Source: Nemertoderma westbladi | Lineage: Eukaryota > Animalia > Xenacoelomorpha | Length of the DNA: 64,000 nucleotides | Direction: 5' to 3' | Assembly: GCA_032718475.1 (NCBI GenBank) | Contig: JAUCBJ010001066.1 | Location: forward strand, 1-64,000 | Part shown: piece by piece, positions 1 through 64,000 of the stretch | How positions within the stretch are numbered: position 1 is the first letter of the stretch | Layout: each line of letters starts with the position of its first letter | Notes under the pieces: model-generated | Told to the model about the DNA's origin: nothing | Database searches by the model: none | Seen by the model: only the letters and a program-made list of their open reading frames with translations | Made by a program: the position numbers and the translations under genes

Positions 1-804
1 TGTTAGGCCTACTTTACATTCAGACTGGCCGGTGACAGGGTGATGCATCCTACTGTCCTAGCAGCCCAGTGGTGGTATTGCCTATCTGCCTATGTGTCGG
101 TATAGCAGAAAATTTCCACCCCCCTAAAAATTCACCTCCCGTCCCGGTTCCGGTTAAAATTCCCTAGTGTATTTTCACCCCCTGGCTGCCTGGTTAGAAT
201 TCACTAGGGCATTTAACCAGGGGAGACAAAACTAGGGGTGTAATTTCATTGTGAAATTTAATCCTGTAATAGTAATCCCCCTCAGCCTCGCCTCAGTCTG
301 TCAGTGTAAAATTCGTTAAATTAGATTTCAATCTATATACCTGTCCGGTACATGTATACCGGTAAGCCTACAGTTCTGCAGTTAAACGAACAGACGACCA
401 CAGATACCTTTAGAACACAGACAAACGATTTGTAGGCATGTAGGCTATATAATAAAGTACTGCCAGCCTGCTGTATTGTAGAAGACTGGGCTTGATGAAG
501 TCACATTCCAGGATGCAAACCACCATTGAACCACACACAATTTTTCAGCCGCGCAATATTGGACAAAGACAATAGGCTATACCGCGCATGAACCGAAAAA
601 ATGCCCACACCAAGTAATTCGATTTAGTAGGCTAGGAGGTAGGTATAATACACACACTGACACAAAGTAAATCGATGTACTGTCAGACTGTAGTTTAATG
701 AATAGTGCGTTCTTATTTTATAACTTTTTTTATTATCTATTATAATTTTTAACGTTCATTGAGGTGCCTATGTAATTAACTCATAGGCCTACTTAACAGC
801 TTAA

Positions 805-1888
805 CCCTGCCCGGTATGGTAAAAAATTATCCTTCACCGGTAACATGGGGTATTTTTATACCCCAAATTGATAAGACATTTTAAGTAACATTAAACAGAA
901 AAACACTTGCAATCCCCCTCCCAGAATTTGCCAAATGGTGAAAAAATAAGTTGTGAATTTTTTTTTTCAATTTGGTTGAAGTCTACCCAACGCTCAATGC
1001 CACAAAAATTATCCCACTACAATCGCGATCATCGTTAACGTCGCGATGGGCCGTTTTGCAACAAGATACTATCATAGCGAAGCATTAGCTGTGAGAGTGT
1101 TTCTCATTTTAGGTTTTTTAGTGGTGTTATGGGTCAAGTACACCCTGAAGTATACCATTGCAGTTCCAATAAGCATAAAATGAGTCCAATACCACCACTA
1201 AAAGTCAACAAAGTGATATATATATACATACAGATATATCACCTCGCAATAGCACAAGATCTTGAATTGTAATATGAAATATACACCATGACTGCAAAAG
1301 TACTGATGATTTGGTCATAAAATGTGATTATTGTCCAACTAAATTATACATTGCAGTTTCAATGAACCCAAAATGAGACCCAAAAGGCCAGAGCACCTCT
1401 AAGAAAGCCTACACAATAAGAATTATTCACATATACTTAGCAATCTATCGCATCGCGATTAGGCCGAAGTCTTGGGTTGTGAAATACAGGGTACAGGCCA
1501 TACACAATACAGTAGCTTCATAATACTGATAATTTGGTCTTAAAAGACAAAGTTAAAACATGCCTCTAGCTGTCTAGTAGGCCTACAACTAAATCGACCA
1601 TTGTGGTTCCAATGAAACCAAAATGAGTCACAAAGCACCACTAAGCGAGCACCATAACGTTATGGGGTATTTTTATACCCCATCTTACCTAACTAAGTTG
1701 TTTTCAAATTAAGGGCCCATAACATTTTTCATAAACAAAATTTTATGGGTTTGACCCCCACAATCGTTAGATTACAAGTTTTTTGGAAGATACTATGAAG
1801 TTGGACATACATAATATGAGAGATTGTCGAAAAATATCAAAAGTAATCCCCTTGGGGTTTTATTTTACCCCACGTTACCGGGGGAGGG
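805..1888. mobile_element. Non-autonomous piggyBac-like DNA transposon (MITE)
   Basis: TTAA|CCCTGCCCGGTA at 801-816 and TACCGGGGGAGGG|TTAA ending at 1892. The left-end copy CCTTCACCGGTAACATGGGGTA (831-852) also matches the reverse complement of the right end. TTAA targets with CCC...GGG ends are the piggyBac signature. No transposase ORF. Confidence 0.6.
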
Positions 1889-1895
1889 TTAATAA

Positions 1896-2971
1896 CCCTT
1901 GTGCTCTCTTTGATGTCATTTTTGACCCATCCACCATCGGAGATTTAAACTTACACAATTTTATCACACTTCGATATTTTATCTCGAAATTTTGTGACTT
2001 TTATTATTTTATAGTACCGGTACAGTACTTGTCAATTAGAAAAACAAAAATGTAAAAATTTGCAAGGTCTATTCAATTTTACAATTTGAACACATATTGT
2101 GCAGTTGTGTTTGAGGTCAAATTTGACCTCATCATCTGATCATGTCATGCAGTCATGTCTGCATGTTTTGTACCTGTACCATTCAATATCAACTTTAAAA
2201 TTTTTTTTCGAATTTCAACTTAGTTCGCAAATCAGATCTGCAGATGTCATCAAATGAGCCCAAACTTCGATAGATACCAAAATTTTGATTTAGGGATGAC
2301 AGGAAATATTCTGACAGGCACATGGTCAGTTCCCGCTCTTGGTGCAAGTGAATCTATTCCCCATTTTTGTGATGATCAACTGGTAGTATTCCTACTGCAT
2401 TGATATTATGCTCATTAGAACCGCAATGACCGATTTAGTTGGTGTAGACACCTTCAAAACAAGCGAAGAGCGAATAGTTTTGAGATATTTCTCAGGTATT
2501 TGTCAATAGGCTACTCAATATCGCATCAAGGCGCTAATGTTGACTTGTGCCAGACTCCCGGACTTCACATTTTCTGCAATATCTCAAAAACTATTCGCTC
2601 TATGCTTGTTTTGAAGGTGTCTACACCAACTAAATCGGTCATTGCGGTTCTAATGAGCACAATATAATATCAATGCAGTAGGAATACTAGAAGTTGATCA
2701 TCACAAAAATGGGGAATATGACTCACTTGCGCCAAGGGCGGGAACTGGCCATGACTCAATGAGTCTGTGGGAACATTTCTAGCGTCTTCCCCAAATCAAA
2801 ATTTTAGTAACTATCGAAGTTTGGGCCCAATTGATGACATCTGATGTGCAAACTGAGTTGAAATTCGACAAAAAGTTTTTTTGGACCACCCTACCTCATT
2901 TACATGAGGTCAAAATTGACCTCAAAGGAATCATATGTTTGAGAAACGAAGGGGTACACACTACACAAGGG
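1896..2971. mobile_element. Second piggyBac-like MITE with a long internal inverted repeat (foldback)
   Basis: Ends CCCTTGTG (1896) and CACAAGGG|TTAA (2964-2975). The internal arms ~2208-2489 and ~2578-2868 are reverse complements (e.g. GTAGACACCTTCAAAACAAGC vs GCTTGTTTTGAAGGTGTCTAC). The left flank reads ATAA rather than TTAA. Confidence 0.6.
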
Positions 2972-4277
2972 TTAATAAATAGATCAGTAGATAGATTCTT
3001 TATTAAAAAATGTATAAAATAAATGTATAAATTTCCAGCACTGGCAGACTGGTCTGCTGGTATTGTAGTAGGCTACAGACTACAGTGGGCTCTATTCTAT
3101 ATGGCATATTGACAAAAAGCGCGCCACATGGGTTCTGCTAAAACGAAAAGCACCAGCCATGACATTCAATGCGCGCCAACCATTCGCCAAGAAAGAAATT
3201 TTGCAATTATTAGGTACTTGACTGTATTATATTGTAATAATTTATCAGTTTATACTGCAGCAGACCTACAGTATTAAAATAATAAAAGGCGAGCGTAGCG
3301 AGCAAAGAAAATTTGCAGAAATATTAAGATTAATTCAGTATTAGTCAGATAGTAGGTCATAGGTCAACCAACTGTTTTTAAATACAGATGTCATTTAATT
3401 GCGAGCGAGAAAATTTTAACATTAATTAGTAGGCCAACCAACTGTTTTTAAATATAGAATATGATTATGGATTAAATTGAGAGCGTAGCGAGCATGAGAA
3501 TGTTTTTTTATATTGGTTTGAACAAATGAAACATGTCACAGACTCATTTAGGTTAATAAACAGAGTAGAGTAGCCTAATATGGAAATTGAAATAATGGAT
3601 ATGAGTAGAATATAATTTCAGACGCGAGTGAAGCGAGCGAAAATTTTTAACTCTTTTTAAACATACTGATATAATTTCAAGTATAGAGTGGATATGTTGC
3701 CAGTGCATTGCTACTGTTACATGACATACATCTGTCCATATGCGCGCCACACGACCATGTATGTTGCTCTTCGCCAGGATCCTCAATGCGATCCACACGA
3801 CCTTGTTGCTCCGCGCCAGGATCGGTAATGCGCGCCACATATGTTGAGCAAACTCTACATAAATTCCAACCTGAGGCACTATTGCTGTTTTCATTTTAAC
3901 AATGCATCTCATTTTGCACGCACTTTACTGCTTTAACTTTTTTACACCTCATCCGCGCACTTTCAGACTTTATGACTTTAGATATTTTGTCCAGATTACC
4001 GGGAACTGTTCTGCTGTTGGTGTTTTTCACACATTTCCGGTTCTGCGCACTATTTCAAATCCGTGCACAACGCCTTGCGATTTTAGCACTATATTCTGAT
4101 ATTTGCAGCCTGGGTCCCTCACACTGTCACATGCCCAATATTTAATAAGATGGAAATGGGGAACAGAACATATGGGGTTTTCACTAGAGGGAGCTGAAAT
4201 ACACAAGGGAAAATTACACCGGGAGTAAGAATACACTCTTGACATACACCTTACTGCCTTACCTTAACCGTTGCAGT

Positions 4278-4660
4278 TAGTAAACGACCGGTTAACCGGG
4301 CCGGGTTCAAACCCGGGCCGGGTTCAAACCCGGGCCGGGTTTGGGTGACCCGGAACAAGACCCGGCAAAAGAGACGCCGGGTACCGGGTTTTATCAAAAT
4401 TAAGCAATTTGCGTGAATGAGAATGACAAGTCTGTTTGACATGCCTATGCCCTATATACGTAGGTACCAGTACACAAAGTTGCCCAAAGCAGTAGGTAGT
4501 CAGGTAGTAGAAGCATCTTCTTACATTTTATATCATTTTTTTTCTTTTGATTTATCATTTTTTTTCGATTTTTTTAGAAGTAGACCCGGACCTGGACCAT
4601 GCCTTTTTGAGACAGACCCGGAACCGGACCCGGCAAAATGTTCGACCCGGTCGTTTACTA
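4278..4660. mobile_element. hAT-superfamily MITE (383 bp)
   Basis: 14-bp TIRs TAGTAAACGACCGG (4278-4291) and CCGGTCGTTTACTA (4647-4660), flanked by a perfect 8-bp duplication GTTGCAGT (4270-4277, 4661-4668). Subterminal CCGGG/ACCCGG repeats. An 8-bp TSD is typical of hAT. Confidence 0.8.
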
Positions 4661-6056
4661 GTTGCAGTGTTCTGTTCAGTATACCGGTTGCCGGTAAAAT
4701 TATATCCTATAAAAAGCTGAAGCTATATGCTGATATGTTGTCTCGTTGTCAGGTTGTTGCGATTGGAGTTATTGTTCTTATGTCAGTACCGGTATGTGCT
4801 TTAGTTATAGTGCGTATATTAGTACATGGGCATGCCACTGCCTGACTGTGCAACTCAGACATTCTAGCATTCGAATTGCAATGACTGAATGATAGATTTC
4901 TGGATTTAGTGAGAGTAGACACCTTCAATACGAAAGTGGAGTGATTATTTCTCGAGCAATTCTGCAAAATATTTAGTCCGCTTCACTGCCTTAATCCAAT
5001 ATCAGAATCATTACAGTATTAGTTCTCGAGATATTGTAAAAAATGTTTAGGTTGGTTTGATAAATGTGATTATTGAATTGATGTTGAGATTAGTCGCCTA
5101 TATGACAGTATGATAAGCGTACCGGTGCATTTTATTAAATATCTCGAGAAGTGATCGTTTTGAAGGTGTGTCTTTTCTACTACTCCCACAAACTTGATAA
5201 TTGCGGTTTCAATGGGCCTATTTTTGAAGTTGGGAAAGGAATTGGAAGCATTTAAAATGCCTCTCTGATACTCCTATATCATCAGTATATTGCGTATCGA
5301 GTTGTTGCGGCCAAAACCTTTTGTAGAACATTTCGAAAATAAATATATTTTCGTTTTGAAGGTTTCTAGCTACCAATCTACCCCTACAGCCCTACTACCC
5401 CCAGCCCACAATATCGGTCATTGCTGCATTGTGGTCCGAGTGGTGTAAGATCATTGCAAGTTGCAACAGATCATTACCAGAAATCGGCAGAGGGTTGTAG
5501 CTTGGGTGTAGTGCAGATATGTTGCCACATGACTGGAACTAATTCCTCTCATTTTAAAGAGAATTTTGAAAAGCAAATTGAATGATATTGCTGTATTGAT
5601 CATGAATCATCATGATCACACAATTTTGTAGGCCTTCACTTTGCTGTATTTAATGTAGGCCTATTGTATTTTGTTTTTCCTACTGGGTATGTATTTTATT
5701 CTTTTCAACTCTTTTATTTCCTATTTACTTTAACTAGTTCCAGTATATGTTACAGTGGTTATTGATATTTCTGGTACCAATATACTGATGCCAGGATACA
5801 TAACCTTGCTGCCTTGGTAAAGCTAAATGTTGTTAAGTTACAGTACCGGTATACATTGAGACAGTTGAGACAGGTACCGGTATCTCTACTACTACAGTAC
5901 AGAGTATAAGATAAATACGTATAAATACTGTATAAGATAAAACGCGGGACTAGGACCTAGGATTATAAAACAAACAATTTATATACACAATATTTTATAT
6001 ATGCTTTGCTTATTGAATATTGGTTATAATTTTATTCTTCACTTAAACACATAAAA

Positions 6057-8351
6057 ATGGCTGATATCGATGTAAATAAAATGAAAGTAGCCGAGTTGCG
6101 GGAAATGCTTTCTCAACAGGGTGTCGAGACGCCAAAAAATATGAAGAAAGCCGAGTTGTTGACAAAGCTGCGACGCTCGTTGGGTCAGGAGAACGGTGAA
6201 GGGGACGTTGCTGATGTGTCCATGGAGGAGGAACCTTCAAAGCAACCGGAAGAGCAACCAACTCCAGAGGGAGTTCAACCAACTCCGGAGGGAACTCCTG
6301 TTGCAGATACAGTGCAGCAAATGGATGCGCATATAGATGGCAACGTGCAATCCGCTGAGGCTGCGGCCGCGGCCCCAGAACCTGCTGAAACTGTAACGGA
6401 ACCGGTTCAAAGCACAGAAACTGAAGCGGTTGATCCCGTGGAAAGTAAAACGGAATCTGTTGAAACAGAAAGTAAAACAGTTGTCGATGATACAACTACT
6501 AATTCTGTCGAGGCAGATACGAGTAAGCCGGTAGTTCCTCCTACATTGGAACTCCTCGATGTTAAAGCAACGGACGAAGGCTATGTCGGTAGCGGGAAGC
6601 GTGACAACGAAGAAGTTAACGAAGAAACACCACCGAGTAAACGATCCCGTGCAGATGACGAAGAGGAAGACAAAGAAGAGGAGGATGAGGATAAAGAGGA
6701 TGATAAAGAGAGTGTTGTTGACGACGAACACAACCTTGATCTTCCAAACAACGAGGAGCACGTTGAGTTAGACCGATACACGTCGGATCTACACTTTTCG
6801 ATTGGCTCCAATGGTGTCACGGCTTCTCCGCTTGTAGACGACGGGTTCGTCTACATGTACGCCGGTGGCCGCGCTACTTACGGGGTCGTCGCGGGGAAGT
6901 TCGCCTTCGAGGTGAAGATAATTGATAAGCTGGGAGTGGAGAAGCAACTCCCATGGGAGGAGGTACACCGACATGGAGCCCGGGTGGGGGTCGCCGTGGC
7001 AGCAGCGGGGAACCAGCTGGGCGAGGAGCCCGGAAGTTTCGGATACGATTCCCTCGCCAAGGGGTGTAGCGCTGAGCGGAAGTTCTTCGAGTACGGACAT
7101 CTCTACGGGGACGGTGACGTAGTCGGTTGCTATGTGGATGCCTCTGGGGATAACATCACTGTCGAGTACACACTCAATGGAGAGGCTTTCCATTGCGGGG
7201 TCTGCCACTCGTTTAAGCGATCCGACCTTCCCGGGGATTCCCAAGCGTTGTTCCCAGCGATTATGTTGAAGAATTTCTCCGCGGAGGTTAATTTCGGGAA
7301 TCTGGATGAGCCGTGGTTCCCTCCGCTAGAGGGCTACACATTCATCGCGAAGCTGCCGCTAGAGGAGCGCGTTCGGGGTGCGCAGTGCCCGGGCTCGAAG
7401 AAGGACTGCCGCGTCATAGCGACCATGGGGTTGCCTAGTAGCGGGAAGAGTTGCTGGGCTACGGAGTTCGCCAAGGAGAACCCGGAGTTCGGGGTGATCG
7501 GGTTCGGGCAGGCGGTGCAACGGATGGCGATCCTCGGGATCCCGCGACGGAAGAACTGGGCGGGGAAGTGGGACGTCCTCATAGCGGCAGCCAATAACGC
7601 CGTCAATCGTATCGTAGACATCGCCGCCCATCGCAATCGCAACCTGATCCTCGATCAGTCAAGTGTAAACGCGGGGATGTGCACTCGGAAACTGCGTCCG
7701 TTCGCGGGGTTCCATCGCAAGATCGTGGTTATTATACCCAGCGAGGACTTGTACAAGGAGAGGGTCACCCGGCACCAGGAGTCCGAGGGCCGCTCGGCTG
7801 GGGAGAACAGTATCCTGGACGCCAAGGCTAACTTCAGCGCTCCCAAGGTGAACAGAGTCGTGAAGGAGGTTGAATACATCGGAGCGGATAATCCAGAGGA
7901 AGCGGAGGCCAGGATAGGGGAGTTCAATAAGCAGGCCAAGGAGAAGGGGTTCGAGAGGCACAGGGATGTTAGGAAATGGGGGCGTGGGGGGAATAGAGGG
8001 GGCAGACAATGGGGGGGAGGGGAGAAGGGGGGCAACCGAGGTGGCGGGGGGAAAAGTGGCGGAGGGCCAAAGTGGGGGGCATGGCCGCAGATCGGTGGGG
8101 GGCGCAATTACGGAGGAGGTGGATGGGGAAGTGGGGGGCAGTATGGGTATCCGCCCCCACCACCACCACCCCCTCACGGGGGTTACTACCAGGGGGGATA
8201 CGCCGGGGGTTATAGCAGCTATTATGGGTCCTACCCGCAGGGGGGCTATTATCAACAGGCGCAGCAGCATGGAGGGGGGCATAACTACGGGTATGGGGGG
8301 CGCAGTGGAGGGGGGCATCAGTACGGCAGCCAGTATTACCAACAACGATAG
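6057..8351 (+). CDS. HNRNPU: Heterogeneous nuclear ribonucleoprotein U / U-like (SAF-A family), 764 aa, single coding exon
   Basis: N-terminal SAP motif (VNKMKVAELREMLSQQGVETPKNMKKAELLTKL), acidic linker, SPRY/B30.2 domain (YAGGRATYGVVAGKFAFEVKI...QLGEEPGSFGY...GDVVGCY), P-loop kinase-like domain (MGLPSSGKS...RNLILDQ) and an RGG/YG-rich tail. This is the hnRNP U/UL1/UL2 architecture; the exact paralog cannot be assigned. Confidence 0.92.
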   Translation: MADIDVNKMKVAELREMLSQQGVETPKNMKKAELLTKLRRSLGQENGEGDVADVSMEEEPSKQPEEQPTPEGVQPTPEGTPVADTVQQMDAHIDGNVQSAEAAAAAPEPAETVTEPVQSTETEAVDPVESKTESVETESKTVVDDTTTNSVEADTSKPVVPPTLELLDVKATDEGYVGSGKRDNEEVNEETPPSKRSRADDEEEDKEEEDEDKEDDKESVVDDEHNLDLPNNEEHVELDRYTSDLHFSIGSNGVTASPLVDDGFVYMYAGGRATYGVVAGKFAFEVKIIDKLGVEKQLPWEEVHRHGARVGVAVAAAGNQLGEEPGSFGYDSLAKGCSAERKFFEYGHLYGDGDVVGCYVDASGDNITVEYTLNGEAFHCGVCHSFKRSDLPGDSQALFPAIMLKNFSAEVNFGNLDEPWFPPLEGYTFIAKLPLEERVRGAQCPGSKKDCRVIATMGLPSSGKSCWATEFAKENPEFGVIGFGQAVQRMAILGIPRRKNWAGKWDVLIAAANNAVNRIVDIAAHRNRNLILDQSSVNAGMCTRKLRPFAGFHRKIVVIIPSEDLYKERVTRHQESEGRSAGENSILDAKANFSAPKVNRVVKEVEYIGADNPEEAEARIGEFNKQAKEKGFERHRDVRKWGRGGNRGGRQWGGGEKGGNRGGGGKSGGGPKWGAWPQIGGGRNYGGGGWGSGGQYGYPPPPPPPPHGGYYQGGYAGGYSSYYGSYPQGGYYQQAQQHGGGHNYGYGGRSGGGHQYGSQYYQQR

Positions 8352-9153
8352 CTGCACCACCCCAACAGATCAATGGATACTGTTAGTAGGTCGGTTAACT
8401 TGACTATTTTAATACTTTAAATGTACTTTTTTTTGAACTGGTAAACGGATGACTGATCACTGAAGGATCAGTTGCAGCCCCTACAGAACTCCTACGTAAT
8501 TCCTTTGGAATACCTAGCCTATTATGTCCGCTGCTAATAGTCTTAAAGCGATTATTCCGATACTTGATACGTTTCGTACAGACATTGACTCGCAATTGGG
8601 GCCACTTCTTTTTTTTTAGAACATCATCAGAAGCTTGCTCATCTCAGTATCACATTTTTGTTTATGTTTTTGATGTTTTCTAACGACGGATTTTGACTTT
8701 TCTGTTCGAATGCAGCACATCGATGTATTGTTATTATTTTTCAAACTTATTTTTACTTACATTAAGGTACATAAGTTATCTTTTACTCCAGTCGAAATAG
8801 AGTTTTGTCTAATTAGTGACTTTTTTTAATTTCAGTTTCTTGACCTTTCAAAATTTCTATAAATTTCTGTTATGACGAACTACTTATATCAAATATATCA
8901 TATAAAACTACTCGTGAAAATTGACTACGATCATCGTAGTTTGTAAATATATAAACGATATAAATAAATGACTTGGCCTATTAAGAATTTGGTATATAAA
9001 TTTTAGACAATTTCTCACCTGGCCTTTTATGCGATGGTAATGTTATTTGCAACATGGCAATGTTAGTTTAGTTTCTTTCAGTAATTATCCTTTTACCGAT
9101 ATATTTTTTGTCTCATTTTTCACTTCCTTTTGTATAAATTCCTTGAACGAAAA

Positions 9154-9226
9154 ACATGAAACAGTTAGACACAGAAATACATGAAACAGTTAGACACAGA
9201 AATACATGAAACAGTTAGGCACAGAA
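9154..9226. repeat. 25-bp tandem repeat x3
   Basis: ACATGAAACAGTTAGACACAGAAAT repeated at 9154, 9179 and 9204. Confidence 0.85.
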
Positions 9227-10340
9227 CTTCAGTCTTAATTTATTGAGTATCCATGAAGTCAAGTCATTATGTGAATCCCAGACACTAACTAATACTTGAG
9301 TTTGACCAACTTTGTTACTAAGTTATCCGTGATTGCTTTGATTTCAATTTAATTTCTTTGTTTTTAGTGTTTCTGATATAGTTGTTTTCCGATTCCAGTG
9401 CTTATTTATATGTTGCTGGTATGGTAACAATCTTGATGTTATATTATGTACTTTGCCTGATTGGGGGCCATTCCAACATTAATATTATTATTTGTTGTCC
9501 GTTTTTCCATGTACATTTTACACATATTTCCAGGAATCAAGGAGCACAATACACTTGTACACTTTAATTGTATTTTTCACATGGAAGAGGTTGCATTGCA
9601 CTAAATATTATTTACATTGTAACCAAGATTAGTCAATGTCTGGGACGTGATGACTGGCTGAATATGAAATTATTTCACTTTTTTATGCATTTAACATTAG
9701 TTTCAATTGGGTTCAATGGTGATAGGCTGGCCTATAAGAGTTTAATGTGTCAAATATTTTTTAAATATTGTTTTTTTAACAGTTAACGATTATTCTAACT
9801 TATAGGACCGAAACTTATATTAACGGAGTGTACCTAATAATACCTTTTGAATAAAATCAAATTTTAAACTTACAGCTGTTAATCAACCTCTCAGTTTTTA
9901 TTCAACAAATATATTTAAGCGACAGAAACATTCAGCTTGTCAACATTACATGTAGCGGAGAAAGTCTAAGCAGCATTAATCATTACATTACTAATAATAT
10001 GCGATATATCCACAAACATTAGTTTTTCAGTTCTGGTTATAATAAAAATGTTAAATATTAGCTCGATAATTTGCGTATTTTTTCAAGTTATGCCTGGTAC
10101 AATTTGATTTAATATTATTAGAGTATTATTGTAAAAATAATTATTGATAAGCTCATTGATAGAGATGAATATTATATATTTATGCACGCATACCGGTTTA
10201 CAATTTATGATTTTGTGCCCTTTTGCAAATTATATCTTGACATCGGATTATATACAATCATTGTCTTTGTCATTTTATAATTGATTAAAATCTACCTGCG
10301 TACAGGTTGTTTGTGGTGCGGATAGCATTGACCCCACAAA

Positions 10341-10470
10341 GCGCCCCAGCGACTGCGCCCCAACGACCGCGCCCCAACGACCGCACCCCAACGACCGCAC
10401 CCCAACGACCGCGCCCCAACGACCGCGCCCCAACGACCGCGCCCCAACGACCGCGCCCCAACGACCGCGC
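10341..10470. repeat. 14-bp GC-rich minisatellite, ~9 copies
   Basis: Unit GCGCCCCAACGACC; it explains the repetitive ORFs at 10275-10533. Confidence 0.9.
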
Positions 10471-12712
10471 ACTCTTCTCTACATGAGAGATGATTCGGTC
10501 GAAAGTGACATAATTTTTGACAATATTTGGCACAACCTTGATATATTTGAGCGTCTTTTTTTCCTATTCTTATTAGTTTTCTTCTTCTAGTTGAGATGAT
10601 ATGTGTCGCAATTTATATTTTATTGACATCAGGCATAACTTTTTGTATTTACATTTCAAGTGGATTGAGTCTTGTTTTGAGCATATATTTGTATTATTCA
10701 TAATTCAATTCATGCTAGAAATAATTTTGGTACACTAAGTTAATATGTTTCGGTATTTCGATATTTTTGATGGTTTAATTTCTATGACTGAATGTACTGT
10801 AAATAAATAAAAATATGTATTATTGTTAAATCATTGAAATCAATAATTTCTAAAATGTAATTCCGCCAGATTTCATACGCGACCCTTATATATGAAAATA
10901 GCCATGATGTATGAAAGTAGCGAATGTATTAATTTTTAGAAATTGCTATTGGTTTCTTGATGAAACTGAAAGTAATATATATTTTTGTAACAAACTTTAT
11001 TTCGATTGGAGCCAAAACTTTAGTTAGAATAGCGGTGGGCAACAATTTCCTTTATGCTTAGTTTCAGGCCTTTGGAACGTTGCCAGATGATATAGGACCA
11101 ACTCGCTGATTGCTACCTGTGACGTCACCATCGACGATATCTACCAATGCCTGGGCCAACCTTAGCAACAGATGATGTGTACAGAAGGGCCACAGGGCGT
11201 GGTCGCGATTCCTAACAAACTATGGACTAAAATTAGTTTTTGGAAATTTTGTTTCAGACAGCCGTTTTTTCGTTTGTTCGATTTGATTTTGATTTCTCAT
11301 TCCGTATTATAATTTATTGTCAACTATTTTCGGTATCACCGTGTTGCGATGAGGTTATTTTGGTTTTGTATCGATATTAAGTTCAGCGGTTGTTTCTGTA
11401 ATATTTAGCTGTACAATAAATAATAAATACCATGACTACTATTATATCAAAATAATTTCATTTATGTTAACATATATTTAAAATACCGACGGGGTGTATT
11501 CCTAACAGGGAGGGACTGGCAGAGAATCGAATCTAACTTGTTTATTGAATCTAAATATTTTTTTAACATCAATTTTAATCATAAAATGACCATGTTGAAT
11601 CTGTACTCAAAATAATGATTTTTAGAGTGCAAACAATTTTGTACCATCTATCATTCCTTCCATCTATTCCTTCCATTCATTCTATTATTCCGGCTAGATT
11701 CGATGCCATGGGGGTGGGGCGAGCCATGAAGTCTGTGAACCTTAGCGGGCAAAATAATTGTCCATCCATAGAGAAGATCTGACCCCGATATAGGGATATA
11801 ACTATAATATATATAGGATATAACTTTAATAACTATATAGATTTTACTGGCCAGTATTGGTTGGCAGAAGGAGATACGCAATGCGTATCCCATTGCGCAT
11901 CATAATAGCCTCTCGTCAACAAGTCAACCCCACCGACTAGCGGCACTGGCTGTTTCAGCTGACGGGGCTCTGTCGAAAAACGCGTCCCTGATGTAGTAAG
12001 GGCCCTCTTTTGAGGAACAATATTATTATTACCGCGGAACTGCTTCTAGTCTAGGCCAGACCTAGCCAGAAGTAGAATCCTCCCAACCATCAACACGAAC
12101 AGATGAATCTGACACTTTCCCCAACCCCCCGCCCCAATGACGCAGAGGCAGACAACTTTGTTCAATTACCTTTTATATTTCAACTACATAATTATATATG
12201 TAAACCGATAAACTGATCACGATGGAATGTTACTATTGAGTATTTATTGTGGTAGATGTGTTATATAATAAAGTTTTGGCAGTCAGGAAGCATCGGGTAC
12301 TTTTATAAAGATCTAGAACACGTCTGTGCTAATTGGCCAGTTAAACAGACCAACAGAAATCAACTAGGGGCAATATTACACTGTCTACCACACTGTGCAG
12401 CTGTCTACCACTACCACATTGTCTCTTCTTAATTAATAAAGATGCCGCCCGTGTCCAGTCATTTTCAAACAGGTGTGCTTTCGGACTCACCTATAATGCA
12501 AACTAAGGTGATCAGGACGAAACTTGTCGAACCTCTATAAAGAGCATCCTACACCATCACTCTACACCATCATCCTACACCATCACTCTACACCCCAAAC
12601 GTCTCCGTCTCGCCTAACACTATAGGCATAATCTAATAAGTTATGGACTACAACACTGAAGGAAATAGATGGTACTGTATATTAGTCATTAAATCCTAGT
12701 GGGGTGGGGTTC

Positions 12713-13670
12713 ATTGGAACATAGTTCGCATCCTATTGGAACAAAGTTCGCAACTATTGGAACAAAGTACGCAACTATTGGAACAAAGTACGCAACTATT
12801 GGAACAAAGTTCGCAACTATTGGAACAAAGTTCGCAACTATTGGAACAAAGTTCGCAACTATTGGAACAAAGTTCGCAACTATTGGAACAAAGTTCGCAA
12901 CCCATTGGAACAAAGTTCGCAACTATTGGAACAAAGTTCGCAACCCATTGGAACAAAGTTCGCAACTATTGGAACATAGTTCGAATCCTATTGGAACAAA
13001 GTTCGCAACTATTGGAACAAAGTACGCAACCCATTGGAACAAAGTTCGCAACTATTGGAACAAAGTTCGCAACCCATTGGAACAAAGTTCGCAACTATTG
13101 GAACATAGTTCGAATCCTATTGGAACAAAGTTCGCAACTATTGGAACAAAGTACGCAACCCATTGGAACAAAGTTCGCAACTATTGGAAGAAAGTTCGCA
13201 TCCTATTGGAACAAAGTTCGCAACTATTGGAACAAAGTTCGCAACTATTGGAACAAAGTACGCAACCCATTGGAACAAAGTTCGCAACTATTGGAACAAA
13301 GTTCGCAACCCATTGGAACAAAGTTCGCAACTATTGGAACATAGTTCGAATCCTATTGGAACAAAGTTCGCAACTATTGGAACAAAGTACGCAACCCATT
13401 GGAACAAAGTTCGCAACTATTGGAAGAAAGTTCGCATCCTATTGGAACAAAGTTCGCAACTATTGGAACAAAGTACGCAACCCATTGGAACAAAGTTCGC
13501 AACTATTGGAACAAAGTTCGCAACTATTGGAACAAAGTACGCAACTATTGGAACAAAGTTCGCAACTATTGGAACAAAGTACGCAACTATTGGAACAAAG
13601 TTCGTAACTATTGGAACAAAGTTCGCAACTATTGGAACAAAGTTCGCAACTATTGGAAGAAAGTTCGCAA
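12713..13670. repeat. 21/22-bp minisatellite, ~45 copies, with higher-order structure
   Basis: Unit ATTGGAACAAAGTTCGCAACT (21 bp) with a 22-bp variant ending GCAACCC. The variant GAACATAGTTCGAATCCT recurs near 12972, 13100 and 13337. Confidence 0.95.
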
Positions 13671-13971
13671 AAGTAGGTTTTGGAACAAAGAACCACACAC
13701 GCTTACAAACCCCATGCATTGTCAGCACTTTAATAAATGAGTAAATTGGGATTGAGCTGTAGCTGTGAATGCAAATGTAATTAGAGGCAATATTGTCCTC
13801 GGCACTTGTTTGTTAATGTACAAAGTAGAAGCGTAAATTTATTTATCGAAGAACAGTGACAGTCAACATATATTCTCGTCAAATATTAATTAAACCATTT
13901 CCATTAATTACGGTATTAAACTCTGCATAATACGATTCATATATCAATGGGAATACGATGTTTAGAATTCA

Positions 13972-14120
13972 TAACTATTTACATCATTGTGTGCAAAGTA
14001 GCACTTTGCAGCGTTATGACCCGAGTTTATTTATGTACCGAGCGAGCGCAGCGTGGGAGGTTTACATAAATAAACAAGGGTCTTTAACGCTGAAAAGTGA
14101 CCTTTGCAACCAATGATGTA
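13972..14120. repeat. Long imperfect palindrome/hairpin (dispersed family, copy 1)
   Basis: Arms TACATCATTG...GTTTATTTATGTA and TACATAAATAAAC...CAATGATGTA around a GAGCGAGCGCAGCG loop. Related copy at 22268-22412. Confidence 0.7.
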
Positions 14121-16157
14121 TGTAATTTTGTTATATTATTTCAACTTATCACCGTTCGGTATGTGAAGAAAGGATTTTATGGATACTCATTTATACATTT
14201 TAATCTGTACATATCGAATATAAGTGAAATGGTACACAGTATTAATTATACATTTAAATCTAATTAAAGTTTATTGGAAGTTATCTCATGCATGGATGTG
14301 ATAAATCATTAATCCATCTTGACTATAGTCGACTGAAGCAAACTTAGTCACCGTCTGTGTCCGTTCAGTTTTACTGAACACTGTCGCCATTTTGTTTGCT
14401 CATTTTAGTGTCTTCTATTGGACGTTTCGCCATAATGGATTACAGTACACGTTAAACAATTATTTACATACAGTAGCTAGTCCCGTCACTGCAAACTGGA
14501 TAATAAAGCAGCAATCATTAACATAAATGGAAATAATACATTCTGGAATACGGTAATTGAAATTGCTTCGTCATTGATTACTTTGCAGCGTTCCGTCCTA
14601 TAGGCCGCAACACTGCAAATTAGTACTTTGCAGCGTTACGAGTAATTCACCAGAACGCTGTTAAGTTGACATAATGTAACAAAATGTATATATATATATG
14701 TTCTCAATGGGTCCATTCTTCATTCAATGGGCACCGATTGTTGCATTGTTTGGCGCGATTCCTGATTTTGATCAAATCATTCGCTTCTAACAACATCATC
14801 CCTGTTGCTCAGAAGTGTCAACAATGTAAATACAAAATCAATCTTAATAATAATTATTATACCTATGTTCAAGGTAAATAATAAAAATAGAAATAGAATA
14901 TCAATAAAAATTTAAGAATAATATGATCAAGTAAATAATAATTTATTAGAAAAGACCCTCTTTATTATTATTACAATTATTTATATTTCCTGCTAAATGT
15001 ACACTCCAATTCGTGTTTCAGTCTGCACGGCACGACCATTGAGCATTGCCCACACACATCCCCCATAGTACTTTATTTATATTGTATCTTTTCCACTGAA
15101 TAAGTGCCGACATCGCCTGGGGTTTAAATTTGGTATATTCCCAAAACCCATACGGTTTCAGCACTGGTACCTTATCGCAACTGCTGATCTCTGATTGGTT
15201 CTTAATTCAGGTTGAATTACATTGCCAGTGCTGAGACAGTATGGGGTTCGTAAATATGCTTCCAGGACATGGTTTAATACTGAAACAGATGTGGTACCGT
15301 ACTGATATGGCATTTGACGGTGCCCATGCCCATTCAGCAGATAGCTAAAACCCGCCCTTTATGTTCACTTTAGTTCATGGGGCGAGTGACGTAGTGAGCG
15401 AGCGAAGCAGGGGTACTGTCGTTTCAACCGTGGTCGTGGTCTGTCTGTCGGCTAATGTGGGTAGGCGAATAACTCAGTTAATATTTGGTAAATTTTGTAC
15501 ACATGTCGACAGCTTTATTTTCAAAATGACACACACACCAAATTTTTAAAATTCGATTTTTGGACTAATAGAAATCTACAGGCGCCATTGTGATGTTGTC
15601 AAGCCCGGCGGTTTTCTCATCTTCAATAGTTTTCAAGTTCAATGAGAAAAATTATATTATCACAGACTAATACAGACCGATGCTGTCCGTCAAAAGTATG
15701 AAATATAATTTGCGTGGGTGATTCAGCAGTTCTTCAGTCTCCCGATAGAGGGCGGCTAGGCAGCGGTTGACTATTATTGGTACATGGTACCCGTATGAAA
15801 AGCTTGCTTACTTCGGGGTAAATGGTTAATTTCATAAATATCTTAAAGGGTCACATTTAGTTCTATAAGTTTGTAATTCTTGCACATTAGAAAGTCGCTA
15901 ATATTATAAAAAAAGTAGCTTCCTCCACAATAATGTACAAAAAAGTAATCAATGAAAAATAAAGTGAGGCAGTCATGTACTTAAATGTTGGGACGTTGGG
16001 TAGTAGGCTATATATCAAATTATTTAATCTAATTATGGGTCTGTCTGTATTACACGATATAAATTGCACTAATTTTAAGTTAATTACTGGTATCGAAGTT
16101 AGTTCATACTGTATTACACTCGTTCTCGTTGCTGGTAGTTCTGAGAAATGCCGACAG

Positions 16158-17060
16158 TTAAACAACCGGTTTTATCCTAAGCGTTTGGAACAGCCGACAA
16201 GTTGGTGGTTTACTTAGGTTTGCTGGTTTCTGCGATACAAAGTTCAGTATAGACATGTTATTCTCGTCGGCAACGGTCGCTAATTGGCTGATGGCCGTTC
16301 TAGAACGCTTCCTTTTGGGGCTGCCGATAACGGTATCCTGCCAGACGACGTCCCAACACACTTCCTTAGCGAAATCCTCCACTGTAGACCAACTGAACCG
16401 GACGAAGTTTGGGAAACCGAAACAAACTTGGTAGACCCTTCTGAGCCAGGCCTTGGTCTGTGGATCACTGGGGTAGCCGGAACCCCACTGGGACGGGATG
16501 TCTCCACCCTCGGGAAACCTCCAGGTCTCAACTATTATATCGCGGCTTACCTTCGCGCAGATACTAGCGGCACTGACCACTGGGAACAGCGCGTCTGCCT
16601 TGGAGCGAACGGTCACCCCAAAGGAGGGGAATATACGTTGGAGTTTCTCCTGGTATTTGTCTGCCGGGCCGACAGTGTCCAAGTACACGTGGGTTAGTCT
16701 CACACCGGCGTCGACGAGATGTTCAATGAGACCGATTGCGGTGTCATGCGACAGAGAGTTGAGGTTATATTTGTTTAAGCCGAGCATCCCTTTGGATATG
16801 AGATTGGGATGGAGTATATGGACCCCCCAACCAACTGTATCGCCTTCTATAATGTTATCTTTGAGTAGGGTGCGTCGTTTTGAGTCTGTTAGGGTTTTAC
16901 TGTCGGCAAATCCGGTGGATTTAAGTTCGAAGTCGGCGGCTCTACACCAGGCTATTCCGTAGACCATGGGTCCCAGTACCGGTCCCCGGCCAGCCTCGTC
17001 GATACCAGCCACAACATCTTCGGTTGTCGCCCACTCCTGGATCGATCCGAACAGTCTCAT
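16158..17060 (-). CDS. RNASEH2A: Ribonuclease H2 catalytic subunit A, 300 aa from the ATG at 17060, single coding exon
   Basis: GIDEAGRGPVLGPMVY, ADSK, YLDTVG, KADALFPVVSAASICAKVSRD, WGSGYPSDP and VRFSWST are diagnostic eukaryotic RNase H2A motifs. The ORF track starts at GTG 17096; the in-frame ATG at 17060 gives the typical length. Confidence 0.93.
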   Translation of the reverse strand: MRLFGSIQEWATTEDVVAGIDEAGRGPVLGPMVYGIAWCRAADFELKSTGFADSKTLTDSKRRTLLKDNIIEGDTVGWGVHILHPNLISKGMLGLNKYNLNSLSHDTAIGLIEHLVDAGVRLTHVYLDTVGPADKYQEKLQRIFPSFGVTVRSKADALFPVVSAASICAKVSRDIIVETWRFPEGGDIPSQWGSGYPSDPQTKAWLRRVYQVCFGFPNFVRFSWSTVEDFAKEVCWDVVWQDTVIGSPKRKRSRTAISQLATVADENNMSILNFVSQKPANLSKPPTCRLFQTLRIKPVV

Positions 17061-17892
17061 TTCAGCATTTAACACGCTGCAATCTGTGCAGTGCACTGTC
17101 AGACTGTACGTGTACAGCCGGTAGATTAATGTTATGCTAAATGGTATTCTACGGGTAAATATAATTAGGTAGGTGCATTGGTACAGTCGTATATAGTTAT
17201 ATATTATTCCAACCTAAACAATAAACTGATAAACGAGAGTTAACAGCACTGGCACATATGGCACTATGGCAGTTTAATTCTTGAAGTACACACGTGGTAA
17301 TTAACTGTAGAATAATGCAGATAGGGGGGGGGGGGGGGGGGGGGGGAACTGGACGCAATAAAAATGCATCCCTCTCCAGGGGAAATTAGACGCAAATAAC
17401 AGCTGATTATTCTCAAAAATAAAACTGTAACCTGTTCTATTGTGCTTAGTTTATTGTTTTGGTTAAAATAACGTGCCACTGTAACCTGCTCCTTTCCCTA
17501 AATTGAGAATTTAACATTGATGCGGGGTATTTATTCGCCAAGGCGGCTTTTGCGTTGGGACACTGTCTCGAATGACGATAAAAAGACCGCTGAAATATAA
17601 ACTATAAAATAAAAAAAAACATTTATTTTGAAATAAACCATAGTTTTATTCTAGTAAAACTTCGAACTTGAAGTTCAAATCAAATTCATAATTGCATCAA
17701 TAACGGCAGTAGGCCTAGGAGAACCCTACAGCAGTGCACTGTTGCTGTAGCAAGCACACTGGAACATTGAAATAAATAATGTTTGCCTATTATATACAAA
17801 TTGATAAAATATTTTCTCCACAAAATACATATGTTTTTTTATCAACCATTAAATAAAATACGATTCGAAAAAAATTCGAATATATAAGAAAA

Positions 17893-20336
17893 CTATATAA
17901 GAAACCCCACTTCCCACCGATGCACAGACATCACGGTCAGCTTAGAGAGCAATCCTATCAGGAAGCACCAGAAAATGCATCTATCAATGGAGTACTCCAA
18001 AGAAAATGGTGAATGTAACCCAGAACCTGTTTTTCGAAGTAGTAGGACTCTAAACCTTAACCGCTTTGAGCAGGAACTTAATGAAGACATCGACGCAGCG
18101 ACAGCACACCTAACAGAAACAATAAACTCTGCGTCATGCCCCCCCAATAAAGTCTCAGACCACCACAATAAACCATGGTTCGTGGTTCGATGACGAGTGC
18201 AGGACTTGCAAGCACCAACTACTTGAGATGATGGCCAACCGCCAAAACTCGCCTGCTAACAATGACCTGTACTGGGCGAATAGGAAGAAATATAAAGCCT
18301 TACTGAAAAACAAGAAAATAGCGTATGAGGAAGAAATGCTACTCGAAAACTTAAAACAGGCGGAGATCAAACCTTGGATGATCTTCAAAGAGGGGAAACT
18401 GGCGAAATCAATCCCCATAGAACCAGCAACTCTGAGGACCCACTTCGACAATTTATTGGGTGTAAGACTGGACCCTCCCGGAAGCAGCACCCCACCTTCG
18501 CCATCTGAACTGGAGAAATGTGTTGAAGAGTGGTACAATGAGCCAATCAGAGAACAAGAGGTAAGCGATGCTATACAGAACTCTGCATCAAAGAAAGCCT
18601 GCGGCCCAGATGGAATATTTTACGAACATTTAAAAGCTGCAGGTCCCCTCCTAATTACAATTATAACTCTCCTTTTCAACTTCTGCCTAAAAATGGGCGC
18701 AATCCCACTGTCATAGACATGTAGCATCATCAAGGCTATATACAAGGGGAAAGGGAGCCTGATGGACCCAAATAACTATAGAGGTATCGCTCTTATCTGT
18801 GTTTTCCTAAAATTATTAACCTCCATACTAAACAAACGGGTTCAACGGAACATATCCCACCTGTTCCCAGATGAGCAATATGGATTTATACCAGGGAGAT
18901 CAAATATGCAAGCAATAAGGAAACTCGTCTCAGATATTAACAAAGCCCTTCACTCAAAAGAAGACCGTGTAATGTATGTAGCCTTTGTTGATTTTAAAAA
19001 GGCATTCGACCTAGTGAACCGAGCCTTGCTCCTTGGCAAGATATATAACGATTTCGAAATAAAGGGGGAATTATTCGGCTTCATTAAGGCATTATTAACA
19101 AATACAATAAAAATATCCGACGGTTTCAGCCTATCAAAACCGATCACACAGTTGCGAGGAATTCTGCAAGGAGACTCATTCTCAGCAACTTGCTTCAAAA
19201 TTTTTATTACCAGCCTCGCAACTGCACTCCGTGCAATATCGAGAGCGATACGATTCATATTCTTTGCGGACGATCTAGCCTTTTATTCTTCGAATCCACA
19301 AGTTATCCAACGCGGTCTTGATGTCCTAGAAGAATGGTGTATAAATAATTCAATGGAAGTGAACCTCTCTAAAACAAAAATAATGAAGTTCCGTAAAGGT
19401 AGCCGGCTGTGTATTAACGATAAATTCTACTACGGGGGAAAAGAAGTTCTCATCTGCAATGAATACGAATATCTTGGCATAACCTTGCAACCGACCCTCA
19501 CTTTTACCAAACATGTTAACAAAAGAAAGCGGAAATCTTATGCAGCGATTGGTTGTCTTCGAAATTTAAACAGACTGTCAATATGTACCGCAATGAAGAT
19601 CTTCGCAATGAAAATACAGCCAATGGTATCACATGGTCTTGTAGAGATCGGTTGCTTCTTTACAGTTGCACACATGAAAGAACTGGATAAAATCAAATCA
19701 AAGTTTATTAAAAGGGTGCTCTCCCTACCATCCAACTCATCGACAACCATGGCCATTAAAGCTATAGGAGAAAAAACATTCATTGAAGATCTCCTTATCG
19801 TAAACCCCACGCTATTCAACCCTACAGCATTAGACCAATATCGCTCTTACCGAACCGAACGCACAGAAAACTTCAACCGGCAGGGTTACACAAGGGGCCC
19901 AGCCTTCACAACTTCGAGTTGGAAATCCTCACAGCAGAGAAACCGGCACACTGTCACCAGGGCAACCGCCCATGGGTTTCACTACCTCATCTGCTTGACC
20001 TGCACCCCTTTCCACGAGCTGTCATCGCAATGTATTTGTAAATATTGTAAGAACTCAGCCGTGGACAGATACCACGCTCTCAACTGCGATTGCTGCCCCT
20101 CTCTGACAGAACTGGCCAGCCACCCATATCACTAAAAGAAAATTGGTTCACCACAGCCATGAGACTTTGATATTCGTACTGAATCGTATTTCATTCCAAC
20201 TAATTGTAAAATTTTTTAATTAATTATTAACTTATTGCTCCACCTGTATATAGCTATTTTTAACAATTTTAAAAGAATAAACCTTTTACCCCGTTTAGGG
20301 GTGCACCTTGTTAAAAAAAAAAAAAAAAAAAAAAAA
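17893..20336 (+). mobile_element. 5'-truncated, inactivated non-LTR retrotransposon (LINE) with RT remnant and poly(A) tail
   Basis: Fragments 17975-18193, 18228-18716 and 18762-20135 join into one ORF2. KPWF|DDEC is broken by a 7-bp TGGTTCG duplication, and TAG at 18714 replaces an expected W. RT motifs KKACGPDGI, DPNNYRGIAL, FVDFKKAFD, LQGDSFS and FADD, plus a C-terminal Cys/His knuckle. AATAAA at 20276 and A24 at 20313-20336. The 5' boundary is approximate. Confidence 0.9.
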
Positions 20337-20349
20337 TGCGAAATTTTTT

Positions 20350-20576
20350 TCGTATTTCGTATCGTATCTTGGATTTTTCGTATCGTATGGTATTTTCCCA
20401 AAATTACATTCGTATCGTATGGCATTTTCCCAAAATTACATTCGTATCGTATCGTATAGCGAAAAATTGGTTCGTATCGTATCGTATTTTCGTATCGTAT
20501 CGTATCGTATCGTATCGTATCGTATCGTATCGTATCGTATCGTATCGTATCGTATCGAATCGTATCGTATCGTATC
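20350..20576. repeat. (ATCGT)n pentanucleotide microsatellite with degenerate 5' part
   Basis: Near-perfect CGTAT run at 20491-20575; CGTATCGTAT-containing ~32-bp units upstream. Confidence 0.9.
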
Positions 20577-22267
20577 CTGTCCCTGCTGGTAATCAGTGTA
20601 AACAGAAATAAAACTACTGTATTACACTCAAGGTCTGAAGGTGTAATACACGTTGATGTAGGCGCCTACACTACACTACAGGCACTACACCTTGATTACA
20701 CTGGACCTAATGCTGTAATGTCGCATATATCTCTCTATAATATGGAGAGTTGAGATACGGAAAATACTGCGGCAGGGAATATTATTCCCTACCGCACTAA
20801 TTAATAGACTAGCGTTGCATGCTGTGGTAACTAGGAAGGCTGTCCTGATTAGACCTTCTTTCTTTTTAAACAAACATCGCATTTAAAACAGATTAAACAA
20901 TTTATAATACCCAGTCAATGCAGCGTACTTTTTTTATTGCCAATATTTCTAGTAAAACATTATCTGAATCAAGTTCATATTTTACTAATTTTCTACGGAA
21001 ATTAGATCTTTCACCTTTGTCACTTCAGAAAGTAGACTTTCAGAATAAGAAATGCGAACGTTCCACTTTCTCATGATACCTTTACTGTAGTATAAAACTA
21101 CTTATAAAAACGTGGGAACAATCACACCTTATTAAGAGTTGTTAGCGCATTTGATAAAAAATATGTTCTTTCAATCTCAATTTCATATATTGTGACTCTT
21201 TCTTTGTGACTCTTAATTTTCCGGTCTGATACAATGAACGGGGTGGTGCTAGTATACCTTCAATGAAGGCCGCTCAATGTATCTGTTTATTTCCCCTTTT
21301 TTCCCTTTCATGTATTGATTTGCTTTATATTTCACTTAGTTTAATACGGTATTTGATCGTCTATTATACATATTTACAGTAACTGATATACTATACCGGG
21401 AGGGTGTGGCAACACAGTATAACAAGCAAATGTCTGACTAATTAATCCTGTAAGGACTCAAGTCTGGCGACTGTGTTTCCCTTTAGAGGAAACGTATTGT
21501 AACAAGTCTTTGGTCTAATTATATTGATATAGCTACCGTATTCAATTTGTGATAACTCTCAATCGTGATATAGTTAATAATAAGAGCGTTGCTTACAATA
21601 ATGGTCTGAAATATCGCCATATATTAATTATTTATTGAGTTAGGGGTACGACGGCACACATAAATCTGATGCAATTGTCCAGATTATCACTGATGCTTAA
21701 TTATAGTGACCTACCTGGATGTGGCGCGTGTAAAACTCCCTTGATACCGTAATATCGGTGATATATTAAGCAAATAATAACAACAAATTGAGTTTACCTG
21801 CAGAATATGAAATATAACAATAAGTAAATATAATTCAATTATTAACAATGAATTTAGTTCAAATGTTAGAACTGAGACATTAGACTTAGACATGTAATAA
21901 TAGCCAGTCATCAAAAACCTCACAGGCAATTAAGGATATGGATATGTGTATAATGGCACTAGATGGCGTCAAAACCCGTAGTAAAGCATAATTTAACTGA
22001 AATAGTCGATATTATACCGCAACCAACTTTATCAATAAAAAATTGTGTTTTGAGCTTAAAATTAGTAAAATAAGTAATCCAAAAAGGCCAAGTTCATACT
22101 TGCATCAACAGGAGTGCAGGTAACTACAGTATTTAACCTATGGATATCTTTGGAAGGATTCATTTCAACCGGCGGACGTCCTTTCAACCTAGGTTGTTAA
22201 AGACAGTATCTGACTCCCCAAATCACTGGGGATTCATTCTATTCATTTACACCTTTTCACCGCGTAA

Positions 22268-22412
22268 TAACTATTTACATACTTGTGTGTAAAGTAGCAC
22301 TTTAGAGTGTGATGATCCGAGTGGCTTTGTTACACGAACGAACGTTAGTGAGTGAGTGAAAATAACGCCACGAGGAGCAGAACACTGTAAAGTACTTTGC
22401 CACAAGTATGTA
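22268..22412. repeat. Long imperfect palindrome/hairpin (dispersed family, copy 2)
   Basis: Starts TAACTATTTACAT...TGTGTG.AAAGTAGCACTTT, as at 13972. Arms TACATACTTGTG and CACAAGTATGTA. Confidence 0.65.
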
Positions 22413-23270
22413 TGTACAGTAGTTTTATTCCAAAATTTTAACATTACGAAATTATTGTACATATACATTATAAGTGATAGAAACTGCACAAATTACACCA
22501 TGATCCGTAATAAAGTGTCATTTGCTGATGACACGGCCATCCCCCCCCCCCCAAAAATTTTTCTACAAATCTTTTATCATATTGCTTGAAATTTGAAACA
22601 CAACTAGTTCAACTCACCGTGGTTGTTACCATGAAGCCGGAATTTTCTATTTCGCCTTTAAATTTTTTTATACGCGTTTTAAAAAAGGGTCTAGCGAAAT
22701 CGCACCATCCGTTACAAGGGTTCCAAATATGTAACAATATCTGAATTTCGTTGAGAAATAGCTGAGATATAGGCGTTCAAAGATTGCACGAATTATATTG
22801 TTCGCTGCAGGCCATTTATTCTATTTAATAAATACATATATACATACACATATATACATTTACATAATATACAACAATTTACTGTACAACAATTTTACAA
22901 CAGTTAACTCGATGGCATGGCCTTTAGTACGCCTTGACGGCAGTACGGGTATATCTTTTCGACCTTCACGTAGGCCTACGCGTTGGTCGAAAAGATTTAC
23001 CCGTTAATACTAGCGGCGTTGACTGGTTGAGTAATGTTACAATTTTGGAATATAGTGTATGGCCCCGGGCCCCCTATTCACTAAGGGGTGCGGAATGGAG
23101 TGACCTAGGCCTACATCCTGAGACGTTTACTGCCAGCATTGCTCATTTTCATTTATGTAAAACACAGAAACAGTACCGGTACAAGGCACAAGGCACAAGG
23201 CCTCATTTCACATTTACCGGTAGGCGTATTTGGTTCATATCATTAACAGAATAACCAGATAACGAGAGAA

Positions 23271-23609
23271 ATGGGAGAGGTAACTACCGATAATTTAAAA
23301 TTCCTTCCGTTCTCTAGTTCAATAGAACCGGGGTTTTGGTACAATCTGTCTCAAAAGAAACTCAAAGAATTCAAACTGGACGCGAGTCCTAAACCTATCC
23401 TCGGGCGGTTCAGTATAGGGGAGGGCCACGGCTACCAACCAACTCTCTATGTCGAGTACGACGCATTGAACCCCAAAGAGAGACTCGGTAGTTGTAGCTA
23501 CTCAGTTAACGGGCAGCTTATAAATACCAACACCATCGACGACTTTAAGGCTCTAGACAAAAAACGTATCTTAGATGAGGCCGCTTCAAATATATGGGAA
23601 GTTGTCCGG
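23271..23609 (+). CDS. ATG7: ATG7 (autophagy E1-like enzyme) coding exon 1
   Basis: LKFLPFSSSIEPGFWYNLSQKKLKEFKLD...GQLINTNTIDDFKALDKK matches the ATG7 N-terminal domain. Donor CGG|GTAAGT, phase 0. Confidence 0.9.
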
Positions 23610-24210
23610 GTAAGTTCTGAAGTTTGGCTATTGGTACAGTATTTTAGTTGATTACCTGTTACCGTACTGCTGTAATACTGTAATAGTTTGTTAGGTTTAA
23701 CTTTTGAATTTTTAAATTTGTTTTGATATTGTTACCGGTAGTGGTTTGGTTAATGATAATGCGTCTCAAGTTTATTTACGGCTAGTTATTTGTGGGTTAA
23801 AATAGCGGAGTGGATTGACATCGCATTGAGATTGCAAGTGGTTGAACTGCAACTGGTTACCTTAGCTCTACTAATTGATGAAGCCTGATAGGCAGAAACA
23901 TATGTATAGCCCTGGTTCCCCCGGTGACGTGCTTTTCTCATTTTTTCCATTTTCGAACAAAACCATAATATTACAAGAGAGGGTGCAGGGGTAGCAGGTA
24001 GGCCTATTGCTGTATAGTAAATACATAGTGTGGCAGTTTGGATGTACCTAAATACGTCAACAACTTTATTGGAAATAGTTTAAGCCTATCTCAATTGATA
24101 TTTTGTTTAATTATACACCAAGGAACCTGTGGTCTGTCTGTAGGACACTGCTCAGACCCGCTAATTATCATGCCAAGTCGATTGTTATTTTGACTATATT
24201 ATTCCCTTAG

Positions 24211-24812
24211 GACGGGTCTGCTTTATCCAATCCTAGCCTTCTAAACCAATTGATACTCATAACATTCGCCGACCTAAAGAAATACCACTTCTACTACTGG
24301 TTCTGCTTCCCAGGACTGTGTCTAACTCCTATACGTTTAATCTCTAAAACAACGTTGCGCCAATCATTGTCCCCTGATCAATCATCTACCCTAGTCCGAC
24401 TCTATGACTCATATCGTTCCACCAATAGCAGCGGTTTATTCAGTCTTCGTTTAGACGGAGACACTTTGAACTTATCCGGGTTTCATGAGGACGATATGAA
24501 TAGCGACGTTTGGATTGGATGTCCGGATCCCTCTGTTTCCCCTGACTACCCCGGTTGGCCAGTGAGGAATCTAATTGCGTTGCTAGGTTACCAGATACCC
24601 AAGGGCCAATCGCGTCGCTTTGCGTTGCTGTGTTACCGTTGTCTACGCACCAGTTCGGGCAACGATGTCGGACACAGTTTGCTGCTTAACATAGAGGTTG
24701 ATGGTTACCATGGCGATACCGTGGTCCCGAAATCGGTCGGCTGGGAGAAAAATAGAAAAGGGAAAACCGCGGCCCAGATGGTCAACCTCAGTGCGTCCAT
24801 GGATCCCTTACG
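24211..24812 (+). CDS. ATG7: ATG7 coding exon 2
   Basis: Acceptor CCCTTAG|GAC. Encodes DGSALSNPSLLNQLILITFADLKKYHFYYWF...PGWPVRN...VGWEKN...MVNLSASMDPL. Donor CG|GTTAGT, phase 2. Confidence 0.92.
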
Positions 24813-27800
24813 GTTAGTAGTGCGTCCATGGACTCCCCGCGGTTAGTAGTGCGTCCATGGACTCCCCGCGGTTAGTAGTGCGTCCATGGACTCCCCGCGG
24901 TTAGTAGTGCGTCCATGGACCCCCCGCGGTTAGTAGTGCGTCCATGGACCCCCCGCGGTTAGTAGTGCGTCCATTGACCCCCCGCGGTTAGTAGTGCGTC
25001 CATGGACCCCCCGCGGTTAGTAGTGCGTCCATGGACCCCCCGCGGTTAGTAGTGCGTCCATGGACCCCCGCGGTTAGTAGTGCGTCCATGGACCCCGCGC
25101 GGTTAGTAGTGCGTCCATGGACCCCCGCGGTTAGTAGTGCGTCCATGGACCCCCGCGGTTAGTAGTGCGTCCATGGACCCCCCGCGGTTAGTAGTGCGTC
25201 CATGGACCCCCCGCGGATAGTAGTGCGTCCATGGACTCCCCGCGGTTAGTAGTGCGCCCATGGACCCCCGCGGTTAGTAGTGCGTCCATGGACCCCCGCG
25301 GTTAGTAGTGCGTCCATGGACCCCCGCGGTTAGTAGTGCGTCCATGGACCCCCCGCGGTTAGTAGTGCGTCCATGGACCCCCCGCGGTTAGTAGTGCGTG
25401 CATGGACCCCCCGCGGTTAGTAGTGCGTCCATGGACTCCCCGCGGTTAGTAGTGCGTCCATGGACCCCCCGCGGTTAGTAGTGCGTGCATGGACCCCCCG
25501 CGGTTAGTAGTGCGTCCATGGACTCCCCGCGGTTAGTAGTGCGCCCATGGACCCCCGCGGTTAGTAGTGCGTCCATGGACTCCCCGCGGTTAGTAGTGCG
25601 TCCATGGACCCCCCGCGGTTAGTAGTGCGTCCATGGACTCCCCGCGGTTAGTAGTGCGTCCATGGACCCCCGCGGTTAGTAGTGCGTCCATGGACCCCGC
25701 GCGGTTAGTAGTGCGTCCATGGACCCCCGCGGTTAGTAGTGCGTCCATGGACCCCCGCGGTTAGTAGTGCGTCCATGGACCCCCCGCGGTTAGTAGTGCG
25801 TCCATGGACCCCCCGCGGTTAGTAGTGCGTCCATGGACTCCCCGCGGTTAGTAGTGCGCCCATGGACCCCCGCGGTTAGTAGTGCGTCCATGGACCCCCC
25901 GCGGTTAGTAGTGCGTCCATGGACCCCCGCGGTTAGTAGTGCGTCCATGGACCCCCCGCGGTTAGTAGTGCGTGCATGGACCCCCCGCGGTTAGTAGTGC
26001 GTCCATGGACTCCCCGCGGTTAGTAGTGCGTCCATGGACCCCCCGCGGTTAGTAGTGCGTCCATGGACCCCCCGCGGTTAGTAGTGCGTCCATGGACCCC
26101 CCGCGGTTAGTAGTGCGTCCATGGACCCCCGCGGTTAGTAGTGCTTCCATGGACCCCCCGCGGTTAGTAGTGCGTCCATGGACCCCCCGCGGTTAGTAGT
26201 GCGTCCATGGACTCCCCGCGGTTAGTAGTGCGTCCATGGACTCCCCGCGGTTAGTAGTGCGTCCATGGACCCCCCGCGGTTAGTAGTGCGTCCATGGACC
26301 CCCGCGGTTAGTAGTGCGTCCATGGACTCCCCGCGGTTAGTAGTGCGTCCATGGACTCCCCGCGGTTAGTAGTGCGTCCATGGATCCCTTGCGGTTAGTA
26401 GTGCGTCCATGGACTCCCCGCGGTTAGTAGTGCGTCCATGGACTCCCCGCGGTTAGTAGTGCGTCCATGGACTACCCGCGGTTAGTAGTGCGTCCATGGA
26501 CCCCCCGCGGTTAGTAGTGCGTCCATGGACTCCCCGCGGTTAGTAGTGCGTCCATGGACTCCCCGCGGTTAGTAGTGCGTCCATGGACTCCCCGCGGTTA
26601 GTAGTGCGTCCATGGACCCCCCGCGGTTAGTAGTGCGTCCATGGACCCCCGCGGTTAGTAGTGCGTCCATGGACTCCCCGCGGTTAGTAGTGCGTCCATG
26701 GACTCCCCGCGGTTAGTAGTGCGTCCATGGATCCCTTGCGGTTAGTAGTGCGTCCATGGACTCCCCGCGGTTAGTAGTGCGTCCATGGACTCCCCGCGGT
26801 TAGTAGTGCGTCCATGGACTCCCCGCGGTTAGTAGTGCGTCCATGGACCCCCCGCGGTTAGTAGTGCGTCCATGGACTCCCCGCGGTTAGTAGTGCGTCC
26901 ATGGACCCCCGCGGTTAGTAGTGCGTCCATGGACTCCCCGCGGCTAGTAGTGCGTCCATGGACTCCCCGCGGTTAGTAGTGCGTCCATGGACTCCCCGCG
27001 GTTAGTAGTGCGTCCATGGACTCCCCGCGGTTAGTAGTGCGTCCATGGCCCCCCGCGGTTAGTAGTGCGTCCATGGACTCCCCGCGGTTAGTAGTGCGTC
27101 CATGGATCCCTTGCGGTTAGTAGTGCGTCCATGGACTCCCCGCGGTTAGTAGTGCGTCCATGGACTCCCCGCGGTTAGTAGTGCGTCCATGGACTCCCCG
27201 CGGTTAGTAGTGCGTCCATGGACCCCCCGCGGTTAGTAGTGCGTCCATGGACTCCCCGCGGTTAGTAGTGCGTCCATGGACCCCCGCGGTTAGTAGTGCG
27301 TCCATGGACTCCCCGCGGCTAGTAGTGCGTCCATGGACTCCCCGCGGTTAGTAGTGCGTCCATGGACTCCCCGCGGTTAGTAGTGCGTCCATGGACTCCC
27401 CGCGGTTAGTAGTGCGTCCATGGCCCCCCGCGGTTAGTAGTGCGTCCATGGACTCCCCGCGGTTAGTAGTGCGTCCATGGACCCCCGCGGTTAGTAGTGC
27501 GTCCATGGACTCCCCGCGGTTAGTAGTGCGTCCATGGACTCCCCGCGGTTAGTAGTGCGTCCATGGACTCCCCGCGGTTAGTAGTGCGTCCATGGACTCC
27601 CCGCGGTTAGTAGTGCGTCCATGGACTCCCCGCGGTTAGTAGTGCGTCCATGGACTCCCCGCGGTTAGTAGTGCGTCCATGGACTCCCCGCGGTTAGTAG
27701 TGCGTCCATGGACCCCCGCGGTTAGTAGTGCGTCCATGGACTCCCCGCGGTTAGTAGTGCGTCCATGGACTCCCCGCGGTTAGTAGTGCGTCCATGGACT

Positions 27801-28911
27801 CCCCGCGGTTAGTAGTGCGTCCATGGACTCCCCGCGGTTAGTAGTGCGTCCATGGACTCCCCGCGGTTAGTAGTGCGTCCATGGACTCCCCGCGGTTAGT
27901 AGTGCGTCCATGGACTCCCCGCGGTTAGTAGTGCGTCCATGGACTCCCCGCGGTTAGTAGTGCGTCCATGGACCCCCGTGGTTAGTAGTGCGTCCATGGA
28001 CTCCCCGCGGTTAGTAGTGCGTCCATGGACTCCCCGCGGTTAGTAGTGCGTCCATGGACCCCCGCGGTTAGTAGTGCGTCCATGGACTCCCCGCGGTTAG
28101 TAGTGCGTCCATGGACTCCCCGCGGTTAGTAGTGCGTCCATGGACTCCCCGCGGTTAGTAGTGCGTCCATGGACTCCCCGCGGTTAGTAGTGCGTCCATG
28201 GACTCCCCGCGGTTAGTAGTGCGTCCATGGTCTCCCCGCGGTTAGTAGTGCGTCCATGGACTCCCCGCGGTTAGTAGTGCGTCCATGGACTCCCCGCGGT
28301 TAGTAGTGCGTCCATGGACTCCCCGCGGTTAGTAGTGCGTCCATGGACTCCCCGCGGTTAGTAGTGCGTCCATGGACTCCCCGCGGTTAGTAGTGCGTCC
28401 ATGGACCCCCGCGGTTAATAGTGCGTCCATGGACTCCCCGCGGTTAGTAGTGCGTCCATGGACTCCCCGCGGTTAGTAGTGCGTCCATGGACTCCCCGCG
28501 GTTAGTAGTGCGTCCATGGACCCCCCGCGGTTAGTAGTGCGTCCATGGACTCCCCGCGGTTAGTAGTGCGTCCATGGACCCCCCGCGGTTAGTAGTGCGT
28601 CCATGGGCCCCCCGCGGTTAGTAGTGCGTCCATGGACTCCCCGCGGTTAGTAGTGCGTCCATGGACTCCCCGCGGTTAGTAGTGCGTCCATGGACTCCCC
28701 GCGGTTAGTAGTGCGTCCATGGACCCCCCGCGGTTAGTAGTGCGTCCATGGACTCCCCGCGGTTAGTAGTGCGTCCATGGACCCCCCGCGGTTAGTAGTG
28801 CGTCCATGGACTCCCCGCGGTTAGTAGTGCGTCCATGGACCTCCCGCGGTTAGTAGTGCGTCCATGGACCCCCCGCGGTTAGTAGTGCGTCTATGGACCC
28901 CCGCGGTTAGT
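24790..28911 (+). repeat. 29-bp (28-bp variants) tandem array, ~143 copies, made from the ATG7 exon 2/intron 2 junction
   Basis: Unit AGTGCGTCCATGGACTCCCCGCG|GTTAGT. The first copy (24790-24818, AGTGCGTCCATGGATCCCTTACG|GTTAGT) is the last 23 coding nt plus intron +1 to +6. Confidence 0.97.
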
Positions 28912-28996
28912 TATGTATTTCTATAGCAGCGATTAGATGTTTATTTATCTGCCCCCTTAGCCTTTTTAATCCCCCCCCCCTCCCCCGCACCCACAG

Positions 28997-29202
28997 ATTG
29001 GCTGATTCCTCAGTGGATCTGAACCTCGAATTAATGAGATGGAGGATTCTACCTCAACTCCAATTGGACGTTGTAAAGGAGGCACGGTGTTTGTTGCTAG
29101 GCGCCGGTACACTTGGTTGTGCAGTCTCCCGTTGTCTCATTGGTTGGGGCGTAAAGAATATTACTTTAATAGATAATTCCCGCGTATCTTATTCCAACCC
29201 AG
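28997..29202 (+). CDS. ATG7: ATG7 coding exon 3
   Basis: Acceptor CCACAG|A completes CGA (Arg). Encodes [16 protein letters not shown]...[11 protein letters not shown] (nucleotide-binding GxGxxG)...VSYSNP. Donor CAG|GTAAAG, phase 1. Confidence 0.93.
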
Positions 29203-30328
29203 GTAAAGTGAATGGCAAAGAGATCTAGTTACTTACAGTGCGGATCAATATTCACGTTTTTAGAATTCTGTATTTTACAGTAATAGCCATTATTGGATAG
29301 TGGTCTGGCCATACCTAAAAGACTGATATTATTAATTACCATAGACCGATAATTAATTACCATTGGATGTGCACCGATATGAGGTTTTTTTCAAAATGTT
29401 CACTGAGAAAAGTTTCTAAACGGTTAGAAAAAATTTAGAAAAATTGAATTTTGTTTAGGAAACCAAAATAAGTTTCCCAATGGCATGAATGTATTGGGAA
29501 AGTGAGAAGCAGGCCATGAAATACTGATGTATTGTTGTTTTCTACTTTAGTTTTTCATGCGGTAAATCCAGCACCTATAATATATCGAAATATTGAACTA
29601 ATTAGTCGCACTTCCACTTGGTCCTTCTACTACAGTATGACCGACTGGTAACTGTACCTAAAAACCTAATTAACACCAGCCATTATTTTTCATAAGTTTC
29701 CTGGAAAATTGCGAAAGTGATACTCGAATTTTTTCATGTTATTCACCATTCTGATTCCACGAAACAGGTTGAAAAGAAATATGAATAAGTCCAAAATATG
29801 AATTCTGGCCTCGGCTACTAAGTTGCATCAAAAAATAATTTTTTAATAATTTAATTTCAATATAGTCCACCCACAATCAATGTTACACTTTAATTGTAAT
29901 TATTTGTTTGTATTTTGGGGCAGTAAGCATTACAAAATGCTTTAAATTCGAACCATTGCCACCGCCACCGCCACCACCTTAATGAAGCTAATTCGTACTA
30001 TTCGAAAATTCAAAAAAACGTTCGCTTTTCTTGAGATAATGTCCCGATGCATTTTCGGTTGTTTCCTCCGTGAGAGAGAACTACTGTATGTTCAATGAAA
30101 CAAAAACACACTTAGACTGTAACACAGTCTATATCAACATACTTAGAAACAATTCCGGTACCACAAATAAGTGTATTTCATTTCATTGTATTTCAACGTT
30201 AATTTATACAATCTAATCTATGGATGTTAAACACACATACAAGTGTATTTCATATTAAAGAAGTTGGTACAAATGAAGCTGATGGAGTTGGATCAGATTT
30301 GGAGATTCAAGGATTCGACTAGGGTGAA

Positions 30329-31480
30329 TGTTTGCGCTTTTAAGACCTTTGACAGTTTAACCTGCCAAATTAGGATGTCTTTTAGATGATATATATTCTT
30401 TAGCTTATGACGAGTATTTGATACACTACATTAGCCGAAGCCAGTCTATGCGCAATCATTCACCCGCTGGATATACCCGGGAGACTGAATTCGGAACTTA
30501 ATGATTGATGGTGTAAGCCTACCGTATTATTCGACTGATCGTAATATATAATCTCTGACAAATATTATTCACTTTCGGGAAATATTAACAGTTCCTTTAG
30601 GACGTGGCGCTCTAAATATGTAAACAGAGTTATGACTTAAACTAGACACAACGAAAAGGCTATAGATTCACGTATATGGCGCATTCTTTAGGAGATGCTT
30701 TGTTATCAGTTACAATCATACACAATGCTGCACAATACTGCACACTAATCTGCCGACCTTCACTAAATTTGGTCACGTATAAAGAGAGCAACATACAATT
30801 TATGTCGGGCATATGAAATAGCATTAGATTCACTTCAAACCACTTAACATAGGTCGCAATCGTTTATCTGTAACCGGTCTCTCTAACCTTTAGTATATCA
30901 AGAAGGTATTGATCAGTATTCCGATATAATATTTCATCAACCAATATAATGAATAACCGACAGTAAAAGCAGTAATATTAGTAATTTATGGATAGATATG
31001 GTATGTTAACTCGATTTGCATTGGTATGGTTAGATAACAGATATACGTTCTATAATTAAGCCTACTAATGTAAAGCTAAAGAATGCTGATATACGGAGGT
31101 GCCAAAAGCCGGTGTTCTTAGGCTCTGGGCAAAAACATAACACTGAACTACTGAGTTTCTGCATCCACCTCCAAAACAGAGACAAAAAACGCTCTGATTG
31201 GTCAACCGAACAACGAGAGAACAAAGAAACAAAGAAATGTCGACGTGGCAATATCAGCTGTTAGCCGTCGTCATGGTAGCGACACTGTTTTCAAGAGTAT
31301 CTAGCTTATCGCGTCACGAGATTACGGATTATGTCCTCTAAAGTACAAATACAGAAGAAATGGCTTTTATGTCCTCTAAAACACCAGTACAGCAAGGACA
31401 CGGCCTTTTTATGCCTGGTAAACCAACCACAGAGTACTTTACAGGGAAAATAACCGGCTAATTATGCAAAAGCTTTTACA
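30329..31480 (-). repeat. 3' LTR (1152 bp)
   Basis: TGTTTGCGCTTTTAAGACC...GCAAAAGCTTTTACA. By eye it differs from the other LTR by one 13-bp indel and about six substitutions. Confidence 0.93.
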
Positions 31481-34400
31481 CCGCTCCCAGAAAATGGGAT
31501 TTAAGTCTATAAAATATAACAAATCACAGTTTCTAAAATATAAAGATACTCTAAACAGTTAGTCTTTCTTACGCAGACGGCGTTTACGCAGTTTTTTGAG
31601 GCTAGCAAGAGTCCTTTTCTCTTTGGGGCGAGCCACTTTACTAGGAGGGCTATCAATCCTGGGTGAAGGGTGCAATATGATTGCATCAGAAAGTGTAGGA
31701 TTATGGTCGGGGTATCCGCCGTTTCGATATGCTTCTCCTCGAGCTGATTTTCCTCCGCTCGTAGCTGGATACGTTCATCCAAAAACTCTCGCAGAGAATG
31801 GGTTGTCTAAGTTTGATATCTTCTTAGAGATTCTGGATTTCACAATCGAACTGAGATAAAGACAATTCGTTTATCGCTTGGACTTACTGTTACAACTTAC
31901 GTTTATCTAAGCAAACGCCGGTTTCCTTTCTGATCTTTGTAGAATAGCGTTTAACTCGTTTGGTACAACGTTCTCCGCCACTTTGGTGACAGGTTATATC
32001 GTGTTAAGCCGGGACGATGGTAAGGGTTAAACGGCGACATTAAATGTCCGCGTCCCAATCCGGTTAGGTAGAATGGGCTAATATCTAGGAAGCCCACAAC
32101 TGGGGTGCCACCAACTAATTGTTCAGGTAACACTAGATCTTTGAGCAGTGAGTACAGCTCGGGAGGATCCGTCATACTAATAGGATCAAGAGTCTGAAGT
32201 CTCACTAGGGAATGAGGAGTTCTGATCGAGTATTCCGAAACTCTGATCATTGGTTTATTTAAGGATCGTCTGAGTCGAACGAGCGTAGGTGATACATCGA
32301 ACAAGTTTCGCCCGAAACTCCCGTAAGTATAGCGAGTAAAACCGTGTTTAAAGCAACGTCTCCGCGGATGTTTATGTCTTTCCGACTGTTGGTTGGGTCT
32401 TGGGCATTCATCGCAATAATACCAAAAACGCACGTCTTGTAGGGGAAACGCGAGTGATCTCTCTCCAGCCTACAATATTCCTCCATCCGTTCGAAGCTAT
32501 CCGGTACAACAGGTAGCGATCGATCGGCGGTAAGATACATCATAGTGGAATAGAGCCGTTCGAGTTCTACCATGCGGTCATGATGTATACCTTGAGGACA
32601 TCGAGTTTCTAGATTCTGCTGACTGGCAATATCGAGATAGGTCTCTCTCAAGAATTCCAGGTATTTGGTGGAGTCGCTGCATTTATCCGGCTCTTCGACA
32701 TCTGCACCTTCGAGTCGGTTTCGAATAGAATTTTCGTGTTCAAGTCTCAGTTTATCGTTCCGCTTCCGCTGGGTATGATATTTAAATAAACCACTTCCCT
32801 TTGGTGTCTACATCGTTCGTATCGTGTAGGTCGATAGGATGACCAGTAGTTAAGAAGTCCATATACGCACCATTACGATGCGTATAGCGAGCGGCGAATT
32901 TTCTACAGTCCAACCCACGCGCAAGTTGCTCCCGGGACATTGGCGGTTAGATATAACGACCATCGTCCTCCGTAGTAGTTGGACCAGCGTCGCCGCGTAT
33001 CAAGCTATCAACAAACGCCCGTAAAGGTAGAGTATATCGCTCCCTGATACCAAGATCATCATCTATCAACTCAATCATATCTGCTATATAAGTTTATCCA
33101 TATTATAATGAGTTTATATTTAGGCGAGCGGGCGTCGCTGCCTACCCCTCTCTGCCCCCGGACAGTGCGAGATCCTCAGCGCTGGTGTACTTTCGCCGAT
33201 GTGCCTATCGCCAACGTCGTAGCTGCACAACGACTACAACAACCAGCACGAGCCACTCCACCGTCCGTCCCAAAGGCTTAGATATACTTCAGGTTCTTAC
33301 TGGAGAGTTAGGGTTACTTTCACAATTGCGACTCGCTACTGTAAACACACCTTAGTAGTAACATTCACCTACAAACGCACAAATTCCACGTAACAGTCAC
33401 AAATGGTACACATTCTATCACACATTCGGGTCATTTGTCCGTTAGTCAAGTGCCTTCCAGAATGTCACGTTGTTATTATGTATCCTTGGATACTAGCGGT
33501 GCGCTATTTATTCCATATGCTATTCAATGAGCAAGCTTTTTATTGTTCTATTAACTCGCTTCTAATTCTAGCGTGGTTGTTGCTATGGTGACATTATGGA
33601 AAGCTAGCGGTAGAATTAGGGTAATTCCCATGCATACAGATCTGGGATGCTATTTAATAGTAAGTCTTTAATGGTCAATATCATCTTTATATATGATTTT
33701 ATGAATTTTATCGGCTATTGACTCTATATTGGAGATTCTCACACTCTAACACACTTAATAGGATGAATCTCCGCTCCCGTGATCTATTAATTAATGGGAT
33801 TTTGGGAATGTTATAAATTGCATAAAATTGCAATTTATTAAATTCATTAAAGTATGAATTTAAATTTATTCCCTGAAATTTTATTATTTGATAGTTAAAT
33901 TGACACAATTTGATTCCAGAGCATATCTGGGGACATATGATCCTTGATTCTATGAATTTGTCTTTTTAAGAGTATCGGTAAATGCTACGATATCTTAATC
34001 GACTAGAATGTTAAAGGATCTAAAATTTGACAGATTTTGTAAATATTAATAATTAATATTTAGGATGGGCACCAGTTTATTCCAGAACTTGTCTGGGGAC
34101 GTTAACCACTGATTCTAGAATTTTGTCTTTCAAGTATATCGGTGGGTGCCGCGATATCTTAATCGACTAGAATTGCAGATGGTCAAATGGTTTAACAGAT
34201 TTATTTTGCGTTATACGCTACTGTTAAAGGGACATCACACTACTATATGTATTATTTAATATACGGTATGAGAGCAATATCGCACGAGGCAATGTCAGTG
34301 AGAAGAGGCAAGTCGTTTCCAAGGTCTACCCAGAGCTTGGTTTAGCCGAGACACGAGGATCTGAACTTTGCATTCCTAATACTCTGCCTACCAATAATAC

Positions 34401-34721
34401 TTGAATATAGTAGTGGCTTTATTGTACTTTAATAAGTACGGACATTTCATCTTACTGTAGTTACGTATTCGTAATGTAATACGGGCAGCAAGGAAAGAGA
34501 AAAAGAATTATTTCTCGCCGTCGCACTAAATATAATATACAAGTAATTAAGTAATAAACACTAATATATTGCACTGATCTACTAAATAATCACTAAATAA
34601 CATTCTACTAAATAAAATTAAAGAAAACGATTATAATAAAATTACATAATAATACATACATCATATAAAATAATAAAAATAAATATAAAATAATATAGTC
34701 ACACACCCACTCCGTATGTTG

Positions 34722-36407
34722 TTACGTTATGGAGTCCCTAGATATTTGTTGGATTAGGGAGGTGGTCGTGGGAAGAGTATCTTGCCTTCCATAGTTTCCG
34801 GACAGTTTTCGGTCTCTTTCCGGTAAACATAAACGACCAGCTGGGCGATTGAGTGGTTGTGTTACTTTCTCCGCTCCCTTGGCCTGTCTAATCTTCGCCG
34901 GGTTAAGATGGGGAGGCCATTCATCTTCTTTACTTAGGAAGTCGGGTTCACCTAACCAGTCTGGAGTATCTGTAAGTTCTTGAGGAGTTGCTCCTCTGGA
35001 GGCGATGTCGGCTAGATTGATCGTCTCGGGGCAATGTCTCCATTGATCTTCATTGGAGTTGATGTCGTCATGACCTGAGGAGTATGGTGTTCCCTCAGTT
35101 GGGTCGTCAACTTCACTGCTCTCCACTTCCTGTTCACTTAATTGATATACCTGTTCTTTTGGTAATCTTTCCATAAGAGTTCTACGAGAAGGGCCAGTAA
35201 AGTACCAACCTACTCTAGTTCTTCCCGCATAAACTTGTAGAGGTTGCGGTTGAGCAGGCCGTTTCTCCAATGTCTCGAGCGCTTCATGCGCATTTTGACC
35301 GATGAGTATTTGGACTCCAGGATAATCGGTGTTGAATCTAGGTATTTCAAACTGCTGGGTGAAATCATCCTCATCCCAATTATAAAGGTCTGCTTGAGTA
35401 GTAGCGAAGTTCTTTATAGCCACCATTTTCACTGACCTTATGCTATGTTCTCCTAGTTCGTCCTGGGGGGTGGACAACGCACCTACATAATAATCCGCTG
35501 TTACTGTAGATTTCCAAACCTGCATAATCCCTGACATGTTTAGCTTAGTTCGGAACTTGGGTTGTCCAGCGAATATGTCTTCGGCTAGCTCTTTGTCGAT
35601 GAATGTTCCTGTACTACTGGAGTCAAGGAGGGCGTTCACTACATAACTCCTTTTTGGTCCGTGGACCCTTACCTGTACCACAGGAAATTCTCTAATCCCT
35701 ACATTGGAAGTTGGCGCTTTCCAAAATGGTGGTTGATCAGAAGTAGTTAGAGTGAGGTCACTTTCTGTATCTTTTTCATAAGTAAGTGCTCGATACACTG
35801 CGGTATTTGTTAGGTAACAGGATTCGTTTTCGTCGGAGAATTCGTCCGTATAGAATCCTTCCATCTCAGAATATTGGTCAGTGTCGTTCACATCACTGAA
35901 TTGGACATGTAGTTCGGACTCACTTACCTGACTCGGGCTGTTTCGTTCGAATTCCGTGTGCAACAAGATATGATGTTTTGCGCCGCACTTTGCACACCTT
36001 ACGTCGGAGTAACAGGTTCGCCGTTGGTGTCCTCGTCTGAGGCAATTATAACACAACCGCTTATCCCACATGACTTCACGTCTGTCCTTTAGTGATTTCC
36101 TCAGGAATTCATCACACGCACTTAAACGGTGGGGCCCGTCGCACAGCACACATTTGGGCTTGATGTTACTTACTTTAACATGTGCTGTGTGGTGCACGTT
36201 CGTTCTTTCCTCGGGCTTTCTCACCTGAATTCTCTTGGGAGACGTAGGAGGAGTTTTTCTTACCTGTTCTCTCCTGTCATTGGTTCGAGACTTGAATTTA
36301 CTTACCTGGTCTGTAGGCGTTTTATTGACATAATAAGATCTTTCAGTGTCTTTCCCGCTATCCTCTCCTTGAGAAGTCTGGCTTTCGCCGTCGTCTGTAT
36401 AACACAC
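34722..36407 (-). CDS. BEL/Pao gag zinc knuckles plus aspartic protease, fused to a short RNase H C-terminal remnant (RT and integrase deleted)
   Basis: CVLCDGPHRLSAC, CYNCLRRGHQRRTC and CAKCGAKHHILLH form the BEL triple knuckle. ALLDSSSTGTFI is the protease site. WRHCPETINLADIASRG..P..L is the end of the Pao RNase H region. No YxDD RT or integrase motifs. Confidence 0.85.
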   Translation of the reverse strand: MCYTDDGESQTSQGEDSGKDTERSYYVNKTPTDQVSKFKSRTNDRREQVRKTPPTSPKRIQVRKPEERTNVHHTAHVKVSNIKPKCVLCDGPHRLSACDEFLRKSLKDRREVMWDKRLCYNCLRRGHQRRTCYSDVRCAKCGAKHHILLHTEFERNSPSQVSESELHVQFSDVNDTDQYSEMEGFYTDEFSDENESCYLTNTAVYRALTYEKDTESDLTLTTSDQPPFWKAPTSNVGIREFPVVQVRVHGPKRSYVVNALLDSSSTGTFIDKELAEDIFAGQPKFRTKLNMSGIMQVWKSTVTADYYVGALSTPQDELGEHSIRSVKMVAIKNFATTQADLYNWDEDDFTQQFEIPRFNTDYPGVQILIGQNAHEALETLEKRPAQPQPLQVYAGRTRVGWYFTGPSRRTLMERLPKEQVYQLSEQEVESSEVDDPTEGTPYSSGHDDINSNEDQWRHCPETINLADIASRGATPQELTDTPDWLGEPDFLSKEDEWPPHLNPAKIRQAKGAEKVTQPLNRPAGRLCLPERDRKLSGNYGRQDTLPTTTSLIQQISRDSIT

Positions 36408-36442
36408 TGGTGTTATCCTTCTCCTAGAAACGGGTTTCTCAC

Positions 36443-39382
36443 TTACCTTGTTTTCCAGTGTCTTCTCTCTGCACTTCTCTCTGCTCTCTGGGCTTCTCTC
36501 TGTAATTTCACTTCTCCATCTAAGAATGACATGAGATCAGCCATGGTAGGGTCTCGTCGTTGTTGTTCCATCATATATAACACTTTCTTGTCCCAGCGTG
36601 TACCTACTCCACCCTTGGGCAAAGTAGATGCTAAGGCTCCTACAACCATAGAATTCTGGTATTCATGAGACTTACCTAGCCAATCTAATTGTCTACAGAT
36701 CTCCTGAATCTCATCGGAAAACTCTATAATCCCGCTGCTAAGAAACTTTCGGGGCGCCATTAATTTTGCATACAAATACCTAGCTATGTTATTCCTATTA
36801 CCATACCTGATGTTTAGTGTATCCCAAACTTGTCTTAATCCGTCTGGATGTCCAATAAATTTTAACGCCATTAACTTGGGAGGTCCTTCCAAGCATTCGA
36901 TGAGGTATCTGAGTTTCTCTCCGTTAGATAGCACAGAATTCTGTATGTTATCTTTGTAATATTCATTAAAAGGTAACCATTTCATCTCATCTCCATTGAA
37001 CTTGACGATCTCTCCAACCTTTACCGCTTGACGGGCTTCGGTTCTAGCCATTTGACGCGTAAAACTTTCTTGAGCCATCGTATTATTGAATATAGAATTA
37101 TCGGTATATAAATTTCTCGGATTATGATCAGGTCTATATGGAATATTATTATCAACAGGTTTATAATCACCCTGAATAGGGTTTACTATAGGAGTTTCTA
37201 CTTCACTAGCAGTATAGATGCGTGTAGGCTCCACACCTTGCGCATGAGATACTTCAGACCTAACGGGTTGACACATTGTTACAGGGGGTGGTGGTATACC
37301 CTTTTGTAAATTGACTAATTTATCGCGTTCGAACGCGATACTTTGCTGCACTTCTTGCAACTCTAACCTACTTTCCCTTACTGTGCCCTTGAATTGCTGA
37401 ACGGTCTCCTGCATCTGTCCGAGCAGGAGATCCATCCCCCGTCGTCTCTCATCCACCCATTCGACCGCCGAAGCGGGATTTGCCAACGTTGTAGCGGGCG
37501 GACGAGGGACAACGGGCGACAAATCATGAATATTTCGCTCAGAGTCCAGGGCATGAACTGTCTCATGGGCTGTTCTGCTGGGCACAGGTAGCTTGGTACT
37601 GTGCAAAGGGAATTTAGAGGTAGGTTCAGGGAGTACAGGTGTCTCTACCACTGAAAGGGTGGCTTCGGGAACAGGCCTAATTATTTCAGGCTCATCTACT
37701 ATAGTAGGGAGTCTTTCTATTGTAATTATTTGGTCTGTGGGTTCTGTACTACCCAAGTTGGTATTATTTAGTTGCCTTCTAACAGCTGGAGGCAAATCAG
37801 GCAATTTCTGACGGTGGGATGTTCTTTTACGTCTGCTTAGGTGAGATCTATTTCCTTTGCCTTCAGTATCGGTGGTATCGCCTTCCTCAGATGATGTATA
37901 TCCCTGTCTTTTGGGAGTAGATCGATTCATCATCTGCATATTACTAGCTGTTAACTGTTTATTTATGCAGTCTTGATTCTCCTGAATATTTTCCAATTCT
38001 AATTGGGCGATCTCTTCAGCCGCTATCTGCTCTGCTTCTGCCGCTGCCATTGCCGCTTTTCTTTCCATTTCAGCTGCTTTTCTTTTCGCTTCTGCCTCTG
38101 CCGCTGCCGCTGCCGCTGCCACTGCCGCTTTTCTTTCCATTTTGGCTGCTTTACTTTCCTCTTCGGCTGCTTTCCTTTCGGCTTCTGCAGCTGCTACTGC
38201 TGCTTTCTTTCTGTCTTCTATGCGTTTTTTCTTCACCCTTTCTTCTTGGTCTCTAGCGATGCGGAGTTGTTCATCGAATTTAGCTTGGTTCGCCGCTAAC
38301 CTATCCACATCAATTGCGTCCAACACATGCTGGGCTCCTTCACTATTAGGGCTAAGTCCATCTAGCCTTCTCCTCAACTCTTCATCTCCCAAAAAACGCT
38401 GATAGTCTGACAGATAGATGTCAATGGCATCCCTCTTATGCGGTTTCTCTGCCGTCGCTTCACTTTCCACTTGGGAAAAAGTAGCGTCTGTTGATTCTCC
38501 ATGGGTTGAGCGCTCCTCCAGCTGAGCTTTCCACTGAGCTGTTCCTTGAACCTGGAGACTCACCCGTTGAAACCAAGTCTTTACGGCAACTTGCAACGAC
38601 GTGTCTTGTCTTCTTTTAGAAGCCTCTTCAAAGGCTGATAATATTAGCCTGATTCGCAGAATTCTTTCTCTAACTTGATAAAGCAGTTGTCCCTGCTCTT
38701 GAGGTCCTTGAGGTTGTTGGAACAGTTGTTCTTTTACTCGCTCCATAGAGCTGAAGAATCCCTGTGCGTATCCGGCTGCGGACCTCTTCCACACAGCTGG
38801 ATCGATGGTTTCCTTGGCTACTCCCATCCGGTGTATGTCTTCCCAGGCAGCTTCTGATAAATCAAACGGGAGTCCGGGTCCGGGAAAGTTCCATTGCGAC
38901 TCGACCATAGACTTCAGTTCTTCCCTTGTGTATCCCTCATAACTATCTTTAGTTGATCGCTTACTTCTCGCCCAATCGATCTGGTGTTCTTCCACCGCAA
39001 TCAATAACCTAGTGAGTACGGCTGCAGGAAGGATGAGAAGGGGATCCGAATAAACCGCATCCGTCATCCTTGCTCCGCGCTCGGGTGTCAGCTCTACAGT
39101 ATCCTCACTACTGGAGCTGTCGGGCCGCTGAGAAATAAGTTCTTGGCTCGCGGGTTGTTGCTGTTCCGCTGCTTCTTGGTCCCGCTTGACCTGGGCTCGA
39201 GTGCCTATGATAGACCTATGGTGTTGGACCAGCCTAGGTTCTGTTATTACTACTGGAGGGATGACCTTCCTCACAGTGGGAGGTGAACTGAACTTAGGTG
39301 TAGACGGTTCTACACCCTTATCTGAGTCGCAAATAGTTGCATCTAATAAACTGTCTGACAGGTTCTGCTTAGTATCAGACAT
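36443..39382 (-). CDS. BEL/Pao Gag N-terminal/capsid ORF (979 aa) with long coiled-coil and low-complexity extension
   Basis: C-terminal IVKFNGDEMKWLPFNEYY...LSNGEKLRYLIECLEG...WDTLNIRYGN is the BEL/Pao gag core (DUF1759-type). AAAEAERKAAE repeats lie upstream. Confidence 0.82.
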   Translation of the reverse strand: MSDTKQNLSDSLLDATICDSDKGVEPSTPKFSSPPTVRKVIPPVVITEPRLVQHHRSIIGTRAQVKRDQEAAEQQQPASQELISQRPDSSSSEDTVELTPERGARMTDAVYSDPLLILPAAVLTRLLIAVEEHQIDWARSKRSTKDSYEGYTREELKSMVESQWNFPGPGLPFDLSEAAWEDIHRMGVAKETIDPAVWKRSAAGYAQGFFSSMERVKEQLFQQPQGPQEQGQLLYQVRERILRIRLILSAFEEASKRRQDTSLQVAVKTWFQRVSLQVQGTAQWKAQLEERSTHGESTDATFSQVESEATAEKPHKRDAIDIYLSDYQRFLGDEELRRRLDGLSPNSEGAQHVLDAIDVDRLAANQAKFDEQLRIARDQEERVKKKRIEDRKKAAVAAAEAERKAAEEESKAAKMERKAAVAAAAAAAEAEAKRKAAEMERKAAMAAAEAEQIAAEEIAQLELENIQENQDCINKQLTASNMQMMNRSTPKRQGYTSSEEGDTTDTEGKGNRSHLSRRKRTSHRQKLPDLPPAVRRQLNNTNLGSTEPTDQIITIERLPTIVDEPEIIRPVPEATLSVVETPVLPEPTSKFPLHSTKLPVPSRTAHETVHALDSERNIHDLSPVVPRPPATTLANPASAVEWVDERRRGMDLLLGQMQETVQQFKGTVRESRLELQEVQQSIAFERDKLVNLQKGIPPPPVTMCQPVRSEVSHAQGVEPTRIYTASEVETPIVNPIQGDYKPVDNNIPYRPDHNPRNLYTDNSIFNNTMAQESFTRQMARTEARQAVKVGEIVKFNGDEMKWLPFNEYYKDNIQNSVLSNGEKLRYLIECLEGPPKLMALKFIGHPDGLRQVWDTLNIRYGNRNNIARYLYAKLMAPRKFLSSGIIEFSDEIQEICRQLDWLGKSHEYQNSMVVGALASTLPKGGVGTRWDKKVLYMMEQQRRDPTMADLMSFLDGEVKLQREAQRAERSAERRHWKTR

Positions 39383-39535
39383 GTTTGTTTACACAGTTGA
39401 ATGCCTACTGCTATATTACAGTCTAAGCAAGTCTAGTAATTCAGCATTAACTGCTAACCTAGTAATTAATTACCGATACTGCTACTCAGTGTAGCGTGAT
39501 ATATATATAATATTAGAATACCGGTATGCTTATAG

Positions 39536-40431
39536 TCCACGAAGCTAAGGAAAATCAACTACTTTCGCTAAGAAAGATTTTCCTTAGCTGAGATGGTCTA
39601 TTCATAGTGGGCTATTTTACTTGTGTGAGGCAGATTTGGGGTTTTTTGATAGGCGAAAAAACTAGCCTTTAAAAGTACCCTGAAATTTTGCATGTATATA
39701 CTACTCGGCGAGGCGCATCTTTTGGGCCGGGTCTCATATCCAGGAAAAATCTGGTTTCCATGGCAACGGACTTCAAAAAAAGTCTATGTATTTCAAGTCA
39801 ATATTTATAACTCTATTTGTAGGAAAACTATAATAGATTTAAACTTGGGGTTTTGCAACACAACTATAAGGTCCATAGCAGATCCGATTGAGGCTAAATA
39901 GAAAATCCAGTTACCTTGGCAACCGAGATAAACAGATGTTAAAATTTATAAAATGTTAATTTGAGGCCTAAGGGCAAGGTGTTATGACTTGGGACCAACC
40001 CCTACCCCCACTATATAACTTATTCTGCATCCGAATTACATTGTTCTATTTTTCAGTTACCATGACAACAGCCGAAAACAGATGTTTTTATACAAAAATT
40101 ATTCATTTGGACATAGACTTCGCGATAAAATTTTACAAAACTGGGTATGTGTTATCTGCACCACTAGTTGGAACTTTTAGTGAAACTTAAATCATTCCAG
40201 AAATTTAGTTACCATGGTAACTGTAGTTTATTAAACTCTATATCATTCAAGTCTATATTGATAACTCTATTTCTAGCAAAACTGTAATATATATAAACTT
40301 GGGGTTTTGTAACTCATCTATAATTTCCATATCCATCCAAGCCGTTTGAGGTTAATTAGAAAGTACAGTTACCATAGCAACAAGACTAAACAGATGTTAC
40401 TATTTATAAAATGATAATTTGAAGCACAAGT
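39536..40431 (+). mobile_element. Helitron-like non-autonomous element, copy 1 (5' 896 bp only, tandem duplicate of copy 2)
   Basis: Starts TCCACGAAGCTAAGGAAAATC; the sequence repeats with period 896 at 40432. Confidence 0.7.
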
Positions 40432-42087
40432 TCCACGAAGCTAAGGAAAATCAACTACTTTCGCTAAGAAAGATTTTCCTTAGCTGAGATGGTCTATTCA
40501 TAGTGGGCTATTTTACTTGTGTGAGGCAGATTTGGGGTTTTTTGATAGGCGAAAAAACTAGCCTTTAAAAGTACCCTGAAATTTTGCATGTATATACTAC
40601 TCGGCGAGGCGCATCTTTTGGGCCGGGTCTCATATCCAGGAAAAATCTGGTTTCCATGGCAACGGACTTCAAAAAAAGTCTATGTATTTCAAGTCAATAT
40701 TTATAACTCTATTTGTAGGAAAACTATAATAGATTTAAACTTGGGGTTTTGCAACACAACTATAAGGTCCATAGCAGATCCGATTGAGGCTAAATAGAAA
40801 ATCCAGTTACGTTGGCAACCGGGATAAACAGATGTTAAAATTTATAAAATGATAATTTGAGGCCTAAGGGCAAGGTGTTATGACTTGAGACCAACCCCTA
40901 CCCCCACTATATAACTTATTCTGCATCCGAATTACATTGTTCTATTTTTCAGTTACCATGACAACAGCCGAAAACAGATGTTTTTATACAAAAATTATTC
41001 ATTTGGACATAGACTTCGCGATAAAATTTTACAAAACTGGGTATGTGTTATCTGCACCACTAGTTGGAACTTTTAGTGAAACTTAAATCATTCCAGAAAT
41101 TTAGTTACCATGGTAACTGTAGTTTATTAAACTCTATATCATTCAAGTCTATATTGATAACTCTATTTCTAGCAAAACTGTAATATATATAAACTTGGGG
41201 TTTTGTAACTCATCTATAATTTCCATATCCATCCAAGCCGTTTGAGGTTAATTAGAAAGTACAGTTACCATAGCAACAAGACTAAACAGATGTTACTATT
41301 TATAAAATGATAATTTGAAGCACAAGTTAATAGTATTATGACTTGGGACCAAGACCTACCCCCACTATATGACTTATTCTGCATCCGAATTACATTATTA
41401 TATTTTTCAGTTTCCATGACAACCACTGCAAACAGATGCATTTTGATAGAAAATCGGTAATTTGGACATAAACTACAATATTTTCTGAAACTCGGTATAT
41501 GTGTTATAATCTGAACCACAATCTGGACTGAATCTTTTTTCAAAGGTAAAACCCACAGTTCCAGAGAACTCTAGTTTCCATGGGAATAGACGTAAATTAT
41601 TGGCAATTGCTACTAAACTAGGCTATAAGCAACGAACCAAAGTGTGGCCGTTTGTTTAATTTTCCTTAGCTTCGTGGTTGCATTTCCTTTAGGAAATGCC
41701 TTTCTCGTAATAGTATTATGACTTGGGACCAAGACCTACCCCCACTATATGACTTATTCTGCATCCGAATTACATTATTATATTTTTCAGTTTCCATGAC
41801 AACCACTGCAAACAGATGCATTTTGATAGAAAATCGGTAATTTGGACATAAACTACAATATTTTCTGAAACTCGGTATATGTGTTATAATCTGAACCACA
41901 ATCTGGACTGAATCTTTTTTCAAAGGTAAAACCCACAGTTCCAGAGAACTCTAGTTTCCATGGGAATAGAAGTAAATTATTGGCAATTGCTACTAAACTA
42001 GGCTATAAGCAACGAACCAAAGTGTGGCCGTTTGTTTAATTTTCCTTAGCTTCGTGGTTGCATTTCCTTTAGGAAATGCCTTTCTCG
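40432..42087 (+). mobile_element. Helitron-like element copy 2 (40432-41707) plus a 380-bp tandem duplication of its 3' end
   Basis: 5' TC. The 3' end has the subterminal IR ATTTTCCTTAGCTTCGTGG, the hairpin GCATTTCCT-TT-AGGAAATGC and CTTTCTCG|T. The 3' segment repeats at 41708-42087. Confidence 0.72.
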
Positions 42088-42206
42088 TATATATAAGTAT
42101 TATTAGTAACTAGAATTAATTACAGAATACCGGTATGATTTCAGCACAAATATATAAATATATAATAGGCCTATCGTGGATACCGGTATGCAGTTTACAC
42201 TTATAG

Positions 42207-43479
42207 TCCACGAAGCTAAGGAAAATCAACTACTTTCGCTAAGAAAGATTTTCCTTAGCTGAGATGGTCTATTCATAGTGGGCTATTTTACTTGTGTGAG
42301 GCAGATTTGGGGTTTTTTGATAGGCGAAAAAACTAGCCTTTAAAAGTACCCTGAAATTTTGCATGTATATACTACTCGACGAGGCGCATCTTTTGGGCCG
42401 GGTCTCATATCCAGGAAAAATCTGGTTTCCATGGCAACGGACTTCAAAAAAAGTCTATGTATTTCAAGTCAATATTTATAACTCTATTTGTAGGAAAACT
42501 ATAATAGATATAAACTTGGGGTTTCGCAACACAACTATAAGGTCCATAGCAGATCCGATTGAGGCTAAATAGAAAATCCAGTTACCTTGGCAACCGGGAT
42601 AAACAGATGTTAAAATTTATAAAATGTTAATTTGAAGCCTAAGGGCAAGGTGTTATGACTTGGGACCAACCCCTACCCCCACTATATAACTTATTCTGCA
42701 TCCGAATTACATTGTTCTATTTTTCAGTTACCATGACAACCGCTGAAAACAGATGTTTTTATTCAAAACTTATTCATTTGGACATAGACTTCACGATAAA
42801 ATTTTACAAAACTGGGTATGTGTTATCTGGACCACTAGTTGGAACTTTTAGTGAAACTCAAAACATTCCAGAAATATCTAGTTACCGTGGTAACTGGAGT
42901 TTATTACAGATTATATCATTCAAGTCTATATTCATAACTCTATTTGTAGAAAAACCGCAATAGATATAAACTTGGGGTTTCTCAACTCAACTATAAGGTT
43001 CATATCCAAGCCGTTCGAGGTTAATTAGAAATTCCAGTCACCATAGCAACAAGACTAAACAGATATTAAAATTTATAAAATGATAATTTGAAGCACAAGT
43101 TAATAGTATTATGACTTGGGACCAACACCTACCCCCACTATATGACTTATTCTGCATCCGAATTACATTGTTCTATTTTTCAGTTTCCATGACAACCACT
43201 ACAAACAGATGCATTTTGATAGAAAATCGGTAATTTGGACATAAACTACAATATTTTCTAAAACTCAGTACATGTGTTATCTGAACCACAATCTGTACTG
43301 AATTTTTTTTCAAAGGTTAAAGCAACAGTTCCAGCGAACTCTAGTTTCCATGGGAATAGAAGTTAATTATTGACAATTGCTACTAAACGAGGCTAAGCAA
43401 GCAACGAACCAAAGTGTGGCCGTTTGTTTAATTTTCCTTAGCTTCGTGGTTGCATTTCCTTTAGGAAATGCCTTTCTCG
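42207..43479 (+). mobile_element. Helitron-like element copy 3
   Basis: Same termini. Shares the left flank CTTATAG with copy 1 and the right flank ATATATAAGTAT...GAATACCGGTATGATTTCAGC with copy 2. Confidence 0.72.
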
Positions 43480-43746
43480 TATATATAAGTATAATTATTA
43501 ACTAAAATTAATTACAGAATACCGGTATGATTTCAGCCTAAGTTTATGAAAATAAAGATAATAAGCCTATTGTAAATACCGGTATATCAATTATTTTAAA
43601 TAATTGAATTTCTGAATTTTAAGGGTTACTTGGTTACTTTAACTTACTTTATCGCCGTTATTTAAGCAGTAGTCCAACTGATATTGAGACCTAATTGTTA
43701 TATGGCAGGCCTACTATTTATAAATCGTTTGAGTTGATTTATAATA

Positions 43747-45028
43747 TCCACGAAGCTAAGGAAAATCAACTACTTTCGCTAAGAAAGATTTTCCTTAGCT
43801 GAGATGGTCTATTCATAGTGGGCTATTTTACTTGTGTGGGGCAGATTTGGGGTTTTTTGGTCGGGGAAAAAACTAGCCTTTAAAAGTACCCTGAAATTTT
43901 GCATGTATATACAACTCATCAAGGCGCGTCGTGTGGGACGGGTCTCATCTCCAGGAAAAATCTGGTTTCTATGGCAACGGACTTAGAAAAAAGTCTATGT
44001 ATTTCAAGTCAATATTTGTAACTCTATTTGTAGGAAAACTATAATACATATAAACTTGGGGTTTCTCAACACAACTATAAGGTCCATAGCAGAGCCGATT
44101 GAGGTTAAATAGAAAATCCAGTTACCTTGGCAACCGGGCTAAACAGATGTTAAAATTTTTAAAATGTTAATTTGAAGCCTAAGGTTAAGGTGTGATGACT
44201 TGGGACCAATCCCTACCCCCACTATATAACTTATTCTGCGTCCGAATTTGATTGTTCTATTTTGCAGTTACCTTGACAACCGCTGAAAACAGATGTTTTT
44301 ATACGAAAATTATTCATTTGTACATAGACTTCACGATAAAATTTTACGAAACTAGGTATGTGTTATCTGGACCACTAGTTGGAACTTTTAGTGAAACTCA
44401 AAACATTCCAGAAATATCTAGTTACCATGGTAACTGTAGTTTTTTTAAAGTTATATATCATTCAAGTCTATAATCATAACTCTATTTGGAGAAAAACTGT
44501 AATATATATAAACTTGGGGTTTTGCAACTCATCTATAAGGTCCATATACAAACCGTTCGAGGTTAATTTGAAAATCCAGCTACCATAGCAACAAGACTAT
44601 ACAGATGTTAAAATTTATAAAATGATAATTTGAAGCACAAGTTAATAGTATTATGACTTGGGACCAACACCTACCCCCACTATATGACTTATTCTGCATC
44701 CGAATTACATTGTTCTATTTTTCAGTTTCCCTGACAACCACTGCAAACAAACCGATGCATTTTCATAGAAAATCGGTAATTTGAACATAAACTACAATAT
44801 TTTCTGAAACTCGGTATATATGTTATCTGAACCACAATCTGGACTAAATCTTTTTTCAAAGGTTAAACCAACAGTTCCAGAAAACTGTAGTTTCCATGGG
44901 AATATAAGTTAATTATATTGGAAAATGCTACTAAACTAGGCTAAGTTAAGCAACGAACCAAAGTGTGGCCGTTTGTTTAATTTTCCTTAGCTTCGTGGTT
45001 GCATTTCCTTTAGGAAATGCCTTTCTAG
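43747..45028 (+). mobile_element. Helitron-like element copy 4
   Basis: A|TC start at 43747 and hairpin + CTAG|T end at 45028: canonical Helitron ends at an AT target with no TSD. Confidence 0.78.
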
Positions 45029-45159
45029 TATATATACCCGTTTAATGGGTTTTGTCAATGTTTGAAATAAATGTTATTATTTCTGGGGGAGTCACTACAC
45101 ATAAGCTGTGCGCTCTCAGTGGAGTGCTACTTGTTAGACACTAAAACAAATAATTCTAA

Positions 45160-46630
45160 TCCACGAAGCTAAGGAAAATCAACTACTTTCGCTAAGAAAG
45201 ATTTTCCTTAGCTGAGATGGTCTATTCATAGTGGGCTGTTTTACTTGTATGGAGCAGATTTAGTGTTTTTTGATAGGTGAAAAAACTAGCCTTTAAAAGT
45301 ACCCTGAAATTTTGCATGTATATACAACTCATCAAGGCGCGTCGTGTGGGATGGGTCTCATATCCAGGAAAAATCTGGTTTCCATGGCAACGGACTTAGA
45401 AAAAAGTCTATGTATTTCAAGTCAATATTTGTAACTCTATTTGTAGGAAAACTATAATACATATAAACTTGGGGTTTCTCAACACAACTATAAGGTCCAT
45501 AGCAGAGCCGATTGAGGTTAAATAGAAAATCCAGTTACCTTGGCAACCGGGCTAAACAGATGTTAAAATTTTTAAAATGTTAATTTGAAGCCTAAGGTTA
45601 AGGTGTGATGACTTGGGACCAATCCCTACCCCCACTATATAACTTATTCTGCGTCCGAATTTGATTGTTCTATTTTGCAGTTACCATGACAACCGCTGAA
45701 AACAGATGTTTTTATACAACAATTATTCATTTGGACATAGACTTCACGATAAAATTTTACAAAACTGGGTATGTGTTATCTGGACCACTAGTTGGAACTT
45801 TTAGTGAAACTCAAAACATTCCAGAAATATCTAGTTACCATGGTAACTGGAGCTTATTAAAGTCAATATCATTCAAGTCTATATTTTTAACTCTTGTTTG
45901 TAGGAAAACTGTATTAGATATAAATATTGGGTTTCCCAACTCAACTATAAGGAAGGTCCTTAGAGGAGCCAATTGTGGTTAATTAGAAAATCCAGTTACC
46001 TTGGTAACCAGGCTAAACAGATGTTATAATTTAAAAAATTATAATTAGAAACACAAGTTAAAGGCATTATGACTTGGGACCAACCCCTACCACCATAATA
46101 TCACTTATTCTGCATCCAATCTACGTTGTTCTATTTGCCAGTTACCTTGACAACCACTGCAAACAGACTTTTTAACAAATTAATAATTAATTTTGCACAT
46201 AAACTACTCAATGAAGCTTCCTTGAAGTCGATGTGTCACCTGGAACCACAAACTAGATCTTAATGTAAAACTCAGCATTTCTAGAAAAGTCCAGTTACCT
46301 TGGCAATACCGGGAGTTCTTTTAACTCGGTAAATCAATGAACTGATGAGTCAAAGAGTGTCTAATTTTCCTTAGCTTCGTGGTTGCATTTCCTTTAGGAA
46401 ATGCCTTTCTAGTTTACCTAAGTCTTCCTTGAAGTCGATGTGTCACCTGGAACCACAAACTAGATCTTAATGTAAAACTCAGCATTTCTAGAAAAGTCCA
46501 GTTACCTTGGCAATACCGGGAGTTCTTTTAACTCGGTAAATCAATGAACTGATGAGTCAAAGAGTGTCTAATTTTCCTTAGCTTCGTGGTTGCATTTCCT
46601 TTAGGAAATGCCTTTCTAGTTTACCTAAGT
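45160..46630 (+). mobile_element. Helitron-like element copy 5 (45160-46412, divergent 3' half) plus a 207-bp tandem duplication of its 3' end and flank
   Basis: A|TC...CTAG|T. 46217-46423 is repeated at 46424-46630. Confidence 0.75.
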
Positions 46631-47292
46631 TACTTAATACTACAAATTACGTACAATTCTGGTTGAGATTACAATCTCTAAATAAACACAAAAATTTAAT
46701 TACAAATACACAAATACGAATTTTTAGGGTAATTTTACAAGAAGTCTACTAACCAGCCTAACAAAGGGTTAGAATATCTGGTTATTACAACGGACAGTTA
46801 CTACGGTATTTGAAAATAATAAGTAGTAGTAAATATACTGCACTGTCCAGATAGGAAAATACCACCGCCTGACGACCTATAACCGTATCGCTATAGGTAC
46901 TACGTTATGTATCACGGAGTGTTCCTACCTAGAGATTAATTACCGCGGTCTACCAGAACCAACGTGCCTATTAACCACTTTACAACACAAATATACTGCC
47001 TACACACTAATCACCTTCGGAAAGTACAGTACACTAAACCCTAAATTAGGTACAAGTACTTGTACGACAAATAATTAGTAGTTAAAAATACTTGAACAGC
47101 TAAAAGAACCACGGTATCTGCCGGAGTGACCAAAGCATAAAATCTCCAATCTTTACCTACACCGAGCAGCCCTGATGTAGTACCGGGGTTAGTTTAACTA
47201 TAACGGTATGTATAACAAACACAATTACTGTAGGAATAAACTTGGGGATATGAATGTTGCGAATAATCGCATAAACTCTGAATAATAAATAT

Positions 47293-47860
47293 TACGCTAC
47301 GCGTACAAACTACTCAAACAAAATGCAGACCAAATACTGACAGACTACTATCAAGCCTAAACAAACTACGGTATATGCAGACTCCGAAATGATTAGTTAG
47401 TATGCGTTCTAACCCAGTAGTACGACTTATTCTTTCACAGGGGGTTTACCTCACAGCACTTGAAGCCCCTACTTTCCTAACTTAGCACTTTATCGGACAG
47501 ATGCTCTACACACACCGAAATTTCCTCAAACCCAACAACAGCCAGACAACTATCCAGCCTACAAATTATCTAAATAAAATTATACGCTACCCGTACAGAC
47601 TACACAAACAAAGTACAGACCAAACGCTGGCGGACTCCTATCAGGCCTAAATAAACCACAGGACATGCAGACTCCGAAATGGTTAAGTAGTATGCATTCT
47701 AACCCAGTAGTACGACTTATTCTTTAGATGGGGGTTTACCTTACAGCTATGGCTGCCCCTACTTCCTAACCGTTCTTTATCGGACATACACTCTACATGC
47801 ACTGCAATCCGTTCAGACCTAATCAACAGTTAGCCAACAGTCAAGCCTACAAATTATCTG
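47293..47860. repeat. Two diverged ~290-bp tandem units in the retrotransposon leader
   Basis: TACGCTAC...GCAGACTCCGAAATG...TTCTAACCCAGTAGTACGACTTATTCTTT...AGCCTACAAATTATCT at 47293 and 47583. Confidence 0.8.
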
Positions 47861-48160
47861 TACAATCTGAGCAGGCTTACACGCCTTCTGCTCAATACTG
47901 GCCTACAAATAAATAAAACTTGACAGAAACAAGTAAAATCTCAATAAAAAACCAGGGCGGCCGTCCCTGATTAATTATTAAGGCCTACCGGTATATAATT
48001 ATCAAAATCGAATAATACTGATGTACCTGTACCGTAAGTACCGGTTCGGATGATCAGGCAGTCAGGCCTACTGGTTACAGCAGTACAGGTTACCGTTCGA
48101 CCGGTACCGGTACTTTAGACTAGATTGCTTACACCGCAATCCAGAAGCTATATCTGTTAT

Positions 48161-49325
48161 TGTATGCGCTTTTAAGACCTTTGACAGTTTAACCTGCCAA
48201 ATTAGGATGTCTTTTAGATTATATATATTCTTTAGCTTATGACGAGTATTTGATACACTACATTAGCCGAAGCCAGTCTATGCGCAATCATTCACCCGCT
48301 GGATATACCCGGGAGACTGAATTCGGAACTTAATGATTGATGGTGTAAGCCTACCGTATTATTCGACTGATCATAATATATAATCTCTGACAAATATTAT
48401 TCACTTTCGGGAAATATTAACAGTTCCTTTAGGACGTGGCGCTCTAAATATGTAAACAGAGTTATGACTTAAACTAGACACAACGAAAAGGCTATAGATT
48501 CACGTATATGGCGCATTCTTTAGGAGATGCTTTGTTATCAGTTACAATCATACACAATGCTGCACAATACTGCACACTAATCTGCCGACCTTCACTAAAT
48601 TTGGTCACGTATAAAGAGAGCAACATACAATTTATGTCGGGCATATGAAATAGCATTAGATTCACTTCAAACCACTTAACATAGGTCGCAATCGTTTATC
48701 TGTAACCGGTCTCTCTAACCTTTAGTATATCAAGAAGGTGGGGTGTCTGACTATTGATCAGTATTCCGATATAATATTTCATCAACCAATATAATGAATA
48801 ACCGACAGTAAAAGCAGTAATATTAGTAATTTATGGATAGATATGGTATGTTAACTCGATTTGCATTGGTATGGTTAGATAACAGATATACGTTCTATAA
48901 TTAAGCCTACTAATGTAAAGCTAAAGAATGCTGATATACGGAGGTGCCAAAAGCCGGTGTTCTTAGGCTCTGGGCAAAAACATAACACTGAACTACTGAG
49001 TTTCTGCATCCACCTCCAACACAGAGACAAAAAACGCTCTGATTGGTCAACCGAACAACGAGAGAACAAAGAAACAAAGAAATGTCGACGTGGCAATATC
49101 AGCTGTTAGCCGTCGTCATGGTAGCGACACTGTTTTCAAGAGTATCTAGCTTATCGCGTCACGAGATTACGGATTATGTCCTCTAAAGTACAAATACAGA
49201 AGAAATGGCTTTTATGTCCTCTAAAACACCAGTACAGCAAGGACACGGCCTTTTTATGCCTGGTAAACCAACCACAGAGTACTTTACGGGGAAAATAACC
49301 GGCTAATTACGCAAAAGCTTTTACA
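48161..49325 (-). repeat. 5' LTR (1165 bp)
   Basis: TGTATGCGCTTTTAAGACC...GCAAAAGCTTTTACA, with an extra GGGGTGTCTGACT at ~48740-48752. Confidence 0.93.
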
Positions 49326-50983
49326 GTGAATGTAGAGTAAAATAAACAAACAAAACTTTAAATATGGCTAGAATGTTAAATTTTGATAGGTGTTCTTTTT
49401 TCAATCTCTGTATAGTAAAATTTATAATTTTAAATTTGTTGTTTTCAATATTTAGTTTTGGAAATATTTCTAAACAAGTTTAAAAAATTTAGAAATCACT
49501 ATATTTATTTATAAATTTCACAAACATATTTAGAAAAAAAACCCTGACCGATATTACCATACCAACACCAACGTCATGAGTTTGAGGTCATCGTCAATTA
49601 ATTCATGCAGGCTTTCAATTCCCATAAACCAATAAAACGTGTTAATTGTAGGTGTGCTCATCTAATAGCTGTATGATGTTCTGTTGGCGATTCTGATAAA
49701 AAAAATCGATAAGTCCAAAATCTGAAAATGAATAATCGACTTAAAAAGTTGCCTGTTGCATTTATTATAATGTATATAAAGTATACTATTATTTAGTATA
49801 TTTATATTTAGTATACTAAATATAGTGCATTGTGTCGGAACATTAACCAGAGTAAATAAGTGCCCAAATGTTTTATTACAGTCCATCCTGCGTATCGCAT
49901 TACAGGCTAACCTGTCTGGGACAACAAATAACCTTTATGTAGGACTGGGCTCAGTTTTTGAAAAATGTTCTCAAAAGTATGCTATCCCCAGTTTGAGCTC
50001 AATTTTGTGCTATAAATATAGTAAATGCTCACTATATAAGCTTTTAGAACCTGCAGCACTCACAATGGCGGAGGAATCCGACCGCGATTTTATTTTGCAG
50101 TGCTATTCGCAGTCGTTGCCTTTCAAAACGCGTCATCATAGGATAGAACAATATTTTAACTGGATAAATAAAGTTAGGGTGACGTGATTGCTGGATCGTA
50201 TCCTATTTTGATTTATCGTGTACGAACTATAACTCGTAATTATTGAGTCTTTAATGAACCGAATACAATCAGTAATTTTACCTGAACTTACGAGCATAGC
50301 TCTTTTAGATGATCCTGTTTTTATTCATTTATTATGAATGGCTTAGTAGTAGCAGTCTGTTTTAATTATCCTCAAATGTCATATCAATTATTTTACTAAC
50401 AGTGCTATTTTATATACTTCTGCTATTTGATTTTATTTTGTACTTCCCTTTTAAATTAACACAAATAAATGCCGGCTTGTCCGGATGATGCGCCTCCATG
50501 CGCTCTGATTATTATTATTATAATGAAACATTTTACCAATATTCTTGTCTTGTGATTTACAGCACTTAAGCAAAGTGTTGTGTAAGTAACGCACTATATT
50601 TTAAGCGGCGTCCTCGTCATGTTTCGTCCAATATTTAAAAAAAACAGATCAGTTTTTGACTGCTTTGTAGTGCGTCGGTTCAAAAAACGGGGTTCAAACC
50701 CCGTTTTTTTTCTAATAAATTTGAATCACCAACTGCTGAGTTAGTTTGGATTTTTGATTGAATAAACCATTAATAATATTGAAACGGAGATACAGGTAGT
50801 ATGATATCCCCAATCAGATTTGGAGACAGAGTGGGCTATTGATGCAAATCCCATCTCGGTGAATATGAAAATATAAAATAAGGAAATAGGCGGTATGTAA
50901 AGTACTAACTATATATTCCACCAGTACAGTGTAAACCGTATCCTGCAGGTACTACAGTTAGTATTCACCGTTTTTATTTGCAG

Positions 50984-51150
50984 TCCGCCAGTGCCTTTAC
51001 GAATTCAACGATTGCCTGGAAGGCGGCGCTAAGAAGGCTGAATGTGCGGCTTCCCATCTCAAACGAATATTTCCTGGAGTCAACGCTGTTGGTATAGAAC
51101 TCAGTGTACCAATGCCGGCCCACACACTGGCTGACTCAATGGTAGAACAG
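50984..51150 (+). CDS. ATG7: ATG7 coding exon 4 (not in the ORF track)
   Basis: Acceptor TTTTTATTTGCAG|TC completes GTC (Val). Encodes VRQCLYEFNDCLEGGAKKAECAASHLKRIFPGVNAVGIELSVPMPAHTLADSMVEQ, continuing SNP|VRQ of ATG7. Donor CAG|GTAGGG, phase 0. Confidence 0.92.
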
Positions 51151-52912
51151 GTAGGGACTCAGTGTACCAATGCCGACCCACACACTGGCTGACTCAATGG
51201 TAGAACAGGTAGGGACTCAGTGTACCAATGCCGGCCCACACACTGGCTGACTCAATGGTAGAACAGGTAGGGAGGGACTCAGTGTACCAATGCCGGCCCA
51301 CACACTGGCTGACTCAATGGTAGAACAGGTGGGGACTCAGTGTACCAATCCCGGCCCACACACTGGCTGACTCAATGGTAGAACAGGTAGGGACTCAGTG
51401 TACCAATGCCGGCCCACACACTGGCTGACTCAATGGTAGAACAGGTAGGGACTCAGTGTACCAATGCCGGCCCACACACTGGCTGACTTAATGGTAGAAC
51501 AGGTAGGGACTCAGTGTACCAATGCCGGCCCACACACTGGCTGACTCAATTGTAGAACAGGTAGGGACTCAGTGTACCAATGCCGGCCCACACACTGGCT
51601 GACGCAATGGTAGAACAGGTAGGGACTCAGTGTACCAATGCCGACCCACACACTGGCTGACTCAATTGTAGAACAGGTGGGGACTCAGTGTACCAATCCC
51701 GGCCCACACACTGGCTGACGCAATGGTAGAACAGGTAGGGACTCAGTGTACCAGTGCCGGCCCACACACTGGCTGACGCAATGGTAGAACAGGTAGGGAC
51801 TCAGTGTACCAATGCCGGCCCACACACTGGCTGACTCAATGGTAGAACAGGTAGGGACTCAGTGTACCAATGCCGACCCACACACTGGCTGACTCAATTG
51901 TAGAACAGGTGGGGACTCAGTGTACCAATCCCGGCCCACACACTGGCTGACGCAATGGTAGAACAGGTAGGGACTCAGTGTACCAATGCCGGCCCACACA
52001 CTGGCTGACGCAATGGTAGAACAGGTAGGGACTCAGTGTACCAATGCCGGCCCACACACTGGCTGACTCAATGGTAGAACAGGTAGGGACTCAGTGTACC
52101 AATGCCGGCCCACACACTGGCTGACTCAATTGTAGAACAGGTGGGGACTCAGTGTACCAATCCCGGCCCACACACTGGCTGACTCAATGGTAGAACAGGT
52201 AGGGACTCAGTGTACCAATCCCGGCCCACACACTGGCTGACTCAATGGTAGAACAGGTTGGGGGTCAGTGTACCAATGCCGGCCCACACACTGGCTGACT
52301 CAATGGTAGGAGAGGTTGGGAATCAGTGTACCAATGCCGGCCCACACACTGGCTGACTCAATGGTAGAACAGGTAGGGACTCAGTGTACCAATGCCGGCC
52401 CACACACTGGCTGACTCAATGGTAGAACAGGTAGGGACTCAGTGTACCAATGCCGGCCCACACACTGGCTGACTCAATGGTAGAACAGGTAGGGACTCAG
52501 TGTACCAATGCCGACCCACACACTGGCTGACTCAATGGTAGAACAGGTAGGGACTCAGTGTACCAATGCCGGCCCACACACTGGCTGACTCAATGGTAGA
52601 ACAGGTAGGGACTCAGTGTACCAATGCCGGCCCACACACTGGCTGACTCAATGGTAGAACAGGTAGGGACTCAGTGTACCAATGCCGGCCCACACACTGG
52701 CTGACTCAATGGTAGAACAGGTAGGGACTCAGTGTACCAATGCCGGCCCACACACTGGCTGACTCAATGGTAGAACAGGTAGGTAGGGACTCAGTGTACC
52801 AATGCCGGCCCACACACTGGCTGACTCAATGGTAGAACAGGTAGGGACTCAGTGTACCAATGCCGGCCCACACACTGGCTGACTCAATGGTAGAACAGGT
52901 AGGAACTCAGTG
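51099..52912 (+). repeat. 58-bp tandem array, 31 copies, made from the ATG7 exon 4/intron 4 junction
   Basis: Unit ACTCAGTGTACCAATGCCGGCCCACACACTGGCTGACTCAATGGTAGAACAG|GTAGGG, which is 52 coding nt plus intron +1 to +6. Confidence 0.97.
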
Positions 52913-52946
52913 AGTTGTGTGACTCAGTAAATTGTTTGTTTTATAG

Positions 52947-53168
52947 GTGAAGCGTGATGTGCGCACTCTAGAGGAGTTAATAAGAACTCATGATTGCATA
53001 TTCTTATTAATGGATTCCAGAGAGAGCCGTTGGTTACCGACTATGTTGGCGACAGCCAATAGGAAACTAGTGATTAACGCGGCCTTGGGATTCGATACTT
53101 ATATGGTGATGCGTCATGGTGTCCCCGCTGATAATCAACTAGAAGGGGACGATAACATTATTAACCAG
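52947..53168 (+). CDS. ATG7: ATG7 coding exon 5
   Basis: Acceptor TTTTATAG|GTG. Encodes [31 protein letters not shown]...[17 protein letters not shown]. Donor CAG|GTAAAG, phase 0. Confidence 0.93.
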
Positions 53169-53466
53169 GTAAAGTACAACCAAAACTCAACTGTTTTTGA
53201 CACCATTAATTATTTAGATGGTGATGGACACATCAAATTGTAATTAACTAATTTAAAATTAAATGTTAGAAAATTCAGCGCATTTCACTTTACCGATTAA
53301 TGCAATGTATTGACGATAGTAAAACAAATTGATCATATTATATTAGCTAATTGATTATCCTCGCAAGAGTTAATTAAAATTAGGTCAACATATCGTTTTA
53401 GAACCTATGATAGGAAAATCGATGTGTTGGTCTAGCAGCTAGGGATAGCATAGTGTGTGTGATACC

Positions 53467-54381
53467 TTAATTAGTTAAAGAACAATATTGGTGATTAATG
53501 CCAGTTTGTGTGACTGTGACCAGTCTGTAACCAGGTTTATCGTCACCTATCTGCAGACTTACTGCCGACGTAACAATCTGTTCTACGCCGTTCCACGAAC
53601 TAACCGCGTTCCTATGGTAATGACCACAGAATACGGCTGTCACTCCTGCCTGTTTGAACTTATCGAGCATCGGTTTACGGAGCTCCATCGGTAGCGAGAA
53701 ATACTTCGACTTATCTGAGTTCCTTGGGGAGTCGATATCGCCAAGGTAATAGGGGATGTGTTGGAATACTAAGGCCTGTTTACAGCCCTTGATTCCCGCC
53801 AAAACCCTGTCCACCCATTGGTCCATACCTAGCCTCTCAGCAGACGCTTTACTGTCGTCCATATAGAGCTGGGAGTTTAACACGACCATCGCAACTCCGC
53901 CCACCCAGAACGAGTAGTAATCGTCGCCGAATGTCCGCCGATACTGAGCGATAGTCTGCGGGGTTGGGGATTCCCCGACGTCGTGGTTCCCACAGACGCA
54001 CAACAAGGGAACCTCGGGTCGTAGTTTACGGAACGCCGATATGAAGTCGCGTTCCATCGCCCCGCGTTGCTTCATCCACGGGTAGCCGTGGACCTGGTCC
54101 CCGCATACGATGAGGAACCGCGGCGACGGGTCCATTCGGTTTACCGTGTCGACGAGACGAGCGACCCTCGCCAACTCCTCGTCCCACACGAGATCGTTGC
54201 GGAGTTCGCTCTGCATTCGATCCACGTTGAAGTCGTCTATGAGTCCGAGTTGCGTGTCCGCCGCTTGTATAAAACTGAAGCCACCTCTCCACTCGCCCTC
54301 ACTTTCTTTACTCAATCCTATATGATCTAAGGAACGGTTGATCGCTTTGTGTTGGAGTTCCTCCATTACTGTGTCTGACAT
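53467..54381 (-). CDS. CPPED1: Calcineurin-like Ser/Thr phosphoesterase CPPED1, 304 aa, single coding exon, nested antisense in ATG7 intron 5
   Basis: Metallophosphoesterase motifs FIQAADTQLG, VCGDQVH, CGNHDVG, FQHIP and FCGHYHRN, plus CPPED1-typical FGDDYYSFWVGGV...VLNSQ. Confidence 0.88.
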   Translation of the reverse strand: MSDTVMEELQHKAINRSLDHIGLSKESEGEWRGGFSFIQAADTQLGLIDDFNVDRMQSELRNDLVWDEELARVARLVDTVNRMDPSPRFLIVCGDQVHGYPWMKQRGAMERDFISAFRKLRPEVPLLCVCGNHDVGESPTPQTIAQYRRTFGDDYYSFWVGGVAMVVLNSQLYMDDSKASAERLGMDQWVDRVLAGIKGCKQALVFQHIPYYLGDIDSPRNSDKSKYFSLPMELRKPMLDKFKQAGVTAVFCGHYHRNAVSSWNGVEQIVTSAVSLQIGDDKPGYRLVTVTQTGINHQYCSLTN

Positions 54382-54641
54382 CTGGTTGTTTTCCTATTTA
54401 CTGGTTTATACTCCATTAGGCTACTCAGATAGTGGCCCTGCGAACATTGAGCTGGTAGTTGTTTTGAACGACACTAGCCGAACAAGCCTGAAATCAGATA
54501 AATAGTTTTTTTTGTTTTACTTTACGCTTTTAATGACAATTATATTACCGTGTAAATAAATATTAACTCATAAATGGGTAAATCCCAAATGGCGGGAAAT
54601 TCAAACCGATATAGTATTTCAGTATTTCAGTCTGTGTACTG

Positions 54642-54770
54642 TACACGTTCGTGGGGCCTTCGCGCAGCACGAGGCCCAGTTATGAGATACAAATTAAAAT
54701 TGAGCGACTGTATCACAAAATCAGGTTTTGAGAAATTTACCCACACCACCAATCAATCAAAGAAAGGGTG
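54642..54770 (+). repeat. Short dispersed repeat with a GC-rich hairpin (second copy 60607-60725)
   Basis: ACACGTTCGTGGGGCCTTCGCGCAGCACGAGGC.CAGTTAT.AGA.ACAAATTAA occurs at both positions. Confidence 0.7.
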
Positions 54771-54888
54771 ACAGTACGTGTTCACCCCTTTTAATCCCCC
54801 CCCCCCCACCCTTCCCAACCACCAATACATAACCGCGACATCTACCACCCACGGAAGGGTAGCACGAACTTATTTCCAATCGCACGTT

Positions 54889-55180
54889 CAATATGCAAAG
54901 CCAGGTGGTTTATAGGAATATAATAAACGCAGTACTCGTTTTCATTATAAGCCTCGTTGCGTTCGTCCTGTTTTGTATTTAAATATATTTCTTAAACGCA
55001 GGCTAGGACGATCTTTATAATAATAATAACTAGGGATGCGATCAATATGTGAAGCCAGGTGGTTTATATAATAATTTAGTCAACGCAGTACTCGTCTTCA
55101 TTATATGCCTCGTTGCGCTCGTCGCTTGTCCTGTTTTGTCATAAAATATTTTTCCTAAACGCAGACTGACGATCTTTATA
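54889..55180. repeat. Two diverged ~150-bp tandem units
   Basis: AATATG..AAGCCAGGTGGTTTATA...AACGCAGTACTCGT...GCCTCGTTGCG...TAAACGCAG...GACGATCTTTATA occurs twice. Confidence 0.7.
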
Positions 55181-56419
55181 CAGTTATAACTATGCGAAGT
55201 TTCGAAACTGTGCGAGTAACTGTTGATACATCTATGTGGAGATGTGTGATATGTGGAGATGTGTGATACAACGCCAACGCATCTTATGCCGATGTAGTAA
55301 TATGGGTATTGAAATAATATTAAATCAATGTACACTCTTAAAGCTGCAGCGAAAAAATGTAGCTAATTTCCTAGGTTACATATAAAATAATAATATTATT
55401 TTTAAGAACATTAATTTTACTACTTTGCAAAAATTCAATTAAAAAATAACCAGACATATACATTGTGGAATAAACTATTTCAGAAGCCTACAACAGCCAT
55501 GCCATGGATTGTATTTATGTTATTATATCTGTCATTTACCTGAGATAGCAATAGTAGTAGTAGTCGAACGGTTATGCGGCCCGTCCAGCCTATAATAAAC
55601 ACAATTCAGTGATAGTGATAATAATACAACACTTATAGTAGAGTCAATAGGAATTGGAATACAGGAAGGATGTTGGGATGTTGGATTTAAAGAATGCTGT
55701 CTGGGCTGGAATAGCAATACTGGTTGCCTATTACAATTCCTCTCTGGTTAGTCTACAGCCACAACTCCCAGCTAGCTAGCTCCACACCAGCAGAGACTTG
55801 ACCAATAATGGGAAGGATTAAATTTGTACTCAATAATTGTGCCGTTTAATTACGTTTAGATCAATTAAAGACACATTTATTAAAGCAAATCACTTGAACT
55901 AATTAAAAACTATAATAGAATGGCGTATGTGGATTACATCTGTATAATTTTTAAGTATAATTATTTAAATCTTATACTGTAAAACAATTAATTTCCTTTA
56001 AAAGGCAGGTTGAAAATGGTGTTTTCACCGTAATCAACTTAATTAACTAATTAACTGCTATTATCTTAGCTTCTCGAAGGCCACACGGAAATTCTACTTG
56101 GAAAATTTCTAAACTTTTGCCAAACAACATGTGTACCAAGTTTGGATAGATTTCATCAAAGATTGGCCGAGTTATTAACGTTTAAAATTGAACGCGACAG
56201 AACGACAGGTTGATTAATGGTACCACTACGCTAAGGCTCACTCACTTCGTGGCTCGCCCCACATGGGACCTATCGATGCCAGTGGACGTCATGGACTACC
56301 CCCCATGCCCCCCCCCCCCCCCCCCCCGCATATCATCGCATAATCCATTTAGAATTCTCAAATCAGGCATGGAATCCATGGCAGCTGCACGATATTGATT
56401 TGCCTGAGGACGTTCAGGG

Positions 56420-56770
56420 CAAATTTGTTAGGAATATTTCAGGTCTGACGGGATAGCTTATGATGATAAATTAGCTCAGATCGGTCTTACAACTCTATCA
56501 GATCGGAGAAAATGGGGTGATGTGATTCAAACCTTCAAAATTATCAACAGTATAGATAATGTTGAAAATAATTGGTTCAAGTTGTAAGACACCGAATCAA
56601 ACAAGACAATTGGTTTCGATGTCGAATAATGGGGTACCAATACCCAAGTTGAGTGTAGTTCCTCCTAAGTGGGAGTTTCGAAAGAACTTTTTTAGCTGTC
56701 GTGTTGTAAATGACTGGAACAACCTCCCTCAAGAGACACAATTTCAAAAAAGATACGACAAGTTTATTAA
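56420..56770 (+). mobile_element. 3' fragment of a CR1-group LINE
   Basis: Translates to YDDKLAQIGLTTLSDRRKWGDVIQTFKII and RKNFFSCRVVNDWNNLP, typical CR1 ORF2 C-terminal motifs, with stops and frameshifts. Confidence 0.75.
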
Positions 56771-57043
56771 TTTTATAATTAAAGAAGATTTCTAAAGACG
56801 TTTAAGCATTAAAAACGTTCAATAAACAAAATAGTAATAAAATAAAATAAAAAAATGCAAAATAGTGCAATAAACCTATATATTATTATATTATTATCAT
56901 ATTTTGACTAGGTGAGGGGGACATAATCCTCTAGCAGATGTTTACCCACCTAGGACCAAATCTGCTAGCAGCGAGGGGATTTATGTTAGCCTGATTGATA
57001 TAAACGGAGGGCGGACTTTTCTAACCAAAGTTGTTTTCTTCAG

Positions 57044-57226
57044 GGCCTTGCTGCGGATAATAAACGACTGGGCTGTTATTTCTGTAACGATGTCGTCGCA
57101 CCTGGCGACTCTACCAGGGATCGAACTCTCGACCAACAATGCACCGTCAGCCGACCTGGTCTATCTATGCTCACTGCCGCGCTCGCTGTAGAACTCTTTG
57201 TCTCCGTATTGCAGCACCCTCTACAG
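57044..57226 (+). CDS. ATG7: ATG7 coding exon 6 with the catalytic cysteine (not in the ORF track)
   Basis: Acceptor TTTTCTTCAG|GGC. Encodes [31 protein letters not shown]...[16 protein letters not shown]. Ends at a non-canonical donor CAG|GCAAGT, phase 0. Confidence 0.92.
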
Positions 57227-57494
57227 GCAAGTTTACGAACTCTGTATTAGAAGCTCGATGAAAATTGATAAACTACATACAGAAAGGCTATTTAACTAAA
57301 TTTCCGCAATAATAATAATTAATTTTAAACCAAATTTAAATTCTAAAATAAATTCTAACCCTAACCTTATATAGCTATTATTTATATACACACACACTGC
57401 TAAGGCTAACTACAGTACTTTATCTAAATCCTGCTTAATGGCTACAGTAGTTCACTAACTATTTCCAGTTTGGTTCCCAGATTTGACTCCCCTT

Positions 57495-57901
57495 TGTTTC
57501 CTTAGGGTTTAGCACCCGCTATATCTTCAGCCAATGACACCCATCTAATGGTTGAACCCTGTTGTTTCCTTAGGGTTTGGCACCCGCTATATCTTCAGCC
57601 AATGACACCCATCTAATGGTTGAACCCTGTTGTTTCCTTAGGGTTTGGCACCCGCTATATCTTCAGCCAATGACACCCATCTAATGGTTGAACCCTGTTG
57701 TTTCCTTAGGGTTTGGCACCCGCTTTATCTTCAGCCAATGACACCCATCTAATGGTTGAACCCTGTTGTTTCCTTAGGGTTTAGCACCCGCTATATCTTC
57801 AGCCAATGACACCCATCTAATGGTTGAACCCTGTTGTTTCCTTAGGGTTTGGCACCCGCTATATCTTCAGCCAATGACACCCATCTAATGGTTGAACCCT
57901 G
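57495..57901 (+). repeat. 68-bp tandem array, 6 copies, made from the ATG7 intron 6/exon 7 junction
   Basis: Unit TGTTTCCTTAG|GGTTTGGCACCCGCTATATCTTCAGCCAATGACACCCATCTAATGGTTGAACCCTGT. AG acceptors end at 57505, 57573, 57641, 57709, 57777 and 57845. Confidence 0.96.
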
Positions 57902-58181
57902 CACCCCATTGGGCGTCATTCCTCATTCAATTCGCGGATTCCTCTCCCGATTCCAAACAATTCTTCCTCTGAGTTTCGCCTTCTCAGCCTGCGTGGGCTG
58001 CAGCGCTCCCGTGATTGACAGCTACAACACGGACGGGTTTGACTTCCTCATTAAGGTCTTCAATGATTCTGACTTTCTGGAACAACTCACCGGATTGGCT
58101 GCTATGAAGGCGGACACCCTGAGTGATGACCTTATTGCTCTCAGTGACTCTGAGGATGATGACCCACCTAATATGTTATAG
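57846..58181 (+). CDS. ATG7: ATG7 coding exon 7 (last)
   Basis: GLAPAISS...PLGVIPHSIRGFLSRF...AFSACVGCS...FLIKVFNDSDFLEQLTGL matches the ATG7 C-terminus; stop TAG at 58179-58181. The spliced CDS totals 2055 nt (684 aa). Confidence 0.9.
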   Translation, partial: GLAPAISSANDTHLMVEPCTPLGVIPHSIRGFLSRFQTILPLSFAFSACVGCSAPVIDSYNTDGFDFLIKVFNDSDFLEQLTGLAAMKADTLSDDLIALSDSEDDDPPNML

Positions 58182-61100
58182 TTATAAAGAACACTTTGAA
58201 CCAAATAACTGGGTGCTATCTAGTGTAATTTAGTTAAAATTGTTATTAAAGTTTGATTTTATTTCATTTCTATGTTTTACCTGAGGTAATTTAATTGTTT
58301 CCTATGACAACATATCGCTTACAGTAAGTTATAAATAAATTATCAAACTAACGTTATATTCATCAACAACCTTTTCAGATTTTTTCACAATAATTAATTA
58401 ATTGTGCTGTAATTTCTCCTACTATTGGTCAGTTTATCCCACCCATCGTTATCCTCTCTAAATGTGTTTTTTTTCCAATTCACCAATGTTCATGTAATAG
58501 ATATAATAATATGTATGAAGCACATATCCATCAAATAATCACATAATCCAATAGCGAAGTATTGTTAGTTGTTGCTGCAACAACTTACTATACTTCGCTA
58601 TTGGATGAACAGCTGTCTACACGTGTCGCACTAGGCTGCCGCTCCAGATGTGTTGTGAATAATGTAATGGCCAATTGCTTCTCGTTCAGTAGATATAATA
58701 TTCCATCTTCTGCAGGAATGAATAGAAGGTGAATTACGGTAAAAACAGCGGTAAAATAAAGTGGTCGGTGAACGTGGGAAGCACGAAACAACGGGGGCAC
58801 CCAGCTCTCTCTTGGCTGTTACCAATAAGGAAAGGAGGGCGTCACACTAACTCCAAAGGGTCAACACTCGACAAACAACCCTTTATTTACTCCCCATTGT
58901 GCCACTGGGTTTGCCTAAGCAATAATGTATAAAGTGTCTTGCTTAATAGGGACAAAGGAGTACGAAATTTCAACAGGCTTTAGTTGGATTTGGAGCTGCT
59001 GGACGTTGAACTTAAACCATAGAAGAACCCATCATGGTGGGGCAACGTTTTATACCATTATGTTGGAAGGCTAGTTGGGTGAACCAAAAATTAATATGTG
59101 TTTTCCTTTATCTCCCCACATTGTATGTATTTTAAGGTAATAGTTCTGGGGAACCTAAAATATTGAGTTCCCTTCGTATTGTTTACAGAAATGGCTTGTC
59201 TTTAATTGGATATATGATATGAGGATAAGATACTGGTTAGCTGATGCCATATTGAGCTCACAGGGTGCGACTGCATTAATGCGTATCAAATAATGGATTT
59301 TCAGGATTTTTAGCATTGCCGTACAAAAGGCCAATGGCATAAGTGTATTAGTTGAAACTCTATCACGATGTATTATTTCCCAGGAAATATTGAATATTAT
59401 ATCATTCCCTAAGGGTGTATGTAGATCATCCGTTTACCAATGGTGATGAGAGGTGATTGATGGAAGGATAGTGAAATACAGTATGTTGTCAAATATCATT
59501 TACGAGACTTTATGGGACTTCGTACAAACATTATTCTTCCAACAGTATGATGATATGCTCGTAAAAGATACGGCATAAGTCATAATACATATAAACATAT
59601 TTTTTCTTTAAATTGTGTAACCCCGTCCGTCATATTTTACAATAATATCTTGGCACTAAAAAATTCTCAAATTTATTGTGTTTTAATCATCCGATCCATT
59701 TAATATCTCATTAATATGACAAATTTTGATTGATTGTTAAATTACATGCGACTTCTGGGTGGCAATTTCATTCAAGAAACCCGATTCAGGTTTGGGTGCT
59801 ACACTCCGAGTAGGTAGCTCCGTGATTAAACATTAACAACAAGATAATGAAAATGTGTTGTGTGACCAATCACAGGCCAGAAACACCCAGAGAGGGGGGG
59901 GGGGGGGGGGGGGAGGGGGGCTACCAAATAAACATATCTAACTTTATGCCGTATCCGTATATGTAGGCTACATACGCGTATGTGCCTAAATAAGTATATT
60001 CCTGCATTTCCGTCCTGCGAATACTTCTTTTCAAATTTCCCTCCTTATTATGGGATAAAGTCTAAACAAAGTTTGACGGGTAGAGGTCGCAATTCCACTT
60101 CCAAAAATAGTGATTTAAATCCGATTTAAGTGATGTTGGAGCGGTTTTACAACTTTGTCGATGTAGGATAAATATTCCAAGTTGAGGAATATTTATTTTC
60201 TTTAAATGATTGCGCCATCGCGTTTTTCATGATTCATCTCGCCAAGTAACCAACTAATTATCCTTTACCTACACTAATCCATCGCGGATCATGCAATAAT
60301 CCATTGGGTCAAACTTCCTTAATTAGCTTCTCAGGAGGGAAGTGATTAGTTTTGTTTTGGTAATTGGCCTATTTGTGCCATCACAATTACGGATATGCTG
60401 TCAGTGGTACAGTACCATTTGTTTAGCAATCTCAATAATCTGTATATATTGTATTGCAGTTTGGGAATACTTTTTGTGTGGTAATAAAATAATTAACACT
60501 GGTCTGGAGACGACACAGGATACTTAGTATAAGGCAGCGGCCATTTTTTTCAAATATTATTATTTATTATGTAGTTATAATGATTATATAATGTAGGAGG
60601 AAGAAGACACGTTCGTGGGGCCTTCGCGCAGCACGAGGCTCAGTTATTAGACACAAATTAAGATTGAACGATATTATCACAAAAACCGTATTTAAGAAAT
60701 TTACCGCTAATTAATCAAAGAGAGGTGGAAGTCTCTTTTTAAACTGTTAAATTTTTCCTTTGGTTTGGTAATTCTGAAGCTATACTGGTTTTCAAGGTCG
60801 CTGATCACGATACAACTCGTTAAAAATCATTCGTGGTAAAGCAATTATCATTTATGGTGCTTTCTGGTGGGACGTAAAATACAAGTAGCATAAAATTTCA
60901 AACGACAAAAAGCGAATTTGGTTGGATAATACGATATATTTGAGTTTTATAATCGTGATCAGCATCCTAAGTAACCTCTAAATACCGCAATTAAATGAAT
61001 TTTAGTGAATTATAAATTCTTTTGAAAATGAAAGGGGCCACAGCACAACAACTAACATAGCCATGTAAATGGTTTTTGCTTTGTTGGGTAGCCCATTAAA

Positions 61101-61619
61101 TTTTAGGAAAAGTCACTAAGGCAAGGCCCGATGGACACAATGAGCTTTCATCGTTCTTCTTTAATCACCCATCTATCATCTTTCATCATTTCTAATTTTA
61201 GAAAACACTGCCGTCTATGGAGACATTCACACAACGTCTTCAATTTTCAATTTCAATTTTATTTTTTCCTTTCAACAATTTCCTAGATTGCATACAATCA
61301 AAAACAAAACATTGGATGAAGGTGATGGTGATGACAGAGTAGCAGACAATTGCGTAGCTAGTATAGCCTGCTACTCCGACAGGAAATTTATGGGTTGGGT
61401 GGGGGGATAGTGTAGCAGTAGCATTCTGGGATAGAAGACTCTGAGATGCAATAAATGGTAGCGACTGTAATAAAAGATCGACAAGCCGATAAGCCGGCAC
61501 AGCATTCTTAAAAATGCAGCTGCAATGCAGCATGCCGATCCTAGTAGTAGTAATAAAAGATACGTGGTGAGATATAAAAAGTGGACATAGGCCTAACTAC
61601 AGGGATATTAACAGGTGTG

Positions 61620-62985
61620 ATTTATACGCTGACGAAAATGCTTCTTTTTAATTTGAGTGTTTTAATTTAGATGATAGTGCGTTCCAAATTGAATAATTCA
61701 TAGATGCTTCGTCGGAAGTTAGGCGGACCTTCGGAATAGAGAAACCATCGGTTAGGCGAGTAGCAAGGCGAGTTGTGTATCTGTGTACAGAGGAAATTGT
61801 AGTGAGGTTTAAATAGGTTAGCATTTATATCGTACATGAGGGATCCTACTTGGTGTTTATAGAGGAGGTCAATAGGTTGAATGCCGAGAGACTTATAGAT
61901 AGGTTTAGAAGAAGCTCGGCAGTGCGAGAAAGTAATACAGCGGAGGAGTTTGTTTATTTTTATACGTAGGGGTTGTAGGGTAGAAGAATGGGTTTTGCCC
62001 CAGAGTAGAATGCCATATAATAAATAGGGGTGTACAGGTGAAAAATCTAGTTTGCGAAGTATACGAAGGGGAAATATGTGGCGCAGTTTGTAGAATATTC
62101 TGGAGGTTCTAGACGTAATATGTTTGATGTGAGATTTCCAGTTTAAGTTGTCATCTACTAGAACCCCTAGAAATTTAGAATGTGGTTTTCGAGTAATGGG
62201 GAATGGTTAATTAGTATTGGGTCGTATTAGTGGGTATTAGGGTAGTTAGAGTATAGCATATTCAGTCTTAGATAGGTTGAGAGATAGACGGTTGTCTGAT
62301 AGCCAATCCGCAATCTTAGATAATTCAGAGTTAGTTATGGTGATTAAAGAGTCAAGATTAGGTTTAGCTATATGAAGAGTTGTGTCGTCAGCAAATAATG
62401 TTGAGATTAGTGAGGTAGCATTGGGAAGGTCGTTAATATACAATAGGAATAGGTTTGGCGAAATAGTGGCGCCTTGTGGGACACCACATGTAATAGGTAG
62501 ACTAGAAAAATGGTGGTTACCAATTGAAACAAATTGGGTTCTAGAATCTAGGAAGCTTGAGAGTAGTTGTTGCGGTATTCCCTAGATACCATAGGAGTTT
62601 AGCTTAGAGGTTAGGATAGAGTGATCAATAGTGTCGAAAGCCTTTTTTAGATCTATATATATAGCACTTGTGTGTAGTTTTTGATCTAGGTATTTGTGAA
62701 TATTCAATAACAACGGATAGCAGAGCATGGGATGTTGTAGATTTAGGGCGAAAGCCGAATTGAGAATTAGACAATATGGAATATTTTTTTAGGTACGAAA
62801 GTAGTTGGTTATTAATTATGGATTCGTACAGTTCGTTAATTACGGGTAGAAGAGAAATAGGTCGGTAGTTATTAGTGTCCGATGGGTCGGCACTCTTGAA
62901 TACGGGAATGACTTTGGCCGATTTAAGAGCCTTAGGGAAGAAGGCTTGAGTTATCGATAGGTTAATTAGGTGAGATAGGGCTGCC
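61620..62985 (-). mobile_element. Degenerate CR1/L2-group LINE reverse transcriptase remnant
   Basis: The minus strand gives LSHLINLSI...FPKALKSAKVIPVFK..DPSDTNNYRPISLL, IDLKKAFDTIDH, CGVPQG and YINDLP...LFADDT...WL..NRLSLN.SKT, with several stops and frameshifts. Confidence 0.85.
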
Positions 62986-64000
62986 TCATGGGTCGTGGTA
63001 AAATCACATCCTCGAGTCCACTATCTGCCATCAAGGTCCCAATACAACTAACTAATGAAACTCAATAGTGTGTGCTTTCCGCCTAATTTAGGAATGAAAT
63101 TTTCAAATCATTCGGGGTACATCCATATTATTTGTACTGTTATCTTATAGAGTTGCTGATCTTTGGTAAATATTGTTTCAGTTTGACCACATTGATGGGT
63201 GAGTCGTTGGCCTTCAGTCACAGCTGTTAACATTGTGAACTAAAATACTTACCTAAATGTAATTCATCTACAATAGTTCCTGTGAATATCAACGACCTTT
63301 GAATCTTATTTAGAATCATTGTCTAGTCTACATAGCAACAGTTATCATGGTAACTGTGGCCAGAAACCAAGTTCAATAATACGGTTGTCATATTAACTGT
63401 GATTCGAATACAAGTTCTGTATGCGATATACTGAGGGAATATGTTGATACTGAGGTCGCATAATGGTTAAGTTGGTGTTTGCTATAGCGTGAACCGAAGA
63501 TTACTGCCCCTAGCAACGGTTGCCAGGGTAACAGTGGTTTGAAAATAAGCTCATCGAATTCGCAATCATTGATTTATTCAAGTTTGGGGTAAATCCTGTA
63601 ACCATTGTGTGTTTAAAACATGGCAGCTGCAGATAAACACCCCGGTAACCATGGTAACACGGTTTATGAGAAATGCTCAAGGTTGTAGGGGCGACACCCT
63701 CCTAAATATTGTTCAGCAGGGTCTAATGAGTAGGCCTACAAAACCGATGAAACATTTTATGGGTATAAAAATACACGGTTCACCAAAATTTGTGCTATTT
63801 GCTGCCGGACTATTATTATCATCCTTCTCTTAACAGTATAGTTTACCTATAACTCATTGCATTCATATTTTCTGATTATTTGGATGAATCCAAAATATAC
63901 ACGTTATCTTTCTCATCCATTCTATACTGTAGGGAAACAACCCACTAGCGATATCTTCATACTAGCGATCCATTTTCTTACAAGTTATAAGAAAATACGT

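Follow-up and report, generated by a model that had tools for sequence, protein, structure and literature searches.

The window analysed, a stretch of 64,000 nucleotides from Nemertoderma westbladi, carries on its forward strand an ATG7 gene of seven exons; the positions below are on that strand unless otherwise given. The coding part of exon 1 extends in an open frame from the ATG (23271–23609), and spliced contigs from two runs (X1 and X5) then skip the 601 nt of intron 1, which has GT..AG ends. Exon 2 (24211–24812) is 37-42% identical to ATG7 from numerous animals among the best 120 of the 498 matches listed, and in the spliced contigs of both runs it joins exon 3 (28997–29202) through a single repeat unit, a loose end at 24809 continuing into exon 3. 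Exon 4 (50984–51150) is supported by an X5 contig in which unique exon-4 sequence is followed by one unit and then by exon 5 (52947–53168), which holds part of the ThiF domain (Pfam PF00899, E 1.5e-6) and is bounded by contig joints. Exon 6 (57044–57226) is delimited by X5 joints at 53165-57041 and 57224-57504, and the donor that follows it reads GC. The coding part of exon 7, which begins at the last acceptor and ends with the stop (57846–58180), is in open frame, and here the X5 contig passes from one repeat unit into unique exon-7 sequence. When the first donor, the first donor and the last acceptor are taken at the three arrays described below, the seven exons give an open frame of 684 aa, and this complete model is 49-51% identical to the five homologues listed.

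Three mutually unrelated tandem arrays were found in this gene, at the positions first read from the sequence, and each repeats an exon edge together with its splice signal. All are head-to-tail minisatellites with 96-98% matches. Array 1 (24790–28911; period 29, 143 copies) lies in intron 2 (aa 313, phase 2) and repeats a donor, the final 23 nt of exon 2 being the exon part of its first unit. Its unit comprises 23 exon and 6 intron nt; the period of 29 bp and the 143 copies given by the sequence-only reading stand, but the units vary between 28 and 29 nt, 25 of the 143 being 28 nt long. Array 2 (51099–52912; period 58, 31.1 copies) also repeats a donor and occupies intron 4 (aa 438, phase 0, 48-nt core). 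It consists of 31 units, 58 nt long except for two of 62 nt, plus an 8-10-nt overlap, and its first unit takes its exon part from the final ~52 nt of exon 4. Array 3 (57490–57901; period 68, 6.1 copies) repeats an acceptor; it lies in intron 6, the last of the gene, and its six units of 68 nt extend over 57494–57901, the final one opening exon 7; the division of this unit, previously read as 11+57, was corrected to 12 intron and 56 exon nt. An array is borne by 3 of the 12 splice sites of ATG7, the intron parts of the units are short throughout (6, 4-14 and 12 nt), and the splice sites opposite the arrays are unique sequence. Collapsing the arrays leaves introns of 91, 48 and 279 nt, in agreement with the earlier figures; with its array, intron 2 measures 4184 nt as compared to 91, and intron 4 measures 1796 nt as compared to 48.

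The units bear discrete recurring variants, the order of which forms repeated blocks. In array 1 the exon copy is unlike nearly all internal ones (exon-type sequence is kept in 3 of 142 inner units), and the last unit of array 2 has a private base. Arrays 1 and 2 fit a concerted evolution of the inner units from which the edge copies are excluded; in array 3 such an exclusion was not evident.

The consequences of choosing each internal site were as earlier proposed. All 142 internal donors of array 1 lead to a premature stop (aa 324-331), as do the 30 internal donors of array 2 (aa 451) and the five upstream acceptors of array 3 (aa 597-609), and the 684-aa protein is obtained only from the outermost site of each array. 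The signals themselves are nearly all intact: GT is kept in 140 of 143 units of array 1 and in all 31 of array 2, and AG in all six of array 3. We also considered that the inner donors might be weaker than the real ones, and rejected this, as their consensus match is equal: against the donor consensus, inner and first donors of array 1 both score 6/9, and first and last donors of array 2 both score 7/9.

The sites used in RNA were read from the spliced contigs. One X5 contig of 1666 nt (depth 1356.6; two records taken as one contig) spans all three arrays. Between window positions 24809 and 52945 it holds 374 nt, exactly 3+206+167-2, which indicates one unit each of arrays 1 and 2 in the RNA. 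One unit per array is thus present in X5, and X1 also has one unit at arrays 1 and 2; the units used are those of the first donor, the first donor and the last acceptor, respectively. For array 3 this is shown by one contig from one sample (X5), the DNA of which was not seen; X1 had no cover over exons 6-7 and carries no weight there, and none is given to runs with a share of 0.04 from organisms B and C. Bin depths in X5 were 678.3 and 578.6 at arrays 2 and 3, as compared to 678.3 and 578.55 for the spliced contig alone, and the X1 bin depth of 5.66 likewise corresponds to a single spliced contig of 5.65. Since bin depth equals the depth of the spliced contig, no contig with a tandem junction is present at arrays 2 and 3, and neither X1 nor X5 yielded any inner-site junction contig. 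The need for the outermost site, originally deduced from the reading frame, is therefore seen in RNA: normal mRNA is made from the outer site as the major form. Minor use of inner sites may still occur, as rare forms drop out of contigs. Apparently, 142, 30 and 5 decoy sites are ignored in one conserved gene.

Repeats of this type, for which the term 'mirage' minisatellite reportedly comes from a separate naming paper, are known, as are comparable cases in F7, CBS, 6-16, LAMIN B2 and PDGF, and the suggestion that the arrangement is undescribed was consequently dropped; the ATG7 arrays, whose periods fall within the ~10-160 bp of mirage units, are likely a clear new example of mirage repeats and not a new system. 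Amphioxus mirages occur in Adh3, the globins BflGb6 and BflGb9, troponin C and PGBD5, at both boundary types and with splicing undisturbed (PMC3087553, PMC3902484). They resemble the ATG7 arrays in consisting of tandem units across the exon/intron boundary, in having donor and acceptor types, in normal splicing and in the escape of edge copies from homogenisation; the units in Adh3 measure 10-72 bp (PMC3087553). They differ in occurring in another animal, the ATG7 described here being ~50% identical to that of amphioxus, and in their far lower copy numbers (3-6 in BflGb6, as compared to 143 and 31), whereas here three arrays lie in a gene with just six introns. In intron 7 of human F7, the first unit of a 37-bp VNTR spans the boundary and is followed by identical pseudo-donors, and experiment shows that only the most upstream donor is used (PMC1557585). 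The F7 unit holds 4 exon and 33 intron nt in 5-9 copies, whereas the ATG7 units are mostly exon, and F7 is a donor case only, unlike array 3. Minisatellites in human 6-16, CBS intron 13, LAMIN B2 and PDGF intron 4 reiterate a donor 10-25 times, and in 6-16 and CBS the two donors that come next are used as well (PMC1557585), a use not seen in the ATG7 contigs. The unusual rule of splice-site choice invoked by the sequence-only reading is not supported, first-donor use being experimental for F7; no evidence emerged in this analysis for the stepwise removal that it offered instead.

The explanation that we consider the most probable is that three independent minisatellites span the ATG7 boundaries, having likely arisen from ordinary short tandem duplications and likely been kept since the outermost site wins. 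A slip of replication or repair would have duplicated 29-68 nt. The host introns being short (91, 48 and 279 nt), duplications touching them would often or always cross a splice site: of the placements that touch the collapsed intron, 46%, 100% and 38% cross one junction (whole-intron placements excluded). Out-of-frame duplications within an exon would be purged. The inner copies would then expand and homogenise via slippage and unequal exchange, while the site adjoining the full-length exon (first donor, last acceptor) would be chosen, as per exon definition; as that site is still chosen, the arrays would be close to neutral. For acceptors this outer-site rule is our inference. Reed and Maniatis are said to have provided, in 1986, an in vitro precedent on acceptor choice; a literature search for duplicated-acceptor experiments, which most subscription papers lay beyond, produced no match. 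Of the options put forward at the outset, a filter tolerating only such duplications is the one that fits best.

The breakpoints were compared with microhomology-mediated tandem duplication, described as a common, mostly neutral source of duplications that is depleted from coding regions (PMC13167724). Array 2 shares with it a 10-nt end repeat and survivors that spare the coding frame: 10 identical nt are found at 51097-51106 (exon 4) and 52903-52912 (the end of array 2), with a chance probability of ~1e-5, and represent either microhomology or a truncated end unit. Due to this identity at both ends, the breakpoint of array 2 may fall at any position between intron +4 and +14, and the common '+6' boundary earlier perceived in the units is not established. 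The microhomology at array 3 is imperfect and weak, with 4 nt only, and array 1 has no perfect microhomology at its unit ends; the main text of PMC13167724 gave 0 hits for 'splice' or 'intron'. The absence of clear microhomology at arrays 1 and 3, and the possibility that the match at array 2 is a truncated unit, weaken the explanation by ordinary duplication. Its near-neutrality is similarly weakened by human 6-16 and CBS, in which the next two donors are indeed used.

A further weakness is that random placement hardly yields three junction arrays among the 7-10 in the window. The probability of at least three arrays on a junction was 2e-5 to 5e-4 under five nulls, with no correction for the window having been picked post hoc from ~250,000. 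At a P of 1e-5 to 5e-5, one would expect 2.5-12.5 such windows per 250,000 comparable ones, and 0.5-2.5 per 50,000; these figures are rough, as many windows are not animal. Short introns explain why arrays landing there cross a junction, not why they land there. One possible alternative is that in this lineage duplications arise preferentially at splice sites, e.g. through co-transcriptional R-loops, polymerase pausing or exon-edge breaks. The occupation of 3 of 12 ATG7 splice sites, the low in-window P, the short intronic parts of all three units and the presence of mirages in several amphioxus genes (PMC3087553, PMC3902484), the origin of which was termed unclear in a 2010 paper (PMC3087553), all speak for such a bias. 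It is nevertheless unlikely, since the window was chosen post hoc, the shared '+6' coincidence fails and further arrays in the window (21 bp x45, 14 bp x9, and ~450-bp units in intron 3) sit off splice sites. The broader proposition, that duplications in the lineage occur preferentially at exon edges via a transcription- or splicing-coupled lesion and that mirages are a main growth route of tiny introns, is similarly unlikely. Literature searches, in which few subscription papers were covered, found no study that surveyed repeats on splice sites across a genome. An origin by back-splicing or circular RNA was rejected, as intron letters of the donor or acceptor are still present at the tandem junctions. 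On the minus strand, an acceptor-like stretch occurs within the 21-bp array (12713-13670), but no gene for it was found among ORFs of at least 120 aa.

Selection might also keep the arrays in order to tune ATG7 output, inner sites giving rise to stop transcripts and copy number setting the share that is lost. All inner sites are unproductive and nearly all splice signals intact, as such tuning would have it, and CBS and 6-16 do use inner donors (PMC1557585). Intact signals, however, are expected of young, homogenised copies. Among the 141 inner units of array 1, 3 of the 17 substitutions outside the C-tract fall on GT, as compared to 1.5 expected; on numbers so small, nothing points to the decoy donors being protected, nor is a clear purge of them seen. 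The lack of inner-site junction contigs in either spliced run also argues against tuning, which we regard as improbable. A weak hint of length variation comes from the DNA samples, in which the summed contig depth of array 2 was ~158 vs ~557 at unique depths of 22 vs 11. Samples S1 and S2 differed in their edge variants and also in contig depth, but contig depth is not copy number.

These DNA contigs also bear on whether the arrays, or their lengths, are artefacts of the assembly. In short-read DNA of two samples (X2 and X4), contigs break and depth rises at arrays 2 and 3. At array 2 the contigs begin at 52874 (X2) and 52883 (X4), the former being the point at which 31-mers turn unique in the window, and bin depth was 110.7 vs 22.3 (X2) and 347.1 vs 10.6 (X4). 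At array 3 contigs stop at 57520 and 57541, with bin depths of 49.2 vs 17-20 and 23.6 vs 7-12. Arrays 2 and 3 are therefore no artefacts of the assembly. The DNA runs gave no direct view of array 1: both contigs end at 24808-24809, where a heterozygous base at 24810 is an alternative cause. Copy numbers rest on one assembly only; yet, with discrete recurring variants in ordered blocks and with contigs of two samples broken at the margins of arrays 2 and 3, an artefact is very improbable.

Least probable of all is that the duplications created the introns by tandem-duplication gain at AG|GT sites: intron 4 does lie at such a site, with four letters fitting either side of the joint, and its position is absent from all 80 ATG7 loci compared, but intron 2 occupies an ancient position, shared in place and phase by 8 of the 80, intron 6 lies within ~1 nt of a position found in 7 of the 80, the similarity of the intron-4 core to the flanking exon ends is not significant (31/200 and 12/200 shuffles, and 5/34 and 4/34 other AGGT sites, score as high), and, as the opposite sites are unique, both splice sites of an intron did not come from a duplicated exon segment, so that the original view that this is not classical intron gain is upheld. 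A search of these 80 metagenome loci with TRF found no long array, the loci being compact genes or transcripts and hence a poor control.

The value of the ATG7 arrays is that of a dense, RNA-supported test case of a known oddity. Array 3, which belongs to the rarer acceptor type, sits in the last intron; a wrong choice there truncates ATG7 near aa 600. By the exon-junction rule, errors in a last intron, having no downstream junction, would not be hidden by NMD, and array 3 therefore offers a clean test of first-AG scanning against exon definition. Here the acceptor used is the sixth and not the first; the first retains the native intron tail. If true, this last-intron array would be a natural proof of terminal-exon definition over first-AG scanning.

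The three minisatellites spanning ATG7 splice sites were recovered by Tandem Repeats Finder at the positions claimed by the sequence-only reading: array 1 at the intron 2 donor (24790-28911, 29 bp x143), array 2 at the intron 4 donor (51099-52912, 58 bp x31) and array 3 at the intron 6 acceptor (57490-57901, 68 bp x6). Seven plus-strand exons (23271-23609, 24211-24812, 28997-29202, 50984-51150, 52947-53168, 57044-57226 and 57846-58180) yield a 684-aa open frame if splicing takes the first donor at arrays 1 and 2 and the last acceptor at array 3. Exon 2 matched ATG7 across animals at ~40% identity, none of the best 120 of 498 matches being closely related. The full model was ~50% identical to five homologues (including amphioxus, oyster, jellyfish and mouse), with no additional sequence at the junctions of the two donor arrays; at the array 3 junction the alignment was gapped and the region variable. 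As had been claimed, every inner site breaks the frame, with premature stops in 142/142, 30/30 and 5/5 cases for arrays 1, 2 and 3, and introns 2, 4 and 6 collapse to 91, 48 and 279 nt.

The array 1 unit indeed consists of 23 exon and 6 intron nt; its exon copy is unique within the window, and no perfect microhomology was found at this array. Exon-type sequence is retained in three of its 142 inner units, all with the base at 24810 that is found in the contigs of both spliced sequencing runs (X1 and X5), which fits an array that arose from that allele and whose inner copies then drifted. In array 2, 10 nt of exon 4 (51097-51106) recur identically in the last unit (52903-52912, intron +5 to +14); given this match, the breakpoint could fall at any position between +4 and +14, and the proposed recurrence of +6 at both donors is not established. 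The array 3 unit was corrected to 12 intron plus 56 exon nt, versus the 11 plus 57 first reported. Within the 48-nt core of intron 4, 11 nt from its start, lies a second donor-like hexamer (52910-52915), out of frame; the spliced contigs do not use this hexamer, which could be a donor that predated array 2.

Random placement on the collapsed window with its 12 splice sites gave a probability of at least three junction arrays of 2e-5 with 7 arrays and 4e-4 with 10 (larger repeats included); the value was 6e-5 when GC-matched, 7e-5 with mobile DNA excluded and 5e-4 with both. Such values would favor mutation targeted to splice sites; however, this window had been picked out of ~250,000 as surprising, so that even in the absence of bias a few or indeed many windows of this kind would be expected. 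Of the placements touching collapsed introns 2, 4 and 6, 46%, 100% and 38% cross one junction, a 58-nt unit being unable to fit inside the 48-nt intron 4. Elsewhere, too, the window tends to carry tandem repeats. Targeted mutation is unlikely, though the best of the alternatives. Most probably, an ordinary short tandem duplication at a short intron would have started each array, slippage and unequal exchange would have expanded it, and the array, presumably neutral, would have survived because the splice site adjoining the complete exon would be the one chosen. An intergenic minisatellite with no host gene seen (12713-13670, 21-bp x45) includes, on its minus strand, a run of pyrimidines with AG at its end.

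Five sequencing runs of one organism contain over half of the exon-2 words, and four of these runs were examined (X1, X2, X4 and X5; three samples from three studies, all as contigs, not reads). X1 and X5 were treated as RNA despite a "DNA?" label, because introns are skipped at GT..AG ends. Both join exon 2 through one array 1 unit to exon 3, and one array 2 unit to exon 5; X5, the source for splicing at array 3, joins exon 6 (GC donor) through one unit to unique exon 7. A 1666-nt X5 contig holds 374 nt between 24809 and 52945, the exact single-copy length, if two 1666-nt records are one contig. These correctly joined contigs answer the concern that this copy might be unexpressed or mis-spliced. 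The X5 bin depths at arrays 2 and 3 equal those of the single spliced contig alone, so no tandem-junction contig was present there; contigs do, however, lose rare forms. All six array 3 acceptors look usable, since branch-point-like motifs precede them all (by 26 nt in the inner units, where exon sequence contributes the motif; by 20 and 48 nt at the first acceptor). In the one contig it is the last acceptor that wins, a choice that exon definition may underlie. It is improbable that the arrays are a selected tuning device.

X2 and X4 cover introns and behave as DNA; X2 shares its sample with X1, and in that sample RNA and array 2 are thus seen together. At array 2, the unique X2 contig begins at 52874, exactly where window 31-mers become unique, and the X4 contig at 52883, 30 nt short of the first base beyond the repeat, with bin depths of 110.7 vs 22.3 (X2) and 347.1 vs 10.6 (X4). 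At array 3, one DNA contig terminates at 57520, where three letters stay unaligned, and the other at 57541; the depths are 49.2 vs 17-20 and 23.6 vs 7-12. Given these breaks and raised depths, two samples do contain arrays 2 and 3, and the window may itself derive from one of them. At array 1 both DNA contigs terminate at 24808-24809, where a heterozygous base would equally explain the break, and all copy numbers are those of the assembly. That the arrays or their lengths are assembly artefacts is very unlikely.

Comparison was made with the best 80 of 191 ATG7 loci on metagenome contigs (introns inferred in 57, by automated placement with some calls surely wrong). Position 313 phase 2, that of intron 2, is common to 8, so that the intron hosting array 1 is ancient. 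Seven have an intron at position 572 phase 2, which is one nucleotide off intron 6; the offset is possibly a 1-nt slide or alignment ambiguity. Introns 1, 3, 4 and 5 had no match in position and phase in these loci. A duplication origin of intron 4 was not significant, and intron gain by duplication, of the classical AGGT kind already rejected by the sequence-only reading, is the least credible explanation. Intron 6 (57227-57845) is a GC-AG intron. ATG7 (23271-58180) lacks positions common elsewhere in the 80 loci (107/0, 362/0, 415/0, 478/0, 534/0 and 628/0), and homologue isoform gaps also fall at 362, 415, 478, 534 and 628. The absent common and four unmatched positions suggest that this lineage has lost many introns and gained new ones.

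The genome looks intron-poor: hnRNP U-like protein (6058-8351, plus strand; HeH, SPRY, AAA_33) and the RNase H2 catalytic subunit (16158-17057, minus strand), whose genes have many introns in most animals, are intronless frames here. Most of the 21.8-kb ATG7 intron 3 is a stretch (30324-49325) in which ~1.15 kb direct repeats, starting near 30324 and 48156, flank a long minus-strand ORF with DUF1759, a domain typical of Bel/Pao LTR elements; a ~7 kb higher-order tandem repeat (39530-46630, unit near 450-460 bp) also lies in this intron. Nested antisense in intron 5 is a single-exon calcineurin-like phosphoesterase gene (53467-54393, minus strand; Pfam Metallophos), presumably CPPED1-like, over which X1 and X5 both have contigs. 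Two broken LINE-like elements were seen at 17900-20350 (plus strand; a reverse-transcriptase domain, then a poly(A) run and 5-bp microsatellite) and 61600-63030 (minus strand).

The sequence-only reading knew of no description of such repeats as a system; the same type is known from amphioxus as mirages, and from human F7 and other genes. Most Adh3 minisatellites reportedly belong to this class, in which case a gene with several of them would not be new. According to PMC3087553 and PMC3902484, mirages occur in Adh3, two globins, troponin C and PGBD5 as tandem repeats across exon/intron boundaries, at donors as well as at acceptors; they leave splicing undisturbed, and their origin is called unclear. 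Four of five mirage features were found in the ATG7 arrays; as to the fifth, length polymorphism or somatic instability, samples differ in edge variants and in contig depth, which does not measure copy number. In F7, experiment showed that the most upstream among identical donors is used, with 6-16, CBS, LAMIN B2 and PDGF as further cases (PMC1557585, in part); human repeats that shift splicing add nothing on origin in the available part of PMC10078293. A literature search of incomplete coverage found no genome-wide test of repeat enrichment at splice sites. The ATG7 arrays are real, well supported and a further case of an already known repeat type; the boldest reading, that splice-site-directed duplication would be a lineage-wide route of intron growth, is unlikely.

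What the first reader, a model, noticed from the sequence alone, without database searches (positions are those of the whole stretch)
24790..28911. About 143 decoy 5' splice sites in intron 2, with the unit ending exactly at intron +6
Seen: boundaries are unambiguous (CTC|AGTGCG at the start, GTTAGT|TATG at the end), so the unit carries exactly GTTAGT, the U1-pairing +1 to +6 positions. The array fills ~98% of the 4184-nt intron (24813-28996). Using donor 2 (24842) shifts the frame, and any later donor includes TAG at 24844-24846. The exonic copy (GGATCCCTTACG) differs from the bulk (GGACTCCCCGCG or GGACCCCCCGCG), so intronic copies are homogenised separately from the coding copy. Each unit is CpG-rich with CCATGG and CCGCGG palindromes in an AT-rich region.
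Basis: seen in the sequence. Interest (0 to 1): 0.7.

Follow-up and report, generated by a model that had tools for sequence, protein, structure and literature searches.

The report
Splice-donor "mirage" minisatellite in ATG7
A 29-base piece covering an exon end and its splice signal stands 143 times in a row in an animal's autophagy gene ATG7, yet the assembled transcripts use the first copy, so it is likely a harmless, unusually long example of the "mirage" repeats known from lancelets and human genes, and two more junctions of the same gene carry such repeats.

Summary
The array is real: 143 units (118 of 29 bp, 25 of 28 bp) at 24790-28911, made of the last 23 nt of ATG7 exon 2 plus intron +1..+6, filling 98% of intron 2. 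Spliced contigs from two studies join the first donor to exon 3. One 1,666-nt contig fits a transcript with a single unit at every array (781 of 781 nt). The expressed allele reads GCG|GT, the same as the decoys, so position rather than sequence picks the donor. This is a 'mirage' minisatellite (lancelet Adh3 and globins; human F7 IVS7, CBS), and this scan has met it before in many other genomes. A special meaning of '+6' is not supported. Excluding the index array, that clustering has P about 0.001 under a crude uniform null. Rare decoy use cannot be seen in contigs. Verdict: new member of a known kind; interest 0.3.

The parts
23271..23609 (+). ATG7 coding exon 1 (from ATG)
   Evidence: Pfam ATG7_N; joint skipping 601 nt GT..AG in runs X1 and X5
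24211..24812 (+). ATG7 exon 2; its last 23 nt are the exonic part of the repeat unit
   Evidence: Pfam ATG7_N
24790..28911 (+). 29-bp splice-donor minisatellite, 143 units; first unit holds the true donor at 24813
28906..28996 (+). Last donor copy plus 85 nt of unique intron with pyrimidine tract and AG: the inferred 91-nt intron before expansion
   Evidence: sequence; ancestry inferred
28997..29202 (+). ATG7 exon 3
   Evidence: Pfam ThiF; loose-end letters of X1 and X5 match its start
50984..51150 (+). ATG7 exon 4
51099..52912 (+). Second donor array: 58 bp x 31; most copies repeat the true donor CAG|GTAGGG; only the first keeps the frame; 48-nt inferred ancestral intron at 52899-52946
52947..53168 (+). 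ATG7 exon 5
57044..57226 (+). ATG7 exon 6, GC-AG donor
   Evidence: X5 loose end matches its 3' end
57490..57901 (+). Acceptor array: 68 bp x 6.1; only the last acceptor (exon start 57846) gives the full protein
57846..58524 (+). ATG7 exon 7 (stop ends 58181) and 3' UTR to the poly(A) site

Best explanation
The array is a splice-donor minisatellite ('mirage') in ATG7 intron 2 whose first copy is the donor found in assembled transcripts, and it likely arose as a chance 29-bp duplication across the exon end, likely grew by ordinary repeat turnover, and is likely tolerated because the spliceosome takes the most upstream of identical donors. Shown: unit anatomy, reading frames, first-donor junction, repeated multi-unit blocks. 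Inferred: the duplication inflated a 91-nt intron to 4.2 kb. The donor is chosen by position (first transcribed, nearest the upstream acceptor: exon definition or 5'-to-3' scanning). Any leak to later donors would give stop-containing RNA that decay would remove. Purely exonic duplications of this length would shift the frame and be purged, which is why surviving exon-derived arrays straddle a junction with the coding copy on the exon side.
For: 684-aa ORF without internal stop, 49-50% identical over nearly the full length to 4 of 4 ATG7 proteins tested. Runs X1 and X5 (two studies, spliced contigs) go from exon 2 through one unit into exon 3, and neither has a contig running into the intron. 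The 1,666-nt X5 contig leaves exactly 781 nt between its two mapped parts, as predicted for one unit at each array. The expressed donor is GCG|GTTAGT, as in 137 of 142 later copies. Predicted accessibility of +1..+6 is 0.67 for donor 1 and 0.31-0.98 for the next 21 copies, so structure does not single it out. A 13-unit block is repeated (units 67-79 and 80-92), and 0 of 500 shuffles reach this. Same layout and outcome in F7 (PMC1557585) and lancelet mirages (PMC3087553, PMC3902484).
Against: Only assembled contigs were available; they drop rare isoforms, and decay would hide decoy products, so exclusive first-donor choice is not shown. The tool lists X1 and X5 as 'DNA?'; I read them as RNA from the GT..AG joint and the poly(A) tail. 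Whether the animals behind X5 carry the arrays is unknown. For sample S1 the DNA run X2 breaks at the array edge and depth rises from 19 to 65, which suggests an array but gives no copy number. The assembled length of 143 units was not checked with long reads. CBS and 6-16 do use two pseudo-sites (PMC1557585, Introduction). Three arrays at 12 splice sites is more than uniform chance plus survival explains.
Confidence: 0.8

Rival explanations
1. A mutational process aims tandem duplication or amplification at splice junctions in this animal (for example breaks, R-loops or recombination concentrated at exon edges), so mirages are a genome-wide habit and not only lucky survivors. This can hold together with the best explanation.
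For: 3 of 15 tandem arrays in the window (period 10 or more, about 2.5 copies or more) span one of 12 splice sites; expected 0.07. Without the index array, 2 seen against 0.058 expected, P about 0.0014. Lancelet authors suspect a general phenomenon with unclear mechanism (PMC3087553).
Against: One gene in one window, chosen after the fact. The uniform null ignores that GC-rich exon sequence may seed or be detected as arrays more readily. The three joins differ (no microhomology, 10 bp, about 4 bp plus one base), which argues against one dedicated machine. No genome was held to test it.
Confidence: 0.3
2. The decoys are a regulatory device: a ladder of poison donors, or a sink for U1 snRNP, that sets ATG7 output through nonsense-mediated decay according to copy number.
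For: Every later donor gives a premature stop; 139 of 142 keep GT. Human ABCA7 intron-18 VNTR expansion is reported to give read-through transcripts with premature stops (PMC13747324, passages). The repeat RNA folds strongly (z -3.9, 0 of 200 shuffles).
Against: No contig with decoy use in 2 of 2 spliced runs. Stops are expected from any 29-bp unit. Strong folding is expected from repeated palindromes. The acceptor array looks absent in one DNA run, which fits dispensability.
Confidence: 0.07
3. The array created intron 2 (intron gain by tandem duplication, Rogers model).
For: 98% of the intron is repeat; mirages are proposed as a route to new introns (PMC3087553).
Against: The acceptor, pyrimidine tract and last 85 nt are unique sequence, and the unit itself contains intron +1..+6, so an intron existed before the duplication.
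Confidence: 0.03
4. The array, or most of its length, is an assembly artefact.
For: No long reads were seen, and contig depth gives no copy number.
Against: 20 unit types with polarity and higher-order blocks. Two DNA runs break at the array edge with raised depth: 19 to 65 in X2, 17 to 198 in X4.
Confidence: 0.04

Closest known systems
Amphioxus 'mirage' minisatellites (Adh3, globins BflGb6/BflGb9, troponin C, PGBD5). PMC3087553: abstract end and five further passages read; PMC3902484: one passage read; Canestro et al. 2002 not held, known only through these citing papers
   Same: Tandem units spanning an exon-intron boundary, on donor or acceptor side; splice signals kept; normal mRNA made; edge unit left out of homogenisation; copy number differs between haplotypes.
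   Different: 143 copies against 3-6 given for BflGb6; three arrays in one ATG7 gene; host is another animal with no close relative in the protein searches (best identities about 40-58%).
Human F7 IVS7 37-bp VNTR (PMC1557585: abstract, Introduction and Discussion read whole)
   Same: First unit holds the true donor; identical pseudo-donors follow; only the most upstream one is seen in mRNA.
   Different: F7 unit is 4 exonic + 33 intronic bases with 5-9 copies; here 23 exonic + 6 intronic with 143. In F7 the pseudo-sites were shown functional by mutation; not testable here.
Human CBS IVS13, 6-16 intron 2, LMNB2 and PDGF intron 4 minisatellites (as summarised in the Introduction of PMC1557585)
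   Same: Junction-spanning donor arrays of 10-25 copies.
   Different: CBS and 6-16 also use two pseudo-sites; no such use is visible here at contig level.
Human ABCA7 intron-18 VNTR (PMC13747324, passages read)
   Same: About 25-bp unit next to a donor, 11-330 copies, C-rich core.
   Different: Described as adjacent to the donor, not as containing it; length is linked to mis-splicing and disease, which is untested here.

Membership tests
Mirage minisatellite | Tandem unit spans an exon-intron boundary of the host gene | tested here: met
   Unit = last 23 nt of exon 2 + intron +1..+6; junction confirmed by spliced contigs
Mirage minisatellite | Many copies keep the splice signal | tested here: met
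   139 of 142 extra copies keep GT
Mirage minisatellite | Regular mRNA is still made | tested here: met
   X1 and X5 contigs; 781 of 781 nt. Contig level only
Mirage minisatellite | Concerted evolution inside the cluster with the boundary unit left out | tested here: met
   Bulk differs from coding copy; 13-unit block repeated, 0 of 500 shuffles
Mirage minisatellite | Length differs between haplotypes | tested here: inconclusive
   29-mer: contigs give no copy number. 68-mer: X3 bridges with one unit, X4 holds unit-junction contigs, window has six; collapse in assembly not excluded
Mirage minisatellite | Somatic instability (reported for Adh3) | not testable with these tools
   Needs single-molecule reads from one animal
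F7-type donor VNTR | Only the most upstream donor is used | tested here: inconclusive
   First donor is the only one seen in 2 of 2 spliced runs, but contigs drop rare forms
F7-type donor VNTR | Pseudo-donors work when the first is inactivated | not testable with these tools
   Needs a minigene
Intron gain by tandem duplication (Rogers model) | Both donor and acceptor come from the duplicated unit | tested here: not met
   Acceptor and last 85 nt are unique
Dispersed satellite or mobile element | Copies of the unit elsewhere | tested here: inconclusive
   143 of 143 window matches lie in the array; no genome to search; the unit encodes conserved ATG7 residues

The most novel reading that the evidence does not exclude
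In this animal, exon edges are preferred targets of tandem amplification, so that small introns are routinely inflated by copies of their own junctions (3 of 6 introns here). The original 91-nt and 48-nt introns survive intact behind the arrays yet lose to a donor 2-4 kb further upstream, and an acceptor array that needs the last of six AGs segregates as presence/absence. This would be a junction-directed mutational process and a natural allelic series for splice-site choice.
Probability: 0.15. Interest if true: 0.7.

Novelty: new member of a known kind. Interest (0 to 1): 0.3.

Why it matters
As it stands it is a long, clean example of a described oddity, and it shows that first-donor choice yields normal mRNA against about 140 equal competitors in an invertebrate. 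It would matter more if the clustering at splice sites holds genome-wide: the origin of mirages is called unclear in PMC3087553, and a gene with two donor arrays and one apparently polymorphic acceptor array would let exon definition, intron definition and scanning be compared on natural alleles. In practice such arrays can break short-read assemblies and gene models.

Tried and rejected
No genome is held, so the genome-wide count could not be made. Homologue searches with the neighbouring RNase H2A and ATG7 exon 2 found no close relative; the host is an animal and its phylum was not determined. No raw reads were offered, so isoform shares and copy number are open. X1 does not reach the exon 7 acceptor (starts at 57972). 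Rejected: donor strength as the discriminator (6 of 9 for both versions); structural masking of decoys; a methylation signature (CpG o/e equal to exons; 1 of 143 units shows a CpG-to-TpG change); use of an internal exon-type unit to explain GCG in the RNA (the contigs align without gaps to 24809, and X4's DNA contig ends at 24809 as a two-allele site at 24810 would cause; inferred). Canestro et al. 2002 could not be read. Paper searches showed no genome-wide survey of such arrays and nothing on this gene; the library lacks most subscription journals, no search named ATG7, and no supplements were read (Additional files 4-6 of PMC3087553 may bear on the comparison). PMC4974935, PMC3629103 and PMC9225289 were seen as listings only. 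No earlier notes exist for this genome or sequence.

Full report
1. The observation. Tandem Repeats Finder reports an array at 24790-28911, period 29, 143.0 copies. It splits into 143 units of 20 types; the commonest has 73 copies. The period extends no base beyond either edge. A 16-base core has 143 matches in the window, all in the array, against 0.15 by chance. GC is 62-65% against about 35-42% around it, but CpG observed/expected (1.03) is that of the neighbouring exons.

2. The host gene. Pfam finds ATG7_N in exons 1-2 and ThiF in exons 3-5 (the exon 4 and 5 pieces score below the curated cut-off). Seven exons (23271-23609, 24211-24812, 28997-29202, 50984-51150, 52947-53168, 57044-57226, 57846-58181) give 684 aa without an internal stop, 49-50% identical over nearly the full length to lancelet, oyster, mouse and jellyfish ATG7 (4 of 4 tested). 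The unit is the last 23 nt of exon 2 plus intron +1..+6. Of 143 donor positions one gives the full protein, one gives 331 aa and 141 give 324 aa. Behind the last copy lie 85 nt of unique intron with the acceptor, so one unit's donor plus this tail makes a 91-nt intron, which I infer to be the state before expansion.

3. Which donor is used. Five runs of the same species hold exon 2. Two, X1 and X5 from different studies, skip intron 1 (601 nt, GT..AG), so I treat them as RNA although the tool marks them 'DNA?'. Both leave the window at 24809 and continue GCG then the start of exon 3; neither has a contig entering the intron. The X5 contig of 1,666 nt maps with letters 1481-1666 on exon 2 and letters 23-701 on exon 7 up to a poly(A) tail at 58524, with the end of exon 6 as its loose end; I take the two records as one contig from equal length, depth and strand. 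The letters between number 781, exactly what single units at all arrays predict. The expressed allele has G where the window has A at 24810, a synonymous change, so its donor equals that of 137 of 142 later copies. Sequence therefore cannot be what marks the true donor, and predicted RNA structure does not either. Position remains. Limits: contigs hide rare forms, decay would remove decoy products, and the array genotype of the X5 animals is unknown.

4. Two more arrays in the same gene. A 58-bp x 31 array (51099-52912) repeats the exon 4 donor; of 32 donor-like positions only the first keeps the frame. Its join lies in a 10-bp sequence shared by the exon and the start of the inferred 48-nt ancestral intron, the mark expected of slippage. 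A 68-bp x 6 array (57490-57901) repeats the exon 7 acceptor; only the last of six gives the full protein, and the copies gain an exon-derived branch-point-like CTAAT 26 nt upstream. DNA run X3 bridges unique intron to exon 7 through one unit, while X4 holds unit-junction contigs: most simply a presence/absence or length polymorphism, though collapse in assembly is not excluded. Use of the last acceptor on array-bearing alleles is inferred from the reading frame, not shown. Of 15 arrays in the window (period 10 or more, about 2.5 copies or more; shorter periods, two-copy repeats and overlapping rows left out of the 30 rows), 3 span one of 12 splice sites; without the index array P is about 0.0014 under a uniform null. 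This is one gene and a crude null.

5. How it most likely works. Inferred: a short duplication across the junction, tolerated because the coding copy sits on the exon side, was amplified by unequal exchange or slippage. The repeated 13-unit block (0 of 500 shuffles) and the gradient of the commonest core (8 of 35, 15 of 35, 26 of 35, 26 of 38 units by quarter) fit that. Three internal units match the expressed exon end and are probably relics of the founding unit. The spliceosome takes the first donor, as shown by mutation for F7 (PMC1557585). Notably the intact short intron at the far end does not supply the mRNA seen, which favours exon definition or first-come choice over intron definition, with the decay caveat above.

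6. Comparison with what is known. PMC3087553 describes tandem duplications of exon-intron boundaries on either side as 'mirages' in lancelet Adh3 and globins, with regular splicing, length instability, exclusion of boundary units and an unclear origin; PMC3902484 adds troponin C and PGBD5. PMC1557585 lists F7, CBS, 6-16, LMNB2 and PDGF. The array meets the four defining features that could be tested; length variation is inconclusive for the 29-mer. It is not intron gain, since the acceptor is unique. The term and the lancelet paper came to me through earlier notes of this scan, which list many such arrays in other genomes, some of nearly 300 copies and some genomes with several; these are unchecked AI notes, and two report the opposite choice (last donor, first acceptor).

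7. Verdict. Observation confirmed; interpretation partly supported; the '+6' point has no support. New member of a known kind, interest 0.3. The bolder reading, junction-directed amplification with a natural allelic series, is not excluded (probability 0.15, interest 0.7) and needs the genome-wide count and raw reads.

Noticed in passing
window 51099-52912 and 57490-57901: Second donor array (58 bp x 31) and an acceptor array (68 bp x 6) in the same ATG7 gene; the acceptor array appears as a single unit in DNA run X3 and as an array in X4.
   Followed up: yes
window 30329-49325: 19-kb LTR retroelement in ATG7 intron 3, minus strand: 1.15-kb terminal repeats 98.4% alike with TG..CA ends and a 5-bp target duplication; a 981-aa ORF has DUF1759, suggesting a BEL/Pao-type element (label recalled); 39.5-46.7 kb inside it is a nested array of 0.4-1.8-kb repeats.
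   Followed up: partly
window 53470-54393 (-): Intronless calcineurin-like phosphoesterase ORF (CPPED1-like, name recalled) nested antisense in ATG7 intron 5.
   Followed up: no
window 57227-57232: ATG7 intron 6 has a GC donor; the X5 contig joins the exon 6 end to exon 7.
   Followed up: yes
window 6030-8348 (+) and 16161-17213 (-): hnRNP U-like (HeH, SPRY, AAA_33) and RNase H2A open frames without introns in the coding part, suggesting an intron-poor animal genome.
   Followed up: no
window 18126-20330 (+): LINE-like reverse-transcriptase element with an internal stop and a 3' A-run.
   Followed up: no
window 12713-13670 and 20472-20576: Intergenic 21-bp x 45 minisatellite and a TCGTA x 21 microsatellite, not at any splice site found.
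   Followed up: no
window 23904-23976 and 58805-58860: Short high-copy dispersed repeats seen as depth spikes in the DNA runs.
   Followed up: no

What the first reader, a model, noticed from the sequence alone, without database searches (positions are those of the whole stretch)
51099..52946. Intron 4 is almost entirely 30 extra copies of the end of exon 4; the collapsed intron would be only 48 nt
Seen: many copies are identical to the 52 coding nt plus CAG|GTAGGG, so the true and decoy donors have the same local context. Any later donor includes an in-frame TGA at 51190-51192. Only ~34 nt of unique sequence precede the acceptor. A 10-nt match GAACTCAGTG (51097-51106 and 52903-52912) brackets the array and may be the seeding microhomology. 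Each unit also has internal AGs, so units could act as pseudo-exons or recursive AG|GT sites (AACAG|GTAGG). Inference: donor choice must be positional (first-come, co-transcriptional, or by exon definition).
Basis: partly seen in the sequence, partly recalled or inferred. Interest (0 to 1): 0.7.

Follow-up and report, generated by a model that had tools for sequence, protein, structure and literature searches.

The report
Splice-junction repeat arrays in ATG7
In an animal's autophagy gene ATG7, the end of exon 4 with its splice signal is repeated 31 times in a row and two other introns carry the same kind of repeat, yet the one assembled transcript examined joins at the correct copy at both arrays checked, so these are likely tolerated repeats of a kind already known from human and lancelet genes.

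Summary
Intron 4 (51151-52946) of an intact 684-aa animal ATG7 holds 30 extra copies of a 58-nt unit: 52 exon nt plus the donor. All 30 later donors hit a stop at codon 452, and the intron without the copies is 48 nt. One spliced contig from one public run carries a single unit at intron 4 (first donor) and at intron 6 (last acceptor). Two DNA runs from separate studies break at the array with raised depth, which argues against an assembly expansion. First donor plus last acceptor fits pairing across the exon better than first-come choice, though decay of faulty transcripts may hide leakage. Recursive splicing has no support and is not excluded. This is a known kind: the human F7 intron-7 VNTR and lancelet 'mirages'. 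The scan has noted it before on other DNA (16 findings in at least 12 genomes, unchecked notes). The leftover puzzle is why all three high-copy arrays in this gene sit on splice junctions.

The parts
23271..58181 (+). Host gene ATG7, 7 exons (23271-23609, 24211-24812, 28997-29202, 50984-51150, 52947-53168, 57044-57226, 57846-58181), 684 aa, no internal stop
   Evidence: Spliced translation; Pfam ATG7_N on exons 1-2 and ThiF on exons 3-5 (exons 4 and 5 at or below the curated cut-off as fragments); tblastn with 4 homologues places exons 1-4, 6, 7 (rows in the array and just before exon 5 were filtered by coordinate)
50984..51150 (+). Exon 4; its last 52 nt (51099-51150) are the coding first copy of the unit
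51099..52912 (+). 58-nt array, 31 units plus an 8-nt partial unit; unit = 52 exon nt + 6 donor nt
51151..51156 (+). True donor of intron 4 (first of 31)
   Evidence: Only donor that keeps the frame open; transcript contig carries one unit before exon 5
51190..51192 (+). In-frame TGA (codon 452) reached by any later donor
52899..52946 (+). Last donor copy plus unique tail with T-rich acceptor: the 48-nt collapsed intron
   Evidence: joint skipping 48 nt with GT..AG ends in run X4
52947..53168 (+). Exon 5
24790..28911 (+). Second junction array, intron 2: 29(28)-nt unit x143 = last 23 nt of exon 2 + donor; collapsed intron 91 nt; coding copy differs from the commonest unit at 5 of 29 positions
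   Evidence: donor choice not seen in RNA
57490..57901 (+). Third junction array, intron 6 (GC-AG): 68-nt unit x6 = 12 intron nt with acceptor + first 56 nt of exon 7; only the last acceptor (57845|57846) gives the full protein; collapsed intron 279 nt
   Evidence: transcript contig continues into exon-7-unique letters after one unit

Best explanation
The array is a minisatellite whose 58-nt unit spans the exon 4/intron 4 border of ATG7, one of three such arrays in this gene, and it likely persists as a tolerated, functionless repeat because splicing likely pairs the nearest sites across each exon and so keeps the coding copy. Shown: unit structure, decoy donors, the stop, a transcript contig with one unit at intron 4 (first donor) and one at intron 6 (last acceptor), and multi-copy DNA in two other runs. 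Inferred steps: (1) a local tandem duplication caught the exon end plus donor of a short intron (about 48 nt); (2) it survived because the first copy stays coding and all others fall in the intron; (3) slippage or unequal exchange expanded it in blocks (units 10-13 recur as 14-17) and keeps copies alike; (4) the spliceosome defines the exon from its upstream acceptor to the first usable donor, and the last exon from the nearest acceptor, as in the oriented-scanning result for human F7; (5) rare later-donor products would carry a stop at codon 452, before the likely catalytic cysteine (about residue 545; role recalled), and would likely be removed by nonsense-mediated decay.
For: run X4 record 17 (1666 nt, depth 1356.6): joint 52896->52945 with GT..AG ends and 50 letters on the short side, which ends exactly at the unit start (52847), where exon 4 and the array differ. 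It also has the intron 5 joint, and a loose end behind 57561 equal to exon-7-unique 57902-57931. Bin depths 759.4 and 542.6 equal this contig's contribution alone (759.35, 542.64). DNA runs X1 and X3 (two studies) have contigs that stop at the array and first-bin depths of 326 against 10.6 and 107 against 22. Of 11 variant types in the exon-derived part, 10 would change an amino acid and none is in the coding copy, as expected for neutral copies. Precedent: F7, 6-16, CBS, LAMIN B2, PDGF (PMC1557585); lancelet mirages on both 5' and 3' borders with normal mRNA (PMC3087553; PMC3902484).
Against: The RNA evidence is one contig from one run, listed by the tool as 'DNA?' and taken as RNA because it skips introns while two DNA runs do not. 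Contigs drop rare variants. The array genotype of that run's individual is unknown. The contig's letters left of the unit were not displayed, so the link to exon 4 is deduced. Decay can mimic strict donor choice. Intron 2 donor use was not seen. In human 6-16 and CBS the next one or two pseudo-sites are also used. Two unchecked scan notes report the opposite choice elsewhere (last donor e1-9353532; first acceptor e1-7569008). Pure survival does not explain why 3 of 3 high-copy arrays in the gene lie on junctions.
Confidence: 0.82

Rival explanations
1. Donor choice is leaky: later donors are used often, and nonsense-mediated decay removes the products, so copy number would tune ATG7 dose.
For: 30 of 30 later donors give a stop at codon 452 well upstream of later junctions; 22 decoys are identical to the true donor 9-mer; human 6-16 and CBS use extra pseudo-sites; depth ratios hint at different copy numbers between samples (rough).
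Against: No array-junction contig in the spliced run at depth about 1357 (contigs cannot show absence). At intron 6, wrong acceptors put the stop in the last exon, which would likely escape junction-dependent decay, yet the last acceptor still dominates. F7 experiments show strict use of the first donor.
Confidence: 0.08
2. The intron is removed stepwise. Each AACAG|GTAGG acts as a recursive site, or the 48-nt terminal intron goes first and the array is then removed to the re-formed junction. The mRNA would be the same as with one-step splicing.
For: Every unit has an AG|GT that regenerates the exact donor, and a branch-like CTGAC lies 16 nt upstream (sequence; motif recalled). Mature mRNA cannot tell the routes apart.
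Against: The AG at the AG|GT site has 5 of 15 pyrimidines upstream, against 9-12 at real acceptors. The intron is only 1.8 kb, and recursive splicing is mostly known from long introns (recalled). The acceptor array of intron 6 has no in-register AG|GT, so this route cannot serve there.
Confidence: 0.06
3. The array is an assembly expansion or a private allele, and most chromosomes carry the 48-nt intron.
For: No read or contig spans the array; the transcript's individual may lack it.
Against: DNA contigs of X1 and X3, from two studies and differing from the window at 12 of 1610 and 3 of 540 letters, stop at the array edge with 5- to 30-fold bin depth. Units carry interspersed, block-repeated variants.
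Confidence: 0.03

Closest known systems
Human F7 intron-7 37-bp VNTR and like cases (6-16, CBS intron 13, LAMIN B2, PDGF intron 4); PMC1557585: abstract, introduction and discussion read
   Same: First unit spans the exon/intron border; identical donor copies follow in the intron; the most upstream donor is used.
   Different: Here the unit is mostly exon (52 of 58 nt, against 4 of 37 in F7), there are 31 copies (5-9 in F7), the copies make up nearly the whole intron, and two more introns of the gene carry arrays, one on the acceptor side. Function of the decoys was tested for F7, not here.
Lancelet 'mirages' (Adh3, globins BflGb6/BflGb9, troponin C, PGBD5); PMC3087553 passages, PMC3902484 passage; the original Adh3 paper was not held and is known here only through those citations
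   Same: Minisatellite duplications of 5' and 3' exon/intron borders with kept GT/AG signals; normal mRNA; homogenisation within the cluster; unit sizes 10-160 bp, with a range of sizes in Adh3.
   Different: The host is not a lancelet (lancelet ATG7 is 40-41% identical over exon 2). Copy numbers (31, 143) exceed the 3-6 given for BflGb6. Allelic and somatic length variation is not shown here.
Intron gain by tandem duplication of an AG|GT proto-splice site (Rogers model, as cited in PMC3087553 passage)
   Same: A duplicated coding end with AG|GT fills the intron.
   Different: The acceptor used lies in a unique T-rich tail that is not part of the repeat, so the array expanded an existing intron and did not create it (inferred; ancestral intron position not tested).

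Membership tests
Junction-spanning minisatellite (mirage / F7-type VNTR) | Head-to-tail units of minisatellite size | tested here: met
   58 nt x31, 29 nt x143, 68 nt x6
Junction-spanning minisatellite (mirage / F7-type VNTR) | An end unit spans a real exon/intron border of an intact gene | tested here: met
   ATG7 exon map and open frame; junctions of introns 4 and 6 seen in a spliced contig
Junction-spanning minisatellite (mirage / F7-type VNTR) | Extra copies keep the splice signal | tested here: met
   30 of 30 extra units keep GT in intron 4; 5 of 5 keep the acceptor in intron 6
Junction-spanning minisatellite (mirage / F7-type VNTR) | mRNA is spliced at the authentic site | tested here: met
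   One contig, one run, introns 4 and 6; intron 2 not seen
Junction-spanning minisatellite (mirage / F7-type VNTR) | Copy number varies between alleles or cells | tested here: inconclusive
   Bin depth over flank about 30-fold in X1 and 5-fold in X3, but summed contig depth is not copy number
Junction-spanning minisatellite (mirage / F7-type VNTR) | Concerted evolution within the cluster | tested here: met
   Shared variants recur in blocks (units 10-13 and 14-17); in intron 2 the 142 copies drifted together away from the coding copy
F7-type oriented scanning | Downstream pseudo-sites work when the first donor is mutated | not testable with these tools
   Needs minigene mutagenesis
Recursive splice site | AG|GT preceded by a pyrimidine tract | tested here: not met
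   AG|GT present; 5 of 15 pyrimidines against 9-12 at real acceptors
Recursive splice site | Splicing intermediates or lariats at the internal site | not testable with these tools
   Only assembled contigs were available
Intron gained by tandem duplication (Rogers model) | Both intron ends supplied by the duplicated sequence | tested here: not met
   Acceptor is in the unique tail 52913-52946

The most novel reading that the evidence does not exclude
In this animal, splice junctions themselves seed or feed minisatellite growth, through a transcription- or splicing-coupled break or slippage at the junction. All 3 high-copy arrays (period over 10, 5 or more copies) in the 35-kb ATG7 span sit on a junction. 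For the two arrays that did not prompt the finding, uniform seeding gives about 4 in 10,000 (about 1 in 1,000 when matched for GC). A mutation process aimed at exon borders would be a general route of intron growth (the arrays are 18% of this gene), and the gene would be a natural three-site test of exon definition against first-come choice.
Probability: 0.15. Interest if true: 0.65.

Novelty: new member of a known kind. Interest (0 to 1): 0.27.

Why it matters
As biology it is a further, extreme case of a described repeat type, with no sign of a regulatory role. Its use is as a test bed. One essential gene carries two donor arrays and one acceptor array with near-identical decoys, and the transcript seen takes the first donor and the last acceptor. 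That pattern is predicted by pairing across the exon, not by first-come choice or by pairing across the shortest intron. It also shows how a 48-nt intron can grow about 37-fold from coding sequence without changing the protein. If junction-biased seeding held genome-wide it would point to an undescribed mutation bias.

Tried and rejected
No whole genome is held, so intron-length distribution and genome-wide frequency were not measured; the scan has no other notes on this genome. The run search listed no holder on record as RNA; X4 was recognised as spliced only after laying. X6 (another organism label) covered only the repeat-rich middle of intron 5 and no ATG7 exon, so it is no evidence on sister species. 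Of 9 listed runs 4 were laid; X2, X5, X7-X9 were not. The RNA check of the intron-2 donor, and a direct view of exon 4 in the contig, were not obtained. A homologue search with exon 4 alone found nothing (25 candidates, 0 passed). No close relative appeared for exon 2 (at most 42% identity among 120 listed of 369) or the nested phosphatase (at most 48% among 120 listed of 508), so the unexpanded ancestral intron and the microhomology seed could not be tested. Hairpin-driven origin or masking of decoys is not supported for the 58-nt unit (DNA z +1.72 monomer, +0.78 dimer; RNA around true and decoy donors z +1.39 and +2.03). The 29-nt dimer did fold better than shuffles (z -2.71, 2 of 200; 1 of 7 DNA folds tried); the 68-nt unit gave about -1. 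Donor strength as the selector was rejected. Arrays outside the gene (21 nt x45 at 12713, 14 nt x9 at 10341, 5 nt x21 at 20472) and two-copy duplications inside intron 3 (380 nt, 207 nt) show no evident exon link on reading, which limits any claim that all repeats here are junctional. Paper searches (listings and abstract starts only unless stated) found the F7 and lancelet precedents. They found no paper on a genome-wide junction bias in invertebrates (0 papers with 4 of 5 terms) and none on an ATG7 minisatellite (3 unrelated listings); the library lacks most subscription journals. PMC2812944 (outline and one section) concerns repeats at exon borders in human segmental duplications and was not needed further. 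No supplements were opened; those of PMC3087553 (mirage alignments) may bear on the comparison.

Full report
Observation. The array is real and lies where stated: 51099-52912, period 58, 31.1 copies. It has 31 units, two with a 4-nt insertion, and each ends in an in-register GT donor. Of 31 donors, 23 read CAG|GTAGGG, the true one included. Of the 30 extra copies, 10 match the first over all 58 nt and 13 over the 52 exon nt. All 30 later donors stop at codon 452 (TGA 51190-51192). Without the copies the intron is 48 nt, and the 10-nt match is at the two stated places only.

Host gene. Seven exons from 23271 to 58181 splice to an open 684-aa ATG7, supported by Pfam ATG7_N and ThiF and by tblastn with four homologues. 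The organism is an animal-like eukaryote with no close relative in the protein collection: exon 2 is at most 42% identical to the 120 listed of 369 hits, lancelets 40-41%. I did not identify it further.

Three of the six introns have this build. Intron 2 holds 143 units of 28-29 nt made of the exon-2 end plus donor (collapsed 91 nt). The script tested the first 12 of 139 matched donors, and 11 of 11 later ones stop at codon 325-332. Intron 6, a GC-AG intron, holds six 68-nt units made of acceptor plus exon-7 start; 5 of 5 earlier acceptors stop at codon 598-610. The three arrays are 18% of the gene's span.

Transcript evidence. The run search gave 9 rows, none on record as RNA; four were laid on 52825-57580, a stretch with about one unit of each array. 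Run X4, listed as 'DNA?', behaves as RNA. Its record 17 (1666 nt, depth 1356.6) skips the 48-nt intron with GT..AG ends, skips intron 5, and joins exon 6 to the acceptor unit; DNA runs X1 and X3 show none of these joints. At intron 4 the contig has 50 letters on the short side, so it leaves the stretch at 52847, the unit start, where exon 4 and the array differ. A later donor would have extended it leftwards. At intron 6 its loose end equals exon-7-unique 57902-57931, so only one unit lies between exon 6 and the unique exon: the last acceptor. The depths of both end bins are explained by this contig alone (759.35 against 759.4; 542.64 against 542.6). Limits: one contig, one run; contigs drop rare forms; the letters left of the unit were not displayed; that individual's array genotype is unknown; intron 2 was not seen.

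Is it an artefact? Contigs of X1 and X3, from two studies, stop at the array edge, and first-bin depth is 326 against 10.6 and 107 against 22. One of them could be the window's source, but not both. Depth is not copy number. Variants recur in blocks (units 10-13 and 14-17), and 10 of 11 variant types in the exon-derived part would change an amino acid while none is in the coding copy. This is the pattern of a neutral, actively turning-over minisatellite.

How it likely works. A tandem duplication that catches one splice site leaves one coding copy and puts the others in the intron, provided the first donor or last acceptor is used; such arrays can then grow (inferred). Strength does not select the site. 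22 decoys equal the true donor and one matches U1 better, and the unused first acceptor of intron 6 has the better pyrimidine tract. First-come choice predicts the first acceptor, and shortest-intron pairing predicts the last donor and first acceptor; both conflict with the contig. Pairing across the exon predicts first donor and last acceptor, as seen (inferred). Nonsense-mediated decay could hide later-donor use in intron 4. It would likely not hide wrong acceptors in intron 6, whose stops fall in the last exon (established pathway knowledge, not tested in this species). Recursive use of the internal AG|GT gives the same mRNA and cannot be excluded. But that AG has 5 of 15 pyrimidines upstream, against 9-12 at the six real acceptors. 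Folding gave no support for structure-based masking or for a hairpin origin of the 58-nt unit. The 10-nt match may be the seed, but 8 of its letters are also the partial last unit, the other two arrays lack a comparable match, and no unexpanded allele or sister species was available.

Comparison with what is known. Human F7 has a 37-bp VNTR whose first unit spans the exon 7/intron 7 border. Only the most upstream donor is used, and mutagenesis shows oriented scanning; 6-16, CBS, LAMIN B2 and PDGF are listed as like cases, the first two with some use of the next sites (PMC1557585: abstract, introduction, discussion). Lancelet 'mirages' duplicate both 5' and 3' borders in Adh3, globins, troponin C and PGBD5 without disturbing the mRNA (PMC3087553 and PMC3902484, passages). 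The finding meets the testable defining features of that kind; allelic length variation is inconclusive. The scan's own notes list 16 findings with all my search words in at least 12 other genomes (8 shown), and further acceptor-side cases. These are unchecked and were not used as support; two report the opposite site choice.

What stays unexplained. All three arrays with period over 10 and at least 5 copies in the gene lie on junctions. On the collapsed 28.7-kb gene, 1.3%, 2.5% and 2.9% of non-coding-disrupting windows of these lengths span a junction (2.7-4.9% when GC-matched). For the two arrays not used to pick the finding this gives about 4e-4, or 1.3e-3 GC-matched. The null is crude, post hoc and from one gene. 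Two-copy duplications in intron 3 and several arrays outside the gene show no evident junction link. My searches found no paper on such a genome-wide bias or on an ATG7 minisatellite, in a library that lacks most subscription journals.

Verdict. Observation confirmed; interpretation partly supported; new member of a known kind; interest 0.27. Most novel open reading: junction-biased seeding of minisatellites, probability 0.15, interest 0.65 if true.

Noticed in passing
window 51112-51126 (exon 4): The protein reads PMPAH where 116 of the 116 homologues with this motif (of 120 fetched) read PMPGH. The changed codon lies inside the repeat unit, and no copy carries Gly. It may predate the array or have been written into the exon from the array; untested.
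   Followed up: partly
window 53470-54381, minus strand: Intronless CPPED1-like metallophosphoesterase gene (303 aa) nested antisense in ATG7 intron 5; covered by one 1149-nt contig at depth 1158 in run X4.
   Followed up: partly
window 57227-57845: Intron 6 is a GC-AG intron. Its first, unused acceptor has the better pyrimidine tract (14 of 15 against 12 of 15) and a branch-like CACTAAC upstream.
   Followed up: partly
window 29203-50983: Intron 3 is 21.8 kb and holds retrotransposon-like ORFs on the minus strand (36446-39388 with DUF1759; Bel/Pao-type by recall) and a stretch of longer imperfect repeats at about 40800-46630.
   Followed up: no
window 6057-8400 (+) and 16161-17060 (-): Long uninterrupted ORFs for an hnRNP U-like protein (HeH, SPRY, AAA_33; name recalled from the domain set) and RNase HII; with CPPED1, three apparently intronless housekeeping genes in 64 kb.
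   Followed up: no
window 52904-52916 and whole array: The array ends in a 6-bp inverted repeat with a one-base gap that contains a perfect GTGAGT hexamer at 52910. The intron holds 26 copies of TGACTCA, an AP-1-like motif by recall, derived from coding sequence.
   Followed up: no
window 12713-13670, 10341-10470, 20377-20576, 9149-9226: Further minisatellites outside ATG7 (21 nt x45, 14 nt x9, 5 nt x21, 25 nt x3) with no evident link to an exon.
   Followed up: no
window 18126-20132 (+) and 62249-62581 (-): LINE-like reverse transcriptase ORFs (Pfam RVT_1 on 18717-20132 and 62249-62581).
   Followed up: no

Follow-up and report, generated by a model that had tools for sequence, protein, structure and literature searches.

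Boundary-spanning minisatellites in an ATG7 gene: a probable mirage of six acceptor copies and two larger donor-side arrays

Mirages and other minisatellites that span an exon-intron boundary are known from the Adh3, globin and PGBD5 genes of amphioxus and from the human genes F7, CBS and 6-16. The founding paper on mirages is said to be that of Canestro et al., in NAR in 2002. As described in the accessible parts of two amphioxus studies (PMC3087553, PMC3902484), mirages affect 5′ as well as 3′ boundaries, leave splicing undisturbed, vary in length and are considered a possibly general cephalochordate feature. An acceptor-side case is given there as well: in BflGb6, the repeated unit comprises an intron's 3′ end together with the 5′ portion of the following exon, with six and three units in two haplotypes (PMC3087553, PMC3902484). 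For the human arrays, the available portion of a further report (PMC1557585) describes a 37-bp minisatellite of 5-9 copies in IVS7 of F7, whose first unit spans the exon-intron boundary and whose donors are identical; the most upstream donor alone is used, and mutational work supports a choice oriented from 5′ to 3′. The same portion lists 25 pseudo-sites in 6-16, 15-20 repeats in IVS13 of CBS, 10-15 units of 100 bp in LMNB2 and 16-18 units of 81 bp in PDGF; splicing in LMNB2 and PDGF takes the most upstream site alone, and one or two pseudo-sites are used too in 6-16 and CBS (PMC1557585). In the literature that we searched, whose coverage leaves out most subscription journals, no published case beyond lancelets and human genes was found.

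Here we describe three junction-spanning arrays in one ATG7 gene, located in a 64,000-nt stretch of DNA (the window, to which all positions refer). The 68-bp array at the last acceptor, array c, had been singled out in the original prediction as a puzzle of its own; the array is real, but it belongs to a described class of repeats and shares its gene with two larger, donor-side arrays, a and b, that had been missed (Table 1). In each of the three, TRF found head-to-tail units of minisatellite size, and each unit carries a splice signal along with the exon edge to which that signal belongs. Array c is a known class of repeat in a new host and gene, and not a new mechanism.

The gene was recognized by seven collinear exon matches to a nemertean ATG7 (P0001; tblastn, ends refined on the sequence), which is the closest database protein and is 50% identical on the last exon. 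Pfam placed ATG7_N on two exons and ThiF on others, and found no domain on the last and penultimate exons; a PDB search of solved structures paired the frame of the last exon (57846-58181) with the C-terminal end of yeast Atg7 (E = 1.7e-11). For the N-terminal exon, identity is 38-42% alike with proteins of Branchiostoma, bivalves, fish, mammals and cnidarians. The donor of the last intron is GC and not GT (CAG/GCAAGT, 57227-57232), in agreement with the joint of a spliced contig described below, and 340 of the 619 nt of this intron are five extra copies of the array c unit. A second gene, which is intronless and encodes a CPPED1-like metallophosphoesterase of 308 codons (53470-54393, minus strand; Pfam Metallophos, E = 1.4e-08), is nested in ATG7 intron 53172-57043; its best identity is 45-47% (echinoderm, hemichordate, cnidarian), and identity to B. 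belcheri is 44%.

Table 1. Exons, arrays and splice signals of the ATG7 gene in the window; X1 to X4 are sequencing runs
Feature	Position	Strand	Basis
ATG7 exon, N-terminal domain, ends approximate	23292..23597	+	tblastn P0001; Pfam ATG7_N E = 1.2e-28
ATG7 exon, end ...GGATCCCTTACG; authentic donor GT 24813-14 (ACG/GTTAGT)	24214..24812	+	tblastn; ATG7_N E = 3.8e-45; X4 loose end equals exon end
Array a, 29 bp x 143, 96% match	24790..28911	+	TRF; sequence; counts; high-depth contigs X1, X2, X3
ATG7 exon, ThiF domain start	28997..29202	+	tblastn; Pfam ThiF E = 4.9e-14; X4 piece 28996-29202
ATG7 exon; authentic donor GT 51151-52 (CAG/GTAGGG)	50984..51150	+	tblastn; X4 loose end behind 29202 equals exon start
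Array b, 58 bp x 31 (31.1), 96% match	51099..52912	+	TRF; sequence; counts
ATG7 exon	52947..53171	+	tblastn; Pfam ThiF; X4 loose end before 57041 equals exon end
Penultimate ATG7 exon, 61 codons, phase 0	57044..57226	+	tblastn; X4 contig piece
Last ATG7 intron, GC-AG, 619 nt	57227..57845	+	X4 joint skipping 619 nt
Array c, 68-bp unit x 6.1 copies, 98% matches, 0 indels	57490..57901	+	TRF; unit listing; unit-to-unit junction contigs in X1, X2
Five decoy acceptor AGs, each leading to an early stop (57504-05, 57572-73, 57640-41, 57708-09, 57776-77)	57504..57777	+	unit listing, translation
CTAAT, exon-derived part of unit 5, predicted branch point	57817..57821	+	motif, A at -25
Sixth AG, productive	57844..57845	+	X4 joint; translation
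Last ATG7 exon, coding part, 111 codons + TAG	57846..58181	+	PDB match; tblastn; translation

Each unit of array c joins the closing 17 nt of the final ATG7 intron, with its pyrimidine tract and AG (CCCTGTTGTTTCCTTAG), to the 51 nt with which the last exon opens, and reading of the sequence gives six exon starts (57506, 57574, 57642, 57710, 57778 and 57846). Apart from three changes, a G>A found both in unit 1 and in unit 5 (GGTTTAGC) and an A>T found in unit 4, units 2-6 are identical, and unit 1 departs in its first bases (CCCCTTTG versus CCCTGTTG). The 17-nt tract is the same at all six acceptors, and the 30 nt upstream of it are the same in units 2-6. CCCT closes the array, with a short edge-to-edge homology of ~4 nt. 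We read the frames from the penultimate exon (57044-57226, phase 0) through all six acceptors. Use of acceptors 1, 2, 3 or 5 adds 36 residues before a TAA in the next unit (...CCC ATC TAA), which agrees with the earlier claim that acceptors 1-5 all run into this codon; acceptor 4 departs from it, the frame being closed after 24 residues by a TAG at 57782 that the G>A variant of unit 5 creates. Acceptor 6 is the sole one of the six that keeps the frame, giving 111 residues that include CVGC and end at 58179-81, just as had been predicted for the AG at 57845 and the CxxC motif.

Eight sequencing runs from three studies were listed, none of them on record as RNA, and five hold part of the stretch. 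X1 and X2 come from two studies, and X2 and X3 share one sample. At the edges of array c the contigs of X1 and X2 break off, and in each run a short contig carries the unit-to-unit junction, GGTTGAACCCTG followed by TTGTTTCCTTAG, which is impossible in a one-copy locus. In X1 this contig (57804-57881) has a depth of 18, with flanks at 5.6-7.2, and in X2 (57804-57860) a depth of 28, with flanks at 17.4-25.7; summed contig depth is not a copy number, and De Bruijn contigs cannot span the array. We conclude that at least two copies are present in both studies. The X3 contig skips exactly 340 nt (57493->57834), or five units, and reads G in place of the A found in unit 1 of the window. X2, from the same sample, holds the unit-to-unit junction; the one-copy form is either a real allele or an assembler collapse. 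A single copy in genomic reads had been named in advance as a result that would speak against the array; multi-copy junctions are found in X1 and X2, and the one-copy form in X3. At three positions (57047, 57048 and 58189) all four runs X1-X4 differ from the window (C>G, T>C and G>T), so its haplotype or base calls are unlike those of every available run.

The fourth run, X4, belongs to the third, independent study and is labelled 'DNA?'; it derives from another individual than the window, whose number of array c copies may differ. It contributes a single 1666-nt contig, at a depth of 1356.6, which consists of exons only and leaves introns uncovered. Since several introns are absent and none is covered, we infer that X4 is cDNA, though it is not recorded as RNA. 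Its pieces differ from the window at 5/184, 3/557 and 1/207 letters. At the last intron the contig skips 619 nt (57224->57844) with three shared letters, so that four placements can be drawn; only 57227..57845 gives GC..AG ends, that is, a junction 57226/57846 made with the sixth AG. The contig carries no sequence of internal array c copies or of other intron parts, a gap that is not proof of their absence. No alternative junction or truncated isoform was seen in the X4 contig; contigs drop rare forms, and acceptors 1-5 may have minor use.

Among the outcomes foreseen in the original prediction, distal selection fits the X4 joint, which is as expected from the sixth AG; that this AG is chosen among six copies we infer, X4 being another individual that may differ in array length. 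The X4 junction could stem from a one-copy allele, in which case it would say nothing about a choice among six. The same holds for the statement that an mRNA made mainly with acceptor 1 would reduce the locus to a damaged allele: the junction in X4 is that of the sixth AG, in an individual that may differ in copy number. Re-splicing, which had been offered as a further route, is rejected because the junction left by use of an upstream acceptor, CAG/GGTTT(A/G), lacks a GT at +1/+2 and so does not recreate a 5′ splice site.

The donor-side arrays follow the same plan on a larger scale. In array a, the unit is made up of the 23 nt that close exon 24214-24812 and a GTTAGT after them; the array takes up 98% of its 4184-nt intron, which holds 139 GTTAGT sites. 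One of these 139, the first donor, keeps the frame. The pseudo-sites are mutually alike, 137/139 reading GCG/GTTAGT as compared with ACG/GTTAGT at the authentic donor. Contig depth over array a reaches 500 in X1, 196 in X2 and 150 in X3, with flanks at 16.1, 22.2 and 11.6. In array b, the unit combines the final 52 nt of exon 50984-51150 with GTAGGG, and this array fills 98% of its 1796-nt intron. Of its 31 in-register donors, 23 read exactly as the authentic CAG/GTAGGG does, and donor 1 is the one donor in 31 that keeps the frame. Sites identical to the authentic donor, as in F7, thus make up 23/31 in array b; in array a, 137/139 differ from it by GCG in place of ACG.

The X4 contig bears on both. 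Its record positions 1272-1478 lie on 28996-29202, and the loose end before 28996 is TCAACCTCAGTGCGTCCATGGATCCCTTGC, which equals the exon end specific to copy 1 (window 24783-24812) with one A>G difference that looks synonymous; internal copies of array a read GGACTCCCCGCG, unlike this exon end. The first of ~140 donors of array a is therefore represented in mRNA. Between record positions 885 and 1272 the contig has 386 letters, with 389 expected from exons 52947-53168 and 50984-51150. This arithmetic, with its 3-nt shortfall, leaves no room for a 58-nt unit and so indicates that array b is absent from the mRNA; the shortfall might come from an in-frame indel that separates the two individuals, or from a splice site displaced by 3 nt. 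Taken across the gene, the outermost site is the authentic one and a single copy is found in the mature mRNA, by X4 joints for arrays c and a and by length only for array b, in RNA of another individual.

Array c resembles the amphioxus mirages, as far as the available parts of those reports describe them, in that its units straddle a splice junction and, going by the X4 contig, the outermost, authentic copy is the one spliced to and the mRNA is normal. It differs in its host, which is not a cephalochordate: ATG7 and the CPPED1-like protein are about 40-44% identical to their Branchiostoma counterparts, which are no closer than those of molluscs, fish or cnidarians. It also differs, from what those parts contain, in the presence of three arrays in one gene, in copy numbers of 31 and 143 that lie far above the published mirage numbers, and in the GC donor of the array c intron. 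Arrays a and b have the build of the human donor-side arrays, in whose accessible description the first unit likewise sits on the boundary and 5′ splice sites are reiterated in the intron; for array a the first-donor junction is found in an RNA contig, as first-donor use is described for F7, LMNB2 and PDGF. By comparison with the same partial description, array c is on the acceptor side and it is the last copy, not the first, that has to be used; and donor choice in F7 was tested by mutation, whereas the arrays here are known from sequence and contigs. Duplicated splice signals, sequence removed with the intron and an unchanged mRNA are shared with the Rogers model of intron gain by tandem genomic duplication, as presented in the parts available (PMC3265369, PMC3087553). 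Unlike in that model, no new intron is formed: an intron already present in ATG7 has been extended with copies of one of its own boundaries.

We consider it probable (roughly 0.8) that array c is a mirage-type minisatellite, in which six head-to-tail copies of the boundary sit within the last intron and would probably be spliced out along with it, through pairing of the GC donor at 57227 with the sixth AG. It is apparently a harmless type of repeat and not a new splicing device. Such arrays may have originated by tandem duplication between short homologies, for which CCCT in array c, ~8-10 nt of (GA)ACTCAGTG in the 58-bp array b and AGT in the 29-bp array a are candidates, and may have grown by slippage or unequal exchange. 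The copies would persist as neutral because the outermost site restores the old mRNA. Choice of the last AG might reflect terminal-exon definition, copy six alone having the rest of the terminal exon downstream, with a branch point that would be supplied by CTAAT in the exon-derived part of unit 5; in arrays a and b, the first donor could be favoured by a 5′-to-3′ preference like that of human F7 intron 7. Classical experiments on duplicated sites yielded conflicting rules, according to the available portion of the report (PMC1557585), so precedent does not decide how the last AG comes to be chosen.

The motif in question had been anticipated as a branch-like CTAAT with its A 25 nt upstream of the next AG, and it was located before the last AG at 57817-57821. 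Its second A lies 25 nt before the G of that AG, and no other YTNAY occurs within the 70 nt upstream; in random placements of a 70-nt stretch in the window, CTAAY is present in 4.3% and any YTNAY in 38%. On motif and spacing, CTAAT in unit 5 is a plausible branch point of the last AG. The original candidates, CTAAC (A at 57458) and TTGAC (A at 57486), are 359-387 nt away from the last AG on its upstream side, with several AGs in between. We also considered RNA structure. The fold of 57400-57960 has an energy of -148.2 kcal/mol (z = -3.62), and its small hairpins (AACCCU...AGGGUU round each tract) recur in every unit, the last included; the fold does not, for this reason, explain the choice of the last AG.

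An array inflated by the assembler of the window from a single boundary is very unlikely. The one-copy contig of X3 would be expected in that case, and De Bruijn contigs are unable to span the array; against it stand the junction GGTTGAACCCTG/TTGTTTCCTTAG in X1 and X2 contigs from two studies, at depths above or near those of the flanks, and the differences among units (A or G at unit position 23, and a T in unit 4), which argue against simple stutter. More weight, while still unlikely, falls to a damaged or leaky allele, that is, a six-copy haplotype that uses upstream AGs largely and is recessive or mildly harmful beside a single-copy allele. Its product would be an ATG7 cut after ...MVEP and extended by 18 or 6 frameshifted residues, without the C-terminal 93 residues, and its messages would not be expected to undergo junction-dependent decay, as holds for stops in a last exon. 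The single-copy form in X3 supplies a possible partner allele, the RNA contig may itself derive from one, and neither the shared 17-nt tract nor the 30 nt common to units 2-6 sets the sixth acceptor apart. These points are countered by the two much larger arrays of the same build in ATG7, of which array a is deep in all three DNA-like runs, X1, X2 and X3, across two studies; junction arrays are thus evidently tolerated in this gene. Described mirages and F7-type arrays splice normally and, as a weaker point, no X4 contig holds a unit-to-unit junction.

Somewhat less likely again than a leaky allele is a regulatory use of the arrays as decoys that would tune ATG7 output by unproductive splicing or bind U1/U2AF in the intron. 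Three junction arrays in one gene would suit such a role, as would decoy donors that are nearly identical (23/31 in array b, 137/139 in array a) and, in the available part of the human report, the use of some pseudo-sites in CBS and 6-16 (PMC1557585). However, identity of units is expected from concerted evolution of a young minisatellite, copy number seems variable and no alternative junction was seen. A mirage-type repeat spliced out with its intron is the reading that we prefer over all three.

Five arrays with a TRF score of at least 100 lie in the ATG7 span, and three of the five are seeded on a splice junction. The probability of three or more such seeds out of five by chance is ~0.0013 under a uniform null (28,108 nt of gene with the expansions removed, 12 junctions), a null that takes no account of selection acting against repeats inside exons, or of the higher G+C of exons, the arrays lying in G+C-rich bins. 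The statistic speaks of non-randomness and not of mechanism. That junction-anchored minisatellites of this lineage are made preferentially at splice junctions by transcription- or splicing-linked mutation, and are not merely tolerated there, seems to us doubtful; if it were true, genomes of this kind would offer natural ground for studying, on the donor as well as the acceptor side, how a single site is selected from several identical ones. As mirage-type repeats outside cephalochordates, the arrays are three in one essential gene, and acceptor-side cases with RNA evidence are few. Near-identical donors numbering 143 and 31, and six acceptors that are identical and each have a candidate branch point, make them extreme natural material in which to test how splice sites are chosen. 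Junction arrays can also mislead gene predictors and assemblers at exon edges.

The window holds further genes and repeats. ATG7 intron 29203-50983 is 21.8 kb long and has minus-strand frames at 34725-36536 (604 codons) and 36446-39388 (981 codons, DUF1759, likely a retroelement), exact two-copy duplications of 380 bp (41328-42089) and 207 bp (46217-46630), and a dispersed repeat seen as near-identical 82-codon frames at 39653, 40549 and 42324. Outside ATG7, a 773-codon frame at 6030-8348 (plus strand) has HeH/SAP-like, SPRY and AAA_33 domains and is hnRNP U-like, and a 351-codon frame at 16161-17213 (minus strand) encodes an RNase HII of RNASEH2A-like type. Minisatellites outside ATG7 were found at 12713-13670 (21 bp x 45), at 10341-10470 (14 bp x 9.3) and at 20377-20576 (32 bp x 3.7, beside (TCGTA)n). 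Retroelement copies with reverse-transcriptase frames (RVT_1) flank the gene region at 18717-20132 (plus strand) and 61670-63020 (minus strand).
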